IMG/VR virus record: IMGVR_UViG_3300049215_000771
Span: 124,001 to 188,000 of that record
Direction: 5' to 3' (one strand)
DNA length: 64,000 bases
Shown here: in pieces, positions 1 to 64,000 of the stretch
How positions within the stretch are numbered: the stretch's first letter is position 1
Layout of the letters: each line of letters opens with the position of its first letter
The notes under the pieces: generated by a model
Database searches by the model: none
Told to the model about the DNA's origin: nothing
What the model saw: only the letters and a program-made list of their open reading frames with translations
Program-made: the position numbers and the translations under genes

Positions 1-243
1 GAAGGAAAATTTCGGTTCTTCAATAACCAGGCTGCCTGGAGCGCCGGCCAACTCGAACGTGAGATTGAAGCGGGAGCGTGGGATGTAGTGGAAGCCGACA
101 TTGAGGCTGTCTTCGACCCGGCCAAGGCCGACAAAATCTGGTCTGAAAAATACAACTATCAGGCCAAAGATTTCATCAAGGACATGCTTCAAAATGACGA
201 CGACCTGCCCCCGTTCCGAATGCCGGAACCTTCTGACAATTGA
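1..243 (+). CDS. YqgE/AlgH (DUF179) family protein, C-terminal part (5' truncated by the window)
   Basis: Frame 1 translates to ...FRFFNNQAAWSAGQLEREIEAGAWDVVEAD..., matching the W-x-x-G-Q-L-E-x-E-x4-W motif of YqgE/AlgH; TGA at 241-243. Confidence 0.75.
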   Translation, partial: EGKFRFFNNQAAWSAGQLEREIEAGAWDVVEADIEAVFDPAKADKIWSEKYNYQAKDFIKDMLQNDDDLPPFRMPEPSDN

Positions 244-251
244 GGCGACCG

Positions 252-491
252 ATGACGATTGCTGAACTGGCTGATGCCTTGACTCGTCCGACCCTGCTGC
301 ATGAAATTTTGGGCGAGTACGAGGGCGACTTCTCGATTGGTGTGGCCGGTACTGTGGCGCAGCCGGCCATTTCTTTGCGTGTCCAGACAGGGAAACATTC
401 TTTCCCTGAAAGTGTGGAAATTGATGGTGAGATTTTCCCACTTCACGTTGAGGAAGGATTTGTCTCACCAACACCATTGGGGAAGTCATGA
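252..491 (+). CDS. hypothetical protein
   Basis: ORF coupled to neighbours; no recognisable motif. Confidence 0.6.
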   Translation: MTIAELADALTRPTLLHEILGEYEGDFSIGVAGTVAQPAISLRVQTGKHSFPESVEIDGEIFPLHVEEGFVSPTPLGKS

Positions 492-1606
492 GTCACGACA
501 CCATCATCAAGAATTTTGCCGAACAAAAGGTCAACAGCCGCCGCAAGGAAGTTGCCTGGGGCAGCGGCAACGTCTTCTGTGAAGATGGCTTGATCTACAG
601 CTACGGGACGCATTTCCCGATGGCGAAGTTTCTTGGCCAACAGAAGGGCGAAAACTTCTTCATCAAGAACGGCGACAAGTACAGTTGCAGCACGGCCAGC
701 CACCAAAGCAGTGTCCAACACGCCTGCAAGGGACCGACTGTTTCCCGTACTGCTATCGCCGCAGCCGGCTTCAGTTTCTTCGATCTGACGCTGGACGACA
801 TCGTGTGCTACCGCCCGGACTACACGCATCATTGCTACTACGACCGGGACACGAAACGATATTTCGAGGAGCGCCATTACCGCCGTGGTGAAGGCTGGAG
901 CAGCGACGACGCTCCCCGCACCGACAGTGAAGATGAGTTCTACGTCGGCGCTCTGGAAGGTGAACTGGTTGACGACCCCTGGACGCCGCCGAAGCAGGGC
1001 ATGTTCATCTCACACTACCGCCGTGAGGGGGACGCCAAGGAGCGTATCGTCAGCGGCTACTGGCACATCCTTGGGGCCGTCGTGTTGAGGAAACGACTCT
1101 ATCCGAACGGCAAGCCCCCGGAAGTCGAGCAACACTACCTTTGTTCCCTGGATGAAGGAAGCTACTTCGTTTCGCAACTTCCCATTCAGGTCAAAACTGT
1201 CGAGCAAGCCTTCAGGTGCCTCAAGCCGAAGGCTGTGCTGGCTGCCGAACGGAAGGGGATCGAAGTCAAGCGTCAGGGCGAATGGTTCTTCGTGCCGACT
1301 GGACTGAACAACACTGCAATGGCGAAGCTGGTCGGTTGCACCATCACCCAATTGAAGGCCAAGGCGTCGGAAAGTCCGCTGCCCCGGCCCACCAACCAGA
1401 ACAGCAACCTGCATATGTGTCGTCAGGTCACTGTCGGCGATGCCTTATACGCCAGGGGCAACGTCTACCACCGTTGGGCTTCGCAGATCGGTGGAAAGTT
1501 TCATTCCACCGGCCAGCACAAGACCATTCACTTGGGCGATGAGTGGCATACCGTTCATCGCAATACCGAAGTGGCAGCGTGGAGTCAGGGCGGGAGTTTC
1601 GACTGA
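488..1606 (+). CDS. hypothetical phage protein (372 aa)
   Basis: Long ORF, ATGA overlap with the upstream gene; no motif assigned. Confidence 0.8.
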   Translation: MSHDTIIKNFAEQKVNSRRKEVAWGSGNVFCEDGLIYSYGTHFPMAKFLGQQKGENFFIKNGDKYSCSTASHQSSVQHACKGPTVSRTAIAAAGFSFFDLTLDDIVCYRPDYTHHCYYDRDTKRYFEERHYRRGEGWSSDDAPRTDSEDEFYVGALEGELVDDPWTPPKQGMFISHYRREGDAKERIVSGYWHILGAVVLRKRLYPNGKPPEVEQHYLCSLDEGSYFVSQLPIQVKTVEQAFRCLKPKAVLAAERKGIEVKRQGEWFFVPTGLNNTAMAKLVGCTITQLKAKASESPLPRPTNQNSNLHMCRQVTVGDALYARGNVYHRWASQIGGKFHSTGQHKTIHLGDEWHTVHRNTEVAAWSQGGSFD

Positions 1607-1615
1607 GAGGGAGCG

Positions 1616-2836
1616 ATGAAGAAGGTTCTCGCATTACTGACCATGTTGATCTTGCCCGCCGTCACCTTGGCAGGGCAATTGACGCAGGATCAGGTTGATA
1701 GCCTGAAGGTCTACCAGGCCGGGATCAGGTCCATCAACCAACTTCAAAGTGATGGCCTGCTCAATGAAGAGCAGGCCAATCACTATCGTCAGGAACACCT
1801 GCAACTGGCCGGCGTGATCGCCAAACAGCCTGTGCCTTCGACCGATGTGTTGGATGAACTGATCCACCAGAACGATACCAGTCGGTTTTGGGGATTTTTT
1901 ACCTTCATCAACATCATGAAGGTGTTCGCTGGTATTTTGTTGGCAATTGCCATCACCTGGCTGTTCGTGATCTACATCGGCCCGATCCTGGTGAAGATGC
2001 CGATTAGTTTTTGGGAATTTGCCGCCTACATCTTCGTGTTGGCGGGCTTGTTCTCCGGGGCATTGTGGCCGGTGCTGGGCATCTGGCTCGTGTTTCCTGC
2101 TTGCCTCCTGCTGATTGGCGCACTGAGCCTGACAAAATTCTTGCACTTTGAGAAGTCTCACAACAAGGATGCCGCTGGCCTCAAGGCTGGCAAGCATATT
2201 GTCTGGTTCAGCTTCACGCAGTTTATCGCCGCAGCTTGTACCGTTGTGTGGGGCACAGCGGCGTTGTACTACGAAAGCTACTTGATTGGCTTCATGACCG
2301 TGGTGGCGTTGGACGCATTGTTGGGATTTTCCGTTCTGGTCATGCCAGGCTGTGTTGGCATCGGCTTCGAGGAAGATGACGCTGTGCCGAGGGCTACACT
2401 CGCTTCCTTCATCATCCTGGTTGTCTACATGCTGACAACCATCACGGGCGGATTCAACCCGACTTCGGGTGAAGTTTCGCCGCTGATCTACTTCAGAACA
2501 GGGGCAATCTTCATGGGGGCGTTTGTTTACTACCTGGGCTTGTTGATTCTGGCCAGCCGGTATTACAACGCCAAGCGTGGCAACTACATCTTGCTGCAAA
2601 TTCTCACCATCGTTTCCGGTGTGGCCGCTTTCTATTTTGGGGCGACCTTCGGCATCAATACCCTGTTGGGTATCGGCGGTACTTTCTTCGTGTTGTATCT
2701 TCTGGAGAAGTACACTGAACTGCCCTGGAGTGATATTGGTTGGGCCTGGGCGCTCCTGGGGGTTTCTGCCCTGCTGTATGGGGCGGGCTGGGTAGCGACT
2801 CAGTACCCGGAATACTTCTTGTTGGGATTGAAATGA
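1616..2836 (+). CDS. polytopic membrane protein with signal peptide (406 aa)
   Basis: GGGAG SD; N-terminal signal-like segment and about 10-12 hydrophobic helices. Confidence 0.8.
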   Translation: MKKVLALLTMLILPAVTLAGQLTQDQVDSLKVYQAGIRSINQLQSDGLLNEEQANHYRQEHLQLAGVIAKQPVPSTDVLDELIHQNDTSRFWGFFTFINIMKVFAGILLAIAITWLFVIYIGPILVKMPISFWEFAAYIFVLAGLFSGALWPVLGIWLVFPACLLLIGALSLTKFLHFEKSHNKDAAGLKAGKHIVWFSFTQFIAAACTVVWGTAALYYESYLIGFMTVVALDALLGFSVLVMPGCVGIGFEEDDAVPRATLASFIILVVYMLTTITGGFNPTSGEVSPLIYFRTGAIFMGAFVYYLGLLILASRYYNAKRGNYILLQILTIVSGVAAFYFGATFGINTLLGIGGTFFVLYLLEKYTELPWSDIGWAWALLGVSALLYGAGWVATQYPEYFLLGLK

Positions 2837-3036
2837 CCGATCTCGAACAAATCATCAGCATTTTGGACCGTGCCAAGCAGCCGCATTTCCGATACACTGA
2901 GATCGGCGAGGGCGGTAGCTTCACGGTCCTGGTGCTGGATGACCACCGTGATGGCGGCAGGGAAGTCGCCCTGATGTATTTCGACCTTGACACGAAGATG
3001 TTCGTTGAGGCCGGCACCAGATGGCTCGACCCATAA
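2833..3036 (+). CDS. hypothetical protein
   Basis: ATGA-coupled start at 2833. Confidence 0.6.
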   Translation: MTDLEQIISILDRAKQPHFRYTEIGEGGSFTVLVLDDHRDGGREVALMYFDLDTKMFVEAGTRWLDP

Positions 3037-3046
3037 GGAGACTGCG

Positions 3047-3241
3047 ATGCTGTTGAAGAATACTGCGATTGGCGATGTTGAAGTTCAAGATGGCGACGAG
3101 AAGGAAGCCAGAGCCTTCATCGAAAGCCTGGCGGCACGAGGCCAGATCGCTATCGAGGGCCAGGAAGAAGGACGCCACACTACCCACAAGATCGTGGTGG
3201 AAGATGGCGTCCGCAAGCTGGAGAGAGTGAGGTTCTTCTGA
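3047..3241 (+). CDS. hypothetical protein
   Basis: AAGGAG SD before ATG 3047. Confidence 0.7.
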   Translation: MLLKNTAIGDVEVQDGDEKEARAFIESLAARGQIAIEGQEEGRHTTHKIVVEDGVRKLERVRFF

Positions 3242-3537
3242 TGAAGATGATTTCTGAGCGAACCTACAAGTTCTTCCGTGAACAGTACGAACGGGTCGTT
3301 CACGACTGGTTTGACGACCCGGATGACCAGTTCACGGGCTGGACCCACGCCGATCTGTTGGATTGGTGGGAAACCCTTCAGGTTGCTGCCAAAGACCTGG
3401 ACCTGGACTTCTGGAAGATGGTCCGGGACGAAGAAGCGGCGGATTGCACCGAGTACGAGATCAACCGTGTCAAGGCCATGCTGAAGAAAGCGGGCCACCC
3501 GGAGTACATCAACTATGAGCCTGACCCCGATCAGTGA
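3241..3537 (+). CDS. hypothetical protein
   Basis: TGATG-coupled ORF. Confidence 0.7.
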   Translation: MKMISERTYKFFREQYERVVHDWFDDPDDQFTGWTHADLLDWWETLQVAAKDLDLDFWKMVRDEEAADCTEYEINRVKAMLKKAGHPEYINYEPDPDQ

Positions 3538-3877
3538 AGCCGAGGCCCGCCGCCTCATTATCAGTGGGACGGCGGGCTACTGGTCCATTCATCCTCGCTC
3601 GGTTCCTGTGCCGAACGAACATCAAACGATTTTACGGTTGCAGGGCCAGTTGTTCATTGTTCCTGCTTCTCGTTTGGAAGTTGCTTTCGCCGGCGCTCTT
3701 GGCGAAATTGGTGGACGGCAGAAAGGTGCTTTCTACATTAAGTGCAGTGATGAAGAAATCACCGCCCTCGCCAAGCAGGAAATGGAAACAAAAAGTGCCT
3801 ACCACGATGGCGTGATGTATCATTGCCCGGAGAAACAACAAGAACCGCCTGAGAAGTTTTTTCTGTTCGAGGACTGA
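3515..3877 (+). CDS. hypothetical protein
   Basis: ORF in operon. Confidence 0.65.
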   Translation: MSLTPISEAEARRLIISGTAGYWSIHPRSVPVPNEHQTILRLQGQLFIVPASRLEVAFAGALGEIGGRQKGAFYIKCSDEEITALAKQEMETKSAYHDGVMYHCPEKQQEPPEKFFLFED

Positions 3878-3878
3878 T

Positions 3879-4214
3879 ATGGAAGAAGAACAAGAACGGG
3901 CGTTGCTTTGCCTCCGTTGCGAGGATATGCCCGAACCGAATACGGACGGAACACTGAAGAATAAGTGTTCCGAATGCGGGGCTGCAATATGGGTCAGCGC
4001 CGCCGGCCAGAAGTTGATGGCCGATGGCGTCAAGCCCATCTGCAATCGCTGCGCTGAACCCGTTGTGAACGACGGCGAAACGAAGATGGAAGTGCCCGCC
4101 GAAGTCTTGAAGGAGATGTTCCAGCAAGTCGTTGTTGATGCTGGACGACACGGCGCAAAGCCCAAAGACATTTTCCGCATGGTCAAGGAAATTTACGAAC
4201 TTCCCAGGAAGTAG
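3879..4214 (+). CDS. putative zinc-binding protein
   Basis: Three CxxC pairs (CLRC, CSEC, CNRC). Confidence 0.65.
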   Translation: MEEEQERALLCLRCEDMPEPNTDGTLKNKCSECGAAIWVSAAGQKLMADGVKPICNRCAEPVVNDGETKMEVPAEVLKEMFQQVVVDAGRHGAKPKDIFRMVKEIYELPRK

Positions 4215-4222
4215 ACGGTCTT
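4197..4222 (+). promoter_or_regulatory. class-II promoter (GAACT-N16-GTCTT)
   Basis: Matches the ten-copy GAAC-N-GTCTT motif; 20 nt upstream of ORF 4242. Confidence 0.65.
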
Positions 4223-4241
4223 CCTTGCAGGAGGAAATACC

Positions 4242-4613
4242 ATGCAAGACTACCTGCAAGATCGTGTTGAAACGCTGCAATCCCTGTCCGGCCTTCGAGT
4301 TACGGTGAGGGAAGAGAAGGGACAAAACGTCTTCGAGTTTTTCCACGGCAAGGAATCCGTGAAAACTTGCTTCACCTACGACAAGGCCAAACTGTTCGCT
4401 GAGGGCATCGAATTCGTCCACCGGGTCAAATTCACGCAGGAAACCCTGTTCGTGAATATGCCGCTCCGGGAGCTTGGTTATGTCTTCGAGTTGCCGACCT
4501 TCATCTACATGAGCCGGGATTCGGCGGCGCAAGATTTACTCAAGGGCGAGGAAACGCTGACGTTGGCTGAAGCCGTTGCCCGTGTGATTTTATCTCACAG
4601 GCAAGATGCCTAG
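4242..4613 (+). CDS. hypothetical protein
   Basis: AGGAGG SD. Confidence 0.75.
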   Translation: MQDYLQDRVETLQSLSGLRVTVREEKGQNVFEFFHGKESVKTCFTYDKAKLFAEGIEFVHRVKFTQETLFVNMPLRELGYVFELPTFIYMSRDSAAQDLLKGEETLTLAEAVARVILSHRQDA

Positions 4614-4643
4614 TTTACAAAGCTGGGCGGCTCGTGGTATAAT
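4614..4643 (+). promoter_or_regulatory. sigma70-type promoter
   Basis: TTTACA-N18-TATAAT with extended TG. Confidence 0.75.
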
Positions 4644-4667
4644 CGGGCAGCCCGATAGGAGAATGGG

Positions 4668-5183
4668 ATGGCCCGGCACTACCTACCCTCGCTGAAGGAC
4701 ACCAAGGCTATCGCCCCTATGGGTGAGAAGCTGGCGGATATTTTCTTGAAGAGCGCCCTGATGGAACGACATCACGGCTTTCAGGAATGGACCACCAACG
4801 ACGCCAAAGAAATGGGGCCAGGCGCTCTGTTATTGTGGCGTCGAATGGCGATTTTTGGCGGGCATAACCCTGCCAAAGTCAGCATCGGTGCTGCCTTCGT
4901 TGTCGTAATGCAGATCGAGGTTCCTGGTGATGCTGTCCTGTGGGCTTTCACGCTCAACAGGTTGTGGAACCAGGGTGGGCCGGTTGATCTGGAAGCCTTG
5001 GCGACCGCTTTTCCTGATGGTTTCCCCACCGAGCGGGGTAAGGAAGAAATTTGGGACGCTCAGAAGTGTTCCGATTGGGGTGAAGAGCCAAGTAACGACA
5101 ATATGCTGGATCACCCCGAATTTTTGACCGATACGGAAAACTTCATCGAGAAGAAGGAATGGTGCAAATGGCTGGTAACTTGA
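4668..5183 (+). CDS. hypothetical protein
   Basis: AGGAG SD, follows promoter. Confidence 0.75.
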   Translation: MARHYLPSLKDTKAIAPMGEKLADIFLKSALMERHHGFQEWTTNDAKEMGPGALLLWRRMAIFGGHNPAKVSIGAAFVVVMQIEVPGDAVLWAFTLNRLWNQGGPVDLEALATAFPDGFPTERGKEEIWDAQKCSDWGEEPSNDNMLDHPEFLTDTENFIEKKEWCKWLVT

Positions 5184-5482
5184 CACACGCAACGGGAGAA
5201 ACTTTCAAGGCCGAGGTTTTGGACTCGGCTGAACCCGTCCTGGTTGATTTTTACGCCGACTGGTGTGGTCCTTGTCGGGCGCTCACTCCGACCCTGCAAG
5301 AACTTTCTGTCGAGGGCGTCAAGGTCGTGAAGGTGGACGCCGAGCAGGAGCGGGAATTGTGCAGCGAGTACGGTGTTAGCGCCCTGCCGACGCTGCTTGT
5401 GGTAAAGGGCGGCGAAGTAAAGGCGAAACTGGTCGGCCTCCAAAACAAGGCCCGGCTGGTGGAAGCCCTCAGTTTGGGATAA
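5168..5482 (+). CDS. trxA: thioredoxin
   Basis: VLVDFYADWCGPC active site, cis-Pro motif (ALPT), about 104 aa. Confidence 0.95.
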   Translation: MAGNLTHATGETFKAEVLDSAEPVLVDFYADWCGPCRALTPTLQELSVEGVKVVKVDAEQERELCSEYGVSALPTLLVVKGGEVKAKLVGLQNKARLVEALSLG

Positions 5483-5484
5483 CC

Positions 5485-5751
5485 ATGACCGATTTTTGGG
5501 ACGTACACGGCGTCTGGTTCATCATCTTCATGTGTTTCTTCCCCCGGCTGACCATGCTGTTTGCAACAGCCGGGGGCGGCGGCTTCTTCTACTGGTTGGG
5601 TTGGTTGTTCGCTCCGAGGCTTACCGTTGCTATTTTGGCAACGTACTTCTACGGACATACCAACACCGTCCTCGTTGTCTTCACCTGGCTTTGGGCTTTT
5701 GCCGGTGAAAGCACGGAAAAAACTGTTGTCAAGAAGGGGACCGTGGGATGA
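5485..5751 (+). CDS. small membrane protein
   Basis: Three hydrophobic segments. Confidence 0.7.
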   Translation: MTDFWDVHGVWFIIFMCFFPRLTMLFATAGGGGFFYWLGWLFAPRLTVAILATYFYGHTNTVLVVFTWLWAFAGESTEKTVVKKGTVG

Positions 5752-6005
5752 AACTCATCTACGTTTATACCGACGAACACGGGCGAGAGCGTGGCTTCGT
5801 CAACGAGAACGACGCCAGCCTCGCCAGGGGTTATGGCTCTGGTCTTGACCGACCTCCTGTTCGTGAGATCAAGGTGTTCGAGAACTACGGCGAATTTGCC
5901 GATGAACGCAACCAGGCCATTATCGACAATGCCCTCGCCAAACTGACGGCCCAGGAGAAGAAACTGCTGGGCTTGACGTTCCCGGAGAAGCCTGACGAAG
6001 AATAA
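5748..6005 (+). CDS. hypothetical protein
   Basis: ATGA-coupled ORF. Confidence 0.7.
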   Translation: MKLIYVYTDEHGRERGFVNENDASLARGYGSGLDRPPVREIKVFENYGEFADERNQAIIDNALAKLTAQEKKLLGLTFPEKPDEE

Positions 6006-6012
6006 CGTCTTG

Positions 6013-6310
6013 GTACGCAACTACTCGAACGTCGTCCCGCATGTAGGAGGCGGCGAGTGTGTACGGCCCAGGGCGGGAAGGAGTTGCAAATGCCTCGTGG
6101 ACCCCCGTAGGAACCAACAAGAACTTCATACTGAGGGGCATCTGATGGCTCTGTATTGCAATCGTGCCAGAGCCGCCCCATTTTCCGCATGACTGATTGA
6201 AGAAGGCTCTTGGTTCCAACCTGGAGGGCGTCATGCACGCACGAGAACCCCCGTAAGATCATACACCCATGCTGTGGGGCCAGGGACGGCTATCCCTGGC
6301 CCCTGTATTT
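6013..6310 (+). ncRNA. candidate structured ncRNA or cis-regulatory leader (about 300 nt)
   Basis: Gap without a credible ORF; several stems (6013-19/6058-64, 6031-36/6049-54, 6135-39/6175-79, 6147-52/6169-74, 6187-93/6230-36), an 8-bp long-range pair 6110-17/6210-17 and a terminal hairpin. Confidence 0.6.
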
Positions 6311-6311
6311 T
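6276..6311 (+). terminator. intrinsic terminator
   Basis: GGGGCCAGGGA-CGGCTA-TCCCTGGCCCC (11 bp) followed by TGTATTTTT. Confidence 0.75.
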
Positions 6312-6330
6312 TCACCTTCAGGAATTCAAC

Positions 6331-6624
6331 ATGGCTGAAATCATTGTCCGAGTCCATCATCACTGGAAAGACAACGAAGAAAGTTTGGTCAAGCGCATCG
6401 CCCGTGTCGTCTGCCATGACGATTCGATGTGTGAGCAGCAGAAAATGGGCTACAAGTGGGGGCTGAATACCAGCGGCAATGACTGGTGGGCCTCCGGGAT
6501 TGAGAAAAACGACAAACATTACTTCATCAAAGTGGCCTACCGTTACGGACACGGCGGGCGCAATGCCGCAATGATGGAGGCGCTGAAGATTTTCTTGGAG
6601 TGGGAACTTGGACCGCTCGAATAA
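6331..6624 (+). CDS. hypothetical protein
   Basis: AGGA SD before ATG 6331. Confidence 0.7.
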   Translation: MAEIIVRVHHHWKDNEESLVKRIARVVCHDDSMCEQQKMGYKWGLNTSGNDWWASGIEKNDKHYFIKVAYRYGHGGRNAAMMEALKIFLEWELGPLE

Positions 6625-7078
6625 CTTCTGGTTCGTGTACTACCGGAACGTCAACCTCATCAGCATAGATGAGATTACGAACGGCCTGGTGTGGAAACGT
6701 GTGCCTGAACTTCCGCATGGTTTCCTCACCAGGGAGGATGCGCTTGGCTGGCTCGAACTGCTGGCGGACGATAAGTTGGTGGAAATTCCACAACGCACAA
6801 CAACCTGGAGTGGAAGCCGGTATTCTTACAAGAAACCGGAGGAACCAATCTATCGTTTCGCCAAGTTCCCTGCGTATTTCTACAAGGTATTTCCAGCCGG
6901 GATCATATACACCGAAGTATCCGCTCCCGACACAAATAGCCCTTGGAACGTCGGGGTGCTGCGAGAAATGGTTGGACACCCCAGGCCGGAAAGCATTCAC
7001 CCGCCCAGGCGGTCCAAACTCCGAATCGCAATTGATTCTCCCTTAGCCAGTTGTGGCGGCGGCATCGTGGAAATTTGA
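6608..7078 (+). CDS. hypothetical protein
   Basis: TTG start with GGAG SD; start uncertain. Confidence 0.55.
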   Translation: MDRSNNFWFVYYRNVNLISIDEITNGLVWKRVPELPHGFLTREDALGWLELLADDKLVEIPQRTTTWSGSRYSYKKPEEPIYRFAKFPAYFYKVFPAGIIYTEVSAPDTNSPWNVGVLREMVGHPRPESIHPPRRSKLRIAIDSPLASCGGGIVEI

Positions 7079-7096
7079 TGATTCTTGCCTAACTAC

Positions 7097-7125
7097 TTGA
7101 CAACCGCCAAAAACCGAAGTAGTAT
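7097..7125 (+). promoter_or_regulatory. sigma70-type promoter
   Basis: TTGACA-N17-TAGTAT. Confidence 0.8.
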
Positions 7126-7164
7126 AGGCGTGTGGAAACGAGAAACCTCAAACCGGAGAAAACC

Positions 7165-7512
7165 ATGAGTCACTAGGGCACGCAAACTGAGAGTCACGTC
7201 TACATCTTTGTCCGCAAGGACTTGCCCTTCGAGCAGATCGTCGTCCAGACGGCGCACGCCGGCATGGAGATGATTCGCCGGGGTTTCCTCCCCACCCATC
7301 TCGATCATCCGAATCTCGTGGTTGTTGGTATCGACCACGAAGACAAACTTCACCGCACCCTGCACAAAATCAAGCAGAGTGGCGTGGAGTGTATCCCCTT
7401 TATCGAACCCGACCGCAACGACGAACTGACTGCCTTCGCCACGGAGCCGATCCAGGGCGAGCGCCGGCATCTGTTCCGTCGCTACAACTGCCTCCGGGTT
7501 CCCTTCCTCTAG
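7165..7512 (+). CDS. Pth2-like peptidyl-tRNA hydrolase with in-frame TAG at codon 4
   Basis: VYIFVRKDL...QTAHA...LVVVG...FIEPDRNDELTAFATEP motifs of the Pth2 fold; GGAG SD and ATG 7165 in frame, TAG at 7174-7176. Confidence 0.8.
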
Positions 7513-7542
7513 GGGAAATCTACAACTAACCCAATCACCGAA

Positions 7543-7570
7543 GGACCGGCTGTTTCGACAGTCGCCGTCC
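7543..7570 (+). other. UUCG-capped hairpin in intergenic leader
   Basis: GGAC-CGGCTGT-TTCG-ACAGTCG-CC-GTCC; no U-tract. Confidence 0.5.
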
Positions 7571-7598
7571 CCGGAGATACTACGCATATGGAGCAACA

Positions 7599-8147
7599 AT
7601 GTCTGAATACAAGCCAATGAATGTACGGTCTGAAGAAGACTTCAACACTGAAGAGCGCAAACACGATGAATGGTGTCAGCAGCATTGGGACGAGAAGACT
7701 CGCCAGGGCCGGCTCGAATCCCACAAGCGAAGGGAGGAAAAACGACAAGAACTCCGTGAGAAGTTCCCATTCACCTGCATTGTGCAGGGCAGCTACCCGG
7801 AAGTGGACAACGCCAATAGTTGGTGCTGGGATCACTTCGGGCCTCGTGATGGAAAGTGTGAGTATGAACATACCAGCGAATACCCTGGGTGTCCGCTGGT
7901 GAGGGCAACAATGTACATCCAGGAGGGTTCGTACAAGGACAAGGAAGGTAACGAACACCACTGGAAGGAGAAAGCCTACAAGGAAGTGCCTGCCCACGAA
8001 CATGAAGGTGTGTGGGCGGAATACTGGCTGGGTAAAACCGGCTATGACTATGGCAACGCAGAGTTTTATTTCAAGAATGAGGCCGACAGGGACGCTTTTG
8101 TGAGCGCTGTTCCCGCCATCGGCTTCGGTGACAGGTACGACAACTAG
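7599..8147 (+). CDS. hypothetical protein
   Basis: GGAG SD. Confidence 0.75.
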   Translation: MSEYKPMNVRSEEDFNTEERKHDEWCQQHWDEKTRQGRLESHKRREEKRQELREKFPFTCIVQGSYPEVDNANSWCWDHFGPRDGKCEYEHTSEYPGCPLVRATMYIQEGSYKDKEGNEHHWKEKAYKEVPAHEHEGVWAEYWLGKTGYDYGNAEFYFKNEADRDAFVSAVPAIGFGDRYDN

Positions 8148-8162
8148 AAGGAGAAATGTCCA

Positions 8163-8666
8163 ATGAACGCAACTGTGAATGTCGGCACGCTGCTTCCCGC
8201 CAACGTGTTCCAAAGCCGGTGGGGTTTCCATCCGGTCAGCCGGGAGATCGACAAGAAACTTCGCTTCCTCAACACTGTTTATCAGCGTGCCCTTCGCATG
8301 GCGGCGACGTGGCGGCGATGGGAACGGAAGGCTCCGCACAACCGGGTCACTCGGCCCAAGGTGAAGGATTCGTCCGGCCAGGTGATTGGCTACGGTGAGC
8401 CGACGCCGTGGAACGAGCCGGCGATCTGCCCGATCTTCACCAGCAAGATCACCAAGAAGGTGCAGTGGCACCCGACGCTGGGCTACCACAAGGATGGGAT
8501 TGACTACACCTACGTCGAGACGCATGGTGAGGAAATCCTGGCGGCGGCTCGACAGGCTCGGACGCCTTGCCCGACCCCGGAGGCGGTTCGCCCGCTTTCG
8601 CTCACTGTTGAGGAAATCAACAGCCTCTACGACCGTGCTGTGGAGTGGATGGCGACCAGGAAGTAA
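8163..8666 (+). CDS. hypothetical protein
   Basis: AAGGAG SD. Confidence 0.75.
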   Translation: MNATVNVGTLLPANVFQSRWGFHPVSREIDKKLRFLNTVYQRALRMAATWRRWERKAPHNRVTRPKVKDSSGQVIGYGEPTPWNEPAICPIFTSKITKKVQWHPTLGYHKDGIDYTYVETHGEEILAAARQARTPCPTPEAVRPLSLTVEEINSLYDRAVEWMATRK

Positions 8667-8673
8667 CCTAAAC

Positions 8674-8713
8674 AAAATGGGCCACTTGACTTTTTGTTCA
8701 AGTGGCCCATTTT
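8674..8713. terminator. bidirectional terminator between convergent genes
   Basis: Perfect 16-bp inverted repeat AAAATGGGCCACTTGA / TCAAGTGGCCCATTTT. Confidence 0.8.
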
Positions 8714-8720
8714 AGTCAGG

Positions 8721-9587
8721 TTAGTCTTGTCCCCGCAACTGTTCGTTGATGGCTTCATGTTCCGCCATCTTCTGCTCGAAAAACTCCTGCTCGCTGGGCA
8801 CGTCGGGCAGTTTTTTCTTCAACTTCCCAAGCAGTCCTTGCTTCATGAAGTTTTCCATGATTGGCTCGTCAGGCAATCCGGCTTTCTGGCGAACTTCCTT
8901 CTCAGAAGCAGTCGCCGCTGTTGCCGTTTTCCTCAGCTTCTCACACTCAATCGACAGGCGCATGTTCCTGGCTTCCAGGATTTTCATCTGTGCCTTGAGT
9001 TCGTCGATCTCATCTTGTTGTTTCTTGAACTTGGGCGTGGCGTTCTCGGCGGCGATGGCACGGGATTTCTCCCAATTGCCTTCGATGGCTTCTTCGACCA
9101 TATAGGTGCTGGGAATCATCAACCGCCAGCGTTCCAGCAGCTTCTCCGAGATGCCTCCTTCTTCGGCTTCATGGAGTTCCTGCCATTTGTGAGTGAGGTA
9201 CTGGTCCACCTTGTTGACGATGTATTCTTTGATTTCTTTCAGCTTGACTTCGTATTCTTCGTACAGCGTCACTTCCAAGGTGTTGTTCTTCTCACGCTCG
9301 GCCTGAAGCATCTGGTAGGCTTCTTCGTAGCCTTCTTCCAGCGTAGCCTCGAACTCTTGCTTCTGTGATTCGAGTCGGTTCCGAAGGTCCGTGATGATTT
9401 GATACGCTTCTTCGTAGCCCTGATATGCCACTTTCTCGTTGGCATTCAGTTCTTCAGACAGGGCAGCGTAGGCTTGTTCCAGTTTGGCGTTATATTCCGC
9501 CTCCAGTTCAGCCTTGATCTCGGCCCTCATTTGGTCGAGGTTGTTCTGCTCCCGCCTGTTTTTTCTATCGGTCCATTCATTTCTCAA
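8721..9587 (-). CDS. acidic coiled-coil protein resembling T4-like prohead core/scaffold (gp22-like)
   Basis: E-rich heptads, repeated GYEEAYQ, IVNKVDQYL..W reminiscent of gp22-type VDxYL; TTG start inferred from AAGGAG SD. Confidence 0.5.
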   Translation of the reverse strand: MRNEWTDRKNRREQNNLDQMRAEIKAELEAEYNAKLEQAYAALSEELNANEKVAYQGYEEAYQIITDLRNRLESQKQEFEATLEEGYEEAYQMLQAEREKNNTLEVTLYEEYEVKLKEIKEYIVNKVDQYLTHKWQELHEAEEGGISEKLLERWRLMIPSTYMVEEAIEGNWEKSRAIAAENATPKFKKQQDEIDELKAQMKILEARNMRLSIECEKLRKTATAATASEKEVRQKAGLPDEPIMENFMKQGLLGKLKKKLPDVPSEQEFFEQKMAEHEAINEQLRGQD

Positions 9588-9658
9588 GGCAATTCTCCTT
9601 CTTGCTAGGGACATATAGGAAGGATACCATTTTGGTCCCAGGAGAACAAGATTGCTTG

Positions 9659-9666
9659 CTATATAC
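9659..9666. promoter_or_regulatory. late-promoter-like CTATATAC (palindromic TATATA, between divergent genes)
   Basis: 4 nt upstream of ATG 9671; similar TAnATA boxes precede other F-x-x-(F/W)-x2-4-E genes. Confidence 0.5.
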
Positions 9667-9670
9667 AATC

Positions 9671-10216
9671 ATGGAAACAATGACATTCCGCAACTTTCTG
9701 TTGGAACAGGAGAGCGAGCAACAAGCGCAGCAGCTACAGGCCAAGGTCAAGGAATTGAGCCAGCCGCAGACCGTCCAGCGCATGATACAGATGGTGGGGG
9801 CCAAAAACCTCGACGATCTGATTGCCAAATTGCGTGTCAACCCAAAGGTCCAGGCTGTTATTCAACAATATCAGCAACTCAAAGTAAATGAGGCATATTC
9901 AGAAGGGATGATGGGCACCATATTCGGGGGTATATGGAAAGCCCTCACTGGTGTATTTCGTTGGGCTTTATCGTCAATAGGAAAGACTATTGCTCATGTT
10001 TTTGCCCCTTTCGGCGATAGCAGTGAGGGTGTAGGAGCCAAGATGGAATACGCATCCATGTTGCTTCTTACCTTCGGGTTGTCGGGAACCCTTCTTGCTG
10101 CCGGGGCACCTGTAGCTGTCGCCGCAGCCGCTATGCCCTTTACAGCAACAATGTGGGGGTTGATGTGGTTCGGAAAGAACTTCCTGGAGCCTGTATTGAA
10201 AATGACAGATGGATAA
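9671..10216 (+). CDS. putative virion protein with CTS-like N-terminus and C-terminal hydrophobic helices
   Basis: Starts METMTFRNFLLEQ; no SD. Confidence 0.65.
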   Translation: METMTFRNFLLEQESEQQAQQLQAKVKELSQPQTVQRMIQMVGAKNLDDLIAKLRVNPKVQAVIQQYQQLKVNEAYSEGMMGTIFGGIWKALTGVFRWALSSIGKTIAHVFAPFGDSSEGVGAKMEYASMLLLTFGLSGTLLAAGAPVAVAAAAMPFTATMWGLMWFGKNFLEPVLKMTDG

Positions 10217-10261
10217 TTGTTTCATATTGATCGACAGCCCCGTATAGGATATACATTCAGT

Positions 10262-10543
10262 ATGCCCTATATGGAGGTTCCAGCCTTGTACTTGCCAGTT
10301 GTAAATCCCGATGTCGGAAAATCTGTCGCTATCGCCGTTGAGCGTAGCGGCGATCAGATGCGATATACTGAAGACCAACTTGAACGACTCGACGAAGAAA
10401 ATCCAGCCGTGGCTTGCTTCATTAGGGAGTGGGCCGAGCGTTCAGAGGAGCCTTTGAGCGCCGTTGGAATGGTCTGTTTGTATAGAATACTAGAGAGTCA
10501 GGCCGAGGCCGACGCCATGATGGAAGAAATTCCGATTGGCTAA
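10262..10543 (+). CDS. hypothetical protein
   Basis: ORF; start uncertain. Confidence 0.6.
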   Translation: MPYMEVPALYLPVVNPDVGKSVAIAVERSGDQMRYTEDQLERLDEENPAVACFIREWAERSEEPLSAVGMVCLYRILESQAEADAMMEEIPIG

Positions 10544-10621
10544 AATCCTGCGGGCGGATTGGTTGTTGATGCCGTAAATACGGCATGTAAAACAACAACT
10601 TTTTCGCTTGTAGGAGGCCAG

Positions 10622-11053
10622 ATGGACACGGTGGATGAGCGCACATTTGGAGAAAGGGTAAGCGATGCCGTCGCTAAATTTGGTGGTTCCTGGAGATTTA
10701 TCTTCATTGGCATTGGAATCATCATCTTCTGGATGGGTTTGCAACTCCTACCCTTCGCCTGGGATCATTACCCGTACATCCTCCTCAACCTTGTCCTGTC
10801 ACTCGTCGCCGCCTTCCAAGCACCATTCATTATGATGTCGCAGCGGCGTTGCGAAATTAAACAAGACCTGATCTACCGCAGCCTTTTCCGGGAGATCAAG
10901 GAACTGATCGAAACCGATCTCAGTGTGGAACAAGAAGTTGTGGCACAAAACAAGCTACTTGCCGAGGAACTGGCCTCGCTAAAGAAAATCGTCCAGGAGT
11001 TAGTGGAGGAGAGAAAATCCCAGGCACTTTACAACCAAGGGGAAATGAAGTAG
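10622..11053 (+). CDS. DUF1003 membrane protein
   Basis: RTFGERVSDAVAKFGGSWRFI...YPYILLNLVLSLVAAFQAPFIMMSQ signature; AGGAGG SD. Confidence 0.9.
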   Translation: MDTVDERTFGERVSDAVAKFGGSWRFIFIGIGIIIFWMGLQLLPFAWDHYPYILLNLVLSLVAAFQAPFIMMSQRRCEIKQDLIYRSLFREIKELIETDLSVEQEVVAQNKLLAEELASLKKIVQELVEERKSQALYNQGEMK

Positions 11054-11056
11054 GAT
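11028..11056 (+). promoter_or_regulatory. sigma70-type promoter
   Basis: TTTACA-N17-TAGGAT, 4 nt before ATG 11061. Confidence 0.6.
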
Positions 11057-11060
11057 AGAC

Positions 11061-11975
11061 ATGACGAAATACCGAGCCACGGCGACTGTGGTGTGGGACT
11101 TTGAGTCCGACAAGCCGCAAGACCAGGCTCTCGAACAGGCTAAGGCGCAAATCGAAGCGCTTCCTCCGCAGCAGGGCATGGCGGACCTTCGCATGGTGGT
11201 CCGCCTTGACAAGTTGAAAGAGAAGGTGCAGAAAGTTCGACTTGGTGAGTTCGAGATTGCCGACGTGATGCCTTATATCACCAAGGACGACACGAAACGT
11301 GAGTATGAATATAACGGCGTTAAGCACGCCGTCAAGATGAACAGCCATCGCTATTTCCTGTTCCGGGAATGTATGCAGTGTGTGGCTTGCGGCCTGAAAG
11401 GGACGAAGATGCTGCTTGAGCATCACCCGGCTGACAAGTCGCCTCACTTCAACCTTTACGGTGAGGAAGATGGCAAGTTGATCTTGCTCACGAAAGATCA
11501 TATTCTTGCGAAATCGTGTGGTGGGGAGGATCGCCACTCCAACTACCAAACGATGTGTATAATCTGCAACAATCTCAAAGGCCATGCGAATTTGACGCTC
11601 GATGCCATTGCGGAATTGCGGCAGATATATGACGAGAATAAGAATCGAGTAACGAAGAAGAAACTGCACTTGCTGATCGAGGAGGCAAAGACTAGACTGG
11701 CGAAGCCTTGGCCGAAGATCAAAACTCCCAAGAAAATCAAAGTAAGTGCCGACGCCGTTCATACCGCCTGCGACCTTAACGTATGGAGGAATGGGAACGA
11801 TCTTGTTGCTCGCCCTGTATATGATCCGCTGGATGCGGCTCAGGAGCATATTGCCTGTATTCGCAAGGGAGTATGCCTAGAACCATTGATCGCCATCGGC
11901 AGCAAGCTGGTGTGCAAGTTGGAAGATGACGTGTTCACTGTCAACCAGGTTCATGTCCTTCCTAGAAAGACGTGA
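11061..11975 (+). CDS. HNH endonuclease with N- and C-terminal extensions
   Basis: CVAC...HFNLY...TKDHILAKSCGG...NYQTMCIICNNLKG. Confidence 0.85.
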   Translation: MTKYRATATVVWDFESDKPQDQALEQAKAQIEALPPQQGMADLRMVVRLDKLKEKVQKVRLGEFEIADVMPYITKDDTKREYEYNGVKHAVKMNSHRYFLFRECMQCVACGLKGTKMLLEHHPADKSPHFNLYGEEDGKLILLTKDHILAKSCGGEDRHSNYQTMCIICNNLKGHANLTLDAIAELRQIYDENKNRVTKKKLHLLIEEAKTRLAKPWPKIKTPKKIKVSADAVHTACDLNVWRNGNDLVARPVYDPLDAAQEHIACIRKGVCLEPLIAIGSKLVCKLEDDVFTVNQVHVLPRKT

Positions 11976-11976
11976 A

Positions 11977-12504
11977 ATGCTTCAACTCGAAGACTTGTTC
12001 GTGATGCAGGACGATCTTCGTCACTGGAGCAACCTCGCAGAAATGGTTGAATACGTCCAGGGCGGCGGGTTCTGGACGCCCACCTATCTTGTCGAATTTG
12101 CTGCCAGCAAGGGCTTGAAGGTTTCTCCTATCATTCAAATTTCGCACTTCGAGGACGACTTCCACTACCTCCACGACGGCCATCATCGCTGTGTTGCTAC
12201 ATGGCTCGGCGGAAGAAATTACCTCCGTGAAGACGAGTACCGGCTGAAGGAATGGAAATACGATCAGTATCTCGAAATCAGTCACGCCAACGGCTGGTAC
12301 ACGCCATTTGATCCACGACTGCATGTAAGGACAGCAGACTTTGCCGATTTCAAACGTAAAGCCAAGGAGCGTTTCCTGGCGGACCCGGTGAAGGCCGAGA
12401 AATGGGTTCGAGATCATGGTCGATGTTACCGGCGTGACAGAACCTTCGGCGTGGTGCCTGAATTAGCATCGGCGATAAGTTGTCGCCTTGCCCTGAAAAC
12501 GTGA
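11977..12504 (+). CDS. ParB/Srx-like nuclease-domain protein
   Basis: YLHDGHHRCVA motif. Confidence 0.6.
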   Translation: MLQLEDLFVMQDDLRHWSNLAEMVEYVQGGGFWTPTYLVEFAASKGLKVSPIIQISHFEDDFHYLHDGHHRCVATWLGGRNYLREDEYRLKEWKYDQYLEISHANGWYTPFDPRLHVRTADFADFKRKAKERFLADPVKAEKWVRDHGRCYRRDRTFGVVPELASAISCRLALKT

Positions 12505-12515
12505 AGGAGTTCAAC

Positions 12516-13490
12516 ATGGGAGTCTACTCGAACGTGCTGGCCCCGCCCAATCCGGGCTTCTGGTTCGTGGTCGTCGTGGGCGCATTGCTCACGTTCGGCC
12601 CGATCATCATTACCCTCATCAAAGAAGCAAACGAACACTCCAGCTATGGGGAAAAGTCCAAAAAGCGTGACAAGAAGGGAGCCATTTCCCTGGGTCTGTT
12701 CAGCGCTATCGCCACCATCCTCCTGATTCACTTCTTCGGTGACAGCCGGGTGCTGGGCTGGGTGTACGACACGCCGGATCGCTCCGACCCCCAGGGATTA
12801 CAAGCCCTCATCGTCCCGTTCGGCGTCGTGTTCTGGATGTTCGTGGTGATCGAAACTGTTGTTGCCTTCTGTGCCCTTCGCTACCGCAGCGGCGGCTGGG
12901 CGACGGTTTCCCTCATCGTGACCATCTTCCTCGTCCAGTTCGTGACGGGCGTTCCTGTCATTCCCTGGATAATCCATCACTATATTCTCACGCCGGTTTT
13001 GTTCGGTCTGTGGGTCGTTGTTGGCGTGGCCTGGTCCTTCTTCTACAAGTGGGACAGCCTCGTGTCCAAACACCGTGAATGGTACGATCCCATCCGGGCG
13101 GATTGGCTGAAGTCGAAGGGCTTCAACGAGCAAACCGACTTCAGCCTCGAAGACAAGGCCGATTGGGAACTCTACTTTGAGAGCCACAAGGTTCGTGAAG
13201 ATGGCGAGGTAATCGAGGCCCGCCCGAAGTACCGTCATCACAAGGCCGAACTGCTGGGCTGGGCAACGCTGTGGCCTCTCAGCATGTTCGAGACGTTCCT
13301 GTACGACTGGCTGGCCCAAGTCTTCGTCAAGTTGTATCATCGGCTCGGCTCGGTCCTCAACTGGATCATGGCCCGTCGCTGGAAGGGCACGGAAGGGCAC
13401 ATGCTCACGCAGGAAGAGCGTGACATTCTCGCTCAGGAGCGTGCTAAGAAGGGCCAAGAAGAAATGCCAGACCTTCGGGGTCGCCGCTAA
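12516..13490 (+). CDS. polytopic membrane protein
   Basis: AAGGAG SD; several transmembrane segments. Confidence 0.75.
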   Translation: MGVYSNVLAPPNPGFWFVVVVGALLTFGPIIITLIKEANEHSSYGEKSKKRDKKGAISLGLFSAIATILLIHFFGDSRVLGWVYDTPDRSDPQGLQALIVPFGVVFWMFVVIETVVAFCALRYRSGGWATVSLIVTIFLVQFVTGVPVIPWIIHHYILTPVLFGLWVVVGVAWSFFYKWDSLVSKHREWYDPIRADWLKSKGFNEQTDFSLEDKADWELYFESHKVREDGEVIEARPKYRHHKAELLGWATLWPLSMFETFLYDWLAQVFVKLYHRLGSVLNWIMARRWKGTEGHMLTQEERDILAQERAKKGQEEMPDLRGRR

Positions 13491-13500
13491 CCACAAACAC

Positions 13501-13529
13501 ACCATCAGGCGCTCGCCCCGCCTGGTGGT
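13501..13529 (+). terminator. hairpin, possible terminator
   Basis: ACCATCAGGCG / CGCCTGGTGGT 11-bp stem, weak U-tract. Confidence 0.45.
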
Positions 13530-13543
13530 TTGAGGGTTTCGCC

Positions 13544-13768
13544 ATGACTACAATGCTTGCAGGTTTCTCGAACCAAAAAATGGCGCAAGATTTGTTGGGT
13601 GTTCTCCAACAAACCTTCCCACAAAATGAATTCGTCCTTGACGGGAACAGCATCGGCATCAAGGCCCATGAAGTCCTTTGTCTCCCCATCAAGAATTTCG
13701 TCCTGGGCTACACCCTGGGAATGCAGAAAGGCATGTCGGTGATGTTGCATGAACCTTCGACCAATTAA
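13544..13768 (+). CDS. hypothetical protein
   Basis: GAGG SD; fills gap before argS. Confidence 0.5.
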   Translation: MTTMLAGFSNQKMAQDLLGVLQQTFPQNEFVLDGNSIGIKAHEVLCLPIKNFVLGYTLGMQKGMSVMLHEPSTN

Positions 13769-15044
13769 CCCGGCTCACGGTGTCGGCTTCTACTCGATGG
13801 AACAACTGCCGCAGTTTGCTGGCAAGTACGTTGAGAAGAACGTGGGCCGCTATTGGAATTATCTTTTCACACCCACCAACTACGATTGGCCCGAACCGTG
13901 GCTGGAAGTGGCGAAAGATCATATCAACGCCGAGTACATCATTGACGGTTTTAGCCCAAACCTCAACAAATCCCTTCATGTTGGGCATCTACGCCAGCTT
14001 GCCCTCGCAAAAAGCCTGTCGGCTATCTTTCGCAAGGCGAAGTTTGTGGCCTTCCTTGGCGCAAGCCTGGGTGTCTACAGCTATGCCATGAAGGAACTCA
14101 ACGAGTGGTTTGAGTTTGTTGGTTATAAGCCGGAACTCTACTACGACGTGCTGATGCCCCGTGACCTGGTGGAACATCACAAAGTCATCGAACACGAAGC
14201 CCATGTGTGGGATGGTCCCAATGGGCCGGTGATCGTTGTTCGCAGCGATGGTCGCCCTACCTACGCCTTCCACGATCTTGCCTTTGCCAAGATGGTCGGC
14301 CCCACTCATTACATCACTGGAGCCGAGCAGAAGGAACATTTCGAGCGCCTGGGCCTGGGTGACAAGCATCTCATCATGGGGCTTGTGCTGGGCAAAGATG
14401 GCAAGAAGATGAAGTCTCGTGAGAGTGATCTTGAAGATGCCAAGGCTGCTGCTGTCATGGATGAAATCATCAGCAAGCTGGACGATTCCTGTACCGAGAA
14501 GAAGAAATTGGCCTGGAACATCCTGGCCTGGAACTTTCTCGTGGCCGGTCGCCAGCAAAACGTCAAGTACAACCTGGAGGAATGGACCAACCCGGATCAG
14601 GCTGGCCTCTACATCACCTACACCTATGCCCGTGTTCGCAAGGCGTTGAAGGGCATTGAGTGGGCGCACATTCCTCCCGCCAACATGAAAGCCATCAAGA
14701 AGCACTTCCAGTGGGATGGGCTGGGCGCAGAACATTGGGATGAGGCGTGTGAGAAGTGGTCCCCAACCGACCCGGACCCGCAGTACGATCTCACCCAGGC
14801 TGATGTTGACCTGTTGGGTTTCTCGGAATACTACCGCTACTATCTGAAGCGTTGCACCGACACAATGGACCCGACGCATATGGCCAACTACGCCCACGAC
14901 CTGGCACGTCGCCTGGGCAAAGCCTACCACGCCGAGAAGATTCAGGGCGGTCGCTACGGGTTCCAATACGCTATGGAGCGAGCGAAAAGTATGCTTCGCC
15001 AGTGCATGTGGTATTTGGGCATGTTCGATTTGGAGCAGGTTTAA
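13749..15044 (+). CDS. argS: shortened arginyl-tRNA synthetase (class Ia)
   Basis: FSPNLNKSLHVGHLR (HIGH), RSDGRPTYAFHDLA, GAEQKEHF, GKKMKSRE (KMSKS), GLYITYTYAR (DALR domain). Confidence 0.85.
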   Translation: MNLRPINPAHGVGFYSMEQLPQFAGKYVEKNVGRYWNYLFTPTNYDWPEPWLEVAKDHINAEYIIDGFSPNLNKSLHVGHLRQLALAKSLSAIFRKAKFVAFLGASLGVYSYAMKELNEWFEFVGYKPELYYDVLMPRDLVEHHKVIEHEAHVWDGPNGPVIVVRSDGRPTYAFHDLAFAKMVGPTHYITGAEQKEHFERLGLGDKHLIMGLVLGKDGKKMKSRESDLEDAKAAAVMDEIISKLDDSCTEKKKLAWNILAWNFLVAGRQQNVKYNLEEWTNPDQAGLYITYTYARVRKALKGIEWAHIPPANMKAIKKHFQWDGLGAEHWDEACEKWSPTDPDPQYDLTQADVDLLGFSEYYRYYLKRCTDTMDPTHMANYAHDLARRLGKAYHAEKIQGGRYGFQYAMERAKSMLRQCMWYLGMFDLEQV

Positions 15045-15053
15045 GGAGTTGAA

Positions 15054-15419
15054 ATGAACGAGGAAGTTCAGTACGGCGATCATTCTGTCTCGATGAGGGT
15101 GAACATTAACCAACTCATCGCCAAGATGCAAGCGCCGAAGCCGGATGGTATCAGTTTCATCATGCGAAGCGATGGAACCTTCACTGCCATCTGCAAGCGT
15201 GACCAGATGAAGTTGTTGACCGGAAACACGACTTACGGCGATACCGATCTCATCTGGCATCGTTGTCCCAAGTGTGAGAGGGTTTCTTTCAGCGTCAGAC
15301 AGAACCTCGAACGGGATGCTCAGATCGCCGAGAGCATGGGTGGTATCTTCCCATCGGAATGCTACTTCATGAACCTGCCTGATGAAATTCCTCGCCCCGC
15401 TGAATGGAGAATGATATGA
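15054..15419 (+). CDS. hypothetical protein (CxxC)
   Basis: AAGGAG SD. Confidence 0.7.
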   Translation: MNEEVQYGDHSVSMRVNINQLIAKMQAPKPDGISFIMRSDGTFTAICKRDQMKLLTGNTTYGDTDLIWHRCPKCERVSFSVRQNLERDAQIAESMGGIFPSECYFMNLPDEIPRPAEWRMI

Positions 15420-15910
15420 TCGAACTCAAATGCCCCAATGAATGGAACCCGGCCTTGGTTGCCCAGCGTGGCTATGGGAACTTGTGGGATGTCGGCTCGT
15501 TGTTCCTGGGCGGCGGCATCACAAGCTGCCCGCAGTGGCAGCCTATTATGGTGGACTTGTTGAAAGACACTGAACTGGTTCTTGTCAACCCTCGCCGTGA
15601 TAACTTCGACGTGACGCAGAAAGGCATCCAGGAAGAACAGATCAGTTGGGAGTACAAATACCTTCGGGCTGTGACCGGGCGAATGTTCTGGTTCCCGAAG
15701 GAAACTTTGTGCCCCATCACGTTGTTCGAGTTGGGCAAGTACATCGAAAAAACCGATGCCTTGTTCGTTGGCTGTGACATCGACTACGGGCGGCGTGAAG
15801 ATTTGTTGATTCAGATGGGCCTGGCTCGACCCTGGGCACCACAAGTTCACTACACACTCGACGGCCTGGCTGAATCCATCAGGAATTGGGCAAAAAGAGT
15901 GTGTAGATAA
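15404..15910 (+). CDS. nucleoside 2-deoxyribosyltransferase-like protein
   Basis: SLFLGGGITSCPQWQ...VNPRR...QISWE...FWFPKETLCPITLFELG. Confidence 0.85.
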   Translation: MENDMIELKCPNEWNPALVAQRGYGNLWDVGSLFLGGGITSCPQWQPIMVDLLKDTELVLVNPRRDNFDVTQKGIQEEQISWEYKYLRAVTGRMFWFPKETLCPITLFELGKYIEKTDALFVGCDIDYGRREDLLIQMGLARPWAPQVHYTLDGLAESIRNWAKRVCR

Positions 15911-16008
15911 AATCTCACCAGACTACTATAACGGCACAGGAACACTTCTTGTGCCGTTTTTGTTTCCAGAGTTCTATATACCACGGAAGCCTTTTCAAAG
16001 GAGTGGCC

Positions 16009-16647
16009 GTGGCAAAACACCTTGAACAATGGGAAATTGATTTCAGACAACAACTGCAAGATGCGTCATATGACGTTCCCAAGGGAAAAACCTGGGAGGA
16101 CAAGTTGAGAGAAGAAATCAGCAACATTCAGCCGGCCCCGCCGAGGCCGCACCACCCACCCAAGCAAAACAACACCTGGATGTTCGCTGTTGTCATCATT
16201 TTGTTGTTGGGTGCTGTAGTGTTTGCTTACAACATGAAAACTGGTGCAATCAGCAATTGGTACAATAGCCATTTCCGTAGCGCACCAGCTTGTACAGAAC
16301 CGCCCTGCGACAACCCTTTCGAGGGACCATCAGGACCGACGCCACCGCATAATCCTCACAATGAGCTTGCAATGCAAGTTCATCAGCTTCGCATTGATCT
16401 CGACAAGATGAAGGCAGAAAACGCCACCAAGTACGAAGAAATGCAGAAGAAGCTGAAATGGAATGGCGACCGTATCACGTTACTTGGTATGCTAAACAAC
16501 GAGAACTGGTTGGTCATTCGTAACGAAGGGCCGAACAGCAGCAACTACATTTATTTCAACGCAGACTGGACTCTCTCCAGGCAGCCTCAGTATTTACAAC
16601 TGACGCAGGCCGACCGAGACTTCCTTGAAAGATTCAGAAAGAAGTAA
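16009..16647 (+). CDS. single-pass membrane protein with coiled coil
   Basis: GTG start with AAGGAG SD; central TM helix; CTATATAC box at 15974-81. Confidence 0.7.
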   Translation: MAKHLEQWEIDFRQQLQDASYDVPKGKTWEDKLREEISNIQPAPPRPHHPPKQNNTWMFAVVIILLLGAVVFAYNMKTGAISNWYNSHFRSAPACTEPPCDNPFEGPSGPTPPHNPHNELAMQVHQLRIDLDKMKAENATKYEEMQKKLKWNGDRITLLGMLNNENWLVIRNEGPNSSNYIYFNADWTLSRQPQYLQLTQADRDFLERFRKK

Positions 16648-16649
16648 CA

Positions 16650-17444
16650 ATGTACAAGAGCAGGTTCACGAAATTGAAACCCGTTTACCTTCCACCATTC
16701 AGCGGCACCAGGGTCTTGATGATGCCCTTCCTGCTCGAAGACATTGACTCTTTGCCTGATGCTCTTGCTCATTACAGACAAACTGTACAAGAGTTGGTTG
16801 CGATCTGCCCGCCATGTAGGTTGCGACTGTCTACAGATAAAAACAAGTACCGTAGCATTGATGCCCCGTGGAACAAGGAACCGCCACCCGAAGGTGTGGC
16901 ATACTTGACAATCGACGAGAAGGTTGTTGAAGAAGGAAAAACGCAACGCCAGCGTGGGCTGCATGTCGATGGAATTGGGGCTGATGGTCAGTTGGATACT
17001 GGTATTTGGGCCATTCACAGCTACAGGAATTTTGTTGCTTCTATGTGGCAGGAAGGCGCTCAAAAGTGGCAACACAGCGCTTCGGGTATCGGCGGGATGA
17101 TTACTGTTTCCAATCCGGCAGGTTGTCGGGCGTGGTACAAAGACTTTGAAGGAAAGATCGACAACAATGGCGATTGTGAAGCCCTGAGAGCTAAATTTCC
17201 TGAATCTGAATCTACTGTGTTCGAGGCTGGTGTGGCATACTGGTGTGGGGCGACCTGCGTTCACGAGTCCCTGCCAATGCAGGAAAACACACAAAGGACG
17301 TTCGTTCGTTTGTCAATGCCTTCAGATGCTCCTTGGCACGAAGGCTACACTCGTAATCCCAAAGGCATCAAGCCTACTGGCGTCATTATTCCTCGTGGCG
17401 CATGGGATCGGGTCAAAGAACCAGAGGTTATCTTGAAGGGGTAA
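16650..17444 (+). CDS. 2OG-Fe(II) oxygenase superfamily protein
   Basis: GLHVDG (HxD), CVHESLP (distal His), RTFVRLS (2OG-binding Arg); internal KYRSIDAPW peptide. Confidence 0.75.
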   Translation: MYKSRFTKLKPVYLPPFSGTRVLMMPFLLEDIDSLPDALAHYRQTVQELVAICPPCRLRLSTDKNKYRSIDAPWNKEPPPEGVAYLTIDEKVVEEGKTQRQRGLHVDGIGADGQLDTGIWAIHSYRNFVASMWQEGAQKWQHSASGIGGMITVSNPAGCRAWYKDFEGKIDNNGDCEALRAKFPESESTVFEAGVAYWCGATCVHESLPMQENTQRTFVRLSMPSDAPWHEGYTRNPKGIKPTGVIIPRGAWDRVKEPEVILKG

Positions 17445-17445
17445 T

Positions 17446-17769
17446 ATGAAATACACGATACTACTTGTCTTGTCAGGATTGCTGTTCTTTGCCGGGTGCA
17501 AACAACAGCCACCAGCAGCGGACCAGCCACCCCCTGCTCAAGTTCCCCCGGTTGCGCCCCCGCCTCAGATGGATGCACCGCCAGCAATTCCACAAACACC
17601 ACCACCCCCACCGCCAGTGGTCACGAATTCCTACTTGAAGGGATACCACGATGGGTATTTCGGAACATGGCTACGGCCTGCTGCGTGGGTTGTTGTAGGT
17701 GAATACCGACATGGTTGGAGTGCCGGCTCGTATGACCGTCAGCACGGTCTGCCAAATGCACATCCTTAG
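17446..17769 (+). CDS. proline-rich lipoprotein
   Basis: Lipobox LFFAGC followed by poly-Pro region. Confidence 0.75.
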   Translation: MKYTILLVLSGLLFFAGCKQQPPAADQPPPAQVPPVAPPPQMDAPPAIPQTPPPPPPVVTNSYLKGYHDGYFGTWLRPAAWVVVGEYRHGWSAGSYDRQHGLPNAHP

Positions 17770-18458
17770 TATTTCTTGCTGTTTGTCGGCCCATTGTACT
17801 TTGATTTGCCCAACATATCGTCCATCGCACTAGCGAGGTATTCGGCGGTAAGTTGGGCAATATCTTTGTCGGCCCGCAGTTCGTGAATGATTTCAATTTG
17901 CATGGATTGCACAGAAGGGTCGGCATACCATTTCCGCCATAGCTGGTTCATGTTTTGCCTGGCCCAGCCACTCATCGCCCCGCCTTTCTTCCCTTCGTAC
18001 ACGTTGATGCCCGCCTCGCCGAGCAGATGAATGAAACATTCCTTCCTCCAGGTGTCGCAGGTGAAGGAATCAGGCGAGCCGGCTCCGAAACCAATTACCA
18101 TGTCGAGTTTGGAATCGCCGCATAAGGTGCGATGTTTGTTCGACATGCCATGAATCATGTACATATAGAGCAGGGTGTGGTTCTTGCGCAGGCGATTGCG
18201 AAAGCGAATGATCGGGTCCAGGAATTCATCTTTCACTACATCTTCGTGGCAGTGTTCCACATTGTTGCAATCAGCTTTGTCGTTGAAAACATCTACTTTG
18301 TCGGCACGTTCCCAGCCACGATTGATGACAGCATAACAGCCGAGTATGTTGGCAATAGCTTCGGCAACGATGGAGGTATTTTCATCGTCGCCATCGTGTC
18401 CGTGCGGGGCTACGATGATAATAGGTTTCTTGCCTTCAATGATGCTGACTCGTTCCAT
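17766..18458 (-). CDS. N-formylglutamate amidohydrolase-like / Zn-exopeptidase-fold protein
   Basis: IIIVAPHG...D..N...IHG spacing. Confidence 0.5.
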   Translation of the reverse strand: MERVSIIEGKKPIIIVAPHGHDGDDENTSIVAEAIANILGCYAVINRGWERADKVDVFNDKADCNNVEHCHEDVVKDEFLDPIIRFRNRLRKNHTLLYMYMIHGMSNKHRTLCGDSKLDMVIGFGAGSPDSFTCDTWRKECFIHLLGEAGINVYEGKKGGAMSGWARQNMNQLWRKWYADPSVQSMQIEIIHELRADKDIAQLTAEYLASAMDDMLGKSKYNGPTNSKKY

Positions 18459-18459
18459 G

Positions 18460-18651
18460 CTATTCCTTCTTCCCCTTCTCGAAGTCGTTGAAAACCTGTT
18501 TCACAATAGTAGAGCTTGTATCAACCAAACAATTCGGAAACACAGCATGAATGACGAGGGCGATGCCTGCCATCAAAAGTTTCATGGCGTTGCGTAGGGC
18601 GAATGCCATGTGTTGACGGTACGTCATCCGAACATCTTTCAAGTGGTCCAT
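18460..18651 (-). CDS. DUF6356-like small protein
   Basis: HL...TYRQHMAFA...IHAVFP...TSS. Confidence 0.6.
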   Translation of the reverse strand: MDHLKDVRMTYRQHMAFALRNAMKLLMAGIALVIHAVFPNCLVDTSSTIVKQVFNDFEKGKKE

Positions 18652-18878
18652 TATGCTCCTATTGCAACATGATGGTTGCCATCCCATGTTGTTTTTCCCC
18701 AGCATAGAAAATGCCATTTCAAACCAGCACCGGGCACTTCTTCTTCATGCGTAGTGCAGGGAATGCTGATATGAACTTGATGGGCGAGAGTTTCTATTCC
18801 ATTTTCCAGGACTCGCCATTTGCGTTTTAGTTCGTCTTCTTGCCATTTTGTGTTGAAGCGAATCAGAATCCTATTCAT
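18651..18878 (-). CDS. hypothetical protein
   Basis: Coupled ORF with SD. Confidence 0.7.
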   Translation of the reverse strand: MNRILIRFNTKWQEDELKRKWRVLENGIETLAHQVHISIPCTTHEEEVPGAGLKWHFLCWGKTTWDGNHHVAIGA

Positions 18879-18895
18879 GGTGCCCTTTCATTCTA

Positions 18896-19294
18896 TCAAT
18901 CAGCCTCGATATTGGTATCTCGGATTGGATGCAATACTTCAATGCCATGTTCTTGGCAGGAGCGATGGTGTTCTGGTTTGTCGTCGTAGTGAAGGGAAGC
19001 GCCGATATTCCACAACACTGGACCTTTTAGTTCATGGTTTGTGAAATGGCATTGTTTGATGGGAAGATCGTAGTCTTTGACGAAATCTTTGACACGCACC
19101 CGCCCCGGTTGATTTTTTTGAATCCAACCGGGAGTCTCGTGGGACTTATTGCGGGCGGTGACAATGTAGCATTTACACCCTTCAGCCGCATGTTTGCGAA
19201 CCACGTCAAGCATGGCGTGATTAGGGGTTCCATCATGGTTGCAAAGGGTGTTGTCGAAATCAAACGTCACAATACGTTGCTTTCTACCCATACC
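18896..19294 (-). CDS. HAD-superfamily hydrolase
   Basis: FDFDNTL, IVTAR, HYDD motifs. Confidence 0.85.
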   Translation of the reverse strand, partial: GMGRKQRIVTFDFDNTLCNHDGTPNHAMLDVVRKHAAEGCKCYIVTARNKSHETPGWIQKNQPGRVRVKDFVKDYDLPIKQCHFTNHELKGPVLWNIGASLHYDDKPEHHRSCQEHGIEVLHPIRDTNIEAD

Positions 19295-19298
19295 TTCC

Positions 19299-19757
19299 TC
19301 ATATTTGTGCTTTTGTAGCACCAACCCCTGCGGCCTCCCGCTCGCCCGAATGGTCGCCCAGGGCTGGCTTTATCAGATTGTAGTCAGTATCCATCAGTTC
19401 GGCCCGCTCGAACCAGTAATCTGGTACTTGCGGGTAGCCTGTTGCTTTTGCTTTCTCTTCAAACATTACCTGCGCAGGCGGGTGTCCGCCATGATACACA
19501 AGGTATTGAGCCGGGACTCCATGCCCCGGCAACTTCGCAATGAACTTCGAGAAGTTGCCGAACCGATTGAATGGCGGGTCATAAGGTGGCGGTCCCTCGA
19601 ATCGCATGTCGATAGCGCCAATAATACCATCCTTACATGGCAAACCAGGGACACGAATCATGCCACAGGGCACCGCAGCCTTCTCTTGTGGAGGCACAGA
19701 AAAACTCGCCATCTCTGCGAGAATCAACCATTCTCGAAAATTCATCGAAGTCTTCAT
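19299..19757 (-). CDS. putative virion internal protein with CTS-like N-terminus
   Basis: MKTSMNFREWLILAE; GTACATAC box 4 nt upstream, no SD. Confidence 0.6.
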   Translation of the reverse strand: MKTSMNFREWLILAEMASFSVPPQEKAAVPCGMIRVPGLPCKDGIIGAIDMRFEGPPPYDPPFNRFGNFSKFIAKLPGHGVPAQYLVYHGGHPPAQVMFEEKAKATGYPQVPDYWFERAELMDTDYNLIKPALGDHSGEREAAGVGATKAQI

Positions 19758-19839
19758 GTCGGTATGTACTGGTAATAGTTACAGAAAACCATCACCCTCT
19801 CTCTAAATAATGGACCTTACCCCTAATAACTGAGGCTTG

Positions 19840-20016
19840 ATGAAAAAAGATGTTCTCTCCATAGACCTGTCGAAAAAAACCCCGCAAGAAATAGCGGAGT
19901 TCCTGTCCGCCCTTCTATATGCCAAGCGCATATTGTTCCACCAGCATGGACTCAATATCCGCCTCCTCCCCAAGACCAGAAAAATATCTCTGAACAAGAG
20001 TACAGTAGAAAACTGA
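19840..20016 (+). CDS. small hypothetical protein (58 aa)
   Basis: Read by hand: MKKDVLSIDLSKKTPQEIAEFL...; GAGG SD; below the ORF-track cut-off. Confidence 0.5.
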   Translation: MKKDVLSIDLSKKTPQEIAEFLSALLYAKRILFHQHGLNIRLLPKTRKISLNKSTVEN

Positions 20017-20017
20017 C

Positions 20018-20046
20018 TTTACAACCTCAAACTATCGTGGTAAAAT
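20018..20046 (+). promoter_or_regulatory. sigma70-type promoter
   Basis: TTTACA-N17-TAAAAT with extended TG. Confidence 0.75.
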
Positions 20047-20107
20047 CCGACCAGGCTTTCAGTCGCCGTCTTCATGCGTGAGGTTTGGGAAAATCCGAGA
20101 AAGTTCC

Positions 20108-20133
20108 GAACCTCTTCCAGAATCGTGGGTCTT
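20108..20133 (+). promoter_or_regulatory. class-II promoter (GAACC-N16-GTCTT)
   Basis: Ten-copy motif, upstream of parB-like gene. Confidence 0.75.
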
Positions 20134-20176
20134 CCTGTTGTAGCGAAGAACCACAACCCCCTGTAAGGAGTCGGAG

Positions 20177-21322
20177 ATGGCACGAGTTGTCAACTACAGC
20201 CAGGGCGAGAAGCTGGAGCAGCAGATCGAACTCTCGCTCATCACGAAGTCCCACAACCCCCGGCACAGCCACCGGCACCTGCTGACCCTGTTTCACGAGA
20301 AGGGCAGCCACATTCACCCGCCCGAAGTCCGGGCCGAGTATATCCGAGAGATCGACGCCAACTTCCCGCATATCCGTCAGCGGGCCGAGAGTATCAAGAC
20401 GCTCGGTCAGCTTGAGGCCGTGACGCTTCGCTACTTCAACGCCAAGATCGCCGGCTCCGACGAATATACGCAGCGCTACGGCATCTGCCAGGGCGAATGC
20501 CGCACCCTCGCCTGGGCGCTTATCGAGGCCGAGACGGGCGAGCCGCAGACCGTTCGTGCCGTTATCGAGCGGCTGACGGTGGACCAGGCGTTCGAGCGGG
20601 CGCTGGCCGAGAATATCGAGCGTGAGGATATGTCGCCGAACGACCTGGCGGCATCCTTCAATGAGATGCTGACCGTCCGCATCAATCCCCGGACCACCGA
20701 CCCGACCCTGGAAGACGGCCAGCCCAACCCGTTGTACGATCCGGCCCACCCGAAGGGTCGTCCTTACACCCTGAAGGAAGTCGCCGAGAAGGTCAAGAAG
20801 GACTACCATTGGGTCCGCAGCCGGGCCAGCCTCGTCTACCTCCCGGAGAAGGACAAGGCGCAGATCGAGGCCGACCACCGGGCCGGCAAGCGTGACCTGA
20901 CCCGCTACTGCAAGAAGGCGGGCAAGCTGGCGACCCAACTCAAGGCCAAGGCCAAGGAAACCGGCCAGCCCGTCGAGGCTCTGCTTGAGCAGTGTGCCGC
21001 CCCGGAAAATTCCCCGGCTTCCGGGACGAATATCTCTGGACAAGCCGTTGCCGATCAGGTACAACCTGATATTCTGACTGTACAGCCAGAGCAGCGCCGG
21101 CGAGTCAAGAGCCTCAAGGAAGTCGTGGCGCTGTTCGACGCCACGTCCCTGGACAATTTGGCCCGACTCCAGGCGTTGGCCGAGGTCATGAACCTGGCTG
21201 ATGACCCTGCAACGTCGCTTCGACTTGCTTTGGATGAGCGAGAGAAGCGGGCAACGGAGGCCGAGCTTCGGTCTGGCCGGGAAGCCGACCGTGAAGCCCG
21301 CCGCAGTCAAAAGTCTGCCTGA
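20177..21322 (+). CDS. ParB-family protein (ParBc + HTH)
   Basis: NPR...SIKTLGQL...GECRTLA...ALAENIEREDMSP...TLKEVAEKVKKDYHWV. Confidence 0.8.
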   Translation: MARVVNYSQGEKLEQQIELSLITKSHNPRHSHRHLLTLFHEKGSHIHPPEVRAEYIREIDANFPHIRQRAESIKTLGQLEAVTLRYFNAKIAGSDEYTQRYGICQGECRTLAWALIEAETGEPQTVRAVIERLTVDQAFERALAENIEREDMSPNDLAASFNEMLTVRINPRTTDPTLEDGQPNPLYDPAHPKGRPYTLKEVAEKVKKDYHWVRSRASLVYLPEKDKAQIEADHRAGKRDLTRYCKKAGKLATQLKAKAKETGQPVEALLEQCAAPENSPASGTNISGQAVADQVQPDILTVQPEQRRRVKSLKEVVALFDATSLDNLARLQALAEVMNLADDPATSLRLALDEREKRATEAELRSGREADREARRSQKSA

Positions 21323-21327
21323 CATTC

Positions 21328-21372
21328 CGCCAACCACAGCGTATTCTTAGCGAACCTTCGCTGTGGTTGGCG
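21328..21372. repeat. 14-bp inverted repeat overlapping the sigma-gene promoter
   Basis: CGCCAACCACAGCG (21328-41) / CGCTGTGGTTGGCG (21359-72). Confidence 0.85.
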
Positions 21373-21378
21373 TGTCTT
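21352..21378 (+). promoter_or_regulatory. class-II promoter (GAACC-N17-GTCTT)
   Basis: Ten-copy motif, upstream of the sigma gene. Confidence 0.65.
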
Positions 21379-21440
21379 CTCAGCGAGGGCAGCAAACGTG
21401 CGTCGGAAAACCCTGTACGGGCCTGGTATGGAGTCTAGTT

Positions 21441-22442
21441 ATGACGGACACGGTTCCCTACATCAAGCTGACCAAGAAGGCTGAGGAGAAGTGCCTGGAC
21501 CTGTTGGTTCAGGCGAACGTGCTGCTCAAGAAGTGGGCGGAATGCTTCGGCGCTCGCAAAAGCCGAGAGTTTCGCAAGCTGTTGTTCAAGGGGCATCGAG
21601 ACAAGGCAGCGATGGCGGAAGTGGAGCAATCCATCCCGGTCACGCTACTCGACGAGTTCCGCCAGGAACGGCAGTTCATCATCGCCATTCACGTCACCAA
21701 GTACCCCGATCTCGACAACAGGACGGTCGAATTCGCCATGCTGTGTGGCTACAGCGGGCTGGGTCGCAAGCACGCCAAGCGCTGGTTCGCTCAGAACGGC
21801 GAAGGCAACGGCATGTCGCTGGATGACTACAAGAACGAGGCATACCTCGCCATCTTGGACAGCATCTACGGCTACACCGACCGTACCATCAGCTTCTCCA
21901 GCTTCGCCTGGGCCTCGCTGAAGAACCGGATGATCGCCTGCACCAACAAGTGCAACCTGTTGTGCCCGCTCACCAACCCCGACCTGGAGTTGCTGGCCCG
22001 GTACGAAGACACTCGGAAGACCTTCAACGATCACGTCACCTTCGATCAGGTGGTGGCGGCGATGGGTCTGGACGAGGAACAGTACAAGGCGCTCGGTGCC
22101 ATCATGACGAAGGTGTACGCCGAGTCGCAGATCGCCGTGGACCACACTGGCCACGACGACACGCCCAACGACTACACGTCGCTCCGCAGCGGCATCGACA
22201 ACGACGGCGAGGATCGCATCATTCGCCTCCAGGTCCGCCAGGCTATCGACGAGGCGGACCTGACCGACTTCGAGCGTATTGTGTTGGAAACTTCCATGAA
22301 TCCGTACTACGGATGGCAGTCGGACGTGGCCCGGAACAACATCAATCCGTCAACCAAGAAACCGTACACCCGCATGTGGGTCGGCCTGGCGCTCAAGAAC
22401 GCCCATGAGAAGGTTCGCCAGGCCATTCAGCGGGTCGCATGA
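21441..22442 (+). CDS. phage-encoded sigma70-family RNA polymerase sigma factor
   Basis: Region 2 (DDYKNEAYLAILDSIYGY...FSSFAWASLKNRM), region 3-like (TFDQVVAAMGL), region 4 (LTDFERIVLE...QSDVA...TRMWVGLALKNAHEKVR). Confidence 0.8.
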   Translation: MTDTVPYIKLTKKAEEKCLDLLVQANVLLKKWAECFGARKSREFRKLLFKGHRDKAAMAEVEQSIPVTLLDEFRQERQFIIAIHVTKYPDLDNRTVEFAMLCGYSGLGRKHAKRWFAQNGEGNGMSLDDYKNEAYLAILDSIYGYTDRTISFSSFAWASLKNRMIACTNKCNLLCPLTNPDLELLARYEDTRKTFNDHVTFDQVVAAMGLDEEQYKALGAIMTKVYAESQIAVDHTGHDDTPNDYTSLRSGIDNDGEDRIIRLQVRQAIDEADLTDFERIVLETSMNPYYGWQSDVARNNINPSTKKPYTRMWVGLALKNAHEKVRQAIQRVA

Positions 22443-22453
22443 AGGGATGAATC

Positions 22454-22801
22454 ATGAAGGCACAAGCACCGCCAATCGGTTCAGTTGAACTGTTCGATTT
22501 CGCCCGCATCATCGGGGCGCATATCTGTGGCAGTTTCAGCTACAGCCCCGACAACACCTATGCCAACGCATACCTCAAGCTGGGGTATCACGACATTGGC
22601 CCCCGGTCCTTGTTCGGAAGAAGCGACAAGGCCGATCTCGACGAGGCTTTGGCCGACCTGGTAGCTGGGTTGGTGGATCGTGGTCAGATTAGCTTCATGG
22701 ACGACAAGCGGACTACGTTCCATGTTCCGCCCCTCAAGCACACGCCAGGCTACAGGGGCAAGAAGATCAAGAAGAAACCCGTGATGAGGGCGACAGCCTG
22801 A
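22454..22801 (+). CDS. hypothetical protein
   Basis: ORF in operon. Confidence 0.7.
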   Translation: MKAQAPPIGSVELFDFARIIGAHICGSFSYSPDNTYANAYLKLGYHDIGPRSLFGRSDKADLDEALADLVAGLVDRGQISFMDDKRTTFHVPPLKHTPGYRGKKIKKKPVMRATA

Positions 22802-22802
22802 C

Positions 22803-23108
22803 ATGGCGAGCATCGAACAACTTGAAGCTGTCACTGAGGCGTGGGACAGGGTGGGGCAGCAAGCCGCTTCATCGCAAGCCGCACTGAGGCGGAAGGCAGA
22901 AGCAGTGCTGTTGTTTCGCAAAATGGCGGATTCCTTCAAGGGCGTACTGGATGCAATTGAACCGAAATACTGGAAGACTGACGGGGAAGGCATGATGCGC
23001 CTTGCTGCGGATTTTGACGAGTTGACGAGTAAAATCCGTCAAGCCATCCGTATTTCGGGAGAACAGTTCGATGGACCCGCTGCAACTGAAGGAAGTTACC
23101 AAACCTAA
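22803..23108 (+). CDS. hypothetical protein
   Basis: Coupled ORF. Confidence 0.7.
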   Translation: MASIEQLEAVTEAWDRVGQQAASSQAALRRKAEAVLLFRKMADSFKGVLDAIEPKYWKTDGEGMMRLAADFDELTSKIRQAIRISGEQFDGPAATEGSYQT

Positions 23109-23490
23109 CGATCAAGTTCCCTACACGGACATACTTGATCCGAACGGCAAGCCATATCTCGTTCTCGACCAGAACAGCGGTACATATTACATCTTGTACT
23201 GGAAGGCGTGGTTCAACAACCGCACGCCGAAGCCGGGCCTTTGGTCCGGTTCTGACTGGTACGATCACCCCAAAGCCAAACGATACGAAAAACCCGCACG
23301 CACGGCCAATTCCTGGCCGAAGCGTATTCGTGTTTGGGAACTGCCTGGCATCAAGTACGCCAAACCCAAAGTCTACACACACTTGGAGGAAGAAGATGGG
23401 ATTCAACACGACGGTCGTGGTTCTCAACGACGCCCTGGGGGAGATCGAAAACGATCCAAAATTCGGACAACGGCTCGCAAGCGCCGTTAA
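23071..23490 (+). CDS. hypothetical protein
   Basis: ORF; tail overlaps the next gene by 95 nt. Confidence 0.55.
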   Translation: MDPLQLKEVTKPNDQVPYTDILDPNGKPYLVLDQNSGTYYILYWKAWFNNRTPKPGLWSGSDWYDHPKAKRYEKPARTANSWPKRIRVWELPGIKYAKPKVYTHLEEEDGIQHDGRGSQRRPGGDRKRSKIRTTARKRR

Positions 23491-23770
23491 AGAACTGAGT
23501 GTTCGCAAGGGACGCATCGACGTGCCGGCTGGCAACCACGCCAACGCTGCCAGTGTCGTTGAAACCCATCACGCCAGCGAGAACGCTGTTGTGGTTGTCG
23601 GCGGCAACTTCGGGAGTGTCCTGGGCAATGTGTACGCAGGCAACAGCATCGTTGTCGCCCGGCATCATGAGGAAGCCGGCCAGGTGGAAATCCTGAAGTC
23701 GCTGGCCGAGAAATTCGGCTACAGGTTGTCGAAAATTCCGAACAAGAAACCCGAACGGCGGTCTTCCTGA
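23396..23770 (+). CDS. hypothetical phage protein
   Basis: GGAGG SD before ATG 23396 (MGFNTTVVVLNDAL...). Confidence 0.75.
   Translation: MGFNTTVVVLNDALGEIENDPKFGQRLASAVKELSVRKGRIDVPAGNHANAASVVETHHASENAVVVVGGNFGSVLGNVYAGNSIVVARHHEEAGQVEILKSLAEKFGYRLSKIPNKKPERRSS
23740..23765 (+). promoter_or_regulatory. class-II promoter (TTCCGAACA-N16-GTCTT)
   Basis: Ten-copy motif at the gene end, before ORF 23770. Confidence 0.65.
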
Positions 23771-24030
23771 TGTCAGATGGTTTCGCTGAAAATGGTATTT
23801 TCTACTACGGGGCCAGGGAGCCGAAATCCTTCCCCGATGTCGAGGAAGTGAAGCCGGAAATTGGCAGTTACGATCCCGATGAGTCGGATAGCATCAACGC
23901 CCGGCGATATTTCGGGTTCACGGACTACGAGGAAATTGACATCTTCGTGCTTCGCTCCAGGCGACATGATCGCCGTGGACAGTGGCGCACGGAGTTTTAC
24001 TTCCGAGTTCTTGTGTTGGAGGCAAAGTGA
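23770..24030 (+). CDS. hypothetical protein
   Basis: TGATG-coupled ORF. Confidence 0.6.
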   Translation: MSDGFAENGIFYYGAREPKSFPDVEEVKPEIGSYDPDESDSINARRYFGFTDYEEIDIFVLRSRRHDRRGQWRTEFYFRVLVLEAK

Positions 24031-24650
24031 ACATTCATATCACCAACTTCGTTCGCCGGCAGACCAAGGAAAGTGGCTACTCCCATTGGGAGATTCCCGA
24101 CTCCTCGCTGCTGGAACGGGTGCATCGTAACTTCCATCGCCAGAAGCCTGGCTACAGGGAAGGCGTCATCCTCGTCCCGGTCGAGCCTGAAGGTTTCTTC
24201 AGCAGCATCGTGGAGTTGAAGGAAGGCGACGTGTTGGTGGGCGAATACAAGGCCCGCCGACCGGGTGAGACGCCAAGAAAGTCTACCGGCGCACTGGCGG
24301 GCCAGAAAATCCCTGCCAAAAGCGTGGACATCGTTCTGTACGCCCATCACGTCCTGGCCGAAAAGAACGAGCAGGAGTCCGATGCCGATTGGGAGATCGT
24401 CAGCGTCAACGCCTCCCCGACCAAGGAAGAAACGCCGATCCCGACCGGGGCGCTAATCGCCAACCACCTGGAGTTGTCGGGCGGCACGGCCACGAAGATG
24501 ACGGACGAGCAATTCGTACAATTGCTCAGGAAGTCGGTTCTCTTCTGGTCAAACAAGGCGAACATCGCCCCGGACCATCTTCGCAATTTGTACGTCCTGG
24601 ATGACCAGGGTGATGCCCACAAATTGTCCAACATCGCCCCGCTGGAGTGA
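24027..24650 (+). CDS. DUF3228-family protein
   Basis: FVRRQ...GYR...YKARRPGETP...AKSVDIVLY...DWEIVSVNA...NHL..SGG pattern; GGAGG SD with GTG. Confidence 0.65.
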   Translation: MNIHITNFVRRQTKESGYSHWEIPDSSLLERVHRNFHRQKPGYREGVILVPVEPEGFFSSIVELKEGDVLVGEYKARRPGETPRKSTGALAGQKIPAKSVDIVLYAHHVLAEKNEQESDADWEIVSVNASPTKEETPIPTGALIANHLELSGGTATKMTDEQFVQLLRKSVLFWSNKANIAPDHLRNLYVLDDQGDAHKLSNIAPLE

Positions 24651-24653
24651 TGT

Positions 24654-24947
24654 ATGGCCGGCAAACAAACCAGGACTGTGACCTACGATACCTACAAGAT
24701 TTCGATAGGTCACTATCCCCTGCTCCATGCCGAGCGTGACGAACAAGGGAACATTCGCATTCTGGTATTTCCGAAGCTGTTGACCATCGAGAACGTGATG
24801 GAATTCAACGAGTGGGTCCAATCACCACCACTGCCGCCCGAACCTGCCATTGGTGCTGGCTGGGTCGGTAAATGGAACCCCAAGGTCAAGACGTTCACCC
24901 ATGTACGAACCGGCAAGGTGTTCGAGTTGAAGGAAGAAGAAACATGA
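24654..24947 (+). CDS. hypothetical protein
   Basis: GGAG SD. Confidence 0.7.
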   Translation: MAGKQTRTVTYDTYKISIGHYPLLHAERDEQGNIRILVFPKLLTIENVMEFNEWVQSPPLPPEPAIGAGWVGKWNPKVKTFTHVRTGKVFELKEEET

Positions 24948-25150
24948 CCTTCTACGACGTATTTTTCAACGACGGCGGCAAAGAACGCATCACTGTTGCC
25001 GCCATGTCCACCGAACAGTTCCGCCTGGCAAACGGCGGCAAGTCCAACGCTGACCTGGCGCTGGACCAGGTGAGGGAGAAGTTCCCAAATCGTTACCCGG
25101 TCAAGATCGTCCGTGTCACGACGGGAGCGGTCGTTTGGGAAAAACGCTGA
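24944..25150 (+). CDS. hypothetical protein
   Basis: ATGA-coupled ORF. Confidence 0.65.
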   Translation: MTFYDVFFNDGGKERITVAAMSTEQFRLANGGKSNADLALDQVREKFPNRYPVKIVRVTTGAVVWEKR

Positions 25151-25151
25151 C

Positions 25152-25180
25152 TTTACAACCCGACAAAATCGTAGTACCAT
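25152..25180 (+). promoter_or_regulatory. sigma70-type promoter
   Basis: TTTACA-N17-TACCAT. Confidence 0.7.
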
Positions 25181-25185
25181 TGGGT

Positions 25186-25351
25186 AGGCCAACAGTAGCG
25201 ATACCAGCCAGTGACGGTGTACAACGGCAGGGGCCAGGTCGCTGCTGGCGAGCGGGAGAATATCCGTCCGCAAGGGGAAAGTTGCTCGTTCGCATGGAGG
25301 GCGAGGCCAAAAGCCTCGCCCTTCGCCTTCCTATGTTTTGGAGGAACGGAA
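25186..25351 (+). ncRNA. structured RNA or long 5' leader
   Basis: Stems 25193-202/25238-47, 25248-55/25282-89 (with a CC-GCAA-GG tetraloop) and 25297-307/25313-23. Confidence 0.55.
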
Positions 25352-25444
25352 ATTAAAATTCATGGTTTGTGGGCGGTTTACATCAGCGCCATCGGCATGG
25401 CGATTTGCTACACGCTGCATATTGTTCGCCATGCCCACCCCTGA
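25352..25444 (+). CDS. candidate 30-aa hydrophobic peptide with ATT start
   Basis: GGAGG at 25340-44, ATT 7 nt downstream, (M)KIHGLWAVYISAIGMAICYTLHIVRHAHP. Confidence 0.4.
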   Translation: MKIHGLWAVYISAIGMAICYTLHIVRHAHP

Positions 25445-25645
25445 TTACCAGCCCTCCGGGTTGTCTTCGGCGTCAGGGTCTTCGTAAGCCCCGGAGACGG
25501 CTTCCCAGCCTGGCATCCGGGCCTCAGCCCAATTGCAGGCATAGATGAAACCCATCTCCGTGGGCAGGATGAAGGTAATCCAGCTATCCGTGGAAGCACG
25601 TTCCATCCGAAGGTAGCGGACCATGTACAATCGCTTGTTCTTCAT
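25445..25645 (-). CDS. hypothetical protein
   Basis: ATGA-coupled to the upstream minus-strand gene. Confidence 0.65.
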   Translation of the reverse strand: MKNKRLYMVRYLRMERASTDSWITFILPTEMGFIYACNWAEARMPGWEAVSGAYEDPDAEDNPEGW

Positions 25646-25944
25646 ACGTCGTCAATGCTCCTGTAGCGTCGGGTACGGCGAAGGCGGCGTTCTTCGTCTT
25701 GCTTCGCCCACTGTGCCAGCTTCCGGGTTTCAGCGGCTTTACGAGCCGCCTCACGGCGTTTCTTCGCCTTACGCTCACGGCGGCGATCTTCCTGATATTC
25801 CTTGTGGGTTTTTTCGAGTTCTTCCTTCCACTCGAATTCCATCAGGCTCATATCAGGGCCATCGTCGTACCCCTGATCGGCACTTTGTTCGAGAGGCGGG
25901 TCGTCATGATCGTCGTAGAACCAGTCGTCGCCCATGTCGTTCAT
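25642..25944 (-). CDS. acidic/basic bipartite protein ending RRYRSIDDV
   Basis: GGAGG SD; C-terminal YRSID tag. Confidence 0.7.
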   Translation of the reverse strand: MNDMGDDWFYDDHDDPPLEQSADQGYDDGPDMSLMEFEWKEELEKTHKEYQEDRRRERKAKKRREAARKAAETRKLAQWAKQDEERRLRRTRRYRSIDDV

Positions 25945-26021
25945 GGTTGCCTCCGTTGTCGTATCGTCCAGGCGTCTGTTCTCACTTAACTGTGCTACGG
26001 CGGTTTTGTCCGGTTTTTTCC

Positions 26022-26047
26022 GAACCCAAGCAAAAAATCCCGGTCTT
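26022..26047 (+). promoter_or_regulatory. class-II promoter (GAACC-N16-GTCTT)
   Basis: Ten-copy motif. Confidence 0.75.
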
Positions 26048-26080
26048 CCTGACGTAACAAAGGCACACAGGAGATAAGAC

Positions 26081-26686
26081 ATGAGTTTTCGGACGCAACG
26101 TGGCCGGCGCAAGACCAGGAAGCCCGACCAGATCATCGTGGGCGCTGTCCAGTTGGATTACGACCACTTCCACGAGGAACCGGAGCGGGGCCGGCAGGAC
26201 CATTACTACAAGGGCCAGGTGTACGTCAACAACAAGCTGCTGCCCTTCGAGTTGCACCTGATGCACCACCCCGAATACGACAAGAAGGCGCTCCAGGACG
26301 GCAACAAGCTGTACACTGCCATCATCGAGATCAACGGCGGCGGCATCTACGACGGTCACAAGCTGGTGAAGCACGACTGCAATCGTTGCACCGGCAATAC
26401 GGGCGGCAATGGTGATGCTGACGGCCCCCTGGCCCTGGCTCTGTGGCAGCCCATCATCAACATGGTCTGCCTGGACGTGTGCAAGCGGGACGGCGTGAAG
26501 CTGTTCCCTGCCGTCTACAAGTCCAACAAGGAAAGCGGCTGGTATTCCTTCTACCACTACGTTCCCATCGTGGGCGAGGAAACCCGCAAGCCGGCTCGCC
26601 AGCACTTCTACCACAAAAGCCTGGTCCCTGTGGACTGCCCGATCCACGGCCAGGTCGTGAACGAGGATGTCGAAACGGATTTGTAA
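26081..26686 (+). CDS. hypothetical protein (Cys/His-containing)
   Basis: AGGAG SD. Confidence 0.75.
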   Translation: MSFRTQRGRRKTRKPDQIIVGAVQLDYDHFHEEPERGRQDHYYKGQVYVNNKLLPFELHLMHHPEYDKKALQDGNKLYTAIIEINGGGIYDGHKLVKHDCNRCTGNTGGNGDADGPLALALWQPIINMVCLDVCKRDGVKLFPAVYKSNKESGWYSFYHYVPIVGEETRKPARQHFYHKSLVPVDCPIHGQVVNEDVETDL

Positions 26687-26695
26687 AAAGTTTCC

Positions 26696-26721
26696 GAACC
26701 TCGCCCGCCCAGCGAGGTCTT
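26696..26721 (+). promoter_or_regulatory. class-II promoter (GAACC-N16-GTCTT)
   Basis: Ten-copy motif. Confidence 0.75.
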
Positions 26722-26759
26722 CTATGCGGAGATCGAACAACCCATAAGGGAGCAGAACA

Positions 26760-27590
26760 ATGGCTCATCTGACCAAGGAATTCGTGACCGCTGGCCGGGC
26801 TGTCTTCACCCTCGAAGTCCCGGACACCTTCAAGACCAAGTACGAGGCCGACCACCGTGGCGCTGTGGTCAAGCCGCACTACACCTTCCGTGTCAACTTC
26901 AAGAAGGGCGAGGGCAACTACAAGGACACCTACTTCCTCCAGTTGCTCACCGGCCCCGACAACACCCGTTCCTACAGCTACCTGGGCATTCTCAACAAGG
27001 ACGAGGGGACGATCCGCCTCACGGCCAAGTCGTGCCGGGGCGAGGGCGATGTCGCCGTCCTGCTGGTTCGCCGGGCACTGGCCCGTGTGTGGCGCAACGA
27101 AGTCGCCGAGATCGAGAAGGCCGGCTTCCAACTGCACCACGAGGGTCGCTGTGGGCGCTGTGGGCGGGCGCTGACCGTCCCGGAGTCCATCGAGTGTGGC
27201 ATCGGCCCGGAGTGCATCAAGCAGATGGGCGGGGGCAACTACCCCCACCTGGTCGCCCAGGACGAGATCGACAAGGCCGAGGCTCGTCGGGAGCAGGCCG
27301 GGGCTGTCATCAAGCCCAACAACCTGAAGGATGCCGCTGCCGAGGCGATGGAACTGGCACGCCTTCAGAAGAAGGGGCTTCTGAGTGACGACGACCTGGA
27401 ACTGGAGCGGGCCATCGCCGAGTCCGAGGCGGCTGATGCCCGTGATGATTTCGAGGACGAGGAGCCGGAACCCGACGAGCCGGACCCCGCCAACGAAGCA
27501 GAAGATCGTGCCCTCCTGGGCATCTACCGGGGCAATCACGACCTGTTCGGGCGTCGGCCTGGCTATGGTCCCTACAGCGAGGGGTACTAA
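26760..27590 (+). CDS. DUF6011-domain protein
   Basis: HEGRCGRCGRALTVPESIECGIGPEC; N-terminal LLTGPDN...YSYLG domain; acidic tail. Confidence 0.8.
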   Translation: MAHLTKEFVTAGRAVFTLEVPDTFKTKYEADHRGAVVKPHYTFRVNFKKGEGNYKDTYFLQLLTGPDNTRSYSYLGILNKDEGTIRLTAKSCRGEGDVAVLLVRRALARVWRNEVAEIEKAGFQLHHEGRCGRCGRALTVPESIECGIGPECIKQMGGGNYPHLVAQDEIDKAEARREQAGAVIKPNNLKDAAAEAMELARLQKKGLLSDDDLELERAIAESEAADARDDFEDEEPEPDEPDPANEAEDRALLGIYRGNHDLFGRRPGYGPYSEGY

Positions 27591-27769
27591 TGTCGGAAGA
27601 AAGCCGCAAACGCCTGATGGAAGAGATCGCAGGGCGGGCCGAAAACTTGGCCCGCCTTATGAGGGAGCCACAAGAAGGTTTGGCGTCCTGGTCTGACCTG
27701 GTTGCCGAGAACGCCAGGTTTCTTTCTGACTGGTGGGGCGGGAAGTTCGCCGGGAAGGAATTTCCATGA
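27590..27769 (+). CDS. small hypothetical protein (59 aa)
   Basis: Read by hand (MSEESRKRLMEEI...); TAATG and ATGA coupling at both ends. Confidence 0.6.
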   Translation: MSEESRKRLMEEIAGRAENLARLMREPQEGLASWSDLVAENARFLSDWWGGKFAGKEFP

Positions 27770-28080
27770 GCATGGCCAAACGAGCGCTCGACGAAGCGCT
27801 GTGTCGTCAATATCCTGAACCACCGGAGGATTTCATGCTTTTTCGCAATTTGCCAACTGACAAGTTTGCTGTGATCTTCCGTGATCCCAACGGTGGGACG
27901 TGGACTGTGACCAGCAACTACGACACGCCCGAACGGGCGCTGGAGGCGCAGGAAGCCTTCAAGAAGAACTACAACACCGAGGCTTACGCCGTCAACCTTC
28001 GCCTGCTGATCGAGAACGTCCCCAGCTTCGTTCTCAGCCAGGTGGAGCGGTCAGTGCAACCCGCAAAGGAACCAACATGA
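27766..28080 (+). CDS. hypothetical protein
   Basis: Coupled ORF. Confidence 0.65.
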   Translation: MSMAKRALDEALCRQYPEPPEDFMLFRNLPTDKFAVIFRDPNGGTWTVTSNYDTPERALEAQEAFKKNYNTEAYAVNLRLLIENVPSFVLSQVERSVQPAKEPT

Positions 28081-28322
28081 CCTTCGAGTACACCCTGAAG
28101 CGTGAAGGTGGCGAAATCGAAGTCACCGTCCACGGTGATTACCATCGTGCCAGTCGTGGCTACCGGGACAGCCTGGGCGTCCCGGAAGAGCCTGACGAGC
28201 CTTCCTGTTTCGAGATCGACACCGTGACCGACTCCGATGGGAACGAAGTGGAAGTTTCCGACCACGAACTCGACATCCTGGCCGAGCGGGGCGTGGCTGT
28301 GTGTGAGAGCGGCTGGGATTAA
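28077..28322 (+). CDS. acidic hypothetical protein
   Basis: AAGGA SD, ATGA coupling. Confidence 0.7.
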   Translation: MTFEYTLKREGGEIEVTVHGDYHRASRGYRDSLGVPEEPDEPSCFEIDTVTDSDGNEVEVSDHELDILAERGVAVCESGWD

Positions 28323-28335
28323 CGAGGATTCCTTC

Positions 28336-28590
28336 ATGTTCGTCGCAGAGTATTGGTGGCTGTTCTTGATCCTTGGTGTTGTGTTCGTCGGCATGGCTTT
28401 CTACCGGCAGGTTCGGGCCATGAACGACTTGACAGGCGGCAACACCTTCGACCCTCGACTGGAGGGCAAGGCTGACCCACGGGGCGGCTTCTTCGCCGGG
28501 TTCGCCTTGACCGCAGTGCTGGCCCTCCTGGGAGCTATCGGATTGCTCTTGGGTTTCATCGGGCTGATTGTTACACTGGTGAGAGGATAA
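28336..28590 (+). CDS. two-TM membrane protein
   Basis: GAGG SD; two hydrophobic helices. Confidence 0.7.
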   Translation: MFVAEYWWLFLILGVVFVGMAFYRQVRAMNDLTGGNTFDPRLEGKADPRGGFFAGFALTAVLALLGAIGLLLGFIGLIVTLVRG

Positions 28591-28596
28591 AATTCC

Positions 28597-28623
28597 GAAC
28601 CGGGGGACCGCCAACCCGGTCTT
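28597..28623 (+). promoter_or_regulatory. class-II promoter (GAACC-N17-GTCTT)
   Basis: Ten-copy motif. Confidence 0.7.
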
Positions 28624-28665
28624 TCTTGCGAAGCGTTTGAAACCTGACCATGAAGGGAGATTACC

Positions 28666-28899
28666 ATGAGGGATGAATCGTTCGTCCGCAAGCCGTATCA
28701 GGCCACTGACTTCGCCGCTGCTGTGGCCCAGGTGAATCGCCAGCGCTGCCAGCGTTGTGAGGGCAAGGTCCGGTTCAATAACCAGACCAGCAAGCCCGAC
28801 AACGAAGGTATCGTGACGCTGGCCGGCATCTGCACCGAATGCCATCAGACCCACAGCATCATCTTCAACATCAACAACTTCGTGGTCCGGGAAGTCTAA
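28666..28899 (+). CDS. zinc-ribbon protein
   Basis: CQRC...CTEC; GGGAG SD. Confidence 0.7.
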   Translation: MRDESFVRKPYQATDFAAAVAQVNRQRCQRCEGKVRFNNQTSKPDNEGIVTLAGICTECHQTHSIIFNINNFVVREV

Positions 28900-28901
28900 C
28901 T

Positions 28902-29120
28902 ATGAATGAAGAAGTCGTCATCAACCTGCCCGTCGATCAGGCCAAGCTGCTTGTTGTCAGCATCCGGGCGGCGGCGGCACTGAGCCGCAATCACCGGCAC
29001 AACAAGCAGGCTGATGAATTCAGCGAATTGGCTGACATCATCCAGCGCCAGGTGGATGACCACGAAGAAGCAGAAGCGTTCGATGATCCCGGCGAGAATC
29101 GAACCTTCCTGGACGATTAA
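28902..29120 (+). CDS. hypothetical protein
   Basis: Coupled ORF. Confidence 0.65.
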   Translation: MNEEVVINLPVDQAKLLVVSIRAAAALSRNHRHNKQADEFSELADIIQRQVDDHEEAEAFDDPGENRTFLDD

Positions 29121-29122
29121 CC

Positions 29123-29971
29123 ATGAGCAGGATCAAGCAAACGAGCGACGTAATCGGCAACGCCATGAGGGAGGGGACTCCCCCGTGGCGTATGCCGTTT
29201 GTTGCCCACAAAAACAGCGGATTCCCCACCAACGCCTATACAAACCGGCAATATGGTGGTATAAATCCATTACTGCTCAATATCGCCGCCCTCAAGAATG
29301 GACACACCAGCAAGTATTGGGCGACGTACAAGCAGTGGGCCGGCATGGGCTGCCAGGTCAAGCGCCGTCCCGACGACGTGCCAGAAGGCGAATGGGCTGC
29401 CAAGATTGTCCGCCGAACCTACAACGAGGAAGATGACAAGGTTTCGTGGTCGCCGATCTTGGTTTTCAACGCCTCCCAGGTGTTTGGAAATTTCCATGTC
29501 GTTCCGGCGACGGCGTACCAGGTGTTGAAGGCAGAGATTTCCGACACCCCACCTGACTATAGTAACACGGATCGTTTGCTGGCCCAGGCGGTTTTCAAGG
29601 AAGGTGGCTACAGCAGGCCACGCTACGAGCGCCCGCCCAAAGACTTCATCTGTATGCCTTGGCGGAAGCGGTTTGTTGATGATGCTCACTGGTATGGTTC
29701 GTGTCTGCATGAGCTAATCCATTGGGCTGAATGGCGCACGGGATGGAAAGGCAGTGAAGAACAAGGCGAATTGATCGCTGAGATCGGCCAGGCGTATCTG
29801 GAAACACTTCTCGGCGTGCCGCATTGCAACGACTTGACCAACTACAACAAATGGTTGGACGACTGGCTCCGGGCGATGGACGAAGACCCACGATACATCT
29901 ACGAAGCCACCGCACAGGCCGAAAAAGCAGTCGATTTTGTCATGGGTCGTCGCCCCAACCGTGACGAATAG
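29123..29971 (+). CDS. ardC: ArdC-family antirestriction / ssDNA-binding protein
   Basis: TPPWRMPF...PTN...YGGINPLLL...WATYKQW...G..V N-domain plus zincin LHELIHW...GELIAEIG. Confidence 0.85.
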   Translation: MSRIKQTSDVIGNAMREGTPPWRMPFVAHKNSGFPTNAYTNRQYGGINPLLLNIAALKNGHTSKYWATYKQWAGMGCQVKRRPDDVPEGEWAAKIVRRTYNEEDDKVSWSPILVFNASQVFGNFHVVPATAYQVLKAEISDTPPDYSNTDRLLAQAVFKEGGYSRPRYERPPKDFICMPWRKRFVDDAHWYGSCLHELIHWAEWRTGWKGSEEQGELIAEIGQAYLETLLGVPHCNDLTNYNKWLDDWLRAMDEDPRYIYEATAQAEKAVDFVMGRRPNRDE

Positions 29972-29991
29972 GCTGGGGCAGGAGGAATATC

Positions 29992-30378
29992 ATGTGCCTG
30001 AAATGCACACACGCTCACCTGGAACAACTCCGGTGGGAACTTCTGATCCAAGAACACGAACTCCAGGGCATCAAGCCCAGCCCGGAAATCATCGACACGG
30101 TGAAGGATCGCATCAAGGAAAGCGGCGGCAAGGCCATGTTGCCTCGCATCAAGTTGCAGCGCACGGATGACATGAACGACCAGCAGTACGGCGAAGCAGT
30201 CTATCTGTTCAAGGAAGGAATGCTACAGCGCCGACGCATGGAAATCATGGCAATCGACATCGTACAAAACCTCCTGACCAGTGAGGTTTTCCAACCCTAT
30301 CAGGTTCTCACCGTGCCGGCCAACGTCGTCCTCAACGGCGATGACGACGAAACCGACTCCATCGGAGATTCACCATGA
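29992..30378 (+). CDS. hypothetical protein
   Basis: AGGAGG SD. Confidence 0.7.
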   Translation: MCLKCTHAHLEQLRWELLIQEHELQGIKPSPEIIDTVKDRIKESGGKAMLPRIKLQRTDDMNDQQYGEAVYLFKEGMLQRRRMEIMAIDIVQNLLTSEVFQPYQVLTVPANVVLNGDDDETDSIGDSP

Positions 30379-30644
30379 TCCGGTTTCTTGCAGTGCTGGT
30401 GTTGGCCCTCGTCGCCTCGACAGCGCAGGCTCAATACCCGAATCCCTACAACCCGTATTACCACCCGAACGCCTACTACTACCAACGGCTGGCCCAGCAG
30501 CGACAACTGGCGGTCCAGCAATGGAATTACCGCCAGGCAATTGCCCAACAGCGAGCCTATCAGAACTGGCTGGCCCAGCAGCGGTTCTACGGCTACCAGA
30601 ACTTCCTCGCCCAGCGGCGACTCATGATGCTGGGCCACCCGTAA
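30375..30644 (+). CDS. secreted Q/Y/N-rich low-complexity protein
   Basis: Signal peptide ending AQA, then YxxQ/AQQR repeats. Confidence 0.7.
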   Translation: MIRFLAVLVLALVASTAQAQYPNPYNPYYHPNAYYYQRLAQQRQLAVQQWNYRQAIAQQRAYQNWLAQQRFYGYQNFLAQRRLMMLGHP

Positions 30645-30663
30645 ATCCAACAAGGGAGAAGCG

Positions 30664-31164
30664 ATGGATATTGCCGAGCATCCTATCTTCGATGAAGTCC
30701 TCAAAGCCTACGCCGATTGTGGGCCTGTGGACGAGCAATTCGAGCGTGGCGAGGGCGATACCAGCCTCAGCGATGAGGCCAGGTTTGAAGCCCTGGTCGA
30801 TGAGGCCATGACGCATCGCAACCTTTCCTTCCGGGCCAGCCAAGCGGTTGACCCAAAAACAGCACAAGCCATCATGGAGAAGGCTTGTCCGGGCTATAAC
30901 GCCTTCAGGCCGAAGTTCCTGGGCCTGCTCCCGGATGATTGCCAGGTGACGCTGGCCCGTGAAGGAAGTGTGTGCATCTACGTCAGGCCGGGCAAGTCGA
31001 AAATTCCCACCAGGAGCAAGCTGAAGGCTGACGAGTACAGCGTGTTGAAGGAAGACACTTTCGCCATTGGCTATCACAAGGGCGACCCCAGCCGGGCCGG
31101 TTGTGACCACGGCAGCACGGATTACGGCGGCTACAAGGGCGAAATTCGCATCTGGTGGGACTAA
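30664..31164 (+). CDS. hypothetical protein
   Basis: GGGAG SD. Confidence 0.75.
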   Translation: MDIAEHPIFDEVLKAYADCGPVDEQFERGEGDTSLSDEARFEALVDEAMTHRNLSFRASQAVDPKTAQAIMEKACPGYNAFRPKFLGLLPDDCQVTLAREGSVCIYVRPGKSKIPTRSKLKADEYSVLKEDTFAIGYHKGDPSRAGCDHGSTDYGGYKGEIRIWWD

Positions 31165-31169
31165 TTTCC

Positions 31170-31195
31170 GAACCTTACACCTTCATGGCGGTCTT
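31170..31195 (+). promoter_or_regulatory. class-II promoter (GAACC-N16-GTCTT)
   Basis: Ten-copy motif. Confidence 0.75.
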
Positions 31196-31216
31196 CCTGG
31201 TAGAAGGGAGATTACC

Positions 31217-31441
31217 ATGAAGGTTCGTGTTGGTTCCAAGTACGTTTACAACCCGGCAGGGTTCGACATTTTCGACCCCAAGTGCCACATCGAGCCGGGA
31301 ACCATCGTCAAAGTCGGCAATCTGCCGAGCGCCCCACCCGCAAACACAATGGGTCAGTGCTACGTTTTCGACGTGGCAAGTGGCAAGTTCATCGGCATGG
31401 TTTCGACGGCCAGCCTCACGCCAGCCCCGAAGGGAAAGTGA
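31217..31441 (+). CDS. hypothetical protein
   Basis: GGGAG SD. Confidence 0.7.
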   Translation: MKVRVGSKYVYNPAGFDIFDPKCHIEPGTIVKVGNLPSAPPANTMGQCYVFDVASGKFIGMVSTASLTPAPKGK

Positions 31442-31881
31442 TGAAACTTACTCTGCTGCAACAGAAGAACAGGCCGATCCACAAGCTACGGCCTCGTGGC
31501 AAGTCGGTGGTCGCATTCACCTACTGTGGCGTGGAACCCTGTCGCAAGGGCGTCCGCACCGAGGGTGTGAACGTCGGCCAGATGAAGGCCACCTGCAAAC
31601 ACTGCCTCGCTATCGAGGCGAAGGAGAAACCCAAGATGAAAGTTACACTCGCTGGCCCGGACGACCTGGGCGTGTGGGTGTTGCACGATGAGAACGGCAA
31701 CGCCTTCGAGATCGTCAACGACCCCCACAACTTCGTGTCGCAAGTCCTCAAGGCCGCTTCGTTGTTCGGCTACAAGGGCAACGACCCCGACGCCGCCCTG
31801 GGCGTGTTGATGGAAAACCGTGGTGAAGAAATCGACGCCCCGGCTGATGCCGAGGCGTACTTCAAGGAACTGGACGAGTAA
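31441..31881 (+). CDS. hypothetical protein
   Basis: TGATG-coupled ORF. Confidence 0.7.
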   Translation: MKLTLLQQKNRPIHKLRPRGKSVVAFTYCGVEPCRKGVRTEGVNVGQMKATCKHCLAIEAKEKPKMKVTLAGPDDLGVWVLHDENGNAFEIVNDPHNFVSQVLKAASLFGYKGNDPDAALGVLMENRGEEIDAPADAEAYFKELDE

Positions 31882-33336
31882 TTACGCCACACCGCCGAAG
31901 AGATCGGGCTGCATGGCCGCTTGCCTTGCAGCCCTTGCTTTTTTGCCACCCCCACCAGCAAGCCTCGACTTGATGATCGACTTGATATGTTCGGGGTCCA
32001 CTTCTCCACCAGAAACAGCCGGGCCGAAATAGTGTAGAGATGTAGGTTCGTGGCCCAAGTTCTGGTCCAAGCGCTTGCCCCTATCATCTGTACGGAACGC
32101 AACGGCTCTCGCTGCGTCCGATCCTCGCTTGCCCTGCCTGTAGATTTGATGGAATTGCTTCAAAGCATCATCCGGGTCCATTGGCAAGTGCGTGGCCGAT
32201 GCACCCATGCCGAGCCTGCCCTGGGCCAGCGGGACCATCACGCCGCCCTTGTCCTTGCCGATACCGACCTTTGGAATGGATTTGCCTTGCAGGGCATCGT
32301 ATTCAGGAGCCTTGGGGTCCAAAGCGCCGCCCTGGAAGTCGTAGTAACCCTTGCCATGCGATGTAATCATAACGTACATCGTTTCAACAAAGTCTACCCA
32401 TACATCCCATAGCTGCTGGGTGCCGATTCCACGACTCTTCAGTTTGTCGAGTGTGGCGACATATTTCTCAGCGCCGCCCTTCTTCCGGCCCCACTGTTTC
32501 TCCTCGAAATCGCCAGCTTTGTCCATGTCCGGGAATACTTTGGAATAAATGTCGATGTTGTGCGTGTCAATACACCCAGCACGGCCCCACAACAATTGAG
32601 CAATAAAACCAGCCTTGACCGGCTGCACACCTTTAATTTGTGACAAACGCTTGATGATTTGTACGTCATCGCCGCCTTTCGCCAGACCATTCAATTCGTG
32701 GAACAATCCTTCCTTGTTGGACCAAATATCAGCAATCGTGTCCAGCTTGAAGCCGCCGATGGAGTGGGCCAGGGCGTGATATTTGTCGCCGAATGAATCT
32801 ACGGCATGTTCGAGTTCTTGCCTAGTGACTTTGTTGGGGTAATAGTGCTTCAATATCGCCATCAATGCTTGATAATTGTCCCAATGCTTGGCGAAGGGCA
32901 CGTTGGCCGAGAGGGGGCTGAACATCAAAACCTGAGCAAAGTTTTGAGGCGAGGACTTGGCGAACGCTTGAATTGCACCGATATGGTTGGCATATCCCGA
33001 CAAAGGAGTAACAGCGCAGGAATCCCCACCCTTCATTGGTTGCCCATCAGGACCGAGGACTTGTGGTCCGCCACGTTTCTCTAGGCCGGGTTTCTCCGAG
33101 GAGATGAAGCGGTCGAGTTTGCCGGCTGGGTCTTCGCCAACTTCTACGTCGCCGAACAAGGTTTTATCTACTTTCGGCTTGTAGGTGAAGTCGGAGCCGG
33201 CCAGTTTCCTACGGTCTTTACGACCCTCGCTGACAGGTTCATCATTCAGCCATGCAGATACCTCAGTCATCACAGAAGATAGAACATATCCGCTGTACGC
33301 TTCGTCCAGGTCTACGAATTCTTTGAAATTGCTCAT
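31882..33336 (-). CDS. HhH-GPD/Ogg-like DNA glycosylase-fold protein with CTS-like N-terminus (484 aa)
   Basis: LSQIKGVQPVKAGFIAQLLWGRAGCIDTHNI keeps the helix-hairpin-helix, catalytic-position Lys and Asp; starts MSNFKEFVDLDE. Confidence 0.6.
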   Translation of the reverse strand: MSNFKEFVDLDEAYSGYVLSSVMTEVSAWLNDEPVSEGRKDRRKLAGSDFTYKPKVDKTLFGDVEVGEDPAGKLDRFISSEKPGLEKRGGPQVLGPDGQPMKGGDSCAVTPLSGYANHIGAIQAFAKSSPQNFAQVLMFSPLSANVPFAKHWDNYQALMAILKHYYPNKVTRQELEHAVDSFGDKYHALAHSIGGFKLDTIADIWSNKEGLFHELNGLAKGGDDVQIIKRLSQIKGVQPVKAGFIAQLLWGRAGCIDTHNIDIYSKVFPDMDKAGDFEEKQWGRKKGGAEKYVATLDKLKSRGIGTQQLWDVWVDFVETMYVMITSHGKGYYDFQGGALDPKAPEYDALQGKSIPKVGIGKDKGGVMVPLAQGRLGMGASATHLPMDPDDALKQFHQIYRQGKRGSDAARAVAFRTDDRGKRLDQNLGHEPTSLHYFGPAVSGGEVDPEHIKSIIKSRLAGGGGKKARAARQAAMQPDLFGGVA

Positions 33337-33340
33337 GTTG

Positions 33341-33757
33341 TTATTTAGCCAGCACTGCGGCAATCTCCTTTGCAACATATGGAACAAATTGGTAATGGTT
33401 TAATTCTGATTTCGACACCCAGGCGAAAGCATCATTTTCATGGTCCAGTCGTGGTGTTTTCTGGTTAGCCCGGCCAGTGAATAAGTACAAGGTGAAGGAA
33501 GGATCGCTGATTTTCTTATGGAATTTGATGTCGGCGGGAGCGATTCCTGTTTCTTCCATACATTCTCGTCTCATTGCTTCCTGTGGGTTTTCTCCTTCAT
33601 CTATCAAGCCGCCTGGTAAATTCCAAGCACCAGGCATCCAGGGCGCACTCATGCCACGGCGAAGGATTAGGGCTTTTCCTTCATCATTGACGATGATTAT
33701 GGCGGCGGTTGGGTGGGGTTCAGTCGCCTCCAGCCATTCTCTAAAACTGCTTGTCAT
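33341..33757 (-). CDS. NUDIX hydrolase with CTS-like N-terminus
   Basis: Nudix box GLIDEGENPQEAMRRECMEETGI preceded by WNLPGG; starts MTSSFREWLE. Confidence 0.92.
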   Translation of the reverse strand: MTSSFREWLEATEPHPTAAIIIVNDEGKALILRRGMSAPWMPGAWNLPGGLIDEGENPQEAMRRECMEETGIAPADIKFHKKISDPSFTLYLFTGRANQKTPRLDHENDAFAWVSKSELNHYQFVPYVAKEIAAVLAK

Positions 33758-33772
33758 GGTTGATTATCTAGC

Positions 33773-33801
33773 TTTACGTTGGGGCATTTTTGGGGTAGTA
33801 T
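33773..33801 (+). promoter_or_regulatory. sigma70-type promoter
   Basis: TTTACG-N17-TAGTAT. Confidence 0.65.
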
Positions 33802-33821
33802 AGCCACAAAGGGAGCGAGCG

Positions 33822-34358
33822 ATGAAAAGGGCGATGAAAAAAGCTGTCTACGCTGGAACCTTCGACATTTTTACCAGCGGTCATTGGTGGATGGTAGAGC
33901 AGGGTTTAATGCTATTCGACCACCTGGACATCGCCATCGGTGTGAATGCCGGCAAACGTGAACCTTACTTTACAACCGAAGAGCGCCGTGGTATGATCCA
34001 GGGTTGCCTGGACTTCTATTTGGTGCCGCCGCACAGGGCATCGGTGGGGGTTTTCGAGTCCCAATACCTGGTCAATTACGCCCGCTCGGTAGGGGCGAAC
34101 TACCTCATTCGTGGCCTCCGTAGCGAGGCTGATTTCGATTATGAGCGTGTGCTTCGCAATATCAACGGCGACATCGACAAGGGCATCACCACGGTTTTCT
34201 TGATGCCTCCCAGGGAGATCGCAGAAGTCAGTTCCAGCGTCGTGAAAAGTTTGATCGGGCCAGATGGCTGGGAAGATATTGTGTACAAGTACCTTCCTGG
34301 GCCGGTTTTGGAACGAGTTCTGGAGAAAGAACGTGGCAAACGAAGACCTGATGGCTAA
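33822..34358 (+). CDS. coaD: pantetheine-phosphate adenylyltransferase
   Basis: AVYAGTFDIFTSGH, YLIRGLRSEADFDYE, VSSSVVK. Confidence 0.92.
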   Translation: MKRAMKKAVYAGTFDIFTSGHWWMVEQGLMLFDHLDIAIGVNAGKREPYFTTEERRGMIQGCLDFYLVPPHRASVGVFESQYLVNYARSVGANYLIRGLRSEADFDYERVLRNINGDIDKGITTVFLMPPREIAEVSSSVVKSLIGPDGWEDIVYKYLPGPVLERVLEKERGKRRPDG

Positions 34359-34596
34359 AAGCCAACAACTCATCAATAACCTGGGGCTGAAACAACCTGA
34401 TTCTGACGGCCCAACGGTCGCCACCATCGAGGCCACGTTGAAAGAAGCGGCACGGCAATATACGGAAGAAACCATCAATAACCCGTCCCCTTCTGACCAT
34501 CTCCTGATTCACAACGCCATGTTGAAGGGATGGGAAATGGGGATTAGGCACGCCATCGCCCATATGAGGGAGAAGGGGATTACCTTTTCTGGTTGA
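34333..34596 (+). CDS. hypothetical protein
   Basis: GTG start, GGAG SD. Confidence 0.6.
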   Translation: MANEDLMAKSQQLINNLGLKQPDSDGPTVATIEATLKEAARQYTEETINNPSPSDHLLIHNAMLKGWEMGIRHAIAHMREKGITFSG

Positions 34597-34890
34597 ATGG
34601 ACAAAACTTTGCTTGCGATTATTCAATGGGTGGGGATTGGTTTTTCTGGCTTGTTTGTTTACCTTTCCTTCAAAGCGGTAGCAAGAAGTCAGAAGTACCT
34701 TGCCGAATCGAAAGCCTCACTGGAGAAGATGAAGCAAATCAACAAAGAACTCAGCAACCTGAACGCTGGGATTTGTTGTAAATGTAAACTTCCCAAGGAA
34801 CTGGTTTGCAACGATTGCTTGGGCGTTGGCGAACCACAACCAGTACCACCCAAGTATCGTTCCATCGACGAACCGTGGGAGAAAAAATGA
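34597..34890 (+). CDS. membrane-anchored coiled-coil/Cys protein ending KYRSIDEPWEKK
   Basis: N-terminal TM, CCKC...CNDC, YRSID tag. Confidence 0.7.
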   Translation: MDKTLLAIIQWVGIGFSGLFVYLSFKAVARSQKYLAESKASLEKMKQINKELSNLNAGICCKCKLPKELVCNDCLGVGEPQPVPPKYRSIDEPWEKK

Positions 34891-36305
34891 ACGAGTACAT
34901 CAGCCCCGACAACCCCAACATTGAAAGTGACAAGCCCATCGACCAGATGACCAACTTCGAGAAGGTCGTCGAGATCGCCAAGAAGGTCAAGCTGGATTGG
35001 GTCGAGAAAACCGACCGGGGCGACATGCCTCCCACTGTATTCGTTGAGCGTGGCAACGACGTTGTTGCCATCGTCATGGCCCCACAAGTGGACAGGGACG
35101 CCGCCCTTATCGCCGCTGCTCACTGTCGGAAGGGATTCAAGGCTACTGCCATGACCCTCATCATGGACGCCCATGTTCGCATGGAGAAGATGCCGGAAGG
35201 CGTCAAGGACTTGGAGGAAGCCGAAAAAATGAGCGACTTCCTCAAGAAGTACAAGCACGGCGACATGCAGAAGGCGTGTGACGAGGAGGGAGCCTGTGAG
35301 CGTGGCGACATCGCCGACTGCCTCATCTGCACCCGTATCGACGACCAGGACAACAAGAAGTGCTGGATCATGCCGTATTCCTACCACGGCAAGAAGGAAG
35401 GCAAGCCGGTTGGCGGTCCCTTCAAGTGGATGCCCGAACATCCGGCCACTGAACTCTACAACAAGGATGACGGCAAATCTCAATGGAGCGGCTACGTTTT
35501 CGAGTCTCTACAAGAGATCATGAAGATGCCGGCGCTCCTGGACGAAGATCACCAACTCATCAACCTGCTCAAGAAGGCCGGCGAAGACCTGGGAGGCGAC
35601 AAGCAGCAGTACCATGTTGGTCGGGCTATTCTTCGTGTCCTCCAGGAGAAAGGGTACTCCGTCCTGGATTTGCAGAAGCACCCGGACACCGGAGAAGTCG
35701 AGCCAATCATGCCTCTCGAACCTACTGTCTCGCTTCGTGACCTGATCCCGGAGGACGCCGGGCGTGCCATCGGCAAACTCCTCAAGGAAATCGACGAACC
35801 GGAAGAACTGAAGGTGAAGATCGTCGAAGTCCTCAAGCCGCATCAAGAAGCCATCAACGCCGCCGCCGAGAAGCATGAGATCGACCTGAAATCGGTCGAT
35901 GCCGACTTCATCGCCGAGCAAATCGCCGCCTCGCTGAAAGCCTTCAAGAAGCACAAGGCCGGGCGTCCGAAGCCGCCATTCAAGGTGAAGGTCTGGAACG
36001 GCGACCAAAGCAAGTACCTGGGTGAAGGAACCTACGTCGGCGACGTGCCGGTGTATTTCATCGCCATGCCGGATGGCTCGATTCGCTCCGCTGCCAATGC
36101 CGAGGAACGCCCCAGCGACCAGATGATCGCCGAAATGGGCGGCGAACTGATTGAGGCCGGCGACAACCCCAAGATCGTCATGGACGAACCCATCGACGAA
36201 GATGGCCGCAATGTCGTCTACGGCTGCCAGGTGTGGTGGCAACCCGCTGACGAGCCGGCCCATCACGAACATCACGAGGGCTGTGGCTGTGGGCACGACC
36301 ACTAA
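34887..36305 (+). CDS. multidomain hypothetical protein with His/Cys-rich tail (472 aa)
   Basis: ATGA coupling; C-terminus HHEHHEGCGCGHDH. Confidence 0.8.
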   Translation: MNEYISPDNPNIESDKPIDQMTNFEKVVEIAKKVKLDWVEKTDRGDMPPTVFVERGNDVVAIVMAPQVDRDAALIAAAHCRKGFKATAMTLIMDAHVRMEKMPEGVKDLEEAEKMSDFLKKYKHGDMQKACDEEGACERGDIADCLICTRIDDQDNKKCWIMPYSYHGKKEGKPVGGPFKWMPEHPATELYNKDDGKSQWSGYVFESLQEIMKMPALLDEDHQLINLLKKAGEDLGGDKQQYHVGRAILRVLQEKGYSVLDLQKHPDTGEVEPIMPLEPTVSLRDLIPEDAGRAIGKLLKEIDEPEELKVKIVEVLKPHQEAINAAAEKHEIDLKSVDADFIAEQIAASLKAFKKHKAGRPKPPFKVKVWNGDQSKYLGEGTYVGDVPVYFIAMPDGSIRSAANAEERPSDQMIAEMGGELIEAGDNPKIVMDEPIDEDGRNVVYGCQVWWQPADEPAHHEHHEGCGCGHDH

Positions 36306-36573
36306 GAAGAAGGTGTGGGTGAAGGAAACCCCACTGGAAGAAGGCTTGTACTGGATCAAGTACAAGAAAGGCGGCAACCGTGGCATTTGTGTTACGGTTG
36401 CCGATGTCACCCGTGTCAAACAGGAAGTGTTGGTCAAAACCTTCCGCAATGATGAGTTCTTCGAGGGGCCAGGTCACGGCGGACCTGGCCTCAAATGGGT
36501 GGATCGTTACTCTGGTAAGGTGAAGTATGACCGTTCCATCAGGTTCGGTCCCAAACTGGAGCCGCCAGAATGA
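36289..36573 (+). CDS. hypothetical protein
   Basis: Start uncertain (GTG). Confidence 0.55.
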   Translation: MGTTTKKKVWVKETPLEEGLYWIKYKKGGNRGICVTVADVTRVKQEVLVKTFRNDEFFEGPGHGGPGLKWVDRYSGKVKYDRSIRFGPKLEPPE

Positions 36574-36806
36574 CGAGAAAGACCGATCAGGAGATACTGA
36601 GGGAGTATCTGGAACTTTACGAGCGCCCGTATCCAACCGACAAAGGGATTGAGCAGGCACTTCTTAGTTTGGTTGAAGGGTGTCGGAAAGACGAGCCGAG
36701 GATTAACTGCGGTGCCCATCTTATCGACTACACAATGATTTGTGACGAGGACGATACGATGGACACATTCTATGGCCCCGACTACTTCGAGAAGTATCCA
36801 TGTTGA
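36570..36806 (+). CDS. hypothetical protein
   Basis: ATGA coupling. Confidence 0.65.
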   Translation: MTRKTDQEILREYLELYERPYPTDKGIEQALLSLVEGCRKDEPRINCGAHLIDYTMICDEDDTMDTFYGPDYFEKYPC

Positions 36807-37129
36807 TGAACAGTGCAATCATCGGTAAAGACCCCAACGGTCGATACTGGTTCAAGTCCGACCACGCCCTCACCGACATCACCGACGCCAAGGATTTCTA
36901 CGTTGAGCAGGAGGGTATCTGGCGATGGAAACGCTGGCGGCTTACTGCCGTGTTCGTCAAGCGAGAATCCTACTACCGTGATGCCGACAATCAGCGTGGG
37001 TATGTTCCCGCCATCGAGGAGCATGAAGTGTTGGGATATTACGACCGGCCCAACGCTGCAAGCATGGCCCTCGAACAACTCATGAGGATCAGGGAAATCC
37101 ACGAAATCGACCCCCTGACAGGCAAATGA
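36800..37129 (+). CDS. hypothetical protein
   Basis: ORF in operon. Confidence 0.7.
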   Translation: MLMNSAIIGKDPNGRYWFKSDHALTDITDAKDFYVEQEGIWRWKRWRLTAVFVKRESYYRDADNQRGYVPAIEEHEVLGYYDRPNAASMALEQLMRIREIHEIDPLTGK

Positions 37130-37368
37130 ATCAGCCATGCAACTTCGACCACAATGGCGAATGCCTGATTTGTGATTGCTGGATCGGTCAATGTGCTTGG
37201 GAGAGGTTGCTGAAAGCGGATTACACCTACGAGTCATATCGTGAACTATTGGAAATGTTCCAATATCATATGGCTCGTGCTGACATGCAACAACTTGTGG
37301 ATGCTCGTGACAATAAAGGCAATCCCAAGTTGTGGCGGTCAATAGATGCTGATTGGGACATGACATGA
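37126..37368 (+). CDS. hypothetical protein
   Basis: ATGA coupling. Confidence 0.65.
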   Translation: MNQPCNFDHNGECLICDCWIGQCAWERLLKADYTYESYRELLEMFQYHMARADMQQLVDARDNKGNPKLWRSIDADWDMT

Positions 37369-37649
37369 AAATCACCCCCAAACCTTCGCACATCACCGAG
37401 CGGGCGGCTGTGGACCCCGCCGTTGCCGAACAGGTGTGGCTGAAGGTTCTGCACGAGGAAGGTGAGATGCCGCCGATTCCCTGGGCGGCAGAAACCGACA
37501 TCCTGGGCCAGCGTTTCGTTGTTGGAATGGGCGTGCCTGAGTTTTACACTGTTTTCCCCTTGCCCTTTAGCGGACATATGGAAGAATGGCAGGTTATTCC
37601 GCCCATCAACTCGGCGGCAGATTTGCTCAAGGTGCTGAAGGGTGAATAA
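37365..37649 (+). CDS. hypothetical protein
   Basis: Coupled ORF. Confidence 0.65.
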   Translation: MKITPKPSHITERAAVDPAVAEQVWLKVLHEEGEMPPIPWAAETDILGQRFVVGMGVPEFYTVFPLPFSGHMEEWQVIPPINSAADLLKVLKGE

Positions 37650-37866
37650 AACATTAAAACAATACGCCATTTACGACCATCCCAAGGATCACCCCCATTT
37701 CTTTGTGGTGCGTGAATGGATCATTGGACCTGGTACTTGCACGCCTGGTCCAATGATTGCGCTGTGTGATACGCTTGAACAAGCACGTCGCAAAGTCCCG
37801 GAAGGATATTCATGTTTGCCTCGTTTCACCGAGGATGACCCGGTGATTGTGGAAGTTTGGATATAG
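37642..37866 (+). CDS. hypothetical phage protein
   Basis: YAIYDHPKDHP...DDPVIVEVWI. Confidence 0.7.
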   Translation: MNKTLKQYAIYDHPKDHPHFFVVREWIIGPGTCTPGPMIALCDTLEQARRKVPEGYSCLPRFTEDDPVIVEVWI

Positions 37867-37876
37867 GAGAGCTACC

Positions 37877-38140
37877 ATGAAAGTTTCAAAGGATTTGATC
37901 TGGCCCAGGGTGCTGAGGATCATGGAGGAAGGACTCGGTATCGACGAAGTGAACATGCACGGGGACATGACTCAAAATGGCATGGATTCTCTCGACGTGA
38001 TTGACTTGCAGTTTCGGGTCGAGAGGGAATTTGGCGTCACTATTCCCGATGAGGCCATGATGGAAATGAGGACGCCTGCCGATCTGGTGGACTGGCTGGA
38101 GAAATCTGAAAAAAAATCACCGGATTACTTTACAAATTAG
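37877..38140 (+). CDS. acpP: acyl carrier protein
   Basis: GMDSLDVIDL...EREFGVTIPDE...T..DLVDWL; phosphopantetheine Ser motif DSL; AGGAG SD. Confidence 0.9.
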   Translation: MKVSKDLIWPRVLRIMEEGLGIDEVNMHGDMTQNGMDSLDVIDLQFRVEREFGVTIPDEAMMEMRTPADLVDWLEKSEKKSPDYFTN

Positions 38141-38157
38141 GTTCGGCGACGTATTAT
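38129..38157 (+). promoter_or_regulatory. sigma70-type promoter
   Basis: TTTACA-N17-TATTAT. Confidence 0.75.
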
Positions 38158-38236
38158 ACCTGTGACGGCATGGCGCTGCCGGGTCAACGTGACCGAAAGC
38201 ACCGAAGATAGAAGTTTAGAAGAAGGAAGGTGTCAA

Positions 38237-39238
38237 GTGACCTACCAAGACCGTGTTGATGCTGCGCTCGCAGTCATCAGCGAACACAATGAAGCCCTGG
38301 GCGGCAAAGACAAGCCTGGTTTCATTGATCCCGATCAGTTCATCTCCTGCGTGAAGGCCAGTGGCGGAACCTCCGCTGACCGGCTGTCTCAACTGTCCCA
38401 CGAAGACATTCTCGAATGTCTGCCTGCTGTTCCTGGGCCTGGTGGCGCACAGGTGAAGCCTCGCATTCTGGCGAAGGCTATCGCTGGCGTGTTCCGTGCC
38501 AAGGAAAACGACCCCGAAGACCCCACCAAGAAGGAAGAGAAGCGCCCTGTGTCGGCGAAGAAAGCCGACCGCATGACGCCTCGTGAACTCGTTGAAGCCT
38601 TCGACCCCGAAGACTTCAACAACGCTGTGGGAACCCGTTTGGCCGTCGTCAGCAAGGGCGAACCCTTCATCGTCTACGCCAACGCTCGTGCCGTGGACGT
38701 GGAGACGACCCTGAAGCTGCTGATGGAAGTCAAGCAGGGCTACAAGGGCCGTGAAGACGTGGACGTGGGTGGGGCCGTGAAGAAGGTGTACAAGATCGGG
38801 CAACTCCCTGAGAACTACGCCGACGAGAACCCGCTCTACCGTGGCCGTCCGCTCCGTCCTGACGGAACGTGCGACCAACTCGGTCGTAGCTGGGAAGGTG
38901 TCGATCTCAACGTCCGGCAACTCATCCGTGTGGCGATGGACGAGGGCGAACTGCACGTCACGCACGAGCAGGCGCACAACATCCTCGACATGGTGATGGA
39001 GCCGAACGCCCTCGACAAGCTGCGCAAGCGCTATCGCAAGTCTGCCATCAAGTTCGACGAACTGGCGAAGACTGGCGACCTTCCGACGCTCAAGATCGAG
39101 TTGGGAGGAAGCGAAGGCAACGGCCCTTTCGCCGAGGGTAAGCGTGTGGTGTGGGCGCAGTCCCCTGCGGTCCCCAACGCTTACCTGAACCGTCCGCAGC
39201 GTCCGGGTGGAACGATGTCGTGGCACATCGCCAAGTAA
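38237..39238 (+). CDS. hypothetical protein (333 aa)
   Basis: GTG start after AAGGAAGG; strong codon bias. Confidence 0.8.
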   Translation: MTYQDRVDAALAVISEHNEALGGKDKPGFIDPDQFISCVKASGGTSADRLSQLSHEDILECLPAVPGPGGAQVKPRILAKAIAGVFRAKENDPEDPTKKEEKRPVSAKKADRMTPRELVEAFDPEDFNNAVGTRLAVVSKGEPFIVYANARAVDVETTLKLLMEVKQGYKGREDVDVGGAVKKVYKIGQLPENYADENPLYRGRPLRPDGTCDQLGRSWEGVDLNVRQLIRVAMDEGELHVTHEQAHNILDMVMEPNALDKLRKRYRKSAIKFDELAKTGDLPTLKIELGGSEGNGPFAEGKRVVWAQSPAVPNAYLNRPQRPGGTMSWHIAK

Positions 39239-39247
39239 ACACCCAAC

Positions 39248-39286
39248 AAATCCCAGCCGGTCAATCGTGTTGCCGGCTGGGATTTT
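39248..39286 (+). terminator. intrinsic terminator
   Basis: AAATCCCAGCCGG / CCGGCTGGGATTT 13-bp stem plus T-run. Confidence 0.8.
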
Positions 39287-39334
39287 CTTCCCATCAGGCG
39301 TAGAATTCAACAGTCTCAGAGAGGAATAACGGAA

Positions 39335-40384
39335 ATGAGCAAGCCGAAGACCAGAATCGCCATCATTCTCGACAAGTCGGGTTCGATGGCTGGAACGAAG
39401 CAACAGACCATCGAGGGGCTGAACGAGCAGATTCAGCAAGCCAAGCAGCGTGCCAAAGACCAAGACCTGCGCTGCTGTCTCGTCACCTTCGACGGTGAAG
39501 TGTACGAACATCTGTGGGACGTGCCCGCCGAGAAGCTGGTTGAAGCCAGCCCGGAAGACTACATCCCCAACGGCAGCACCAACTGGCACGATGCTGTCGG
39601 CTACACCATCCAGAAGTTGTTGGCTACGGCCACTCCCGACGACAAGGACACCGCCTACCTGGTGTATGTCATCTCGGATGGGCAGGCCAATGTTTTCACC
39701 GGCCATTGCACGCCGGATGCTGTGTCGGAACTGATCGAAGGAACCCAGGGCACCGGCAAGTGGACCTACACCTACATGGGCCACAACAAGGCATACCTGG
39801 AGCAACTGGCCCGCCAGACTGGTGTTCCTGTCAGCAATACCGCTGCCTGGGAGAACAAAACCAGGGGCGGCACGAAGCGAGCCTTCCAGCATCAGAACAT
39901 GCGTCTCAACAAGTTCCTGGATGAACGGGCGCTGGGCAAGGCTCAGTCGGCCAGCTACTCGGCCCCTGTGGGCGCTGCGTGTGCCGACTACACTGATGCC
40001 GCTGCTGCCCCGCCGTTGGAGGCTGCGGCTCCCGACTTGGCGGAAGTCAAGATCGGCAACGCCGCCATCAACCTGTGCGATGTTGTCAGCAAGATGGCGA
40101 AATACCAAAACGTCAACATTGAGGGTCGCACGCAACAGTACGACCCCAGCATGGGCGAAGTGGCGCTGTTCTCGAACACGGTCGGTGTCAAGTGGGGAGG
40201 CCAGGATGAACCTGCCGTCGCTGGCCTGGGTGTTCAGAACATGATGTTCGCCCAAGGCGCTCCCGCTGTCACTCCCACCCGCAATGTGGTCGGACTGACG
40301 CAAGCGCCCGCCGTGACGCCCACTGTGAAGCGTGGGAACCGTGGCAAGGTCACGCACAAGGTTACTCCACGCAAGAAGAAGTAA
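39335..40384 (+). CDS. von Willebrand factor A domain protein with low-complexity tail
   Basis: MIDAS motif ILDKSGSM...GSTNWHDA...ISDG; tail repeat APAVTPT twice. Confidence 0.9.
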   Translation: MSKPKTRIAIILDKSGSMAGTKQQTIEGLNEQIQQAKQRAKDQDLRCCLVTFDGEVYEHLWDVPAEKLVEASPEDYIPNGSTNWHDAVGYTIQKLLATATPDDKDTAYLVYVISDGQANVFTGHCTPDAVSELIEGTQGTGKWTYTYMGHNKAYLEQLARQTGVPVSNTAAWENKTRGGTKRAFQHQNMRLNKFLDERALGKAQSASYSAPVGAACADYTDAAAAPPLEAAAPDLAEVKIGNAAINLCDVVSKMAKYQNVNIEGRTQQYDPSMGEVALFSNTVGVKWGGQDEPAVAGLGVQNMMFAQGAPAVTPTRNVVGLTQAPAVTPTVKRGNRGKVTHKVTPRKKK

Positions 40385-40403
40385 CCTACCGCATTCCCCA
40401 ATG

Positions 40404-40439
40404 AGGGCTTGATGGGAAATTCCCATCAAGCCCTTTTTT
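40404..40439 (+). terminator. intrinsic terminator
   Basis: AGGGCTTGATGGGA-AAT-TCCCATCAAGCCCT followed by TTTTT. Confidence 0.9.
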
Positions 40440-40494
40440 GTTGCGAATTGCGTAGATAGTGTAGGATTACCAACAAGTCCAAGAATGGAGGAAA

Positions 40495-41220
40495 ATGTAC
40501 GCTCGACTCATCACAATAGCAACGTGCCTTATGTTGTTTCCCTTCCTGATTTTGACAGGATGTACAAACAAGGCACCCGAATGTAAACAACCCGGATGCA
40601 AGTACGTTTTTGAGCGTAAGGTGGAAAGTAATATCCCACCTGCACCGGAGCGGGTCGATTACGTTATGTTGTTGATTTCAGCAACAAGTCGCAATGACTC
40701 GCACTGTGCCGCCTTGTTTTGCAAAGTGAAGAATGACAAGGCAATCGAGTCCACTGCCATCAGTTGGATGCCAGCTACAAGAAGGACGGCAACTGGATTC
40801 AGGGCCGGCAATGTAGTTGAAGATGGTGTGAATCTCGATATTGCCTCAACAATGGCCTGGGCCAAGTCGAAAAATTGCACGATTGAACGGCATGGACCAT
40901 ATTACATCAAGGAAGAATTGTATACCCGTGCCAAGAAGCAAGAACAAAAACTGTGTCAGGGCAGCGTAAAATTCAAAAGCGCCGATACACCACAATCTCG
41001 CCAGGCTAACGCAGTCAACAATATCCACGCCATCAGCGATATGCTGTGCAATGGCGATCAGTTCGACAAGTATCTTGTTACCGGCAGAAGCCGGGGCCGG
41101 GACGCATCAGCCATCCTCAAGGTGTATTTCGACAAACGGGGTTATATCGAGGGCAAGTACAACAACGAGGCAGAACTGCTACGGGAATTTGATCTTACAG
41201 CAGTTCGCCGGCTCGATTAA
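40495..41220 (+). CDS. lipoprotein of unknown function
   Basis: Lipobox ILTGC; GGAGG SD. Confidence 0.75.
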   Translation: MYARLITIATCLMLFPFLILTGCTNKAPECKQPGCKYVFERKVESNIPPAPERVDYVMLLISATSRNDSHCAALFCKVKNDKAIESTAISWMPATRRTATGFRAGNVVEDGVNLDIASTMAWAKSKNCTIERHGPYYIKEELYTRAKKQEQKLCQGSVKFKSADTPQSRQANAVNNIHAISDMLCNGDQFDKYLVTGRSRGRDASAILKVYFDKRGYIEGKYNNEAELLREFDLTAVRRLD

Positions 41221-41232
41221 CCAATCACTTTC

Positions 41233-41264
41233 AGAAGGCAGCATCTCGCTGCCTTCTTTACTTT
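41233..41264 (+). terminator. intrinsic terminator
   Basis: AGAAGGCAGC-ATCTC-GCTGCCTTCT plus T-rich tail. Confidence 0.7.
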
Positions 41265-41290
41265 ACAGCCTCAAAGAAACGTGGTATCAT
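41262..41290 (+). promoter_or_regulatory. sigma70-type promoter
   Basis: TTTACA-N17-TATCAT with extended TG. Confidence 0.8.
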
Positions 41291-41310
41291 CGTAGGCACG
41301 GAGGTTATCC

Positions 41311-41814
41311 ATGCCCGTGTCGTTTACGAAAGTGAAGCTGCCTTTTGGCTGGCTCGGCAATATGGCCGGGTTCAAGCTGGAGTACGGCGGCAAGGAATGG
41401 CGCACTTCCGAGGCTCTTTTTCAAGCTCTTCGATTCGCTGATGAGGCGATCCGTGAGGAGATTCGCCTTGCAATCTCGCCCATGACGGCTAAGATGATTG
41501 CCAAGAAGCACGCCGATAAAATGGCGATTACGCCTATGTCGGCTGGCGATGTGGCGATCATGGAGCTAGTGCTTCGTCTCAAGCTGGATCAACACCCGCA
41601 CCTGAAGGCTGAACTCCTGGCAACTGGCGATGAAGTCATCATTGAAGATGTTACTAATCGTCCGAGCGGAGGTCGCCATATTTTTTGGGGGATGTCCAAA
41701 GCGTCTGGCGAGTGGGTCGGAGACAACACGCTGGGCAAACTGTGGATGAAAATAAGGAAGGAGTTGCAAGATGGAATCCGGTCTGATACTGGTTCCTCAG
41801 CCGGCGCAGTATAG
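41311..41814 (+). CDS. NADAR (YbiA/DUF1768) family protein
   Basis: FGWLGNM...WRTSEALFQA...SPMTAK...LRLKLDQHPHLKAELLATGDEVIIE...FWG...GDNTLGKLWMKIR. Confidence 0.92.
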   Translation: MPVSFTKVKLPFGWLGNMAGFKLEYGGKEWRTSEALFQALRFADEAIREEIRLAISPMTAKMIAKKHADKMAITPMSAGDVAIMELVLRLKLDQHPHLKAELLATGDEVIIEDVTNRPSGGRHIFWGMSKASGEWVGDNTLGKLWMKIRKELQDGIRSDTGSSAGAV

Positions 41815-42322
41815 GACTGTGTTCCTGGGGACGAAGCGACGCAGGCTTTTCTTTCCGCACAGCCTTTTCGCCATTCATTACATCAAGGGGGCGGGTCGGC
41901 GATACACTATGCAGCGCCTCCAGGTTGCCTTCTCGCAACAGCCGATTACCGGCAAGAACGATAAGGCTAAGTTGTACGGAATCCCTCTCAGCAATGCGGA
42001 CGGTGGATTCAACATCTGCCTTTATACCGGAGCAGAAGCCGACAGCCTGAAGGAATTGGCCCGTGAAGCGATCAAGGTTTACTGGTCCACTTCCTTCCAG
42101 AAGTGCTACGACGACTACTACTATTGGGTTCGCCGGTATACCAGGTCCGGCGTGGCGAAGAAGTGGTACGCCGATCCAGAATTCATCATGACCGCTGAGT
42201 TGCGACAGGCCGATTACATCATGGATGTCGGCAAATTGAAGTCTGCGGTCAGGGCCAAGGTCACAGTAATACCAAGCGTGACTGAGAAGGTCAAGTTGAA
42301 GCTACCCAAGGTCAAGAAGTGA
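41771..42322 (+). CDS. Prok-E2_D-like (E2-fold) protein, paralog 1
   Basis: FPHSLF...LYGIPLSNADGGFNICL...YWSTSF. Confidence 0.5.
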   Translation: MESGLILVPQPAQYRTVFLGTKRRRLFFPHSLFAIHYIKGAGRRYTMQRLQVAFSQQPITGKNDKAKLYGIPLSNADGGFNICLYTGAEADSLKELAREAIKVYWSTSFQKCYDDYYYWVRRYTRSGVAKKWYADPEFIMTAELRQADYIMDVGKLKSAVRAKVTVIPSVTEKVKLKLPKVKK

Positions 42323-42612
42323 AAGTTCACATAATTCAACTTCTGTGCCCTCAACGCCATGCGATCTTTGCTGTCGCTTACGAACACCCTGACTTGAGCG
42401 ACGAAGATGGCATGAAATCGGCTGAGGCAACATGGAAGTTGATGTTGGAATCGGGGTTCAATCCCTGGTGTGCGTTGTGTGATAGCAGGGAGTTGAAGTT
42501 TGAGATAGGGATCAGTAAGTTTGTCACGATGAAGGAAGCGTTCCCTCATCTGAAGCAAACCGAAATCGACAACATGCGGACCCGAATGCGTCTTCTGGCA
42601 GAGAGGAACTAG
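42319..42612 (+). CDS. hypothetical protein
   Basis: GTGA coupling. Confidence 0.65.
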   Translation: MKVHIIQLLCPQRHAIFAVAYEHPDLSDEDGMKSAEATWKLMLESGFNPWCALCDSRELKFEIGISKFVTMKEAFPHLKQTEIDNMRTRMRLLAERN

Positions 42613-42614
42613 CA

Positions 42615-43352
42615 ATGGGCGGACTTCGTTCCAATTTCCAACACCACGGCAAGGTCATTGCCTCCACGCCGCCGCAGGTGCGGACAATCTTCTGGAATGG
42701 CAACAGCAGGGGAGAGCAGTTCATCTTCCCGCACACACTGTTCGTGGCGTACTACACCCGCAATGAAGGCGGGCATAAAGCCAAATACTGGCTCAACCGG
42801 CTGCATGTCGGTTTCAGCCTCAATCCCATCGACCTGAAGAACGATCAGCAGCCCATTTACGGGTTGCCGCTCGCCAACACCGATGTCGGAAACGCCATCT
42901 GTTTCTACCAGTGGCCGGTCAGCGAAGACCCCCTGGACTTCATGAAACAGGTGATCTCGCAATACTGGCTCTCTCCGTTCACCGACTACGGAGACAGCTT
43001 CTCGCACTGGCTCAACACCTACAACGTCACTTCCGACAGGGTGAGTCGTCCCGGCACTTTCCGGGAAGACTGGAAGCGGGCTACGGCCCGTCGTGACTGG
43101 CAGTGGTTGTGGAAACAGAACCTCTACCAAGCACCCTACTGCGTCAACCTGCGTCAGACGTTGCTTTCCAACAAGACGCAAACGGACGAGACGGATTGGT
43201 TCCCGAACCTGGGCGTGCCAGTGCCGAGGGAACTGATCCAACGGCTCGCCGAGCAGAAGTGGAACGAGGCCGGCTGTCCCGATGGCGACGACAATCGTTT
43301 TTGGCTCGCTGCCGAGAAGGAGTTGAAAGAACAACTCCACGCCTTCAAATGA
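42615..43352 (+). CDS. Prok-E2_D-like protein, paralog 2, with C-terminal DUF2934-like domain
   Basis: FPHTLF...IYGLPLANTDVGNAICF...YWLSPF; tail IQRLAEQKWNEAGCPDGDDNRFWLAAEKEL. Confidence 0.55.
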   Translation: MGGLRSNFQHHGKVIASTPPQVRTIFWNGNSRGEQFIFPHTLFVAYYTRNEGGHKAKYWLNRLHVGFSLNPIDLKNDQQPIYGLPLANTDVGNAICFYQWPVSEDPLDFMKQVISQYWLSPFTDYGDSFSHWLNTYNVTSDRVSRPGTFREDWKRATARRDWQWLWKQNLYQAPYCVNLRQTLLSNKTQTDETDWFPNLGVPVPRELIQRLAEQKWNEAGCPDGDDNRFWLAAEKELKEQLHAFK

Positions 43353-43359
43353 GGGTCCA

Positions 43360-43686
43360 ATGAAAACCAAAGTCCCGGATGATGTTGTCCACCTGGAACT
43401 GTATGCCTGGGTGGGCGAGGATGAACATGGGTCTGGCAAGATCGGTCTGAAGCAGGCTGTTGTGCCGGCTGGTTGTGTGCCCCTGGTCGCTGTTGATGAT
43501 TTCAAGATCGACCAGGAATACGTCAAGCAAGCGTTGCAACATCAAGCCAACGTGTACGGCAAAACCATCAGGCTGTGCCGGTTCGTTTTCGTCCAGGAGT
43601 TGGTGAAGATCGACCCGGAACCACCTGAGAAAAATCCGTTTGCCCCCAAAGAGCCGGCTCATGAAGACGCAGATGAGCGTTCTTGA
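43360..43686 (+). CDS. hypothetical phage protein
   Basis: GAGG SD. Confidence 0.7.
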   Translation: MKTKVPDDVVHLELYAWVGEDEHGSGKIGLKQAVVPAGCVPLVAVDDFKIDQEYVKQALQHQANVYGKTIRLCRFVFVQELVKIDPEPPEKNPFAPKEPAHEDADERS

Positions 43687-43855
43687 ATCCATCAACCTCG
43701 CCGTCGAGCAACAATTGTTGGATCGCAACAAGGAAGTTGTCGAGTATGTGCAAACCCATCGGTACAAAGACACCGATGGGTTTGCCGTCAATGATGTGGT
43801 ATTTTACGAGGAAAGTGACGACTGGTTCGACAACCTCATCTGGCAAAGGGAGTGA
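43661..43855 (+). CDS. hypothetical protein
   Basis: Start uncertain (43661 or 43673). Confidence 0.55.
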   Translation: MKTQMSVLESINLAVEQQLLDRNKEVVEYVQTHRYKDTDGFAVNDVVFYEESDDWFDNLIWQRE

Positions 43856-44217
43856 ACATGCTTCGTGAACCTGTTACCGGCGAGATCGAGCGAGAAGCAC
43901 AAACTCTCGCCAATAGCGACCCGGAGGGTGTTCGTCAAAAAATCATCAGGGCCAGGGCTGATGAAATTATCGCTCAACGTAAAGCCCTGGGTCTGCAAGC
44001 CATCGCCAAGATCGAAACTTACCAAAAGAACCTGGCCGGCATCAAACAAGCTGCCATGTTCGATGCTGACGGTAAGCCCATCGTCGTCGGTTTCACCGAG
44101 GGGCAGAACGCCCAGCGACAACAACTGAAAGACAACATCAGCAAACTCGAAGATGCTCTCCGGGAGGCTTTCGGCGAGAAGGCAAACTGGAAAGCCCTCG
44201 AAGACGCTATGGCGTGA
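43852..44217 (+). CDS. coiled-coil hypothetical protein
   Basis: GTGA coupling. Confidence 0.7.
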   Translation: MNMLREPVTGEIEREAQTLANSDPEGVRQKIIRARADEIIAQRKALGLQAIAKIETYQKNLAGIKQAAMFDADGKPIVVGFTEGQNAQRQQLKDNISKLEDALREAFGEKANWKALEDAMA

Positions 44218-44828
44218 GGCGCACGATGATCGTCACACTTGTCCGCATCAAAGATAACTTCTCCCCTTATGGGGGCCAGAAATATGGCAAATCCCCTGTG
44301 GGCGAGGTTGGCTATTTGATTGATGGGTTTGGGCGATTGTCGGGCCATCTGATGAGTCAGAATGGTGAAGTCGCCATCGAAACCTTCAAGTTGGATGGCG
44401 CTATCGGCGCAACCTACTACCACGTTCCCGCAACCTGCATCGAGATCGTGCAAGACCGGGACTGGTACAGTGCATTCGAGCGATATTATGACAAGCATCC
44501 CTACATCGAGATCAACTGTGAGTTTGTGGTCAACGATCCGATGTTTGGCGTGTGGTTGCATGTCGGCAAGCCAGGCAGTGGTGGTTGGCTGAACTACAAA
44601 CATCGTCTGCTGGGGTCGGAAGACGTGAAAGACCCCAACGATCTCGTCAAGTATTGGGAGACAGTGTGCAATCGCTTCGGCGGCACCCTGTTGTTGGTTG
44701 ATCCCTACGTTCAGGCGTTGTGTCTGGACTTTGACGAAGGCGACAAGAAGTTCACTCATTACCATACCATGTGGGCCAAAAATGTCCACAAGGCAATGGA
44801 GCAGAATCGTGCCACGAAGCCGCAATGA
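44214..44828 (+). CDS. hypothetical protein
   Basis: ORF in operon. Confidence 0.7.
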   Translation: MRRTMIVTLVRIKDNFSPYGGQKYGKSPVGEVGYLIDGFGRLSGHLMSQNGEVAIETFKLDGAIGATYYHVPATCIEIVQDRDWYSAFERYYDKHPYIEINCEFVVNDPMFGVWLHVGKPGSGGWLNYKHRLLGSEDVKDPNDLVKYWETVCNRFGGTLLLVDPYVQALCLDFDEGDKKFTHYHTMWAKNVHKAMEQNRATKPQ

Positions 44829-44849
44829 CCTGGGCAAACAGAGAACCAT

Positions 44850-45155
44850 ATGAAGGAACCACTGAGCAACATCGGGATGGTGTGTCCTGAACACTCGGCC
44901 AAACCCGATCCGCAATACTTCGAGAAACCCTATTGTTGGTTTTTCGGCAAGAACTGCAAACTGCGGTTCCCCACCGGCCTGCCTGAAGGGAAGCCGCAAT
45001 ATGAAGCCATGTGGGTTTATGTGCAAGGAATCCGGGAGATCGACGGCACAACCTGGTTGGTTGGCGTTTTGAACAACGATCCCATCATCGTGACCGAATA
45101 CAAGGATGGCGATGGTGTGGCATTTGAGCGAAATGAGATTTGTGCTGTATCATGA
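44850..45155 (+). CDS. DUF2314-like protein
   Basis: EAMWVYV...LVGVLNNDP...KDGDGVAFERNEI. Confidence 0.55.
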   Translation: MKEPLSNIGMVCPEHSAKPDPQYFEKPYCWFFGKNCKLRFPTGLPEGKPQYEAMWVYVQGIREIDGTTWLVGVLNNDPIIVTEYKDGDGVAFERNEICAVS

Positions 45156-45916
45156 AACTGACACTCTCGAACATGCTGGGTGAAGAAGGCAAACGTCTGG
45201 ATGCAGCGCTGGCATCCAAGGGCGATAGTCCCGTGTTGCGTGGCCTTGGCACGCCGGAAAACACGCTTCGCTTCATGAAGGCGTGCTTGCGTGGATCGTA
45301 CTTGTTTGGGCGACATCTGGTGCCTTCCTACGTTGCTCACGCATTCACCTGGCTGACCACACAAGGTCCGGTCGATGACAACATGGGGCCAGTGCTTCGC
45401 AAGGTCGTCGAGTTGTGCATTGGAGAACTTTGCACCAACAACATTTACAACAGGGATTGGCAATGCCACGCCCACTGGCACGATCTGTGGGAGGCATATG
45501 TTGAAACTGCTGGGGATGTAGCGTGCAACGAGTTTGCCAAATTCAACAACGATGCCCACGGTTACAGCACCATTTGTGCCATCGAGAACAATCGCAACCT
45601 GTGGAGTCCTGGGTCTGCTCGCTATGCCGGTCAGTTGTTGATTTGTTGTGATGATCCGTTGGCAACATTTATTGTCATGACATGCAATGAAATGTTGACA
45701 ACCATCATCTATCCCGTCGCCCTCAAATATCTTTGCACTGATGCAAAGTTTGACAAGTTCCGTCGCTTCTTGGAAGTTCATGTTCAACTCGATGGCGACG
45801 ACCACGGCTATGCTGCGCTGGAATGGCTGGAGTTGTACCTGCTGAAGAAGCATTTGCCAGAACAGCGTGTACAATCCGCTACCTCGATGGTACGGGCGCT
45901 CTACGAAAGGGACTGA
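45152..45916 (+). CDS. heme-oxygenase-like diiron enzyme (DUF3050-like)
   Basis: FLEVHVQLDGDDHG resembles the ExHxxxDxxxH metal-binding motif of this superfamily. Confidence 0.55.
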   Translation: MKLTLSNMLGEEGKRLDAALASKGDSPVLRGLGTPENTLRFMKACLRGSYLFGRHLVPSYVAHAFTWLTTQGPVDDNMGPVLRKVVELCIGELCTNNIYNRDWQCHAHWHDLWEAYVETAGDVACNEFAKFNNDAHGYSTICAIENNRNLWSPGSARYAGQLLICCDDPLATFIVMTCNEMLTTIIYPVALKYLCTDAKFDKFRRFLEVHVQLDGDDHGYAALEWLELYLLKKHLPEQRVQSATSMVRALYERD

Positions 45917-45917
45917 C

Positions 45918-46568
45918 ATGAAAGCCTGGTTGCTGCCCAACGCCGACGTGAGCTACCTCGACGACATCCTTCTTGACGACAAAGGTTTGCTGAAGGTTTT
46001 GCCACACTCGATCTACACCAAGATCGACCTGGCCCATTTGCAAGCCTGGGCCGGCAAGAAGGGCGTGTATACATTTCCCACCACGGAACTGATCGACTGG
46101 ATTCATCAGCGCATCGCCGGGCGCAAGGCTATCGAAATTTGTGCCGGTATGGGTGTGATCGGTCGTGCCCTCAAAATCATCACCACAGATTCCTACAACC
46201 AGTGTATGCCTGAAATGAAGGCATATTACAAGGCGCTGGGACAGGAATGCACCGACCCGCCCGCTGACGTGTATCAATTCGAGGCCAATGAAGCTGTCAA
46301 TACGCTCAAGCCCAAGGTCGTAGTTGCTTCTTACGCCACACAGAAATACCAGCCTGGTGATGAGGGACCGCCACCCATTGGGTCTTCGGTGTATGGTGTG
46401 GATGAATTGGAGATGTTGCCGAAAATCCAAACCTATATCTTCATCGGCAGCGATATGAGCCACGGCGATAAGCGGATTCTCAAATTCCCACACGAGACAA
46501 TTCGGGAGCCGTGGATCGTCACACGAGGGTTGTACCAGGAGCAAAATTTCATCAAAGTTTGGGGTTGA
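45918..46568 (+). CDS. class I SAM-dependent methyltransferase-like protein
   Basis: FPTTELIDWI...AIEICAGMGVIGRAL glycine-rich motif I. Confidence 0.65.
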   Translation: MKAWLLPNADVSYLDDILLDDKGLLKVLPHSIYTKIDLAHLQAWAGKKGVYTFPTTELIDWIHQRIAGRKAIEICAGMGVIGRALKIITTDSYNQCMPEMKAYYKALGQECTDPPADVYQFEANEAVNTLKPKVVVASYATQKYQPGDEGPPPIGSSVYGVDELEMLPKIQTYIFIGSDMSHGDKRILKFPHETIREPWIVTRGLYQEQNFIKVWG

Positions 46569-46620
46569 TGTCATGGGAGAAATCCCTTACGCTGGGTCAT
46601 CGTCCTTAAAGGAGGAAGGT

Positions 46621-46830
46621 ATGAGAATGAACCCGCTTGCTGAGATCGCCCAACACCTGACCGAGCAAGAATTCGGCACAGGAGTCTACAAAGAAGGTTG
46701 GCATCAAGGCGATGATCCCCTTCTTCCGAGGCGATGGACGACCATTGCCTGTTCCCAATGTGGCAACCAAGTGTACTTCGACAAGGTGATGTACCGCCAC
46801 CGATGTTGTGAGTGTGGGCATGGATTCTGA
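46621..46830 (+). CDS. zinc-ribbon protein
   Basis: CSQC...CCEC; AAGGAGG SD. Confidence 0.65.
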   Translation: MRMNPLAEIAQHLTEQEFGTGVYKEGWHQGDDPLLPRRWTTIACSQCGNQVYFDKVMYRHRCCECGHGF

Positions 46831-46842
46831 TAGGAGAGTGAC

Positions 46843-47523
46843 ATGGGCTGGTGGGGATATGGACTTTTTTCTGGAGACTCGCCCGCTGATTTCATCGGGA
46901 ACACCGAACACTGGTTCCGGCAGCAGATCGAAGAAGCGATGAAGGATGGCTGGAGGTTCGAGGACGTTCCAGCCATCATCTACCTCTACGCCGATTTCTG
47001 CCGGCGCTTTGGCTACCGCAGCAAGGATATGAACAAGTACGTCGAATGGCTCCGGGCCTACGACGCAAGCAAGAATGGCTGGAAAAGCGAGAAAGAACGC
47101 CAGGAAGCCATTGTTCGCCTTGGCAATGAACTCGAACAACTCTTCACCATGAAGGAGAAGGAAGGCTACAGACTCGATCCCAGCGAATACCCACGAGTCA
47201 ACGGCCTGTCTGGTGTCGAGGTTTACCATCTCACCAGGCGGGAGAACGTCACCAACATTCAGAAGGAAGGGTTGTTGCCCAAGAAGTGTTATGCGGGCTG
47301 GGCTGGTGAGAACAAGGAAGGTGTGTTCGTGTCCCGCTCAATGCTGGGTTGTTTGAAGTGGCAGCATCATGTTCTTGGGCACACTTTGATTGGTGAGCCG
47401 GCCATTGTGAAGTTTGCCATCAACGACGAGGATGAAGTCTACCAGGACCAGCGGGTTGACTTCCGTGACGACTTGATTGTTTGTAATCGCATCCGGCCTG
47501 GACGTTGTTGGATTCTGTCATGA
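46843..47523 (+). CDS. DUF4259-like N-domain fused to an ART/Tpt1-like (ADP-ribosyltransferase-fold) domain
   Basis: MGWWGYGLFSGDSPADFI N-terminus; C-half VYHLT...NIQKEGLLP...GVFVS...D...IRP. Confidence 0.55.
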   Translation: MGWWGYGLFSGDSPADFIGNTEHWFRQQIEEAMKDGWRFEDVPAIIYLYADFCRRFGYRSKDMNKYVEWLRAYDASKNGWKSEKERQEAIVRLGNELEQLFTMKEKEGYRLDPSEYPRVNGLSGVEVYHLTRRENVTNIQKEGLLPKKCYAGWAGENKEGVFVSRSMLGCLKWQHHVLGHTLIGEPAIVKFAINDEDEVYQDQRVDFRDDLIVCNRIRPGRCWILS

Positions 47524-47762
47524 ACGAAGAAAAATACTGCGTTTATGCCAAATGGGGTGGGCTGTTTGGACTGTTCTTCCCCTGGGTTCTCATTGGCATC
47601 AGTGATGAAAATGTCGGCTTCGATGCCGGCTATGGCCCCGATGCTTACTACATGGGCTACAAGCTGATGTTGGTGAAGATGGAGATTCCGCTGGTGCGTG
47701 AGTTCTTCTTCGTTCCCAAGAAGGCGAAAGTAATCGGGCCTGTGATTCAGAGGTCGCAATGA
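47520..47762 (+). CDS. hypothetical protein
   Basis: ATGA coupling. Confidence 0.6.
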   Translation: MNEEKYCVYAKWGGLFGLFFPWVLIGISDENVGFDAGYGPDAYYMGYKLMLVKMEIPLVREFFFVPKKAKVIGPVIQRSQ

Positions 47763-48205
47763 TCGAATACGTCCAACAACAGAACGTCCTCGATTCCGAC
47801 TGTGAGGCTATTGTCAACACAGTTAATTGCTACGGCAAGATGGGCAAAGGGCTGGCTTTGTTGTACAAACGCAAGTTCCCTCAGATGTTCCTTGCCTACA
47901 AACGTGCTTGCGACGAAGGCAAGGTAAAAACGGGAACGATGCACTTGTGGAAGAATCCCAATGGCGGTTGGGTCATTAACTTCCCAACGAAAGATCACTG
48001 GCGCAATCCATCACAAATGGAATGGATCGTTCTCGGCCTCCAGAACCTTGTTGAAGTCATCAAGGACAAAGACATCAAATCTATCGCCATTCCACCACTC
48101 GGCTGTGGCCTGGGTGGGCTGGAATGGTACAGGGTGCGTGGCGAGATCAAACGAGTCCACGACCATCATTGGAAAGACATCAGGGTGGTGGTGTACGAGC
48201 CATGA
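47759..48205 (+). CDS. DarG-type macrodomain (ADP-ribose hydrolase)
   Basis: AIVNTVNCYGKMGKGLA...INFPTKDHWR...SIAIPPLGCGLGGLEW. Confidence 0.92.
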   Translation: MIEYVQQQNVLDSDCEAIVNTVNCYGKMGKGLALLYKRKFPQMFLAYKRACDEGKVKTGTMHLWKNPNGGWVINFPTKDHWRNPSQMEWIVLGLQNLVEVIKDKDIKSIAIPPLGCGLGGLEWYRVRGEIKRVHDHHWKDIRVVVYEP

Positions 48206-48591
48206 CTATCGAAGACCTGGCTGCCGAATTTACCCCAATGCCGAAGGGATTTCGGACTATCGGCGACAACGAAGTTGTGGTGAAGGGCGATATGTGTTGT
48301 TTGGTAGGTCAAGGCAATCAATGGACTGTCATCGACTCTCAGGAATGCTTGGGCATGACTGGCGAGGCGGCGAAGAAAAAATGGGCGAATTATATGTTCG
48401 CTACACCACGCCAGTCGCCAATCTTCAACACACGCATTCTGCCTCCCGACAAAATTGAAGAACTCTGCGACCCCTGGCCCGAAGTCCATGAGAGCTACTA
48501 TGGAGTAGAGATTAGCAGGGGCGAGGCGGCTATTCTCTACTACGACGCAGAAAAAAGACAACTGAAAATCGAGATTTTGGTGTCATACTGA
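48202..48591 (+). CDS. hypothetical protein
   Basis: ATGA coupling. Confidence 0.65.
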   Translation: MTIEDLAAEFTPMPKGFRTIGDNEVVVKGDMCCLVGQGNQWTVIDSQECLGMTGEAAKKKWANYMFATPRQSPIFNTRILPPDKIEELCDPWPEVHESYYGVEISRGEAAILYYDAEKRQLKIEILVSY

Positions 48592-48905
48592 TGCTTCCTG
48601 ATTGGGCTAAAGAGTCACTGTTGACAAAGCCAGTCAAGCCTGGGCCAATCCCAACAGTTCTCCCTTCAACCTACAGGTTGTTGGGAAATAACGAAGAAAT
48701 CCAGCCTGGCGATCTTTCGTACTGCTGGAATGAGAAGCACACAGAAACAGCCTGGTATCCCGTTTTCAACGAGATTTATTTTGGTGAAACCGTGGAGGTC
48801 ATGAATCGCTATCGTGGCGTGGTGTTTTTCTTTGCCCGCTACGACCCGTTCAAGATCACGCCTATTTTGAGCAGGCAAGTCATTGAGTCCTTGCTTGACA
48901 AGTGA
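48591..48905 (+). CDS. hypothetical protein
   Basis: TGATG coupling. Confidence 0.65.
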   Translation: MLPDWAKESLLTKPVKPGPIPTVLPSTYRLLGNNEEIQPGDLSYCWNEKHTETAWYPVFNEIYFGETVEVMNRYRGVVFFFARYDPFKITPILSRQVIESLLDK

Positions 48906-48906
48906 C

Positions 48907-48935
48907 TTTACATCCAGACTCACTCGTGGTACTAT
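48907..48935 (+). promoter_or_regulatory. sigma70-type promoter
   Basis: TTTACA-N17-TACTAT with extended TG. Confidence 0.8.
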
Positions 48936-48956
48936 CCAAACCAAGGGGGAATTGAC

Positions 48957-49232
48957 ATGGCTTTTACGAATCTCTTCCGCTGCAAGTGGCTGGGCGATGG
49001 CAGCCGGACCCTGCCTGAAATGGCAGACAAACTGGAAGAAGCTGCCAAACGTCTGCGGGAGATGTCTGAGGCCGGCGTGCGGCTCGACGGCAAGGTGGAG
49101 GACGATTACGCCGAACTCATTTGCGATGATCCCCAGGTCGCCGAAAAGTACGGCCTCAAAGATGCTGAGGAAGACGAGGCCGGTGAGTATGACGAAGAAG
49201 ATTTCGACGACGAAGATGAAGGTTTTCAGTAA
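48957..49232 (+). CDS. small protein with highly acidic tail
   Basis: GGGG SD; tail EEDEAGEYDEEDFDDEDEGFQ. Confidence 0.75.
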   Translation: MAFTNLFRCKWLGDGSRTLPEMADKLEEAAKRLREMSEAGVRLDGKVEDDYAELICDDPQVAEKYGLKDAEEDEAGEYDEEDFDDEDEGFQ

Positions 49233-49233
49233 C

Positions 49234-49482
49234 ATGGCAACAACCAAAGACGACATTCGGGGATGGTTCGAGGCTGGCGTCGAACAAGGTGCTACGCACA
49301 TGCTCGTCGTATGCGACACCTTCAGCTACGAAGATTATCCAGTGTATGTTCGGCCTGACCAGATCATGCAGGTCGTGTACGAAGAACACGATGGACCGAA
49401 CATGCAAAGGGTCATGGAAGTTTACGACCTTCGAGATGACATGGAGAGTCAGTTGAAGGAACGTCGAGCATTCTCGGTGTAA
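49234..49482 (+). CDS. hypothetical phage protein
   Basis: Coupled ORF (GATHMLVVCDTFSYEDYPVYV). Confidence 0.75.
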   Translation: MATTKDDIRGWFEAGVEQGATHMLVVCDTFSYEDYPVYVRPDQIMQVVYEEHDGPNMQRVMEVYDLRDDMESQLKERRAFSV

Positions 49483-49483
49483 C

Positions 49484-49792
49484 ATGGCGTGGTTCTACTA
49501 CGGCGACCAACCTGTTCGCAGATACCGCAAAGGCATATGGCTGCGAATCGCCAGCTTGCCCGAAGCCCTGGCCCAGCAGATCAAGGGCCGGATGAAGGAA
49601 GGCGAGTTGCTGGCCTGGGTGGTAGTGAAGGAACTTCATCCCGCCAACCGGGTGTTGCTTGAAGTTTGGTGCTACCAGGGTGTTTTCGACAAAGACACGA
49701 TGGAACGCTACACGGTGTTTCATGTGTTGGCGGACGAGAATCCCAAATGGGTTTGTGAGAGCGACGTGGGCCGAGGGCTAGTAAAGAAATGA
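49484..49792 (+). CDS. hypothetical protein
   Basis: Coupled ORF. Confidence 0.7.
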   Translation: MAWFYYGDQPVRRYRKGIWLRIASLPEALAQQIKGRMKEGELLAWVVVKELHPANRVLLEVWCYQGVFDKDTMERYTVFHVLADENPKWVCESDVGRGLVKK

Positions 49793-49989
49793 TCTACTGG
49801 CGCTTGGGCGTGTCGAGCAAGAAGCTGTGGGGCTACAACGTCTACTTCAAAACCAACAACCGATTCATCCCGGCGATGGTTGTTGATCTTGCTGTGCGGT
49901 CGGGTGACTTGCTTGATGTATTCGCTGAGGATGTCGATGAAGTAGTCGAAATATCCGAAGAGGAATACTTCAAGCATATGTGGGAGTGA
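49789..49989 (+). CDS. hypothetical protein
   Basis: ATGA coupling. Confidence 0.65.
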   Translation: MIYWRLGVSSKKLWGYNVYFKTNNRFIPAMVVDLAVRSGDLLDVFAEDVDEVVEISEEEYFKHMWE

Positions 49990-50141
49990 TATAATGATTC
50001 AACTGCCGAGGCGAGGCTGAAAGCCACGCTACACGTCGGTCGGCGTGAACGATCTGCTTGACAGACTCGATAAGCTGGGCAAGCAAGCCCAGGGAGAACA
50101 ATGCGAACTGGATCAACCTTTACCCAACCTGGAGAACGAAC

Positions 50142-50327
50142 ATGGACCCGAACAAACCGGGCTGTCTGCCGGGATATTCGTCGAAGGGGGTGTGGAACCT
50201 CCTCGACAAACTGGACCATCGGGTGAACAACCCTCCACCGAAAAACGAGGATGAAGAACAACCTCAAGTGAGCCTGCCTGGTGGGTGTGCCGCCACAAAC
50301 ACCCCGCCACCGGACGAAGTGAAGTAA
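50142..50327 (+). CDS. small hypothetical protein
   Basis: GGAG SD before ATG 50142; overlapping alternative ORF 50045-50254 exists. Confidence 0.45.
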   Translation: MDPNKPGCLPGYSSKGVWNLLDKLDHRVNNPPPKNEDEEQPQVSLPGGCAATNTPPPDEVK

Positions 50328-50402
50328 GGAATGGCCGCAGGCGCTCTCGACGAGCTACCTGCGGCATTCTCGTTGATGGAGAAATTTTCTTGTAGCGATT
50401 CC

Positions 50403-50428
50403 GAACCTTGCCTGGCCTGGACGGTCTT
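50403..50428 (+). promoter_or_regulatory. class-II promoter (GAACC-N16-GTCTT)
   Basis: Ten-copy motif, upstream of the helicase. Confidence 0.75.
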
Positions 50429-50476
50429 CATGGTGGAGATACGGATCACATAGGCTACGAGAGAAGGAAGCGATTC

Positions 50477-52792
50477 ATGGCTACCTCGAACAAGTTTGCT
50501 GGTCGCTGCAACAATCCCGCCTGCCCCCTGGGTAAGAACCGCTACAACGGCGTTGCTGTGGGCGAGGGCTACATCACCAAGATCAACGACAAGTGGGTAA
50601 CGTGGTGCAAGGAGTGTGTCCCCGTCCAGAAGAGCGCCGGCGAAGCCGAGCGCCGTGTCCTGACGGCGGACGGCAAGATTTTCACGCCCTACGAGCCGCA
50701 GAACCTTCCGCTCATCAAGTCCCTGAAGGGGCCGGGCGGCGTTTTCGGCCCCCGCTGGAACAAGGAAGGCAAGTTTTGGGAGATTTCTCTCGAACAGGCC
50801 GACCGCCAGCGCCTCCTCGAAGTCGCCGAGCGCCTCCGCTTGGAAGTCGCCCCGCAGCTTCGTGAGGGCAATCTCGTCACCGAACAGGCGCAGAACGCCA
50901 CCCACGCCGGCTTGTATCCGTTCCAGGTCGTCGGCGTCAACTGGATGGCGAAGCGCAAGAAGGCGCTCCTGGCCGACGAGATGGGTCTTGGCAAGACGAT
51001 CCAAGCGCTCATCAGCATCCCAGCCCACGGCAAGGCGCTGGTGGTCTGCCCGGCCACGCTGAAGCTGAACTGGCGTAACGAGGCGTCCGTCTGGCGTCCC
51101 GACCTGAAGGTTGTCGTCCTGAAGGGCGGCGATTCCTTCCGGTTCCCCCAGGCCGGCGAAATCGTCATCACCAACTACGACATCCTCGCCGACTACCTCG
51201 ACCCCACACCGAAGGTGAAGGGCGCTCGCAAGGCTCCCAAGATCACCTGGGAAGCGCTGAAGGCGTGGCGTGTCAAGCTGAAGGAACAACACCCGGAAGC
51301 TGAAGGCACGACCGTCATCTTCGACGAGGCACACAAGGTCAAGAACTACAAGACCGAGCGTAGCCGCAAGGTCCGGGAACTGTCCCGCCTCAGCAGCAGC
51401 GTTTGGGGTCTGACCGGCACGCCGCTCGACAACGAGCCGAGCGACTTGTACGGCGTCCTGGACAGCCTGGACATGGCGTTCGACGTGTTCACGCCCCGCA
51501 AGGGCCAGTCGTCGTTCCGTCGCTTCCAGGAGTTGTTCGCCGTGTCGGAAGATCGCTGGGGCGCTTGTCGCTACGGCACGCCCGACCCGATGGTTCCCGA
51601 ACTGCTCCGTCGTGTCATGCTCCGTCGCACCCGTGGCGAAGTCATGCCCGACCTGCCGACGAAGACCTACACCAACCTCATTGTTGGTGACATGCCGGAA
51701 CGCATTCGTCAGCAGCTTGACGAGATGTGGGAAAGCGACGGCACGGCGCTGGAAGTCGATGGTTCGCTGCCCCCGTTCGAGCGGTTCAGCGAAATCCGGG
51801 CGGCGCTGGCGAAGTCCAACATCCCGGCGATGTTGGAATACATCGAGGAACAGGAAGAACAGGGCGTCCCGCTCGTCGTGTTCTCCAGCCACCTGGCCCC
51901 GCTGGACGAACTGCTCGGTCGTCCGGGTTGGGCGGTGATTTCTGGCGACACGAAGCTGGAGAAGCGCCAGGAGATCGTCGATGCTTTCCAGGCCGGACAC
52001 CTGAAGGGCATCGCCCTCACCATCCGTGCTGGTGGTGTTGGTTTGACCTTGACCCACGCCTGGAAGGTGCTGTTCGTGGACCTGGATTGGGTTCCGGGTT
52101 GGAACAGCCAGGCCGAGGATCGTGTTTGCCGTATCGGGCAGACTTCCAACAAGGTCGAGATCGTCCGCATGGTGAACGATCACCCGCTCACCCTGCATAT
52201 TCTCAACATCCTGGCCGAGAAGACCCGGCTGATTGAGAACGCCGTCATCAAGACGATGCCGGTCGCTGTCAGCGCTCCCGTCACCCCGTCGAAGGAAACC
52301 GAAACGGAGGAACAGTACCAGGCTCGCATGGCCCGCATCCAGCAGGCCCAGGAGGAACTGGAGAAGGCCAAGGCCGAATCCGATGCTTCCCAGGCCAAGG
52401 CCAAGGCCAAAAGCAAGGTGGACCTGATCCACAGCCGGGAGAAGGGTCGCAACCAGCGCCCGATCCTCCCGCTGACCGACAAGCGGGTTGCCGTGGTTCG
52501 GGAAGCCTTCAAGTTCATGCTGTCCGTTTGTGACGGAGCGCATCAGCGTGACGCCCAGGGTTTCAACAAGCCCGACGCCGTGATCGCCCACTACCTGCTC
52601 ACGGCGGGCCTGGAGACGCCGAAGGAAGTGGAAGCGGCCTACTACATGCTGGTCCGCTACCATCGCCAGTTGAGCAAGAGCTACCCGCTCCTGTTCAACG
52701 GTAGCCCGGAAGATCGGGCAGCCATCATCGCTGAGGCGCAGGCCGGCGAAGATTCGATCTACAGTATGGACCCGGATCGCCATACCATCTAA
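50477..52792 (+). CDS. SNF2/SWI2-family (HARP-like) helicase
   Basis: LLADEMGLGKT, IFDEAH, LTGTP, MLRRT, VVFS, GGVGLTL, QAEDRVCRIGQ. Confidence 0.95.
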   Translation: MATSNKFAGRCNNPACPLGKNRYNGVAVGEGYITKINDKWVTWCKECVPVQKSAGEAERRVLTADGKIFTPYEPQNLPLIKSLKGPGGVFGPRWNKEGKFWEISLEQADRQRLLEVAERLRLEVAPQLREGNLVTEQAQNATHAGLYPFQVVGVNWMAKRKKALLADEMGLGKTIQALISIPAHGKALVVCPATLKLNWRNEASVWRPDLKVVVLKGGDSFRFPQAGEIVITNYDILADYLDPTPKVKGARKAPKITWEALKAWRVKLKEQHPEAEGTTVIFDEAHKVKNYKTERSRKVRELSRLSSSVWGLTGTPLDNEPSDLYGVLDSLDMAFDVFTPRKGQSSFRRFQELFAVSEDRWGACRYGTPDPMVPELLRRVMLRRTRGEVMPDLPTKTYTNLIVGDMPERIRQQLDEMWESDGTALEVDGSLPPFERFSEIRAALAKSNIPAMLEYIEEQEEQGVPLVVFSSHLAPLDELLGRPGWAVISGDTKLEKRQEIVDAFQAGHLKGIALTIRAGGVGLTLTHAWKVLFVDLDWVPGWNSQAEDRVCRIGQTSNKVEIVRMVNDHPLTLHILNILAEKTRLIENAVIKTMPVAVSAPVTPSKETETEEQYQARMARIQQAQEELEKAKAESDASQAKAKAKSKVDLIHSREKGRNQRPILPLTDKRVAVVREAFKFMLSVCDGAHQRDAQGFNKPDAVIAHYLLTAGLETPKEVEAAYYMLVRYHRQLSKSYPLLFNGSPEDRAAIIAEAQAGEDSIYSMDPDRHTI

Positions 52793-52801
52793 TCAACAAC
52801 G

Positions 52802-52827
52802 CCCACCAGGTTCGCCTGGTGGGTTTT
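52802..52827 (+). terminator. intrinsic terminator with UUCG loop
   Basis: CCCACCAGG-TTCG-CCTGGTGGG-TTTT. Confidence 0.9.
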
Positions 52828-52834
52828 ATGCGTA

Positions 52835-52905
52835 CAGGTCGTCCCACCGGGGGATGATGGCGGGAGCCATCCAATTAGCAGAAGGTTCGACTCCTTCCGG
52901 CCTGG
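52835..52905 (+). ncRNA. tRNA-like element lacking a canonical anticodon arm
   Basis: Acceptor CAGGTCG/CGGCCTG (7 bp), T-arm GAAGG-TTCGACT-CCTTC; no 7-nt anticodon loop on a 5-bp stem, no CCA. Confidence 0.55.
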
Positions 52906-52932
52906 CTGGACAACATTCAACAGGAGAACAAC

Positions 52933-53361
52933 ATGGCTGGGAAAGTTACCATCAATGGCCACACCTACAAAATCGGCCCGAACGATGTCGTGTTCGTCAT
53001 CGGCAAGAAGGTGCATTTCAACTACCAGGTTGTCGATGAAGGTCAACAGAACATTCCCGAAGTGAAGGTTGAAGGCGATGTTCTCGACCTTCACAGTGTC
53101 GGTGCTGTCAGCGTCACCGGCAACGTCCAAGGCAGCGTGGACACCACTGGCGCTGTCAAGTGTGGCAACGTCGGCAAGGATGTCAACACCAACGGCAAGG
53201 TCGAGTGTGGCACGGTCGGCGGCAACGTCGATACCAACGGCAGTGTCGAGGTTAGCGGTGACTGTGGCAAGATCAACACGATGGGCAGCGTCACCGTCAA
53301 GGGTAACTGCAAGGGCAGCATCGACACGATGGGCAGCGTCAAGGTGGGGAGCAGGGGATGA
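52933..53361 (+). CDS. beta-solenoid repeat protein (bactofilin/polymer-forming-like)
   Basis: Repeated G-x-V-x-T-x-G-x-V-x-x units over the C-terminal 100 aa; AGGAG SD. Confidence 0.7.
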   Translation: MAGKVTINGHTYKIGPNDVVFVIGKKVHFNYQVVDEGQQNIPEVKVEGDVLDLHSVGAVSVTGNVQGSVDTTGAVKCGNVGKDVNTNGKVECGTVGGNVDTNGSVEVSGDCGKINTMGSVTVKGNCKGSIDTMGSVKVGSRG

Positions 53362-53813
53362 TCGAACAATTTGGTCGCAAAGTCTACCTGGATGTCTGAA
53401 GGGACGGCACACTCAGCATCCGGTCGGATGACAACACGAAGGAAAGAGAAGCCGCTCTCCCTGTGTTCACGACGGATACCAGGGAGGAAGCGGAACACCT
53501 GCAAACACTGTTCACTTGCCTGGTGCATTCCGGCGCATTGAAGGGCAAGCATGTTGTTCGGGCCATCAACCAGGCCAAGAATGACCACGAAGCGTACAAC
53601 GAAATGACCCGCCTGGGCCGGCTGATGGCACTGGCCTACGAAACCTACAAAGAACGCAAAGGCGGCGTGCAGTCCCATCGCTGTGAGGAAATGACTTCGG
53701 AGTGGTATTATTCGTTCAAGGACGGCCAGCGCCGCCTATTCAAAGGCGATTACGAAGTGCAGGGCGTCCACAACTTCTGCATGTTCTGTGGGTCGGACCT
53801 ACGAGAGATTTGA
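53358..53813 (+). CDS. hypothetical protein with in-frame TGA at codon 14 (candidate selenoprotein or pseudogene)
   Basis: ATGA-coupled start 53358; MIEQFGRKVYLDV*RDGTLSIRS... is continuous with ORF 53463-53813. Confidence 0.55.
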
Positions 53814-53821
53814 GAAGTTCC

Positions 53822-53848
53822 GAACCTGACAGTTAGTTCACGGGTCTT
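53822..53848 (+). promoter_or_regulatory. class-II promoter (GAACC-N17-GTCTT)
   Basis: Ten-copy motif, 6 nt before ATG 53855. Confidence 0.7.
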
Positions 53849-53854
53849 CTTTCC

Positions 53855-54136
53855 ATGAGCAAGGTAATTCTCAACAACGACGGCAGGCCGGATTCGATCA
53901 TCCCGAATTCGTACTACCCTCGTCTCCAGGTCAACGAGCGTGGTGAGATCGTGCTGGCAACGTACAAGCACGGCGTCCTCACCACTGGCATTCTCGTCGG
54001 CAAGCTGCCCCATTGCCAGTCGCCGTTCGAGATCGGCAAGAAGTTCAGCGATTGGGAAGTCGGCGGCGAGTTGAAAGACTACGACGGCGAAGTGACCATC
54101 ACGCTGACCAACAAGGTGAAGGGAAAATGGTCATGA
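53855..54136 (+). CDS. hypothetical protein
   Basis: ORF directly after promoter. Confidence 0.7.
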   Translation: MSKVILNNDGRPDSIIPNSYYPRLQVNERGEIVLATYKHGVLTTGILVGKLPHCQSPFEIGKKFSDWEVGGELKDYDGEVTITLTNKVKGKWS

Positions 54137-54327
54137 CGCCAGAACAAGTCGCCGACCTGCAATGGCTTGTTGGGATGGCTTTCAGCGCCTATCCCGGCAT
54201 GTACAAGAAGGGCGATGGCAAGCGGTTCGACCGCATCCAGGAACTCTTCAACGAGTTGAGCAACGGCCAGTACCAACGTGTTCCGTCCCGGTTCGAGCAA
54301 CGCAGGCGTAAGGAAGTCCAGTCGTGA
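54127..54327 (+). CDS. hypothetical protein
   Basis: AAGGG SD. Confidence 0.65.
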   Translation: MVMTPEQVADLQWLVGMAFSAYPGMYKKGDGKRFDRIQELFNELSNGQYQRVPSRFEQRRRKEVQS

Positions 54328-54833
54328 CCAAGAAGAAAAACCCTTCCGAACTCAAGCGACGTGGCGACATCGCTGGCGGCTACTACACCTACGCCGAGGC
54401 GAAGGTCATCGTCCAAGGTCTTGGCATTCGTGGCATCGCCGCCTACCGTGAGTACACTCGCCAGGAGGGGCGTGACGCCAAGTTGCCCACCGACCCCGCT
54501 CGCACCTACAAGGACGAGTTTGAGGGCTGGCCTGCCTTCTGTGGCAAAACGGCCCACGCCGGCCTGTCTGTTGACAAGTACGCCACGTTCATTGAGGCGA
54601 GCGAGGCGGCGCAGCGGCTCGGTATTACCGACAAGGCCGACTACGAAGCACGGCATCACCTGGACCCGAAGCTGCCGGCTGTTCCTTCACGCATCTACCC
54701 GGACTGGCCCGCCGACAAGCCCTGGTTCAAGTTCCTGGGCAAGTTGGTTCAGTACACCACGCTGGCCCAGGCGTCGGAATGGAGATCGACGCAGCCGGCC
54801 AGGTCATCGAATATGTCGATAACAAGCCGGTGA
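54324..54833 (+). CDS. integrase-repeat-unit-like repeat protein, third repeat truncated
   Basis: Two copies of Y.T..EA....Q.LGI.....Y.......D.KLP..P.R.Y..W....F.G; the third breaks after TTLAQASE. Confidence 0.6.
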   Translation: MTKKKNPSELKRRGDIAGGYYTYAEAKVIVQGLGIRGIAAYREYTRQEGRDAKLPTDPARTYKDEFEGWPAFCGKTAHAGLSVDKYATFIEASEAAQRLGITDKADYEARHHLDPKLPAVPSRIYPDWPADKPWFKFLGKLVQYTTLAQASEWRSTQPARSSNMSITSR

Positions 54834-54899
54834 TTCACCAGCTTCAGGAGTACGTCATTCCATGCCTCAAATGACCGATGCCTTCATTTGCCATGATTA

Positions 54900-55088
54900 T
54901 TGTGGCTTGATACGCTCGTTTGCCAGGGGTGGATGGGCCAGCGGGATTGGGACAAGGCCCAGCTTGAATACTTCAGGAAATACCCCGGCCTCGTTGTCTA
55001 CAAATGCCCCACTGGTCCCTACCGTCGCACCGAGGAAACCTTCGGCACGACGGAGGAAATTTGCCAACGCCTGGAAGCGAGGTTGTGA
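54900..55088 (+). CDS. hypothetical protein (start unclear, possible frameshift from ATG 54871)
   Basis: Plausible C-terminal portion; no SD at TTG. Confidence 0.4.
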   Translation: MWLDTLVCQGWMGQRDWDKAQLEYFRKYPGLVVYKCPTGPYRRTEETFGTTEEICQRLEARL

Positions 55089-55288
55089 TGTTCAACTGGT
55101 TCTGGAAGCTGTTCAGGAAGAAGCCCAAGACATTGGTTTTGCTTTGCATCAGACAGTGTGATACTTTCTGGTGGCCCCCGCACCTTGACGAGAAGGTGTC
55201 GGGGTACTGCGATGAGTGTGGGGGAGCAATCTTCTACGAGAAGAAGAACGCTTTCTTCCCTCGCAAGATATGCAATAGGTGTGGTTGA
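55088..55288 (+). CDS. zinc-ribbon protein
   Basis: CDEC...CNRC; TGATG coupling. Confidence 0.6.
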   Translation: MFNWFWKLFRKKPKTLVLLCIRQCDTFWWPPHLDEKVSGYCDECGGAIFYEKKNAFFPRKICNRCG

Positions 55289-55650
55289 TGATTCACGAAG
55301 AAAAAAAGATCACGATCTCGATGTCCCCTGAAGTGTATCGTGACCTTCGGAACATTGCCATCATTCGCTACATGACCGGGGCGATGGCGAATAGCGTTGG
55401 CGATGAGTTTCTGGTCAAATTGCTTCGTGTTATGGACAAGGGCGAGCAGGAATTCGTTTTTCGCTACAAAGACCCCAATTACGACGCATCCCTTCCTGAT
55501 GGGAAGGGCATCTCGATGAAGAAGGACAACACCGATGGGCAAACCCAAGGTGATCCAGTCAAGGTGGAAATTGAAGAAGTCTCCCGACCCGAAACCGATT
55601 GTTGCCCGCTTCCTGGACGATCTGGTGAAGCGAGCGGCGCAGTCGCCTGA
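55288..55650 (+). CDS. hypothetical protein
   Basis: TGATG coupling; tail overlaps the next ORF. Confidence 0.6.
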   Translation: MIHEEKKITISMSPEVYRDLRNIAIIRYMTGAMANSVGDEFLVKLLRVMDKGEQEFVFRYKDPNYDASLPDGKGISMKKDNTDGQTQGDPVKVEIEEVSRPETDCCPLPGRSGEASGAVA

Positions 55651-55813
55651 AGATGTTCCCAACGTCTACCGTGACGTGTGCCTGGCGCTGCTTGAGTCGC
55701 TGGGACCGGGAGGCATGAAGAAGGCGATTTGTGATTTGGCTCAGTTGTATAAGCAGGACGTGCCAGAAATCAAACTGCCCGGCTGGGAGAAGGACGACGA
55801 GATTCCGTTCTAG
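55535..55813 (+). CDS. small protein ending in an SSB-Ct-like DDEIPF
   Basis: AAGG SD; C-terminus WEKDDEIPF. Confidence 0.65.
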   Translation: MGKPKVIQSRWKLKKSPDPKPIVARFLDDLVKRAAQSPEDVPNVYRDVCLALLESLGPGGMKKAICDLAQLYKQDVPEIKLPGWEKDDEIPF

Positions 55814-55842
55814 TTTACAAATCGCCCCACCTGTGGTATTAT
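55814..55842 (+). promoter_or_regulatory. sigma70-type promoter
   Basis: TTTACA-N17-TATTAT with extended TG. Confidence 0.8.
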
Positions 55843-55861
55843 CCGAGCAACGGAGACGAAC

Positions 55862-56251
55862 ATGGTTATGCCTGAGTTTCTGGAAGAAGCCTTGTTGAAG
55901 ACCCTGGCCGACCGGATGAAGGTTCAGGCCCACGAACACCCTTGCGACCCTCGACAGGTTGCTGCGGCAATGATGGAAGGAAAAATTCTTCCCTTCCCCG
56001 ACAACCTGAAGGGATTCATCGTCCTGGATGACGTGAAACATCAACTTCAGTTCAGCCATGATAGGCTTTCGGAAGGCAAGACGCTGATTCATCTTTCGTG
56101 TGCCAGGGAAGATCAGGCAGCAGTGACCGATAGCGTGAAGAACAAGCTAATTGCTGCGTTTTTTGGTGGCGAAGAAACTTTCGAGTTCCCTGGCAACGAA
56201 ATGATCGCCAGGCAATACGTCACACATATTGCTGCACTTAGGGTGGAGTAG
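55862..56251 (+). CDS. hypothetical protein
   Basis: GGAG SD. Confidence 0.7.
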   Translation: MVMPEFLEEALLKTLADRMKVQAHEHPCDPRQVAAAMMEGKILPFPDNLKGFIVLDDVKHQLQFSHDRLSEGKTLIHLSCAREDQAAVTDSVKNKLIAAFFGGEETFEFPGNEMIARQYVTHIAALRVE

Positions 56252-56253
56252 TC

Positions 56254-56889
56254 GTGAACAAGCAACTGTTTGGCGGCAATCCGAAGTCAACTCATGAACT
56301 CTCCCAGGAATACCACACCTGGGTTGAGGAAACCGCAAAGAAAATCGTCCGTTCCTACGGAGAGGACACTGCCTGGGAGAAAATACCGGACCTGGAAAAA
56401 AAAGCCCAGCAGGAAGCTGAGTGGAGTAGCTGGGTCGTTTCGGCCTCCCGGCGCAACTTCGCCTGGCATTGTGCTTGCCACGCCGTCAATCCAAACCACA
56501 CAATGGGCGGCATTCGTCCGACCGCAACCACGGCGACCATTGCCATTGCCAAGCATGTTGTTCAGCGTGCCCATGAGTTGTACGAGAAGGTGAAGTGTTC
56601 ATTGTTCCGTCTTCGCTTCAAGCTGAATCAGCGTTTCCTGACCATCAGTGATGTTGATCCCAGGAGCGACGATGAAACGACGACATACCAGGCAACTGAC
56701 CGCCGCCAGGCCATGACCACCGTAAGCGATTTCTACCAGTCGTATCTCAAAATGCAGATCGACCCGCCCGTAATCGAACTGGTGGGCTACGACGACCAGC
56801 ATCGCATCCTGGAGGAAGCGGCGATTAGCTGCTCCATTTGCAACATTCAACTGCCAAAGGTTGGCATCAAGTCCGAGTATCAACAATGA
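56254..56889 (+). CDS. hypothetical protein
   Basis: GTG with GGAG SD. Confidence 0.7.
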   Translation: MNKQLFGGNPKSTHELSQEYHTWVEETAKKIVRSYGEDTAWEKIPDLEKKAQQEAEWSSWVVSASRRNFAWHCACHAVNPNHTMGGIRPTATTATIAIAKHVVQRAHELYEKVKCSLFRLRFKLNQRFLTISDVDPRSDDETTTYQATDRRQAMTTVSDFYQSYLKMQIDPPVIELVGYDDQHRILEEAAISCSICNIQLPKVGIKSEYQQ

Positions 56890-57476
56890 ACACTTACCAA
56901 CAAAGTGTGTGGGATAATTATCGGAAGAAGCGAACCCTCCGTACCAGGTTGAGGCATTTTGCTTTCCAAACCATTGTCCTGGCAATCGCTGCCGGGCTTT
57001 ATTTCAACGTGTTGTTTGACTTCGCCTGGTGGTTGACGGTGCTTTACAACATCTGGAACTGGTTCGGTTTGTTTTGTGTCACCGGATTCTGGATTGCCAT
57101 AGTCGTCATCAAGGACGAATATCTGAAAACTCAACAGATTTCGCCCAAGCAGCAAAGCGCAATGGATACCGGCCTGGAGGCCGCTATCTCGGCTTATTCC
57201 AACAAATTCTTCATGGTCTACGACATCGCCACTGACTGGTGTTTGTTCGGCGCTTTGTACCATGCCGGATATACGACGTTCGCAACATTCCAAGGCATAT
57301 GCCTCCTTGGGCAATACGGCGTGATGTATGGCATGAAGCAGACGGCGAGGGAATATATTTCCAGCCTGAAACCAGTTGCAGGCCAGCCCGTTCCTGGCAG
57401 TAACGGTGATGACGACGGCGAAGAACAACAACCACAGGGAAAGAAACCAAAATACAGGTCGATTGACGACCAGTGA
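56886..57476 (+). CDS. membrane protein ending KKPKYRSIDDQ
   Basis: 3-4 TM helices; YRSID tag. Confidence 0.75.
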   Translation: MNTYQQSVWDNYRKKRTLRTRLRHFAFQTIVLAIAAGLYFNVLFDFAWWLTVLYNIWNWFGLFCVTGFWIAIVVIKDEYLKTQQISPKQQSAMDTGLEAAISAYSNKFFMVYDIATDWCLFGALYHAGYTTFATFQGICLLGQYGVMYGMKQTAREYISSLKPVAGQPVPGSNGDDDGEEQQPQGKKPKYRSIDDQ

Positions 57477-57483
57477 GGAACGA

Positions 57484-58368
57484 ATGCCGCACATGAACCC
57501 CGAATGGACCCGTTGGGCCAAGAATACGATCCGGTTGATCCGGGATGGCGGATTCATGGTATATCCGCTGGACGGCAAGGGCGTGGCCTACAAGGTGGAC
57601 AAGACCAACCACAAGCTGATTACCCTGGCCGAGCATCCCGAATACAACGACAGCGACACTGCCCGCACCAACGTCGCTGTGTTCGAGGCCATCGGCTATG
57701 AAGTGGTGAGAGACGAGCCGGTTTCTTACGACCTGGCCGAAGTTTGTCGGCGCATCCATGCTGAATCCGAAACTTCGCTCATCACTGGCGATGTCATCAT
57801 TGGCCTGAGCAAGTTGTTCAAGGTTGAGAAAACCGTGGTGGAAGACATGATCCACAAAGCCACAACGGGCAACAAGGAACCCATCAACCCCATCACCATT
57901 CGTGGGACTAATGGCGTCGGCGACCAGCCCAGGGCGCTCGCCATTGGCCGCATTTGGCTCTCCAGCACGGATGTCGGCGAGGGCCAGCACAAGTTCGACC
58001 CGCAGAAGCCAGGCCATGAGATGGACAAAACGATGCAATTCATCTCGTTCGACGAGCCGAACGTCCACGTTCATTGCTTCATGGTGGGCGACGAGAACGA
58101 TTTCATCAAGGGCATCAGGGAATTACGCCAGGAAGGGCAGCGTGCCTTCAAGATGACTGGCACGCCGAAGCGTGGTGATGCCGAGCAGCGTGACCTGATC
58201 TTCAGCAAGGCCAAGCGGGGCGATGATTGGGTGCTGATCGTCAATTTCTACAACAAAACCGTGGACGGCCCGGTGGCTTCGACTGTCATGTTGGACTACG
58301 CCAAGTTCAACAAGGGGCTGGACCATTTGTTCACCAGGGGCGAGTTGGTCTTCCCGGAGAATAACTGA
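57484..58368 (+). CDS. hypothetical protein (294 aa)
   Basis: GAGGA SD. Confidence 0.8.
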   Translation: MPHMNPEWTRWAKNTIRLIRDGGFMVYPLDGKGVAYKVDKTNHKLITLAEHPEYNDSDTARTNVAVFEAIGYEVVRDEPVSYDLAEVCRRIHAESETSLITGDVIIGLSKLFKVEKTVVEDMIHKATTGNKEPINPITIRGTNGVGDQPRALAIGRIWLSSTDVGEGQHKFDPQKPGHEMDKTMQFISFDEPNVHVHCFMVGDENDFIKGIRELRQEGQRAFKMTGTPKRGDAEQRDLIFSKAKRGDDWVLIVNFYNKTVDGPVASTVMLDYAKFNKGLDHLFTRGELVFPENN

Positions 58369-58538
58369 TGGATCAGATTAGCAGCATCGAGAACAACCTG
58401 GAATTACTCCGTGGGTGCATCAGCCGGATGGATACCAGTGAAGACCTACGGGGTCCGTCTCAAGAATACGAGCAGGCCAATGCCCTTTGTGACAGGATTC
58501 AGGAGTCATTGGACCAACTCAAGGCAATGAAACAATGA
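58368..58538 (+). CDS. small coiled-coil protein (56 aa)
   Basis: Read by hand; TGATG and ATGA coupling at both ends. Confidence 0.6.
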   Translation: MDQISSIENNLELLRGCISRMDTSEDLRGPSQEYEQANALCDRIQESLDQLKAMKQ

Positions 58539-58987
58539 AATATCAGGTGAAGGATATTGTACGAACGGTCCTCGAATATGGGGACCGTTTGTTTGCTATT
58601 GTTCGCCTTGATGTTGGTAGGTATTACGCCGTCGCTCTCACCAACAAGAAGCGCTATTGGTTGGAAGAATCCCAAATCAAATGCAAGGAAGGGACAATCC
58701 CGGACAATAGCCCTTTGTTGCTCCTTGATGACGCATACGATCACGCCGATGGAGCGTATTTTGCTCAACAGAAGGCGCTGTTCACTGCCAATGATACGGC
58801 AAAACGATGGAGCATATTGGCCGCTTTGAAGCCTGGCGATAAGGTGGATGTTGTGGTCAACAAATTCATTCATTCTGCCGAATTCATGCAGATAAACACC
58901 AGGAAACCTGTTAAGGTGTTTCGAGCGAGAGTCTTGGGGCGGGCGCTTGACTTGCCCCTGGAAGCGGTCTACCTTGGGGAAAAGTAG
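58535..58987 (+). CDS. hypothetical protein
   Basis: ATGA coupling. Confidence 0.7.
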   Translation: MKYQVKDIVRTVLEYGDRLFAIVRLDVGRYYAVALTNKKRYWLEESQIKCKEGTIPDNSPLLLLDDAYDHADGAYFAQQKALFTANDTAKRWSILAALKPGDKVDVVVNKFIHSAEFMQINTRKPVKVFRARVLGRALDLPLEAVYLGEK

Positions 58988-58994
58988 ACCTGGG

Positions 58995-59023
58995 TTTACA
59001 ACCAGAGCAAATCGGGGTATCAT
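58995..59023 (+). promoter_or_regulatory. sigma70-type promoter
   Basis: TTTACA-N17-TATCAT. Confidence 0.75.
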
Positions 59024-59051
59024 AAAGGCCGATGACGAAAGGGGAATCCTC

Positions 59052-59459
59052 ATGCCTATCGAATTTGAAGATGGCGGCGTGATTGACGCCAGTGATTGGC
59101 TTCAAATCAAGCGCCTGCTGGCCGAAAAAAGCCGTCAAGCCGCCGCCACTGGCGAAGAAATGCCCAAGATCAAAGAAATTCGCTCCAGTGATGGAGTGAC
59201 GATCAAGCTGGGCAACCTCGAACTTCGCAAGAAGGCAAAGATGCCTTTGGCGCAGCCCGATTATATCGAGGGCAGCTACAAGGGCTGGAGCATTCGGGTG
59301 TGGCGGCAGCGCCGGGAGGAAATCTACGGCTGCAACTACTTCCGCCCTGGCAGCGAGGATATTCGATATTTCGAGGTTCGCTGCATCGACGTGGCCGATG
59401 AGAACGCTGTGTTCAAAACGGCCAAGGCTTACATTGACGAGGCTATCTCCAATGAGTAG
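59052..59459 (+). CDS. hypothetical protein
   Basis: GGGG SD. Confidence 0.7.
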   Translation: MPIEFEDGGVIDASDWLQIKRLLAEKSRQAAATGEEMPKIKEIRSSDGVTIKLGNLELRKKAKMPLAQPDYIEGSYKGWSIRVWRQRREEIYGCNYFRPGSEDIRYFEVRCIDVADENAVFKTAKAYIDEAISNE

Positions 59460-59772
59460 CACTGTCTATCATGACAAAAAGCCACAATTCGGCTTCGCTG
59501 CTGAAGACCGTGTGTGGCCTGATGATTTCGACGTGGTTGCTACTGTTGAGAGTGAAGACCCCGACATCGTGTACGAAGCAACCAACACCATTGACCACCC
59601 CTGGTGGGACAATGAGATCGTCAGGTGTCTTGTGCCCGGAGGCACCCGTTCTACGTCGGTCGGCGACGTTGTGGTAAATTCCAACGATGAAGTTTTCATC
59701 GTCCGACCCGTTGGGTGGAAACAGATCGGAAAGGCCGACAGCAAGATCGTCATCCACCCCAACATGGAGTAG
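59452..59772 (+). CDS. hypothetical phage protein
   Basis: RSTSVGDVV motif; GAGG SD. Confidence 0.7.
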   Translation: MSSTVYHDKKPQFGFAAEDRVWPDDFDVVATVESEDPDIVYEATNTIDHPWWDNEIVRCLVPGGTRSTSVGDVVVNSNDEVFIVRPVGWKQIGKADSKIVIHPNME

Positions 59773-59774
59773 GA

Positions 59775-60314
59775 ATGGCCGCTGAAAACAAACGACCGAA
59801 GTGGCACAAGCGCTTCTCTGAATTGGTGGAGTCGTGCTGGCAACATCACGGCCCGTGTGCCCATTTGACCTTCAAATGGGCCTGGGAGCCTGACAACAAC
59901 ACCTGGATGATCCTCGTTGCCCCGGTCTTCCAGGAAGTGCTGGGTGGCGAGGATGACGGCAAGCAAGTGTGGACCGGCTTCGTGTTCCACTCCGACAGGT
60001 TCGTTGCCGAAGAAGATGTCTTCGTGCAACATTTCGCAGCCAGCAGCGTTTGCAACGAATGTTCTCCCGTCCCCAGGATGATGTTCGTGGGCAAATACAG
60101 GGGTAAGAAATTCTACCTTCAGGTTTATCTGGAGCCGATCCCGGAAAGCCCGGTGGTGGAAATCATCGACACTCTCAACGCCAAGATCATTGATAAGGAG
60201 CAAGACGATGACGATGTTGGAACAAGTGAGAAGCCGCCTCAAGGAAGCGATGAAGAACCGCAGCCCGGAGAAAGACATTCTCCGGGTCTTCCTGGCGAAA
60301 CTCCAACAGATTGA
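59775..60314 (+). CDS. hypothetical protein
   Basis: GGAG SD; tail overlaps the next gene. Confidence 0.7.
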   Translation: MAAENKRPKWHKRFSELVESCWQHHGPCAHLTFKWAWEPDNNTWMILVAPVFQEVLGGEDDGKQVWTGFVFHSDRFVAEEDVFVQHFAASSVCNECSPVPRMMFVGKYRGKKFYLQVYLEPIPESPVVEIIDTLNAKIIDKEQDDDDVGTSEKPPQGSDEEPQPGERHSPGLPGETPTD

Positions 60315-60852
60315 AGCTGACGAGGGCACGGCCAAAGTCAACGACGACCGCTGTGCCTCCGTCGCCAAAAGTGTCATCAAGGGCAACAACGACGCCATCG
60401 CTGTTGTCAACAAGCAATTCGCCCTGGTGCAAGTCCGTCGCTGGGACGACAGCTTTGAAATGACCATCGACGGCAGCCAAACCCTCAACCGTGAGGCGGC
60501 GCTGAAAGAATTGGCGGCTGAGGAGATCACTCCGCTCGGCAAGAAGCTGATCGAGATTACGCTGAGGGAACACCCGCTGCCAAACGACCTGGCCGTGACG
60601 GAAGCCAAGCTGAAAGCCGAGAACGCCATCATGGAGTCGTTCCTGCCGACGTATCTCACGCCGGAACAGGTGACGGTGGCGCTGTCCGAGAACGCCGAGA
60701 CGCTGGAGAAGATCAAGAAGGCGAACAACGACGGGGCGGCAACGGGCGTGGCGATGAAATACCTGAAGGGACAAAACCTTCAGGTTGAAGGAAACATCGT
60801 CAAGGATGTTGTCAAAGCGATCTGGACCGAGGCCCGTACTGGAGGCCAATAA
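60208..60852 (+). CDS. GatB/YqeY-domain protein with internal insertion
   Basis: LKEAMKNR...ILRVFLAKLQ...ENAIMESFLPTYLTPEQV...GVAMKYLKG...G..VKDVVK. Confidence 0.75.
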   Translation: MTMLEQVRSRLKEAMKNRSPEKDILRVFLAKLQQIEADEGTAKVNDDRCASVAKSVIKGNNDAIAVVNKQFALVQVRRWDDSFEMTIDGSQTLNREAALKELAAEEITPLGKKLIEITLREHPLPNDLAVTEAKLKAENAIMESFLPTYLTPEQVTVALSENAETLEKIKKANNDGAATGVAMKYLKGQNLQVEGNIVKDVVKAIWTEARTGGQ

Positions 60853-61518
60853 ATGGGAGAGATTGACCCCAGGGTATCGAACTACAACGACTACGACCAT
60901 CTTCAGGCCGCTGCCGAAGACAAAAACAAGGTGTTCTTTGTCGTTCAGACTGAACGGCTCGGCAGTCGCCTGTTCTGTGTCAAGCTGGAGTACACCTACT
61001 ACCGGCCCCGTAGTGGCAGGAACAAGCTGTTCGACTTCCATATGATCCAATGGCCTTACATCGACGGCAAACCCGTCATGATGTGGTTTGCCGTTGGCAT
61101 CCCGAAGGAAGAAATGGAGTACGCCGAAACGGTCTGCAAGGAAGTCGGCCTGGAAATGGTGAACGATCCCCAGGTCATGTGGACGCCTGGACAAGATGTT
61201 GAAGTCTTCCCGATGAAGGGAGATAATGTCTTCTTCCTGAAGAACAACCCCAACAGTGTCCAGTACACTCATGATGTTGAGGAAATTGAAACCAAACCAA
61301 ACATCATCGCCCAGCGCCGTGAGGCCGAGTTGAAGCAATGTGACGAGATCATCAAGGACGATGAGCGGCGCATGAGAGAGGAATTCCGAGCCAAGGGCTA
61401 CCACGACGAACAGATCGACCGCATTCTCGCCCATTGGAACCAGGGCAACGAGTGGTACATGGAAGAACCCCACTGTGAAATCACGGACGGGCAACACAGG
61501 ATGAAGAAGGAAGAATGA
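60853..61518 (+). CDS. hypothetical protein
   Basis: GGAGG SD. Confidence 0.75.
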   Translation: MGEIDPRVSNYNDYDHLQAAAEDKNKVFFVVQTERLGSRLFCVKLEYTYYRPRSGRNKLFDFHMIQWPYIDGKPVMMWFAVGIPKEEMEYAETVCKEVGLEMVNDPQVMWTPGQDVEVFPMKGDNVFFLKNNPNSVQYTHDVEEIETKPNIIAQRREAELKQCDEIIKDDERRMREEFRAKGYHDEQIDRILAHWNQGNEWYMEEPHCEITDGQHRMKKEE

Positions 61519-61733
61519 AAACCATCATCTTCAAAGGCCCGTTCTCCGACCAGGACGTGAAGGAACTCATGCAGGCATTGCGTGTCTGCGAGCAACGTCA
61601 ACCGGAACACAACTTCTCGATGTTGGTGGAGAGCCACGACGAAGAACAAGAAGTGGACCTGAAGCAGAAGTTGCTGGATATGTTTCCGGCGCTGAAAGAT
61701 GTCCCGGTCGAAGTCCGGGTGTTGAAGAAGTAA
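61515..61733 (+). CDS. hypothetical protein
   Basis: ATGA coupling. Confidence 0.7.
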   Translation: MKTIIFKGPFSDQDVKELMQALRVCEQRQPEHNFSMLVESHDEEQEVDLKQKLLDMFPALKDVPVEVRVLKK

Positions 61734-61744
61734 AGGAGAAGAAC

Positions 61745-62212
61745 ATGGAACCCAAAACGCAAACGGATGGCGGCGGGGATAAGGCTGGTGGCGTTGCTAT
61801 TGCTACTGGAACGCCCGACGAGTGGAGCAATGATATTGTCGAGATTGGTGACGCCATCGCCAATCTGACGCTGGCTCAGGCCGTGCAACTTTCTACCTAC
61901 CTGGAAGAAGCACACGGCATCAAGCCAGCCACTTCCGGCTATGTCATGCCCGACCAAGGCCCGCAGCCACCGAAGGAAGAGAAGCCCCCGGAGCAGACCG
62001 AGTTCACGGTTGTCCTGGAAGGCGTGCCTGACGCTACGAAGAAGCTGGGCGTGGTCAAGCTGTGGCGGGAAGTCACGTCCCAGGGCTTGAAGGAATCGAA
62101 GGATTCGGTCGATCAAGCGCCCAAGGTGTTGAAGGAAAACATCCCGCTCGCCGAGGCCAATGCCTTGAAGGAAAAATTCGAGGCGGCTGGGGCGAAGATC
62201 ACGATCAAGTGA
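61745..62212 (+). CDS. rplL: 50S ribosomal protein bL12 (L7/L12) with N-terminal extension
   Basis: IGDAIANLTLAQAVQL...GI; EQTEFTVVLE...KKLGVVK..REVT..GLKESKD.VD.AP.VLKE...EA..LK.KFEAAGA.I.IK. Confidence 0.95.
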   Translation: MEPKTQTDGGGDKAGGVAIATGTPDEWSNDIVEIGDAIANLTLAQAVQLSTYLEEAHGIKPATSGYVMPDQGPQPPKEEKPPEQTEFTVVLEGVPDATKKLGVVKLWREVTSQGLKESKDSVDQAPKVLKENIPLAEANALKEKFEAAGAKITIK

Positions 62213-62222
62213 AGCCATTGAT

Positions 62223-62767
62223 GGGGGCGGCGACTGCCTGTTGGCAACGAAAGTCGTTGGTTTGGTATGCACCACTTAGGAAGTTACACGGATAGCAACC
62301 GAGTAACGACTGATAGACGCATAACCCGTTCTGACATGCAGGGCAAGTATGTCCGGGTAAGGCTGGCCCGTTAGACCCGCAAGGTCGGCCCGCACCAACA
62401 GCGCAAAATGGCCCGTCCTTTGTAGGGAATACGAGGGCGACTAGCACAGGTCGAAAACGCCGTCCGTAGTTGACGCTAAACGACTCTTCTTGATACCGAA
62501 GTAAAACCCTATCGGCCTGGATACCGGCCTTAAACCGTATCGGTCCTGGTTTGACCTTAAACTAACCCTGTTTTAACCAAGTTTGTCGGTACAAACTGTA
62601 TCTTTCAGCAGGTTGAGGTTTCAACCGCCGTTTCTTGCCGAAGTCCCCGTGAAGGGAATCGGTCGTCTGGTAGAAGGCCGTGAAGCCGGGTTGCTAACCA
62701 CTCGTCCTGCGTGTGGTTCGCCATTGCAGGGAGATGCAACCCCTTGATATTGATCGGTCCATATCAG
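62223..62767 (+). ncRNA. candidate large ornate ncRNA (about 545 nt)
   Basis: 585-nt gap in an otherwise gap-free genome; more than 12 predicted hairpins, GNRA/UUCG loops, duplicated hairpins with a compensatory change, long-range pairs. Confidence 0.7.
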
Positions 62768-62797
62768 TCGCAATCATTCGTGGAGGGGAGGATAGCT

Positions 62798-63085
62798 GTG
62801 ACCGAGTTTCGCAAAGATGATGAAGGCTATCCTCCCCTTCCACGTTCCTGGATTCACCCTTTGGACGCCGCCCGCTATCACCGGGCCGCAAGAATGATCG
62901 AGGATGATGCCGAGCAAGCCTACTTCACGGTTAGAAGGTTGTTCGGCCCCGACGTGGCTGGCGTATTGTTGGTTATGTACATGCGGCAAAAACTCAACAA
63001 GCATCCCGACCAGTGGCCCCCGCCCGAAGACTTGATTGAAGAAGTCAACAACTTCCTTCGAGAGAAAGGACTGATGGAATCATGA
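62798..63085 (+). CDS. hypothetical protein
   Basis: GTG with GGAGG SD. Confidence 0.7.
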   Translation: MTEFRKDDEGYPPLPRSWIHPLDAARYHRAARMIEDDAEQAYFTVRRLFGPDVAGVLLVMYMRQKLNKHPDQWPPPEDLIEEVNNFLREKGLMES

Positions 63086-63522
63086 TTAACCAAGCACCCG
63101 AAGTGACTTCTTTCGTAATTTGCGACAACGCCTTCCGTTGTTGCACGAGTGGTAAGTACATGCTCCAGGGCATCTACAACGGATTCATGCTCCCCTGCAT
63201 TCCGTTCACCATCCCCGTTCCCGTCGTCATGTACATCGCCGTGACCGATGGACGGGGACAGATGACCTTCACCGTCAAGATCGTCGATGATGATGAGGAA
63301 ACCACACTCGTCGAATCCAACTGCCCCGCCGAGTTCGATAACCCCATGAACGTCGGCGAAATGATTTGTGCCATCGGCCCTATTACTTTTCAGCACGAAG
63401 GCGTCTACCGCTTCGAGTTGTGGGCCGGCGACGAACTGCTGAAGGTGCGGCGCATCCAGGCCAGTTTCTACAAACAGCCCAAGAACATCAACGACGAAGG
63501 CGAGGAGTGGAAGAAGAAATGA
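63082..63522 (+). CDS. DUF6941-like protein
   Basis: VICDNAFR...SGKYMLQGIY...VMYIAVTDGRG...F...G.YRFEL.....LL. Confidence 0.65.
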   Translation: MINQAPEVTSFVICDNAFRCCTSGKYMLQGIYNGFMLPCIPFTIPVPVVMYIAVTDGRGQMTFTVKIVDDDEETTLVESNCPAEFDNPMNVGEMICAIGPITFQHEGVYRFELWAGDELLKVRRIQASFYKQPKNINDEGEEWKKK

Positions 63523-63980
63523 GCATCTTCGGCGAACAACAACCTGAAAAAACCGACTTCGAGAAGCTGGGCGTGAACGTGGTCCGGCCCTACAAGAAGG
63601 ACGGCAAGTGGTTGTTCAACAAGAACGGTGCTGCCTGGCCGATGGCCCCGGCTGGCATCACCGATGTTGCCCTCTCGCCCGTTGTTGTTGGTGCTGACCG
63701 TGCTATCAACATCGCCTGCCAGATGAAAGGAATCAGCAACCCGGAAGATGGTTTTTGTTTGTTGTTTTCCGAAACCTACTTCCCGACCTGCGACGTGAAA
63801 TTCACCTACCGGGAAAACAAATTCGATGGTTGGGTGTACGACGTGCATGAGGAAAACCTCAAGGGTTTGATGACCGACCAGCAGGCGTGGGTTTGTCCTT
63901 ACTTGGGGTTTTATTTCGACAAGCCGCCTCAGACACTCTATCTAAAGGTGGAACCCCATGACGGAAGAAGTGATTCCTGA
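63519..63980 (+). CDS. DUF6717-like protein
   Basis: NVVRPYK..GKWLF...GAD...GF.LLFS..YFP...WVCPYL..YF..PP..LY. Confidence 0.7.
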   Translation: MSIFGEQQPEKTDFEKLGVNVVRPYKKDGKWLFNKNGAAWPMAPAGITDVALSPVVVGADRAINIACQMKGISNPEDGFCLLFSETYFPTCDVKFTYRENKFDGWVYDVHEENLKGLMTDQQAWVCPYLGFYFDKPPQTLYLKVEPHDGRSDS

Positions 63981-64000
63981 TGGACAAACCCGGCACGAGC

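What the first reader, a model, noticed from the sequence alone, without database searches (positions are those of the whole stretch)
4197..53848. A ten-copy second promoter class, TTCCGAAC(C)-N16/17-GTCTT, and a phage sigma factor in its own regulon
The motif occurs at 4197, 20108, 21352, 23740, 26022, 26696, 28597, 31170, 50403 and 53822, always on the plus strand and just upstream of an ORF start, with 16-17 nt between GAACY/GAACA and GTCTT. It is distinct from the eleven TT(T/G)AC(A/G)-N17/18-TAnnAT sigma70 promoters. The GAAC...GTC(T) layout resembles ECF/RpoE-type promoters (established). Its targets include ParB-like, sigma, DUF6011, the ArdC block and the SNF2 helicase. Inference: either the phage sigma (21441-22442) reads this motif in a positive feedback loop, or the phage uses a host stress ECF sigma to time a DNA-handling programme.
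Basis: partly seen in the sequence, partly recalled or inferred. Interest (0 to 1): 0.68.

Follow-up and report, generated by a model that had tools for sequence, protein, structure and literature searches.

The report
Phage sigma factor and its promoters
A 533-kb T4-type phage carries about 33 copies of a two-box promoter, ten of them in this window, that looks like a bacterial stress (ECF) promoter. It is most likely read by a very divergent sigma factor that the phage encodes and that also sits behind this promoter; the sigma assignment is inferred, not shown.

Summary
All ten sites exist at the stated coordinates, on the + strand, 3-61 nt upstream of start codons. Eight match TTCCGAAC-N17/18-GTCTT exactly, against 0 expected. 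The window is part of a 532,729-bp T4-type phage, where the class has 29 perfect and about 33 good copies, 17 of them in an ORFan-rich block at 213-230 kb.

The same GAAC(C)-N15-17-GTCT layout lies upstream of the orthologous sigma gene or operon in nine related metagenomic phage contigs. In most of these it also precedes the ParB-like and DUF6011 genes. Boxes are conserved and spacers are not, which is promoter-like behaviour.

The ORF at 21441-22442 is a genuine but very divergent sigma70-family protein. It has no Pfam hit above cut-off, but its fold matches full-length SigA. It is not an ECF sigma by architecture.

The phage's other sigmas are an RpoD-like one that keeps the -35-reading residues for TTGACA-type boxes, and a region-2-only gp55-like late sigma. 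By elimination and by conserved linkage, the window sigma is the best candidate reader. A conserved sigma70-type promoter upstream could prime the loop.

About a third of the spacers hold hairpins, as in the PeSL cassettes of T4-type phages.

The parts
4193..4223 (+). Class-2 promoter, degenerate -35 (TTACGAAC-N17-GTCTTC). It lies 18 nt upstream of the ATG of ORF 4242-4613 (123 aa, no family hit).
   Evidence: Pfam/PHROG blank
20018..20046 (+). Sigma70-type promoter with extended -10 (TTTACA-N17-TGgTAAAAT) upstream of the ParB-like/sigma block. This is the proposed priming promoter.
   Evidence: same arrangement in L076 (3743), L077 (8203) and L080 (6438)
20104..20134 (+). Class-2 promoter (perfect), 42 nt upstream of the ParB-like gene.
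   Evidence: orthologous sites at L076 3833 and L077 8651, and upstream of the ParB-like genes at L080 6999, L086 4118 and L244 2047
20177..21322 (+). ParB-like protein (381 aa), a class-2 target and the gene immediately upstream of the sigma gene.
   Evidence: phrog_4715 and phrog_3264, E 5e-9; ParB_N (weak) on orthologues
21348..21379 (+). Class-2 promoter of the sigma gene itself (TAGCGAAC-N18-GTCTTC), 61 nt upstream of the ATG. A weak sigma70-like match (CTGACA-N17-TATTCT) abuts it at 21319-21347.
   Evidence: GAAC(C)...GTCT-type site upstream of the orthologous sigma gene or operon in L076, L077, L080, L086, L244, L078, L079, L082, L072
21441..22442 (+). Divergent sigma70-family protein (333 aa, 'sigma-W' in this report). 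Helices 127-171 form region 2, 179-231 are region 3-like, 233-261 is a disordered linker, and 265-332 form region 4.
   Evidence: Pfam Sigma70_r2 only 14 bits; phrog_351 E 2.5e-4; profile of 17 homologues hits SigH 3mzy region 2, E 3e-4; AF2 pLDDT 80; Foldseek top 32 hits at E<=1e-3 are almost all full-length primary SigA chains, best E 2e-6
23736..23766 (+). Class-2 promoter (perfect). The ATG of ORF 23770-24030 lies 3 nt after GTCTTC, so the mRNA may be leaderless. A DUF3228 gene (23982-24650) follows.
   Evidence: orthologous site L076 6652
26018..26048 (+). Class-2 promoter (perfect), 32 nt upstream of ORF 26081-26686 (201 aa, unknown).
26692..26722 (+). Class-2 promoter (perfect) with a spacer hairpin (CCTCGC/GCGAGG, -11 kcal/mol), 37 nt upstream of the DUF6011 gene 26760-27590.
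   Evidence: orthologous sites at L076 9440 and L077 13079 and upstream of the DUF6011 gene at L080 9726
28593..28624 (+). Class-2 promoter (N18, GTCTTT) heading the block 28666-28899 (zinc-ribbon-like), 28902-29120 and ArdC 29123-29971.
   Evidence: ArdcN E 2e-20 plus MPTase-PolyVal E 9e-15; orthologous site L076 11210
31166..31196 (+). Class-2 promoter (perfect), 20 nt upstream of a 74-aa ORF (31217-31441) that shares its leader and ribosome-binding site with the 28593 site.
   Evidence: orthologous site L076 14200
50399..50429 (+). Class-2 promoter (perfect), 47 nt upstream of the SNF2-family helicase (ATG 50477 to 52792).
   Evidence: SNF2-rel_dom E 2e-32 and Helicase_C; phrog_62 E 2e-81
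53818..53849 (+). Class-2 promoter (N18). The ATG of ORF 53855-54136 lies 5 nt after GTCTTC, so the mRNA may be leaderless.

Best explanation
The motif is a class of phage promoters, with a -35 box TTTCCGAACC, a -10 box GTCTTC 16-17 nt downstream, and a start site probably at the conserved TTGCG(A/G) 6-9 nt further on. The phage encodes no RNA polymerase, so these promoters must be used by host core RNA polymerase. The most likely reader is the phage's own divergent sigma factor (window 21441-22442). Proposed cascade: a sigma70-type promoter at 20018-20046 lets the host (or RpoD-like phage) holoenzyme transcribe the ParB-like and sigma genes soon after infection. The new sigma then fires about 33 class-2 promoters, including its own at 21348-21379, which gives positive feedback. 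These promoters drive an early-to-middle programme: ParB-like, ArdC anti-restriction, SNF2 helicase, RuvB/clamp-loader-like ATPase, PNK/HAD-like enzyme, DUF6011, and many small ORFans. The sigma would thus take the place that MotA/AsiA holds in T4. Late genes would be left to the gp55-like sigma. In about a third of the copies the spacer forms a GC-rich hairpin that probably attenuates read-through from upstream, making terminator-promoter cassettes like the PeSLs of T4-type phages. Shown: the motif, its statistics, its position and orientation, its conservation in relatives, the sigma fold, and the sigma inventory. Inferred: promoter activity, start site, which sigma reads it, timing, and hairpin function.
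For: Motif statistics: 8 exact copies in the window against 0 expected; 29 perfect copies genome-wide. Position: co-oriented with genes and intergenic. 20 of 33 sites have an independently called same-strand start within 110 nt downstream, against a random mean of 3.4 and a maximum of 9 in 2000 trials. All 33 have a start codon close downstream, 32 with a ribosome-binding site. Phylogenetic footprint: syntenic contigs whose sigma orthologues are 87, 64, 65, 63, 53, 47, 46, 39 and 31% identical all carry GAAC(C)-N15-17-GTCT-type sites upstream of the sigma gene or operon. Most also carry them upstream of the ParB-like and DUF6011 genes. Spacers are unconserved, and the box flavours are lineage-specific: CCGAACC, TTGAACC, TTGCACC or CTGAACT at -35, and GTCTTC, CGTCCT, CCGTCTGGT, GTCTA or TCTCTT at -10. 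Sigma identity. No RNA polymerase beta or beta-prime genes. Elimination: the only other phage sigma with a region 4 (genome 90260-91228) matches primary SigA/RpoD at E 1e-15. It keeps FSTY.TW in region 2.4 and T(K)ERVRQ in region 4.2, the residues that read TATAAT and TTGACA-type boxes, and it has its own TTGAGT-N17-TATAAT promoter. The gp55-like sigma (phrog_234) has region 2 only, so it cannot read a -35 box. A sigma70-type promoter upstream of the ParB/sigma block is conserved in L076, L077 and L080. No AsiA or MotA was found. Hairpins: 9 of 26 distinct spacers fold better than shuffles at p<=0.05. PeSL stem-loops sit between -35 and -10 or over the -10 box in T4-type phages and act as terminators (PMC2839356). 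The phage is T4-type (gp23 capsid protein, E 1e-86).
Against: The motif matches the generic ECF layout (GGAACTT / GTC for E. coli sigmaE, PMC6648896), while the candidate sigma is not ECF-like in architecture. In the most distant relative held whole (LR756511.1, 31% identical sigma) the motif is not enriched: 15 matches against 20 for the control, and only the site upstream of the sigma gene stands out. If that sigma autoregulates there, its regulon is tiny or its motif has changed. Alternatively another factor reads the site. Covariation between region-4.2 residues and the base 5' of GAACC is suggestive (Met with C in five lineages, Ala with T in two), but P0009 breaks it (Met with TTGCACC), and the number of lineages is small. 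Host unknown.
Confidence: 0.57

Rival explanations
1. The motif is a promoter class read by a host ECF (group 4) sigma. The phage taps a host stress response to time these genes, and the phage sigma is merely one of the targets.
For: The GAAC-N16/17-GTC layout is the canonical ECF one (PMC6648896). The candidate phage sigma is not ECF-like. In LR756511.1 the only clear copy sits upstream of the sigma gene, as expected if something else switches that gene on.
Against: The box flavours change between closely related phages (CCGAACC, TTGAACC, TTGCACC; GTCTTC, CGTCCT, CCGTCTGGT) although their sigmas are 53-65% identical to the window's. That fits a co-evolving phage-encoded reader better. Depending on a stress-gated, anti-sigma-controlled host factor for about 33 promoters, including anti-restriction genes needed at once, is unusual.
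Confidence: 0.15
2. The motif is read by another phage sigma, the RpoD-like protein at genome 90260-91228. The window sigma would then be a middle gene that reads a further class, giving a serial cascade as in SPO1.
For: The RpoD-like sigma has regions 2 and 4 and its own sigma70-type promoter, so it is made early. The genome has further unexplained upstream motifs that the window sigma could read: TTTAGAnnnTTGTACCCTA, 15 copies on the + strand.
Against: Its region 2.4 and 4.2 residues are those of primary sigmas that read TATAAT/TTGACA. That fits the abundant TTTACA...TGGTAnnAT class, not GAACC/GTCTTC. The tight and conserved linkage is between the motif and the window sigma's own locus.
Confidence: 0.12
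3. The motif is not a promoter. It is a terminator or attenuator, an RNA-processing site, an operator, a parS-like site for the adjacent ParB-like protein, or simply the conserved end of a mobile cassette.
For: A third of the spacers form hairpins with G-U pairs and apparent compensatory changes (CTTGC/GCAAG, CTTGC/GCGAG, CTCGC/GCGAG). In L086 the hairpins have T-rich tails. Promoter, leader and ribosome-binding site are repeated as about 75-nt cassettes at 215-226 kb.
Against: 17 of 26 distinct spacers have no significant hairpin, and hairpins are not conserved at orthologous sites, whereas the two boxes and their spacing are. The strict co-orientation with genes and the fixed short distance to start codons do not fit parS or operator sites. 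The + strand hairpins at these sites, apart from the weak one at 21359-21372, do not meet the terminator-scan criteria. No Rfam family matches. In PeSLs the hairpin and the promoter coexist, so hairpins do not argue against promoter function.
Confidence: 0.08

Closest known systems
Phage-encoded alternative sigma factors with their own middle or late promoter classes (Bacillus phage SPO1 gp28, coliphage phiEco32 gp36; from my own knowledge), and the sigma factors of 'group 2' T4-like jumbo phages (PMC7824862)
   Same: The phage has no RNA polymerase of its own. It encodes several sigmas, has a T4 gp23-type capsid protein, and carries a dedicated bipartite promoter class in front of non-structural genes.
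   Different: The jumbo-phage survey describes two sigma types: a minimal one and an RpoD-like one. The window sigma is a third, much more divergent type. It has no Pfam hit above cut-off and only 17 homologues among 5.8 billion proteins. Neither its promoter class nor its specificity has been described, and none is tested here.
ECF (group 4) sigma promoters, for example E. coli sigmaE: GGAACTT at -35 and GTC at -10 (PMC6648896)
   Same: A GAAC-containing -35 box, a GTC(T) -10 box, a 16-17 nt spacer, and a copy upstream of the sigma gene itself (autoregulation is typical of ECF sigmas; my knowledge).
   Different: The candidate reader is 333 aa, with an N-terminal helical domain and a region-3-like domain. 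Its model aligns with full-length primary SigA, not with two-domain ECF sigmas. No anti-sigma gene was identified next to it.
PeSL (promoter-early stem-loop) cassettes of T4-type phages RB49 and phi1 (PMC2839356)
   Same: The host is a T4-type phage. Repeated promoter + stem-loop + Shine-Dalgarno cassettes of about 75-100 nt sit in front of small ORFans, clustered in one plastic region (213-230 kb). The stem-loops lie between -35 and -10 (this genome) or over the -10 box (L080, L086), and they contain G-T pairs.
   Different: PeSL promoters are sigma70-type early promoters. Here the cassette is built on the GAACC/GTCTTC class. Terminator function and cassette mobility are untested here.
T4 middle-mode transcription (MotA/AsiA sigma appropriation; my knowledge, and AsiA in PMC7824862)
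   Same: It fills the same functional slot: a second temporal class in front of DNA-metabolism and host-takeover genes in a T4-type phage.
   Different: No AsiA or MotA homologue was detected. The -10 box is not sigma70-like, so a replacement sigma is implied rather than appropriation of the host sigma.

Membership tests
Sigma70 protein family (window ORF 21441-22442) | Region 2 (core binding and -10 recognition) | tested here: met
   The profile of 17 homologues aligns residues about 124-175 with region 2 of SigH 3mzy, E 3e-4. Pfam Sigma70_r2 scores only 14 bits, below cut-off. phrog_351 sigma, E 2.5e-4.
Sigma70 protein family (window ORF 21441-22442) | Overall multi-domain sigma fold including a C-terminal region-4 helix-turn-helix | tested here: met
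   AF2 model pLDDT 80. The Foldseek PDB hits at E<=1e-3 are almost all full-length SigA chains of Thermus and Mycobacterium holoenzymes, aligned over about 350 columns, probability 1.0, best E 2e-6. The low TM score (0.36) reflects domain orientation.
Sigma70 protein family (window ORF 21441-22442) | Binds core RNA polymerase and directs promoter-specific initiation | not testable with these tools
ECF / group 4 sigma factors | Two-domain architecture (sigma2 + sigma4 only, about 170-220 aa, no region 3 or 1.2) | tested here: not met
   The protein is 333 aa with six N-terminal helices and region-3-like helices 179-231. The best structural matches are full-length primary sigmas. No Sigma70_r4_2 or ECF model hit.
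ECF-type promoter | -35 box containing GGAAC/GAAC, -10 box containing (C)GTC, spacer 16-17 nt | tested here: met
   The consensus is TTTCCGAACCT-N14-gGTCTTC. For comparison, sigmaE reads GGAACTT / GTC.
Functional promoter (any class) | Transcription start a few nt downstream of the -10 box | not testable with these tools
   No reads were available. Indirect support comes from position and orientation, conservation of the boxes but not the spacers in relatives, and two ATGs lying 3-5 nt after GTCTTC.
Autoregulated sigma (gene inside its own regulon) | Cognate motif directly upstream of the sigma gene or its operon | tested here: met
Window 21348-21379. The same holds upstream of the orthologue in L076, L077, L080, L086, L244, L079, L082 and L072, and upstream of the operon in L078.
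PeSL regulatory cassettes of T4-type phages | Stem-loop between or overlapping the -35 and -10 boxes of a repeated promoter, upstream of ORFans in a plastic region | tested here: met
   9 of 26 distinct spacers have significant hairpins. 17 copies lie in the 213-230 kb block, mostly before small unknown genes. Hairpins over the -10 box occur in L080 and L086. Definition.
PeSL regulatory cassettes of T4-type phages | The promoter is a strong sigma70-type early promoter | tested here: not met
   The boxes are GAACC/GTCTTC, not TTGACA/TATAAT. The genome's sigma70-type class is separate.
T4 MotA-dependent middle promoters | MotA box at -30 with a sigma70 -10 box; MotA and AsiA encoded by the phage | tested here: not met
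   No PF09114 or PF09010 match in the genome. The -10 box is GTCTTC.

The most novel reading that the evidence does not exclude
The window sigma founds an unrecognised, Pfam-invisible lineage of four-domain sigma70-family proteins confined to a clade of huge T4-type phages. It has converged on an ECF-style GAAC/GTC promoter and replaces the MotA/AsiA middle mode. Its promoters are embedded in PeSL-like terminator-promoter cassettes that spread ORFans. Together these would form a naturally orthogonal sigma/promoter pair whose -35 and -10 flavours co-diversify between sister phages.
Probability: 0.35. Interest if true: 0.65.

Novelty: new variant of a known kind. Interest (0 to 1): 0.5.

Why it matters
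Huge phages are known only from metagenomes, and their regulation is almost unstudied. This finding yields a three-tier transcription map for a 533-kb T4-type phage, derived from sequence alone. The tiers are sigma70-type promoters, a GAACC/GTCTTC class tied to a novel sigma, and a candidate gp55-type late class. The map makes one simple experiment decisive: the sigma plus a reporter in a heterologous host. If the pairing holds, it would add a new sigma lineage with a defined, compact promoter. It would show that an ECF-style promoter can be read by a non-ECF sigma. It would also extend the PeSL cassette idea beyond sigma70 promoters. Lineage-specific box variants would give a natural series for studying sigma-promoter co-evolution and for building orthogonal expression parts.

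Tried and rejected
- Exact motif in other viruses: a scan of IMG/VR gave only 66 single chance hits.
There was no second carrier and no host clue.
- More sigma relatives: the search for related loci with the sigma alignment found nothing in IMG/VR and one partial contig in JGI metagenomes. Megablast of the window region against GenBank phages gave no match.
- DNA for relatives: for three sigma homologues (P0004, P0007, P0011) no DNA could be fetched. The prediction that P0004 (Ala in the recognition helix) goes with TTGAACC is therefore untested.
- Pure terminator or RNA-element reading: rejected, because most copies lack hairpins, orthologous sites do not conserve them, the + strand hairpins at these sites, apart from the weak one at 21359-21372, fail the terminator scan, and no Rfam family matches.
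- Phage RNA polymerase promoter: rejected, because no beta or beta-prime genes were found. The T7-like model's control rang nowhere, so that one is inconclusive.
- Class-2 regulon in LR756511.1: fetching the whole record showed the motif is not enriched there.
- De novo dyad counting on raw loci was swamped by coding signal.
- MAFFT alignment of the sigma upstream regions (A2) was poor, because two of my ranges cut off the motif. I rely on direct inspection instead.
- Not used: the large representative-protein search, complex prediction and the protein atlas. The fold result had already settled what the protein is.

Full report
**Context.** The window is bases 124001-188000 of a single 532,729-bp IMG/VR virus record with 52.7% G+C. 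The record is a T4-type phage. It has a gp23-type major capsid protein (E 1e-86) at 339 kb and a large terminase at 317 kb. It has no RNA polymerase beta or beta-prime genes. It therefore depends on host core RNA polymerase, like the 'group 2' jumbo phages, which carry sigma factors instead of polymerases (PMC7824862).

**Observation.**
- All ten sites exist at the stated coordinates on the + strand.
- Eight match TTCCGAAC-N-GTCTT exactly, against 0.00 expected from shuffles.
- The sites at 4193 and 21348 are degenerate in the -35 half.
- Each lies 3-61 nt upstream of a start codon, mostly with a GGAG-type ribosome-binding site.
- Genome-wide there are 29 perfect TTCCGAAC-N17/18-GTCTTC copies and about 33 good ones. 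Chance expectation is about 0.008 by my arithmetic.
- 27 of the 29 perfect copies are on the + strand. The two on the - strand lie in a - strand gene block.
- Seventeen copies are packed into 213-230 kb.
It has an A-rich tract, then TTTCCGAACCT, 14 variable bases, gGTCTTCc, and a conserved TTGCG(A/G) 3 nt further on.
- With a rough independent gene call, 20 of 33 sites have a same-strand start within 110 nt downstream. Random placement gives a mean of 3.4 and a maximum of 9 in 2000 trials.

**The sigma70-type class.** It is also real. It occurs twelve times on the + strand of the window against 0-4 in shuffles, as TTTACAACC...TGGTAnnAT with an extended -10 box.

**Comparative evidence that the motif is a promoter.** The sigma-like protein has only 17 homologues in the 5.8-billion-protein collection. 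All come from metagenomes, on contigs up to 673 kb. I fetched DNA for nine lineages.

| Locus | Sigma identity | Motif seen | Where |
|---|---|---|---|
| L076 | 87% | TTCCGAACC...GTCT | upstream of ParB-like, sigma, DUF6011 and three other genes |
| L077 | 64% | TTCCGAACC...GTCT | upstream of ParB-like, sigma, DUF6011 and one other gene |
| L244 | 53% | TTTCCGAACC-N16-CGTCCT | upstream of ParB-like and sigma |
| L080 | 65% | TTGAACC-N-CCGTCTgGTA | four sites |
| L086 | 63% | TTGCACC-N-CCGTCTGGT | five sites |
| L078 | 46% | TTGAACC-N16-GTCTA | upstream of the operon |
| L079 | 39%, 602-kb contig | aCGAACC-N16-TCTCTT | five sites in 21 kb |
| L082 | 47% | CTGAACT-N16-GTCTAT | upstream of sigma |
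| LR756511.1 (L072) | 31% | TTCGAACC-N15-GTCTCT | upstream of its sigma |

Across these lineages the boxes and the spacing are kept, while the spacers and the flanks differ. That is how promoters evolve. It is not how RNA structures or palindromic operators evolve.

**The sigma.**
- Pfam gives no hit above cut-off.
- A profile of the 17 homologues hits region 2 of SigH.
- The AlphaFold model (pLDDT 80) matches full-length primary SigA chains in holoenzyme structures, with Foldseek E down to 2e-6 and about 350 aligned columns.
- The alignment shows region 2 (DYxNEAY...FSSFAW..LKNRM). It also shows a region-3-like segment, a disordered linker, and region 4 (LTxFE..VLE...GWQ...PYTRMWV..ALKNA).
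- The protein is therefore a real sigma70-family member, but a four-domain one, not an ECF sigma.

**Who reads the motif?** The genome has other sigma-like genes.
- The 322-aa protein at 90260-91228 matches primary SigA/RpoD at E 1e-15. It keeps the FSTY.TW and T(K)ERVRQ motifs that read TATAAT and TTGACA-type boxes, and it has its own TTGAGT-N17-TATAAT promoter. It fits the sigma70-type class.
- The 179-aa protein at 413426-413965 is a gp55-like late sigma with region 2 only. It cannot read a -35 box. A TAAATA motif upstream of 23 genes, mostly in the structural half of the genome, is a candidate late promoter.
- By elimination, the window sigma is the only phage factor with a region 4 of unknown specificity, and it is the one linked to the motif in every lineage.
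- A sigma70-type promoter 60-85 nt upstream of the first class-2 promoter of the ParB/sigma block is conserved in the window, L076, L077 and L080. This gives a plausible priming step for a positive-feedback loop.
- No AsiA or MotA was found, so this sigma may fill the T4 middle-mode slot.

- There are no transcripts.
- The host is unknown.
- The motif has the generic ECF layout.
- In LR756511.1 the motif is not enriched, with 15 matches against 20 for the control. Only the sigma gene's own site stands out there. That phage's dominant upstream motif is TAAAGCTGTAC.
- Residue-base covariation is suggestive only. Met after YTR goes with CGAACC in five lineages and Ala goes with TGAACC in two, but P0009 breaks the rule.

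**Hairpins.**
- Nine of 26 distinct spacers fold significantly better than shuffles. The stems run from the ACC of the -35 box to the GGT of the -10 box.
- The variants CTTGC/GCAAG, CTTGC/GCGAG and CTCGC/GCGAG look compensatory, passing through a G-U intermediate.
- In L080 and L086 the stem is CCAGACGG/CCGTCTGG. It covers the -10 box and is followed by T-rich tails.
- Most copies lack hairpins, and orthologous sites do not share them. The hairpin is therefore an add-on, not the core of the element.
- This matches the PeSL cassettes of T4-type phages RB49 and phi1. There, stem-loops between -35 and -10 or over the -10 box terminate upstream transcription, and the cassettes flank ORFans in plastic regions (PMC2839356).
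- In this genome the promoter, leader and ribosome-binding site are repeated as about 75-nt cassettes at 215-226 kb.
- The difference from PeSLs is the promoter type.

**Regulon.**
- In the window: an unknown 123-aa protein, ParB-like, the sigma, an 86-aa ORF plus DUF3228, a 201-aa unknown, DUF6011, a zinc-ribbon-like protein plus ArdC, a 74-aa ORF, the SNF2 helicase and a 93-aa ORF.
- Elsewhere: a RuvB/clamp-loader-like ATPase, another AAA protein, a HAD/PNK-like enzyme and many small unknowns.
- No structural gene was seen among the targets examined. An early-to-middle timing is plausible but inferred.

**Verdict.** The promoter reading is strongly supported by position and comparative data (about 0.85-0.9). 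The assignment to the phage sigma with positive feedback is the best-supported reading but remains inferred (about 0.55-0.6). A host ECF sigma (0.15), the RpoD-like phage sigma (0.12) and non-promoter readings (0.08) remain open. It is a new variant of known kinds: a phage sigma with a cognate promoter class, and PeSL-like cassettes.

Noticed in passing
window 4614, 7097, 11028, 20018, 25152, 33773, 33969, 38129, 41262, 48907, 55814, 58995 (+ strand): There are twelve sigma70-type promoters with the extended consensus TTTACAACC-N11-(G)TGGTAnnAT, against 0-4 in shuffles. The same consensus is conserved in relatives L076, L077, L079 and L080. The region 33-49 kb has only this class, and 20-32 kb is dominated by class 2.
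   Followed up: partly
genome 214753-233229 (outside the window; loci L088, L089): A third repeated element occurs 15 times on the + strand: GGTACAAA, about 22 nt, TTTAGAnnnTTGTACCCTA. It often has GGTACAAA/TTTGTACC as an inverted repeat. It is interleaved with the class-2 cassettes and sits upstream of small genes. Its function is unknown; it could be another promoter class or an attenuator.
   Followed up: partly
genome, mostly 240-500 kb: (C)TAAATA(C/T) is the most enriched 7-mer in upstream regions, found before 23 genes. It resembles the T4 late promoter core and would suit the gp55-like sigma at 413426-413965.
   Followed up: partly
LR756511.1 (fetched whole as L094-L123): This 595-kb relative (42% G+C) has a different dominant upstream motif, TAAAGCTGTAC(T/A)AA, with 50 occurrences in upstream regions and no -35 box. 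One copy lies just downstream of the GAACC/GTCTCT site in front of its sigma orthologue.
   Followed up: partly
window 23766-23772 and 53849-53857: The ATG start codons lie only 3 and 5 nt after GTCTTC. These two genes may be translated from leaderless mRNAs, which would place the start site 6-8 nt after GTCT.
   Followed up: no
genome 286328-286717 and 514569-515135: Two further small proteins have weak similarity to sigma region 2. The first resembles the gp55-like sigma in its region-2 segment, by my reading of the two sequences. Neither has a family hit above cut-off.
   Followed up: partly
genome 58177, 351378, 453543, 517826: Four short open frames (88-149 aa) match separate segments of the Gp23 capsid model, in addition to the full gene at 339008-340213. 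They may be capsid-gene fragments or decoys.
   Followed up: no
L076 11737-13372; L244 689-1943: In the 87%-identical relative, the ArdC orthologue is split into ArdcN and MPTase ORFs, followed by a LAGLIDADG homing endonuclease gene. In L244, an IS605 OrfB/TnpB-like gene sits just upstream of the ParB-like/sigma block.
   Followed up: no
window 54324-54833: A 169-aa protein has two 'integrase repeat unit' (PF14882) matches, E 2e-13, downstream of the class-2 site at 53818.
   Followed up: no
whole record: IMG/VR classes the 533-kb record as a 'provirus', and the identical sigma protein is recorded on a contig of 673,178 bp. The true phage genome may therefore be larger than the record, or the flanks may have been trimmed as 'host'.
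   Followed up: no

What the first reader, a model, noticed from the sequence alone, without database searches (positions are those of the whole stretch)
6013..6311. A 300-nt structured RNA with a probable pseudoknot and terminator ahead of ORF 6331
Non-coding gap with a long 5' hairpin (GTACGCA/TGTGTAC, GTCGTC/GGCGGC with G-U pairs), GGGAA followed by a T-loop-like UGCAAAU hairpin (6075-6096), a GGGGC/GCCCC plus GGCTCT/AGAGCC stem, and GGAACCAA (6110-17) pairing perfectly with TTGGTTCC (6210-17), which lies inside the loop of GCATGAC/GTCATGC, so a pseudoknot. ACCCCCGTA is repeated (6101, 6247). An alternative pairing GCGGGAA/TTTCCGC (6073-79/6182-88) competes with one stem, as in a switch. 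An 11-bp terminator ends it 28 nt before the next ATG. The GGGAA/T-loop is reminiscent of the cobalamin riboswitch core, but I cannot find a convincing B12 box. Inference: an unknown riboswitch-like attenuator or sRNA.
Basis: partly seen in the sequence, partly recalled or inferred. Interest (0 to 1): 0.62.

Follow-up and report, generated by a model that had tools for sequence, protein, structure and literature searches.

The report
Phage spacer with two ribosome-arrest mini-ORFs
The 325-base gap in this giant phage genome is transcribed and non-coding, but it shows no sign of being a riboswitch; its only non-random content is a strong terminator and two tiny ribosome-binding-site-led reading frames ending in Arg-x-Pro-Pro-stop, a motif known to jam bacterial ribosomes, so it may be a translation-sensing control element.

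Summary
The window is part of a 532.7-kb huge-phage record from moss metagenomes. All six frames lack coding signal. Three metatranscriptome runs cover it, all stopping at 6263-6271 just before the terminator hairpin, with nothing over the next ~880 nt.

The "300-nt structured RNA" is not supported.
- Rfam gives no match.
- Folding energy equals that of random windows of this genome (z 0.0; +0.8 without the terminator).
- The 7-8-bp helices, the "pseudoknot" and the 9-mer repeat occur at chance frequency.
- No diverged homologue exists, so covariation cannot be tested.

Only the terminator stands out (z -4.6).

The repeated ACCCCCGTA is, in both copies, the end of a Shine-Dalgarno-led mini-ORF: MPRGPP* (6090-6110) and MHAREPP* (6233-6256). 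These are the only intergenic SD-led mini-ORFs ending RxPP-stop in the whole genome. Two occurred together in 0 of 20,000 shuffles. RGPP is the strongest published RAPP-like ribosome-arrest core. The phage proteome itself contains none of six such motifs.

My best reading, an inference at about 0.42 confidence, is a ribosome-arrest leader or spacer rather than a ligand-sensing RNA. How it acts on downstream genes is unresolved.

The parts
5748..6005 (+). Upstream ORF (85 aa), last ordinary gene before the gap. Its TAA stop (6003-05) is in frame with uORF1.
   Evidence: Codon log-odds +0.47; weak PHROG hit; only identical copies in the protein collection.
6013..6064 (+). 5' hairpin (GTACGCA/TGTGTAC and GTCGTC/GGCGGC). 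It contains AGGAGG 6045-50 and buries GTG 6057, the start of the possible 17-codon form of uORF1.
   Evidence: Present in the MFE and centroid. z only -1.6 against genome windows. GTG 6057 has P(unpaired) 0.04.
6078..6110 (+). uORF1: SD AAGGAG 6078-83, 6-nt spacer, then ATG 6090 CCT CGT GGA CCC CCG TAG 6110 = MPRGPP*. An alternative start is GTG 6057 behind AGGAGG, giving a 17-residue peptide (GTG read as Met) that ends ...QMPRGPP*.
   Evidence: Listed among the SD-led mini-ORFs. RGPP is the strongest RAPP-like arrest core (PMC12992588).
6110..6217 (+). Helix a (GGAACCAA 6110-17/TTGGTTCC 6210-17) enclosing hairpin 6135-6179. Its 5' arm starts at the last base of the uORF1 stop and would be covered by a ribosome arrested on uORF1.
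   Evidence: P about 0.9 in the ensemble, falling to 0 when 6087-6119 is blocked. Not beyond chance as an 8-bp complement. Domain z -0.9.
6145..6192 (+). Third SD-led mini-ORF (GAGGGG 6133-38, ATG 6145; MALYCNRARAAPFSA*). It lies inside hairpin 6135-6179 and has no recognised motif.
   Evidence: Codon log-odds of the enclosing 60-aa ORF is -0.15.
6187..6236 (+). Helix b (GCATGAC 6187-93/GTCATGC 6230-36). Its 3' arm contains the uORF2 start codon. It crosses helix a.
   Evidence: Sequence. P 0.02 in free RNA, rising to 0.38 in the terminated transcript (6006-6311) and 0.08 in the read-through RNA when a ribosome is modelled on uORF1. Model only.
6223..6256 (+). uORF2: SD GGAGG 6223-27, 5-nt spacer, then ATG 6233 CAC GCA CGA GAA CCC CCG TAA 6256 = MHAREPP*.
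   Evidence: The Ala-to-Glu substitution in the core RAPP motif is partially permissive for arrest in ApdP.
6276..6311 (+). Intrinsic terminator: 11-bp stem (9 G-C pairs), 6-nt loop, tail TGTATTTTT.
   Evidence: Hairpin -25.7 kcal/mol. z -4.6. P(formed) 0.98-0.99 in every modelled state. RNA contigs of three runs stop at 6263-6271 and none covers 6272-7152.
6315..6333 (+). CCTTCAGG 6315-22, complementary to CCTGGAGG 6220-27 (helix c), overlapping the SD AGGAA 6320-24 of ORF6331, whose start is ATG 6331.
   Evidence: Helix c has P 0.74 in read-through RNA and 0 when uORF2 with its SD is held by a ribosome. SD3 P(unpaired) moves only from 0.45 to 0.61. Model only.
6331..6624 (+). Downstream gene (97 aa), a conserved huge-phage protein of unknown function. 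In relatives it has no upstream gap.
   Evidence: AF2 pLDDT 90.7. Only generic alpha/beta fold matches, Z<=6.4.
4614..4643 (+). Sigma-70-like promoter (TTTACA-18-TATAAT with TG), a possible start of the unit that ends at the terminator.
   Evidence: RNA contigs also cross it (X9 4522-4682), so transcription from further upstream exists too.

Best explanation
The gap is a transcribed, translated-but-non-protein-coding spacer of a huge-phage operon. It carries two minimal cistrons, each with a canonical Shine-Dalgarno sequence and ATG, ending in Arg-Gly-Pro-Pro-stop (uORF1, 6090-6110) and Arg-Glu-Pro-Pro-stop (uORF2, 6233-6256). A strong intrinsic terminator (6276-6311) follows 20 nt after the second stop. 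[quoted passage not shown] The parked ribosomes would then set the fate of the RNA around them. A ribosome on uORF1 covers GGAACCAA 6110-17 and dissolves the long-range helix to 6210-17. A ribosome on uORF2 holds CCUGGAGG 6220-27, which in read-through RNA otherwise pairs with the segment overlapping the Shine-Dalgarno of ORF6331. This would couple expression of ORF6331-7078 to ribosome arrest, as in SecM-secA or ApdA-secDF. Alternatively the parked ribosomes could shield an otherwise untranslated 270 nt from Rho or nucleases, as in CruR. Shown: the non-coding gap, transcription up to the terminator, the terminator, the two SD-led RxPP-stop mini-ORFs and their statistical improbability, and avoidance of RAPP-like motifs in the phage proteome. 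Inferred: that they are translated, that such short peptides arrest, and what the arrest controls.
For: The sequence reads as stated. Over both strands of the 532.7-kb genome, 1524 SD-led mini-ORFs of up to 40 aa exist and only 4 end RxPP-stop. Three of these (two stop sites) lie in this gap, and the fourth is antisense inside a gene. None occurs among 1611 mini-ORFs in 1.06 Mb of other phage or metagenome loci. In 20,000 dinucleotide shuffles of the gap, at least one such mini-ORF appeared 11 times and at least two never. SD-led starts are enriched in the gap: 4 against 0.8-1.1 expected, P 0.02-0.03. SD is used by this genome's genes: 32% of called starts against 7% of all ATGs. The two copies differ at three of 15 positions in the R-x-P-P-stop segment: CGT/CGA (synonymous), GGA/GAA (the tolerant x position) and TAG/TAA (stop to stop). 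Upstream they share only the SD core and the ATG. The phage proteome (152,840 aa) has 0 RGPP, RAPP, RAGP, RSPP, RDPP or REPP, where about 10.5 are expected in total. R.PP occurs 13 times against 25.6 expected, whereas A/E/D/L.PP are as expected. Literature: RGPP gives the most robust, EF-P-refractory arrest and is the most excluded tetrapeptide in many phyla; Ala-to-Glu in the ApdP RAPP motif (giving REPP) is partially permissive; such motifs sit near the C-terminus of small ORFs upstream of regulated genes (PMC12992588). The RAPP mechanism and sufficiency of minimal RxPP are reported in PMC10951233. RAPP arrest controls transcription termination in CruR (PMC9426467). In this genome strong terminators sit 4-60 nt after a stop codon. 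This terminator does so only if uORF2 counts as an ORF: 20 nt, against 271 nt from ORF 5748-6005. RNA contigs from three metatranscriptome runs cover the gap, at the highest depth of the locus in two of them, and end at 6263-6271.
Against: There is no diverged homologue, so there is no evolutionary test. All copies found are identical, and pattern scans for the two-uORF arrangement found nothing in viral, metagenome or genome collections. M-x-RGPP-stop mini-ORFs are not a recurrent phage or bacterial device: 0 in viral contigs against 1 for the AGPP control, and 1 hit in 596 Gb of genomes, which is no more than chance would give. [quoted passage not shown] Here only 2-3 residues precede the motif, unless the structurally buried GTG 6057 is used. 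No antiterminator competes with the terminator, which forms in every ribosome-occupancy state modelled, and the modelled effect on the ORF6331 SD is small. The nine identical bases, including the synonymous third positions, could reflect an RNA- or DNA-level motif or a local duplication rather than peptide-level selection. The motif was recognised after looking, so the P values need a post-hoc discount. Contigs give neither strand nor true RNA ends.
Confidence: 0.42

Rival explanations
1. The gap is a plain 3' untranslated trailer. The 270 nt would be leftover spacer (for example, the remnant of a lost gene or of a rearrangement joint) between the last gene of an operon and its constitutive terminator. 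The mini-ORFs and helices would have no function.
For: No excess structure. No homologue. ORF6331 relatives sit in other gene neighbourhoods without any gap, so the junction is lineage-specific. Terminators followed within 30 nt by the next gene are common in this genome, so the terminator's position needs no special explanation. The RNA contigs fit a trailer that ends at the terminator.
Against: Two SD-led RxPP-stop mini-ORFs occurred together in 0 of 20,000 shuffles and are unique in the genome. Every other strong terminator checked lies 4-60 nt after an ORF stop, so 271 nt of dead spacer would be the exception. No frame shows residual coding signal of a decayed gene.
Confidence: 0.27
2. One reading: a ligand- or factor-sensing structured RNA (a riboswitch-like attenuator with a pseudoknot) controls read-through of the terminator into ORF6331.
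For: The position is right, with a terminator 27 nt ahead of a gene that has no promoter of its own. Helix a and hairpin 6135-79 are stable in the ensemble. Terminated RNA is abundant while downstream RNA was not detected.
Against: No Rfam family matches, even at E<=10. Folding z is 0.0 to +0.8 against genome windows. The helices, the crossing helices and the repeat are at chance frequency. Helix b has P 0.02. No alternative pairing approaches the terminator's -25.7 kcal/mol. There is no covariation data, and the downstream genes are of unknown function with no metabolic link.
Confidence: 0.1
3. The gap yields a stand-alone or 3'-UTR-derived small RNA of about 250-300 nt, stabilised by the terminator hairpin, that acts in trans on host or phage mRNAs.
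For: The gap has the highest contig depth of the locus in two of three RNA runs, with coverage gaps separating it from upstream genes in all three. It has a strong 3' hairpin.
Against: No sigma-70-like promoter lies at its 5' side. One RNA contig runs from inside the upstream gene (5907) into the gap. There is no paralogue or homologue. Contig depth cannot rank abundance.
Confidence: 0.12
4. The mini-ORFs act as host-directed minigenes, like lambda bar. Their translation would load ribosomes or release peptidyl-tRNA(Pro), tying up tRNA-Pro or ribosomes. Alternatively they would report tRNA-Pro supply to the phage, which itself encodes six tRNA-Pro genes.
For: Both are SD-led ORFs of 6-7 codons whose last sense codons are the same CCC CCG pair. 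The genome encodes tRNA-Pro GGG x2, CGG x2 and UGG x2. Toxic 3-8-codon minigenes that act by tRNA sequestration are known (PMC2490762; lambda bar is from general knowledge).
Against: There is one locus per genome and modest RNA depth. There is no evidence of drop-off. The conserved Arg at -4 is explained by RAPP-type arrest, not by drop-off.
Confidence: 0.07

Closest known systems
RAPP-like ribosome arrest peptides (ApdA, ApdP, SecM RAGP, CruR, and the Streptomyces RAPP/RGPP uORFs)
   Same: The core is R-[A/G]-P-P at or near the C-terminus of a small SD-led ORF lying upstream of a co-directional gene. RGPP is the strongest known core, and Glu at the second position is partially permissive. The motif is avoided in the organism's own proteome. 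In CruR the arrest governs transcription termination in the following intergenic region (PMC12992588, PMC10951233, PMC9426467).
   Different: Known members are 100-200 aa proteins, mostly with a signal peptide or membrane segment that relieves the arrest, and they need an N-terminal adjacent region in the tunnel. Here the ORFs have 6 and 7 codons (17 at most). They come as a tandem pair, are encoded by a phage, are followed by an intrinsic rather than Rho-dependent terminator, and have no evident release mechanism. Arrest is untested.
Leader-peptide transcription attenuators (trp, his, pheA type)
   Same: A short SD-led leader ORF with a run of identical regulatory codons lies shortly upstream of an intrinsic terminator and a downstream gene.
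   Different: No antiterminator hairpin overlapping the terminator could be found. The stop of uORF2 is 20 nt from the stem, so a ribosome at the Pro codons does not reach it. The downstream genes are unrelated to proline.
Phage lambda bar minigenes
   Same: Phage-encoded, SD-led ORFs of a few codons in a non-coding region.
   Different: bar ORFs have two codons and act by peptidyl-tRNA drop-off in Pth-deficient hosts. Nothing here tests drop-off.
Cobalamin riboswitch and other Rfam cis-regulatory RNAs
   Same: Only the position ahead of a gene and the presence of a terminator.
   Different: No covariance-model match at any threshold tried, no B12 box, and no excess structure.

Membership tests
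Cobalamin riboswitch (Rfam RF00174) or any other Rfam family | A match to the family covariance model at its gathering score | tested here: not met
   0 matches in the whole window at gathering. At E<=10 on 5900-6450 there were only four chance-level hits (best E 1.7, 14.9-17.2 bits against gathering scores of 35-59), none to a riboswitch.
Structured non-coding RNA (generic) | Folding energy clearly below that of composition-matched controls | tested here: not met
   z -0.9 against shuffles; z 0.0 (whole gap) and +0.8 (without the terminator) against random genome windows.
Structured non-coding RNA (generic) | Compensatory base changes in homologues | not testable with these tools
   Only identical copies were found. 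There were no diverged homologues in phage records, viral contigs, metagenome contigs or genome contigs.
H-type pseudoknot | Two crossing helices that are both stable and more than chance would give | tested here: inconclusive
   Both complements exist. However, 39% of random genome windows have at least as many crossing 7-bp pairs, and helix b has P 0.02 in the nested-only ensemble.
Intrinsic (Rho-independent) terminator | A G+C-rich hairpin followed by a T run, with transcripts ending there | tested here: met
   An 11-bp stem with 9 G-C pairs and tail TGTATTTTT; -25.7 kcal/mol; z -4.6. RNA contigs of three runs stop at 6263-6271 and none covers 6272-7152. Exact 3' ends cannot be read from contigs.
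RAPP-like arrest peptide | Core motif R-[A/G]-P-P (or a permissive variant) with an irreplaceable Arg | tested here: met
   uORF1 has RGPP. uORF2 has REPP, the A-to-E variant reported as partially permissive.
RAPP-like arrest peptide | The motif lies at or near the C-terminus of a small translated ORF (SD plus start codon) upstream of a co-directional gene | tested here: met
   AAGGAG-6 nt-ATG and GGAGG-5 nt-ATG, with the motif immediately before the stop, and ORF6331 downstream on the same strand. Translation itself is not shown.
RAPP-like arrest peptide | An N-terminal adjacent region in the exit tunnel that supports the arrest | tested here: not met
   Only 2 (uORF1) or 3 (uORF2) residues precede the motif, or 13 if the structurally buried GTG 6057 is used. 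The published statements on whether a minimal RxPP suffices conflict.
RAPP-like arrest peptide | Demonstrated ribosome stalling with R-x-P in the P site and Pro in the A site | not testable with these tools
   This needs toeprinting, in vitro translation or ribosome profiling.
RAPP-like arrest peptide (monitoring substrates) | A signal peptide, membrane segment or sensor domain that releases the arrest | tested here: not met
   The peptides have 6-7 (at most 17) residues, leaving no room for such a domain.
Leader-peptide attenuator (trp type) | An antiterminator pairing that competes with the terminator and depends on ribosome position | tested here: not met
   The best upstream duplexes with single terminator arms are -19.1 and -17.5 kcal/mol, distant and discontinuous. 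The terminator has P 0.98-0.99 with ribosomes modelled on uORF1, on uORF2 or on neither, and it is also present in the MFE with both occupied.

The most novel reading that the evidence does not exclude
A huge phage carries a tandem pair of minimal, 6-7-codon RGPP/REPP ribosome-arrest cistrons as a self-contained sensor of the host's translation state (peptidyl-transfer rescue capacity such as ABCF factors, or Pro-tRNA supply, which the phage itself supplements with six tRNA-Pro genes). It would use the parked ribosomes to gate RNA structure and the expression of the genes behind an intra-operonic terminator. This would be the first arrest-peptide regulator reported from a phage in the literature searched here, and the shortest RAPP-type arrest unit.
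Probability: 0.15. Interest if true: 0.75.

Novelty: new variant of a known kind. Interest (0 to 1): 0.5.

Why it matters
RAPP-like arrest peptides have so far been described as bacterial proteins of about 100-200 residues that monitor secretion, membrane insertion or metals. If a 6-7-codon ORF ending in RGPP-stop can park a ribosome, the minimal arrest unit is far smaller than assumed. It would also be invisible to gene callers. Phages would then join the users of this device, with consequences for how 'non-coding' spacers in huge phage genomes are read. A literature search on arrest peptides, bacteriophage and uORF returned no phage example. If the arrest does not occur, the finding is an ordinary operon trailer with a terminator. 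In either case the riboswitch reading is not supported by the tests that could be run.

Tried and rejected
- **Rfam.** The search at gathering score and at E<=10 found nothing usable.
- **tRNA/tmRNA.** The scan of the window found none.
- **Phage GenBank records.** blastn of 5700-6700 gave no match.
- **Paralogues in the genome.** blastn (word size 7) of the gap against the 532-kb genome found none.
- **Similarity in fetched loci.** blastn of the gap against the fetched loci and nhmmer against them found nothing.
- **Relatives via flanking proteins.**
  - ORF6331 homologues exist at 46-86% identity, but they have no upstream gap and sit in a different neighbourhood.
  - The closest relative, at 86% identity, lies on a 1080-nt contig cut inside the gene.
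  - The upstream 85-aa protein has only identical copies.
- **Pattern scans.**
  - ACCCCCGTA-N(122-152)-ACCCCCGTA in viral contigs gave 48 hits, with no further similarity to the gap.
  - The synonymous-tolerant two-uORF pattern and a relaxed version found 0 in metagenome contigs. The relaxed version also found 0 in viral contigs and in genome contigs.
  - AGGAG...M-x-RGPP-stop in viral contigs gave 0, against 1 for the AGPP control.
  - GGAG...MPRGPP-stop in 596 Gb of genomes gave one hit, no more than chance would give, in an A+T-rich spacer of a Proteobacteria MAG.
  - The RGPP-stop pattern was searched in records behind related loci. Only one record was held, and it had no hit.
- **Coding hypotheses.**
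  - The 60-aa ORF 6010-6192 has negative codon log-odds, no family hit and no homologue.
  - The minus-strand ORFs 5885-6262 and 5920-6234 also score negatively.
  - A decayed gene is rejected because no frame shows local coding signal.
- **Stop-codon recoding.** The genome encodes CUA- and UCA-anticodon tRNAs. However, in-frame coding continuation after TAG or TGA is not enriched, so table 11 was kept.
- **Rho-utilisation site.** There is no C>G region in the gap.
- **Antiterminator search.** RNAduplex and constrained folding found nothing convincing.
- **Function of ORF6331.** The AlphaFold model is confident, but the PDB matches are only generic.
- **Function of ORF 6608-7078.** Pfam, PHROGs and the ESM Atlas gave nothing.
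- **Gap-length statistics.** My crude gene caller was unreliable for these. It missed small genes, so the figures were discarded.
Full report
**Context**

The window is bases 124001-188000 of a 532,729-bp IMG/VR virus record. The same DNA lies on a 673-kb metagenome scaffold. It occurs in moss and plant metagenomes and metatranscriptomes.

The genome is a huge phage. It has densely packed small genes of mostly unknown function, an ArgRS-like gene, a thioredoxin and an ArdC-N homologue. It also carries 56 tRNA genes outside the window.

Around the finding, a run of + strand genes (3241 to 6005) ends at TAA 6003-05. The next + strand gene starts at ATG 6331. That start is fixed by alignment with five homologous proteins from other huge phages.

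**Checking the observation**

The terminator is an 11-bp, 9-G-C stem at 6276-6303 followed by TGTATTTTT.

The gap is non-coding:
- A codon-usage log-odds trained on this genome's long ORFs is +0.14 to +0.47 for the flanking genes. It is at or below about 0.1 in all six frames in every 90-nt window across 6000-6270.
It has no PHROG hit and no homologue among 5.8 billion clustered proteins.

The gap is transcribed. Contigs from three distinct metatranscriptome runs lie on 5983-6268, 5907-6271 and 6026-6263. All stop 5-13 nt before the terminator stem, and no RNA contig covers 6272-7152. Contigs give neither strand nor true ends, and DNA carry-over cannot be excluded. Still, the shared limit at the foot of a + strand terminator fits + strand RNA that ends there.

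**Is it a structured RNA?**

The tests that could be run are negative, and the decisive one, covariation in homologues, could not be run.
- Rfam has no match at gathering score in the whole window. At E<=10 on the region it gives only chance-level hits, none to a riboswitch.
- The minimum free energy of 6006-6330 has z -0.9 against dinucleotide shuffles.
- Against random windows of the same genome, regressed on G+C, z is 0.0. Without the terminator it is +0.8, that is, slightly less stable than average.
- The two best hairpins, picked after the fact, reach only z -1.6 and -2.1. The terminator alone reaches z -4.6.
- At least the observed number of crossing 7-bp helix pairs is found in 39% of random 325-nt windows of this genome, and at least one direct 9-mer repeat in 34%.
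- In the partition function the helix GGAACCAA/TTGGTTCC (P about 0.9) and the hairpin 6135-79 (P 0.94) are stable. The second pseudoknot helix has P 0.02 (the calculation allows only nested pairs, so it cannot score the two crossing helices together).

Covariation cannot be examined because all recovered copies are identical and no diverged homologue was found anywhere:
- GenBank phage records;
- the phage's own genome;
- related loci reached through both flanking proteins;
- pattern scans of viral, metagenome and genome contig collections.

In the relatives that carry the ORF6331 homologue, that gene follows other genes with no gap and in a rearranged neighbourhood. The spacer is therefore specific to this lineage.

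**What the repeat really is**

Reading the two copies of ACCCCCGTA in frame shows that each is the end of a tiny ORF with a canonical ribosome-binding site.
- uORF1 is AAGGAG (6078-83), 6 nt, then ATG CCT CGT GGA CCC CCG TAG, which gives MPRGPP* (6090-6110).
- uORF2 is GGAGG (6223-27), 5 nt, then ATG CAC GCA CGA GAA CCC CCG TAA, which gives MHAREPP* (6233-6256).
- uORF1 also has an in-frame GTG at 6057 behind AGGAGG, giving a 17-codon form. That start is buried in the 5' hairpin (P unpaired 0.04).

Both peptides end Arg-x-Pro-Pro-stop. The statistics are as follows:
- Over both strands of the genome there are 1524 SD-led mini-ORFs of up to 40 aa. Only four end RxPP-stop. Three of these (two stop sites) are in this gap, and the fourth is antisense inside a gene.
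- None occurs among 1611 such mini-ORFs in 1.06 Mb of unrelated loci.
- In 20,000 dinucleotide shuffles of the gap, at least one appeared 11 times and at least two never.
- SD-led starts as such are enriched: 4 against about 1 expected, P 0.02-0.03.
- This genome's genes do use SD sequences.

Between the two copies, the three differences within the R-x-P-P-stop segment are one synonymous Arg change, one change at the tolerant x position, and TAG to TAA. Upstream, only the SD core and the ATG are shared.

I recognised the motif after looking, so these P values deserve a discount. Even a hundred-fold discount leaves them small.

**Why RxPP matters**

Published work is directly relevant.
- R-A-P-P and especially R-G-P-P are core motifs of bacterial ribosome-arrest peptides (ApdA, ApdP; RAGP in SecM).
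- The Arg is irreplaceable. Gly at position 2 strengthens the arrest. Glu, Asp, Ser and Pro there are partially permissive in ApdP.
- The arrest is refractory to EF-P.
- RGPP is the most under-represented tetrapeptide in many bacterial phyla.
- The motifs tend to lie near the C-terminus of small ORFs upstream of regulated genes (PMC12992588; PMC10951233).
- In CruR of Bordetella, RAPP arrest keeps Rho from terminating transcription in the following intergenic region (PMC9426467).

In keeping with this, the phage's own predicted proteome of 152,840 residues has no RGPP, RAPP, RAGP, RSPP, RDPP or REPP, where about 10.5 are expected in total. It has half the expected R.PP, whereas A.PP, E.PP, D.PP and L.PP are as expected. 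The only SD-led ORFs with RGPP or REPP in the genome are the two mini-ORFs in the gap.

**A structural regularity of the genome**

About 34 strong intrinsic terminators were found. They lie 4-60 nt after the stop of an ORF and are often within 30 nt of the next co-directional gene. Two apparent exceptions turned out to be small SD-led ORFs that my crude caller had missed. The terminator at 6276 is 271 nt from the stop of ORF 5748-6005 but 20 nt from the stop of uORF2. It therefore obeys the rule only if uORF2 is treated as a cistron.

The closeness of the terminator to ORF6331 is usual for this phage, so position alone does not make it an attenuator.

**Mechanism**

*Shown:* a transcribed non-coding spacer, a strong terminator that ends most of the RNA detected in the samples, and two non-random SD-led RxPP-stop mini-ORFs.

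*Inferred:* ribosomes initiate on them and arrest at the Pro-Pro codons.

Modelling the consequences with ViennaRNA gave the following:
- A ribosome on uORF1 (covering about 6087-6119) removes the helix 6110-17/6210-17. In the terminated transcript (6006-6311) this raises the helix that hides the uORF2 start codon from P 0.02 to 0.38. In the read-through RNA the rise is only to 0.08.
- In read-through RNA, CCUGGAGG 6220-27 (containing the uORF2 SD) pairs with CCUUCAGG 6315-22 (overlapping the ORF6331 SD) at P 0.74. A ribosome holding uORF2 abolishes this pairing, but the ORF6331 SD gains little (P unpaired 0.45 to 0.61).
- The terminator forms in every state, and no antiterminator was found. 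A trp-type attenuation mechanism is therefore not supported.
- There is no C-rich, G-poor stretch suggesting a rut site.

I therefore commit to ribosome arrest as the working principle, at about 0.42. I leave the output open between three options:
- unmasking of downstream translation, as in the SecM/ApdA paradigm;
- shielding of the spacer from Rho or nucleases, as in the CruR paradigm;
- RNA stabilisation.

The common 3' limit of the RNA contigs (6263-6271) lies close to my estimate of the leading edge of a ribosome arrested on uORF2 (about 6263-6268). That estimate is reasoned from the usual +15 to +17 nt reach of a ribosome beyond the first P-site base; it is not a tool result. The same limit also coincides with the foot of the G+C-rich hairpin, so it does not discriminate.

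**Main weaknesses**

- There is no evolutionary replication. The arrangement is an orphan, and M-x-RGPP-stop mini-ORFs are not a recurrent device in viral contigs or bacterial genomes.
- The authors of the RAPP work state that the motif alone is not sufficient and needs an adjacent N-terminal region. An earlier screen, cited by Morici et al., found minimal RxPP sufficient. With only 2-3 residues before the motif, arrest is an open experimental question.
- The perfect identity of nine bases, including synonymous positions, could reflect a nucleic-acid-level motif or a small duplication.

**Rivals**

- A functionless trailer with a constitutive terminator (0.27).
- A stand-alone or 3'-UTR-derived small RNA (0.12).
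- Host-directed minigenes of the lambda bar kind, or a tRNA-Pro sensor (0.07).

**Comparison and novelty**

The element works, if at all, like a RAPP-type arrest-peptide uORF. It meets the core-motif, SD/start and position criteria of that family. It fails the criteria of an N-terminal supporting region and a release domain, and the arrest itself is untested. I therefore do not file it as a member, only as a possible minimal variant.

It is not a member of any Rfam family. A literature search for arrest peptides in bacteriophages returned no phage example.

- Read laying was given 5,501 letters, under the 6,000 limit.
- No alternative genetic code was applied.
- No step needed referral.

Noticed in passing
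Whole genome G000, outside the window (genome 145-121540 and 472882-497080; the nearest genes are about 2.5 kb upstream of window position 1): ARAGORN finds 56 tRNA genes. They include six tRNA-Pro (UGG, CGG and GGG, two each), three tRNAs with anticodon CUA (amber-suppressor-like, called 'Pyl') and one with UCA (called 'SeC'). A crude test found no enrichment of in-frame coding continuation after TAG or TGA, so recoding is not shown. uORF1 ends in TAG.
   Followed up: partly
window 4614-4643 (+): A near-consensus sigma-70-type promoter, TTTACA-18-TATAAT with an upstream TG, lies just ahead of ORF 4668-5183. RNA contigs also cross it, so it is not the only source of transcripts.
   Followed up: partly
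Whole genome (about 34 sites), e.g. window 15930-15958: Strong intrinsic terminators lie 4-60 nt after an ORF stop and are often 3-30 nt before the next gene on the same strand. Intra-operonic terminators with presumed read-through therefore seem to be a general feature of this phage.
   Followed up: partly
window 6003-6110 (+): The TAA stop of ORF 5748-6005 is in frame with uORF1, and 34 codons stay open up to TAG 6108. Read-through of TAA would append a tail ending in RGPP-stop. This may be coincidence (the chance of the open frame alone is about 0.2).
   Followed up: no
window 6331-6624 (+) and 6608-7078 (+): ORF6331 belongs to a small family conserved in huge phages (invariant WW...KV.YRYG.G). 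Its AF2 model is confident (pLDDT 90.7) but gives only generic alpha/beta fold matches. In the closest relative (86% identity) it keeps the same downstream neighbour (61% identity). In more distant relatives it sits beside different genes, whose homologues are scattered elsewhere in this genome.
   Followed up: partly
window 13749-15044 (+): A 431-aa protein has arginyl-tRNA synthetase catalytic and DALR anticodon-binding domain hits. Its nearest phage matches (28% identity) are in two ~635-kb uncultured phage genomes.
   Followed up: no
window 5159-5482 (+): A thioredoxin-domain protein lies in the same + strand gene run as the gap, upstream of the mini-ORFs.
   Followed up: no
genome 273117-273495 (outside the window): A 13-mer recurs at 273117 and then three times at 84-nt spacing (273315, 273399, 273483), suggesting a tandem repeat. 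It was seen only as weak blast hits to the gap.
   Followed up: no
L066 1139-1169 (Proteobacteria MAG JAIYCX010000057.1): This is the only other GGAG-led MPRGPP-stop mini-ORF in 596 Gb of prokaryote genomes. It lies in an A+T-rich spacer and is no more than chance would give.
   Followed up: partly
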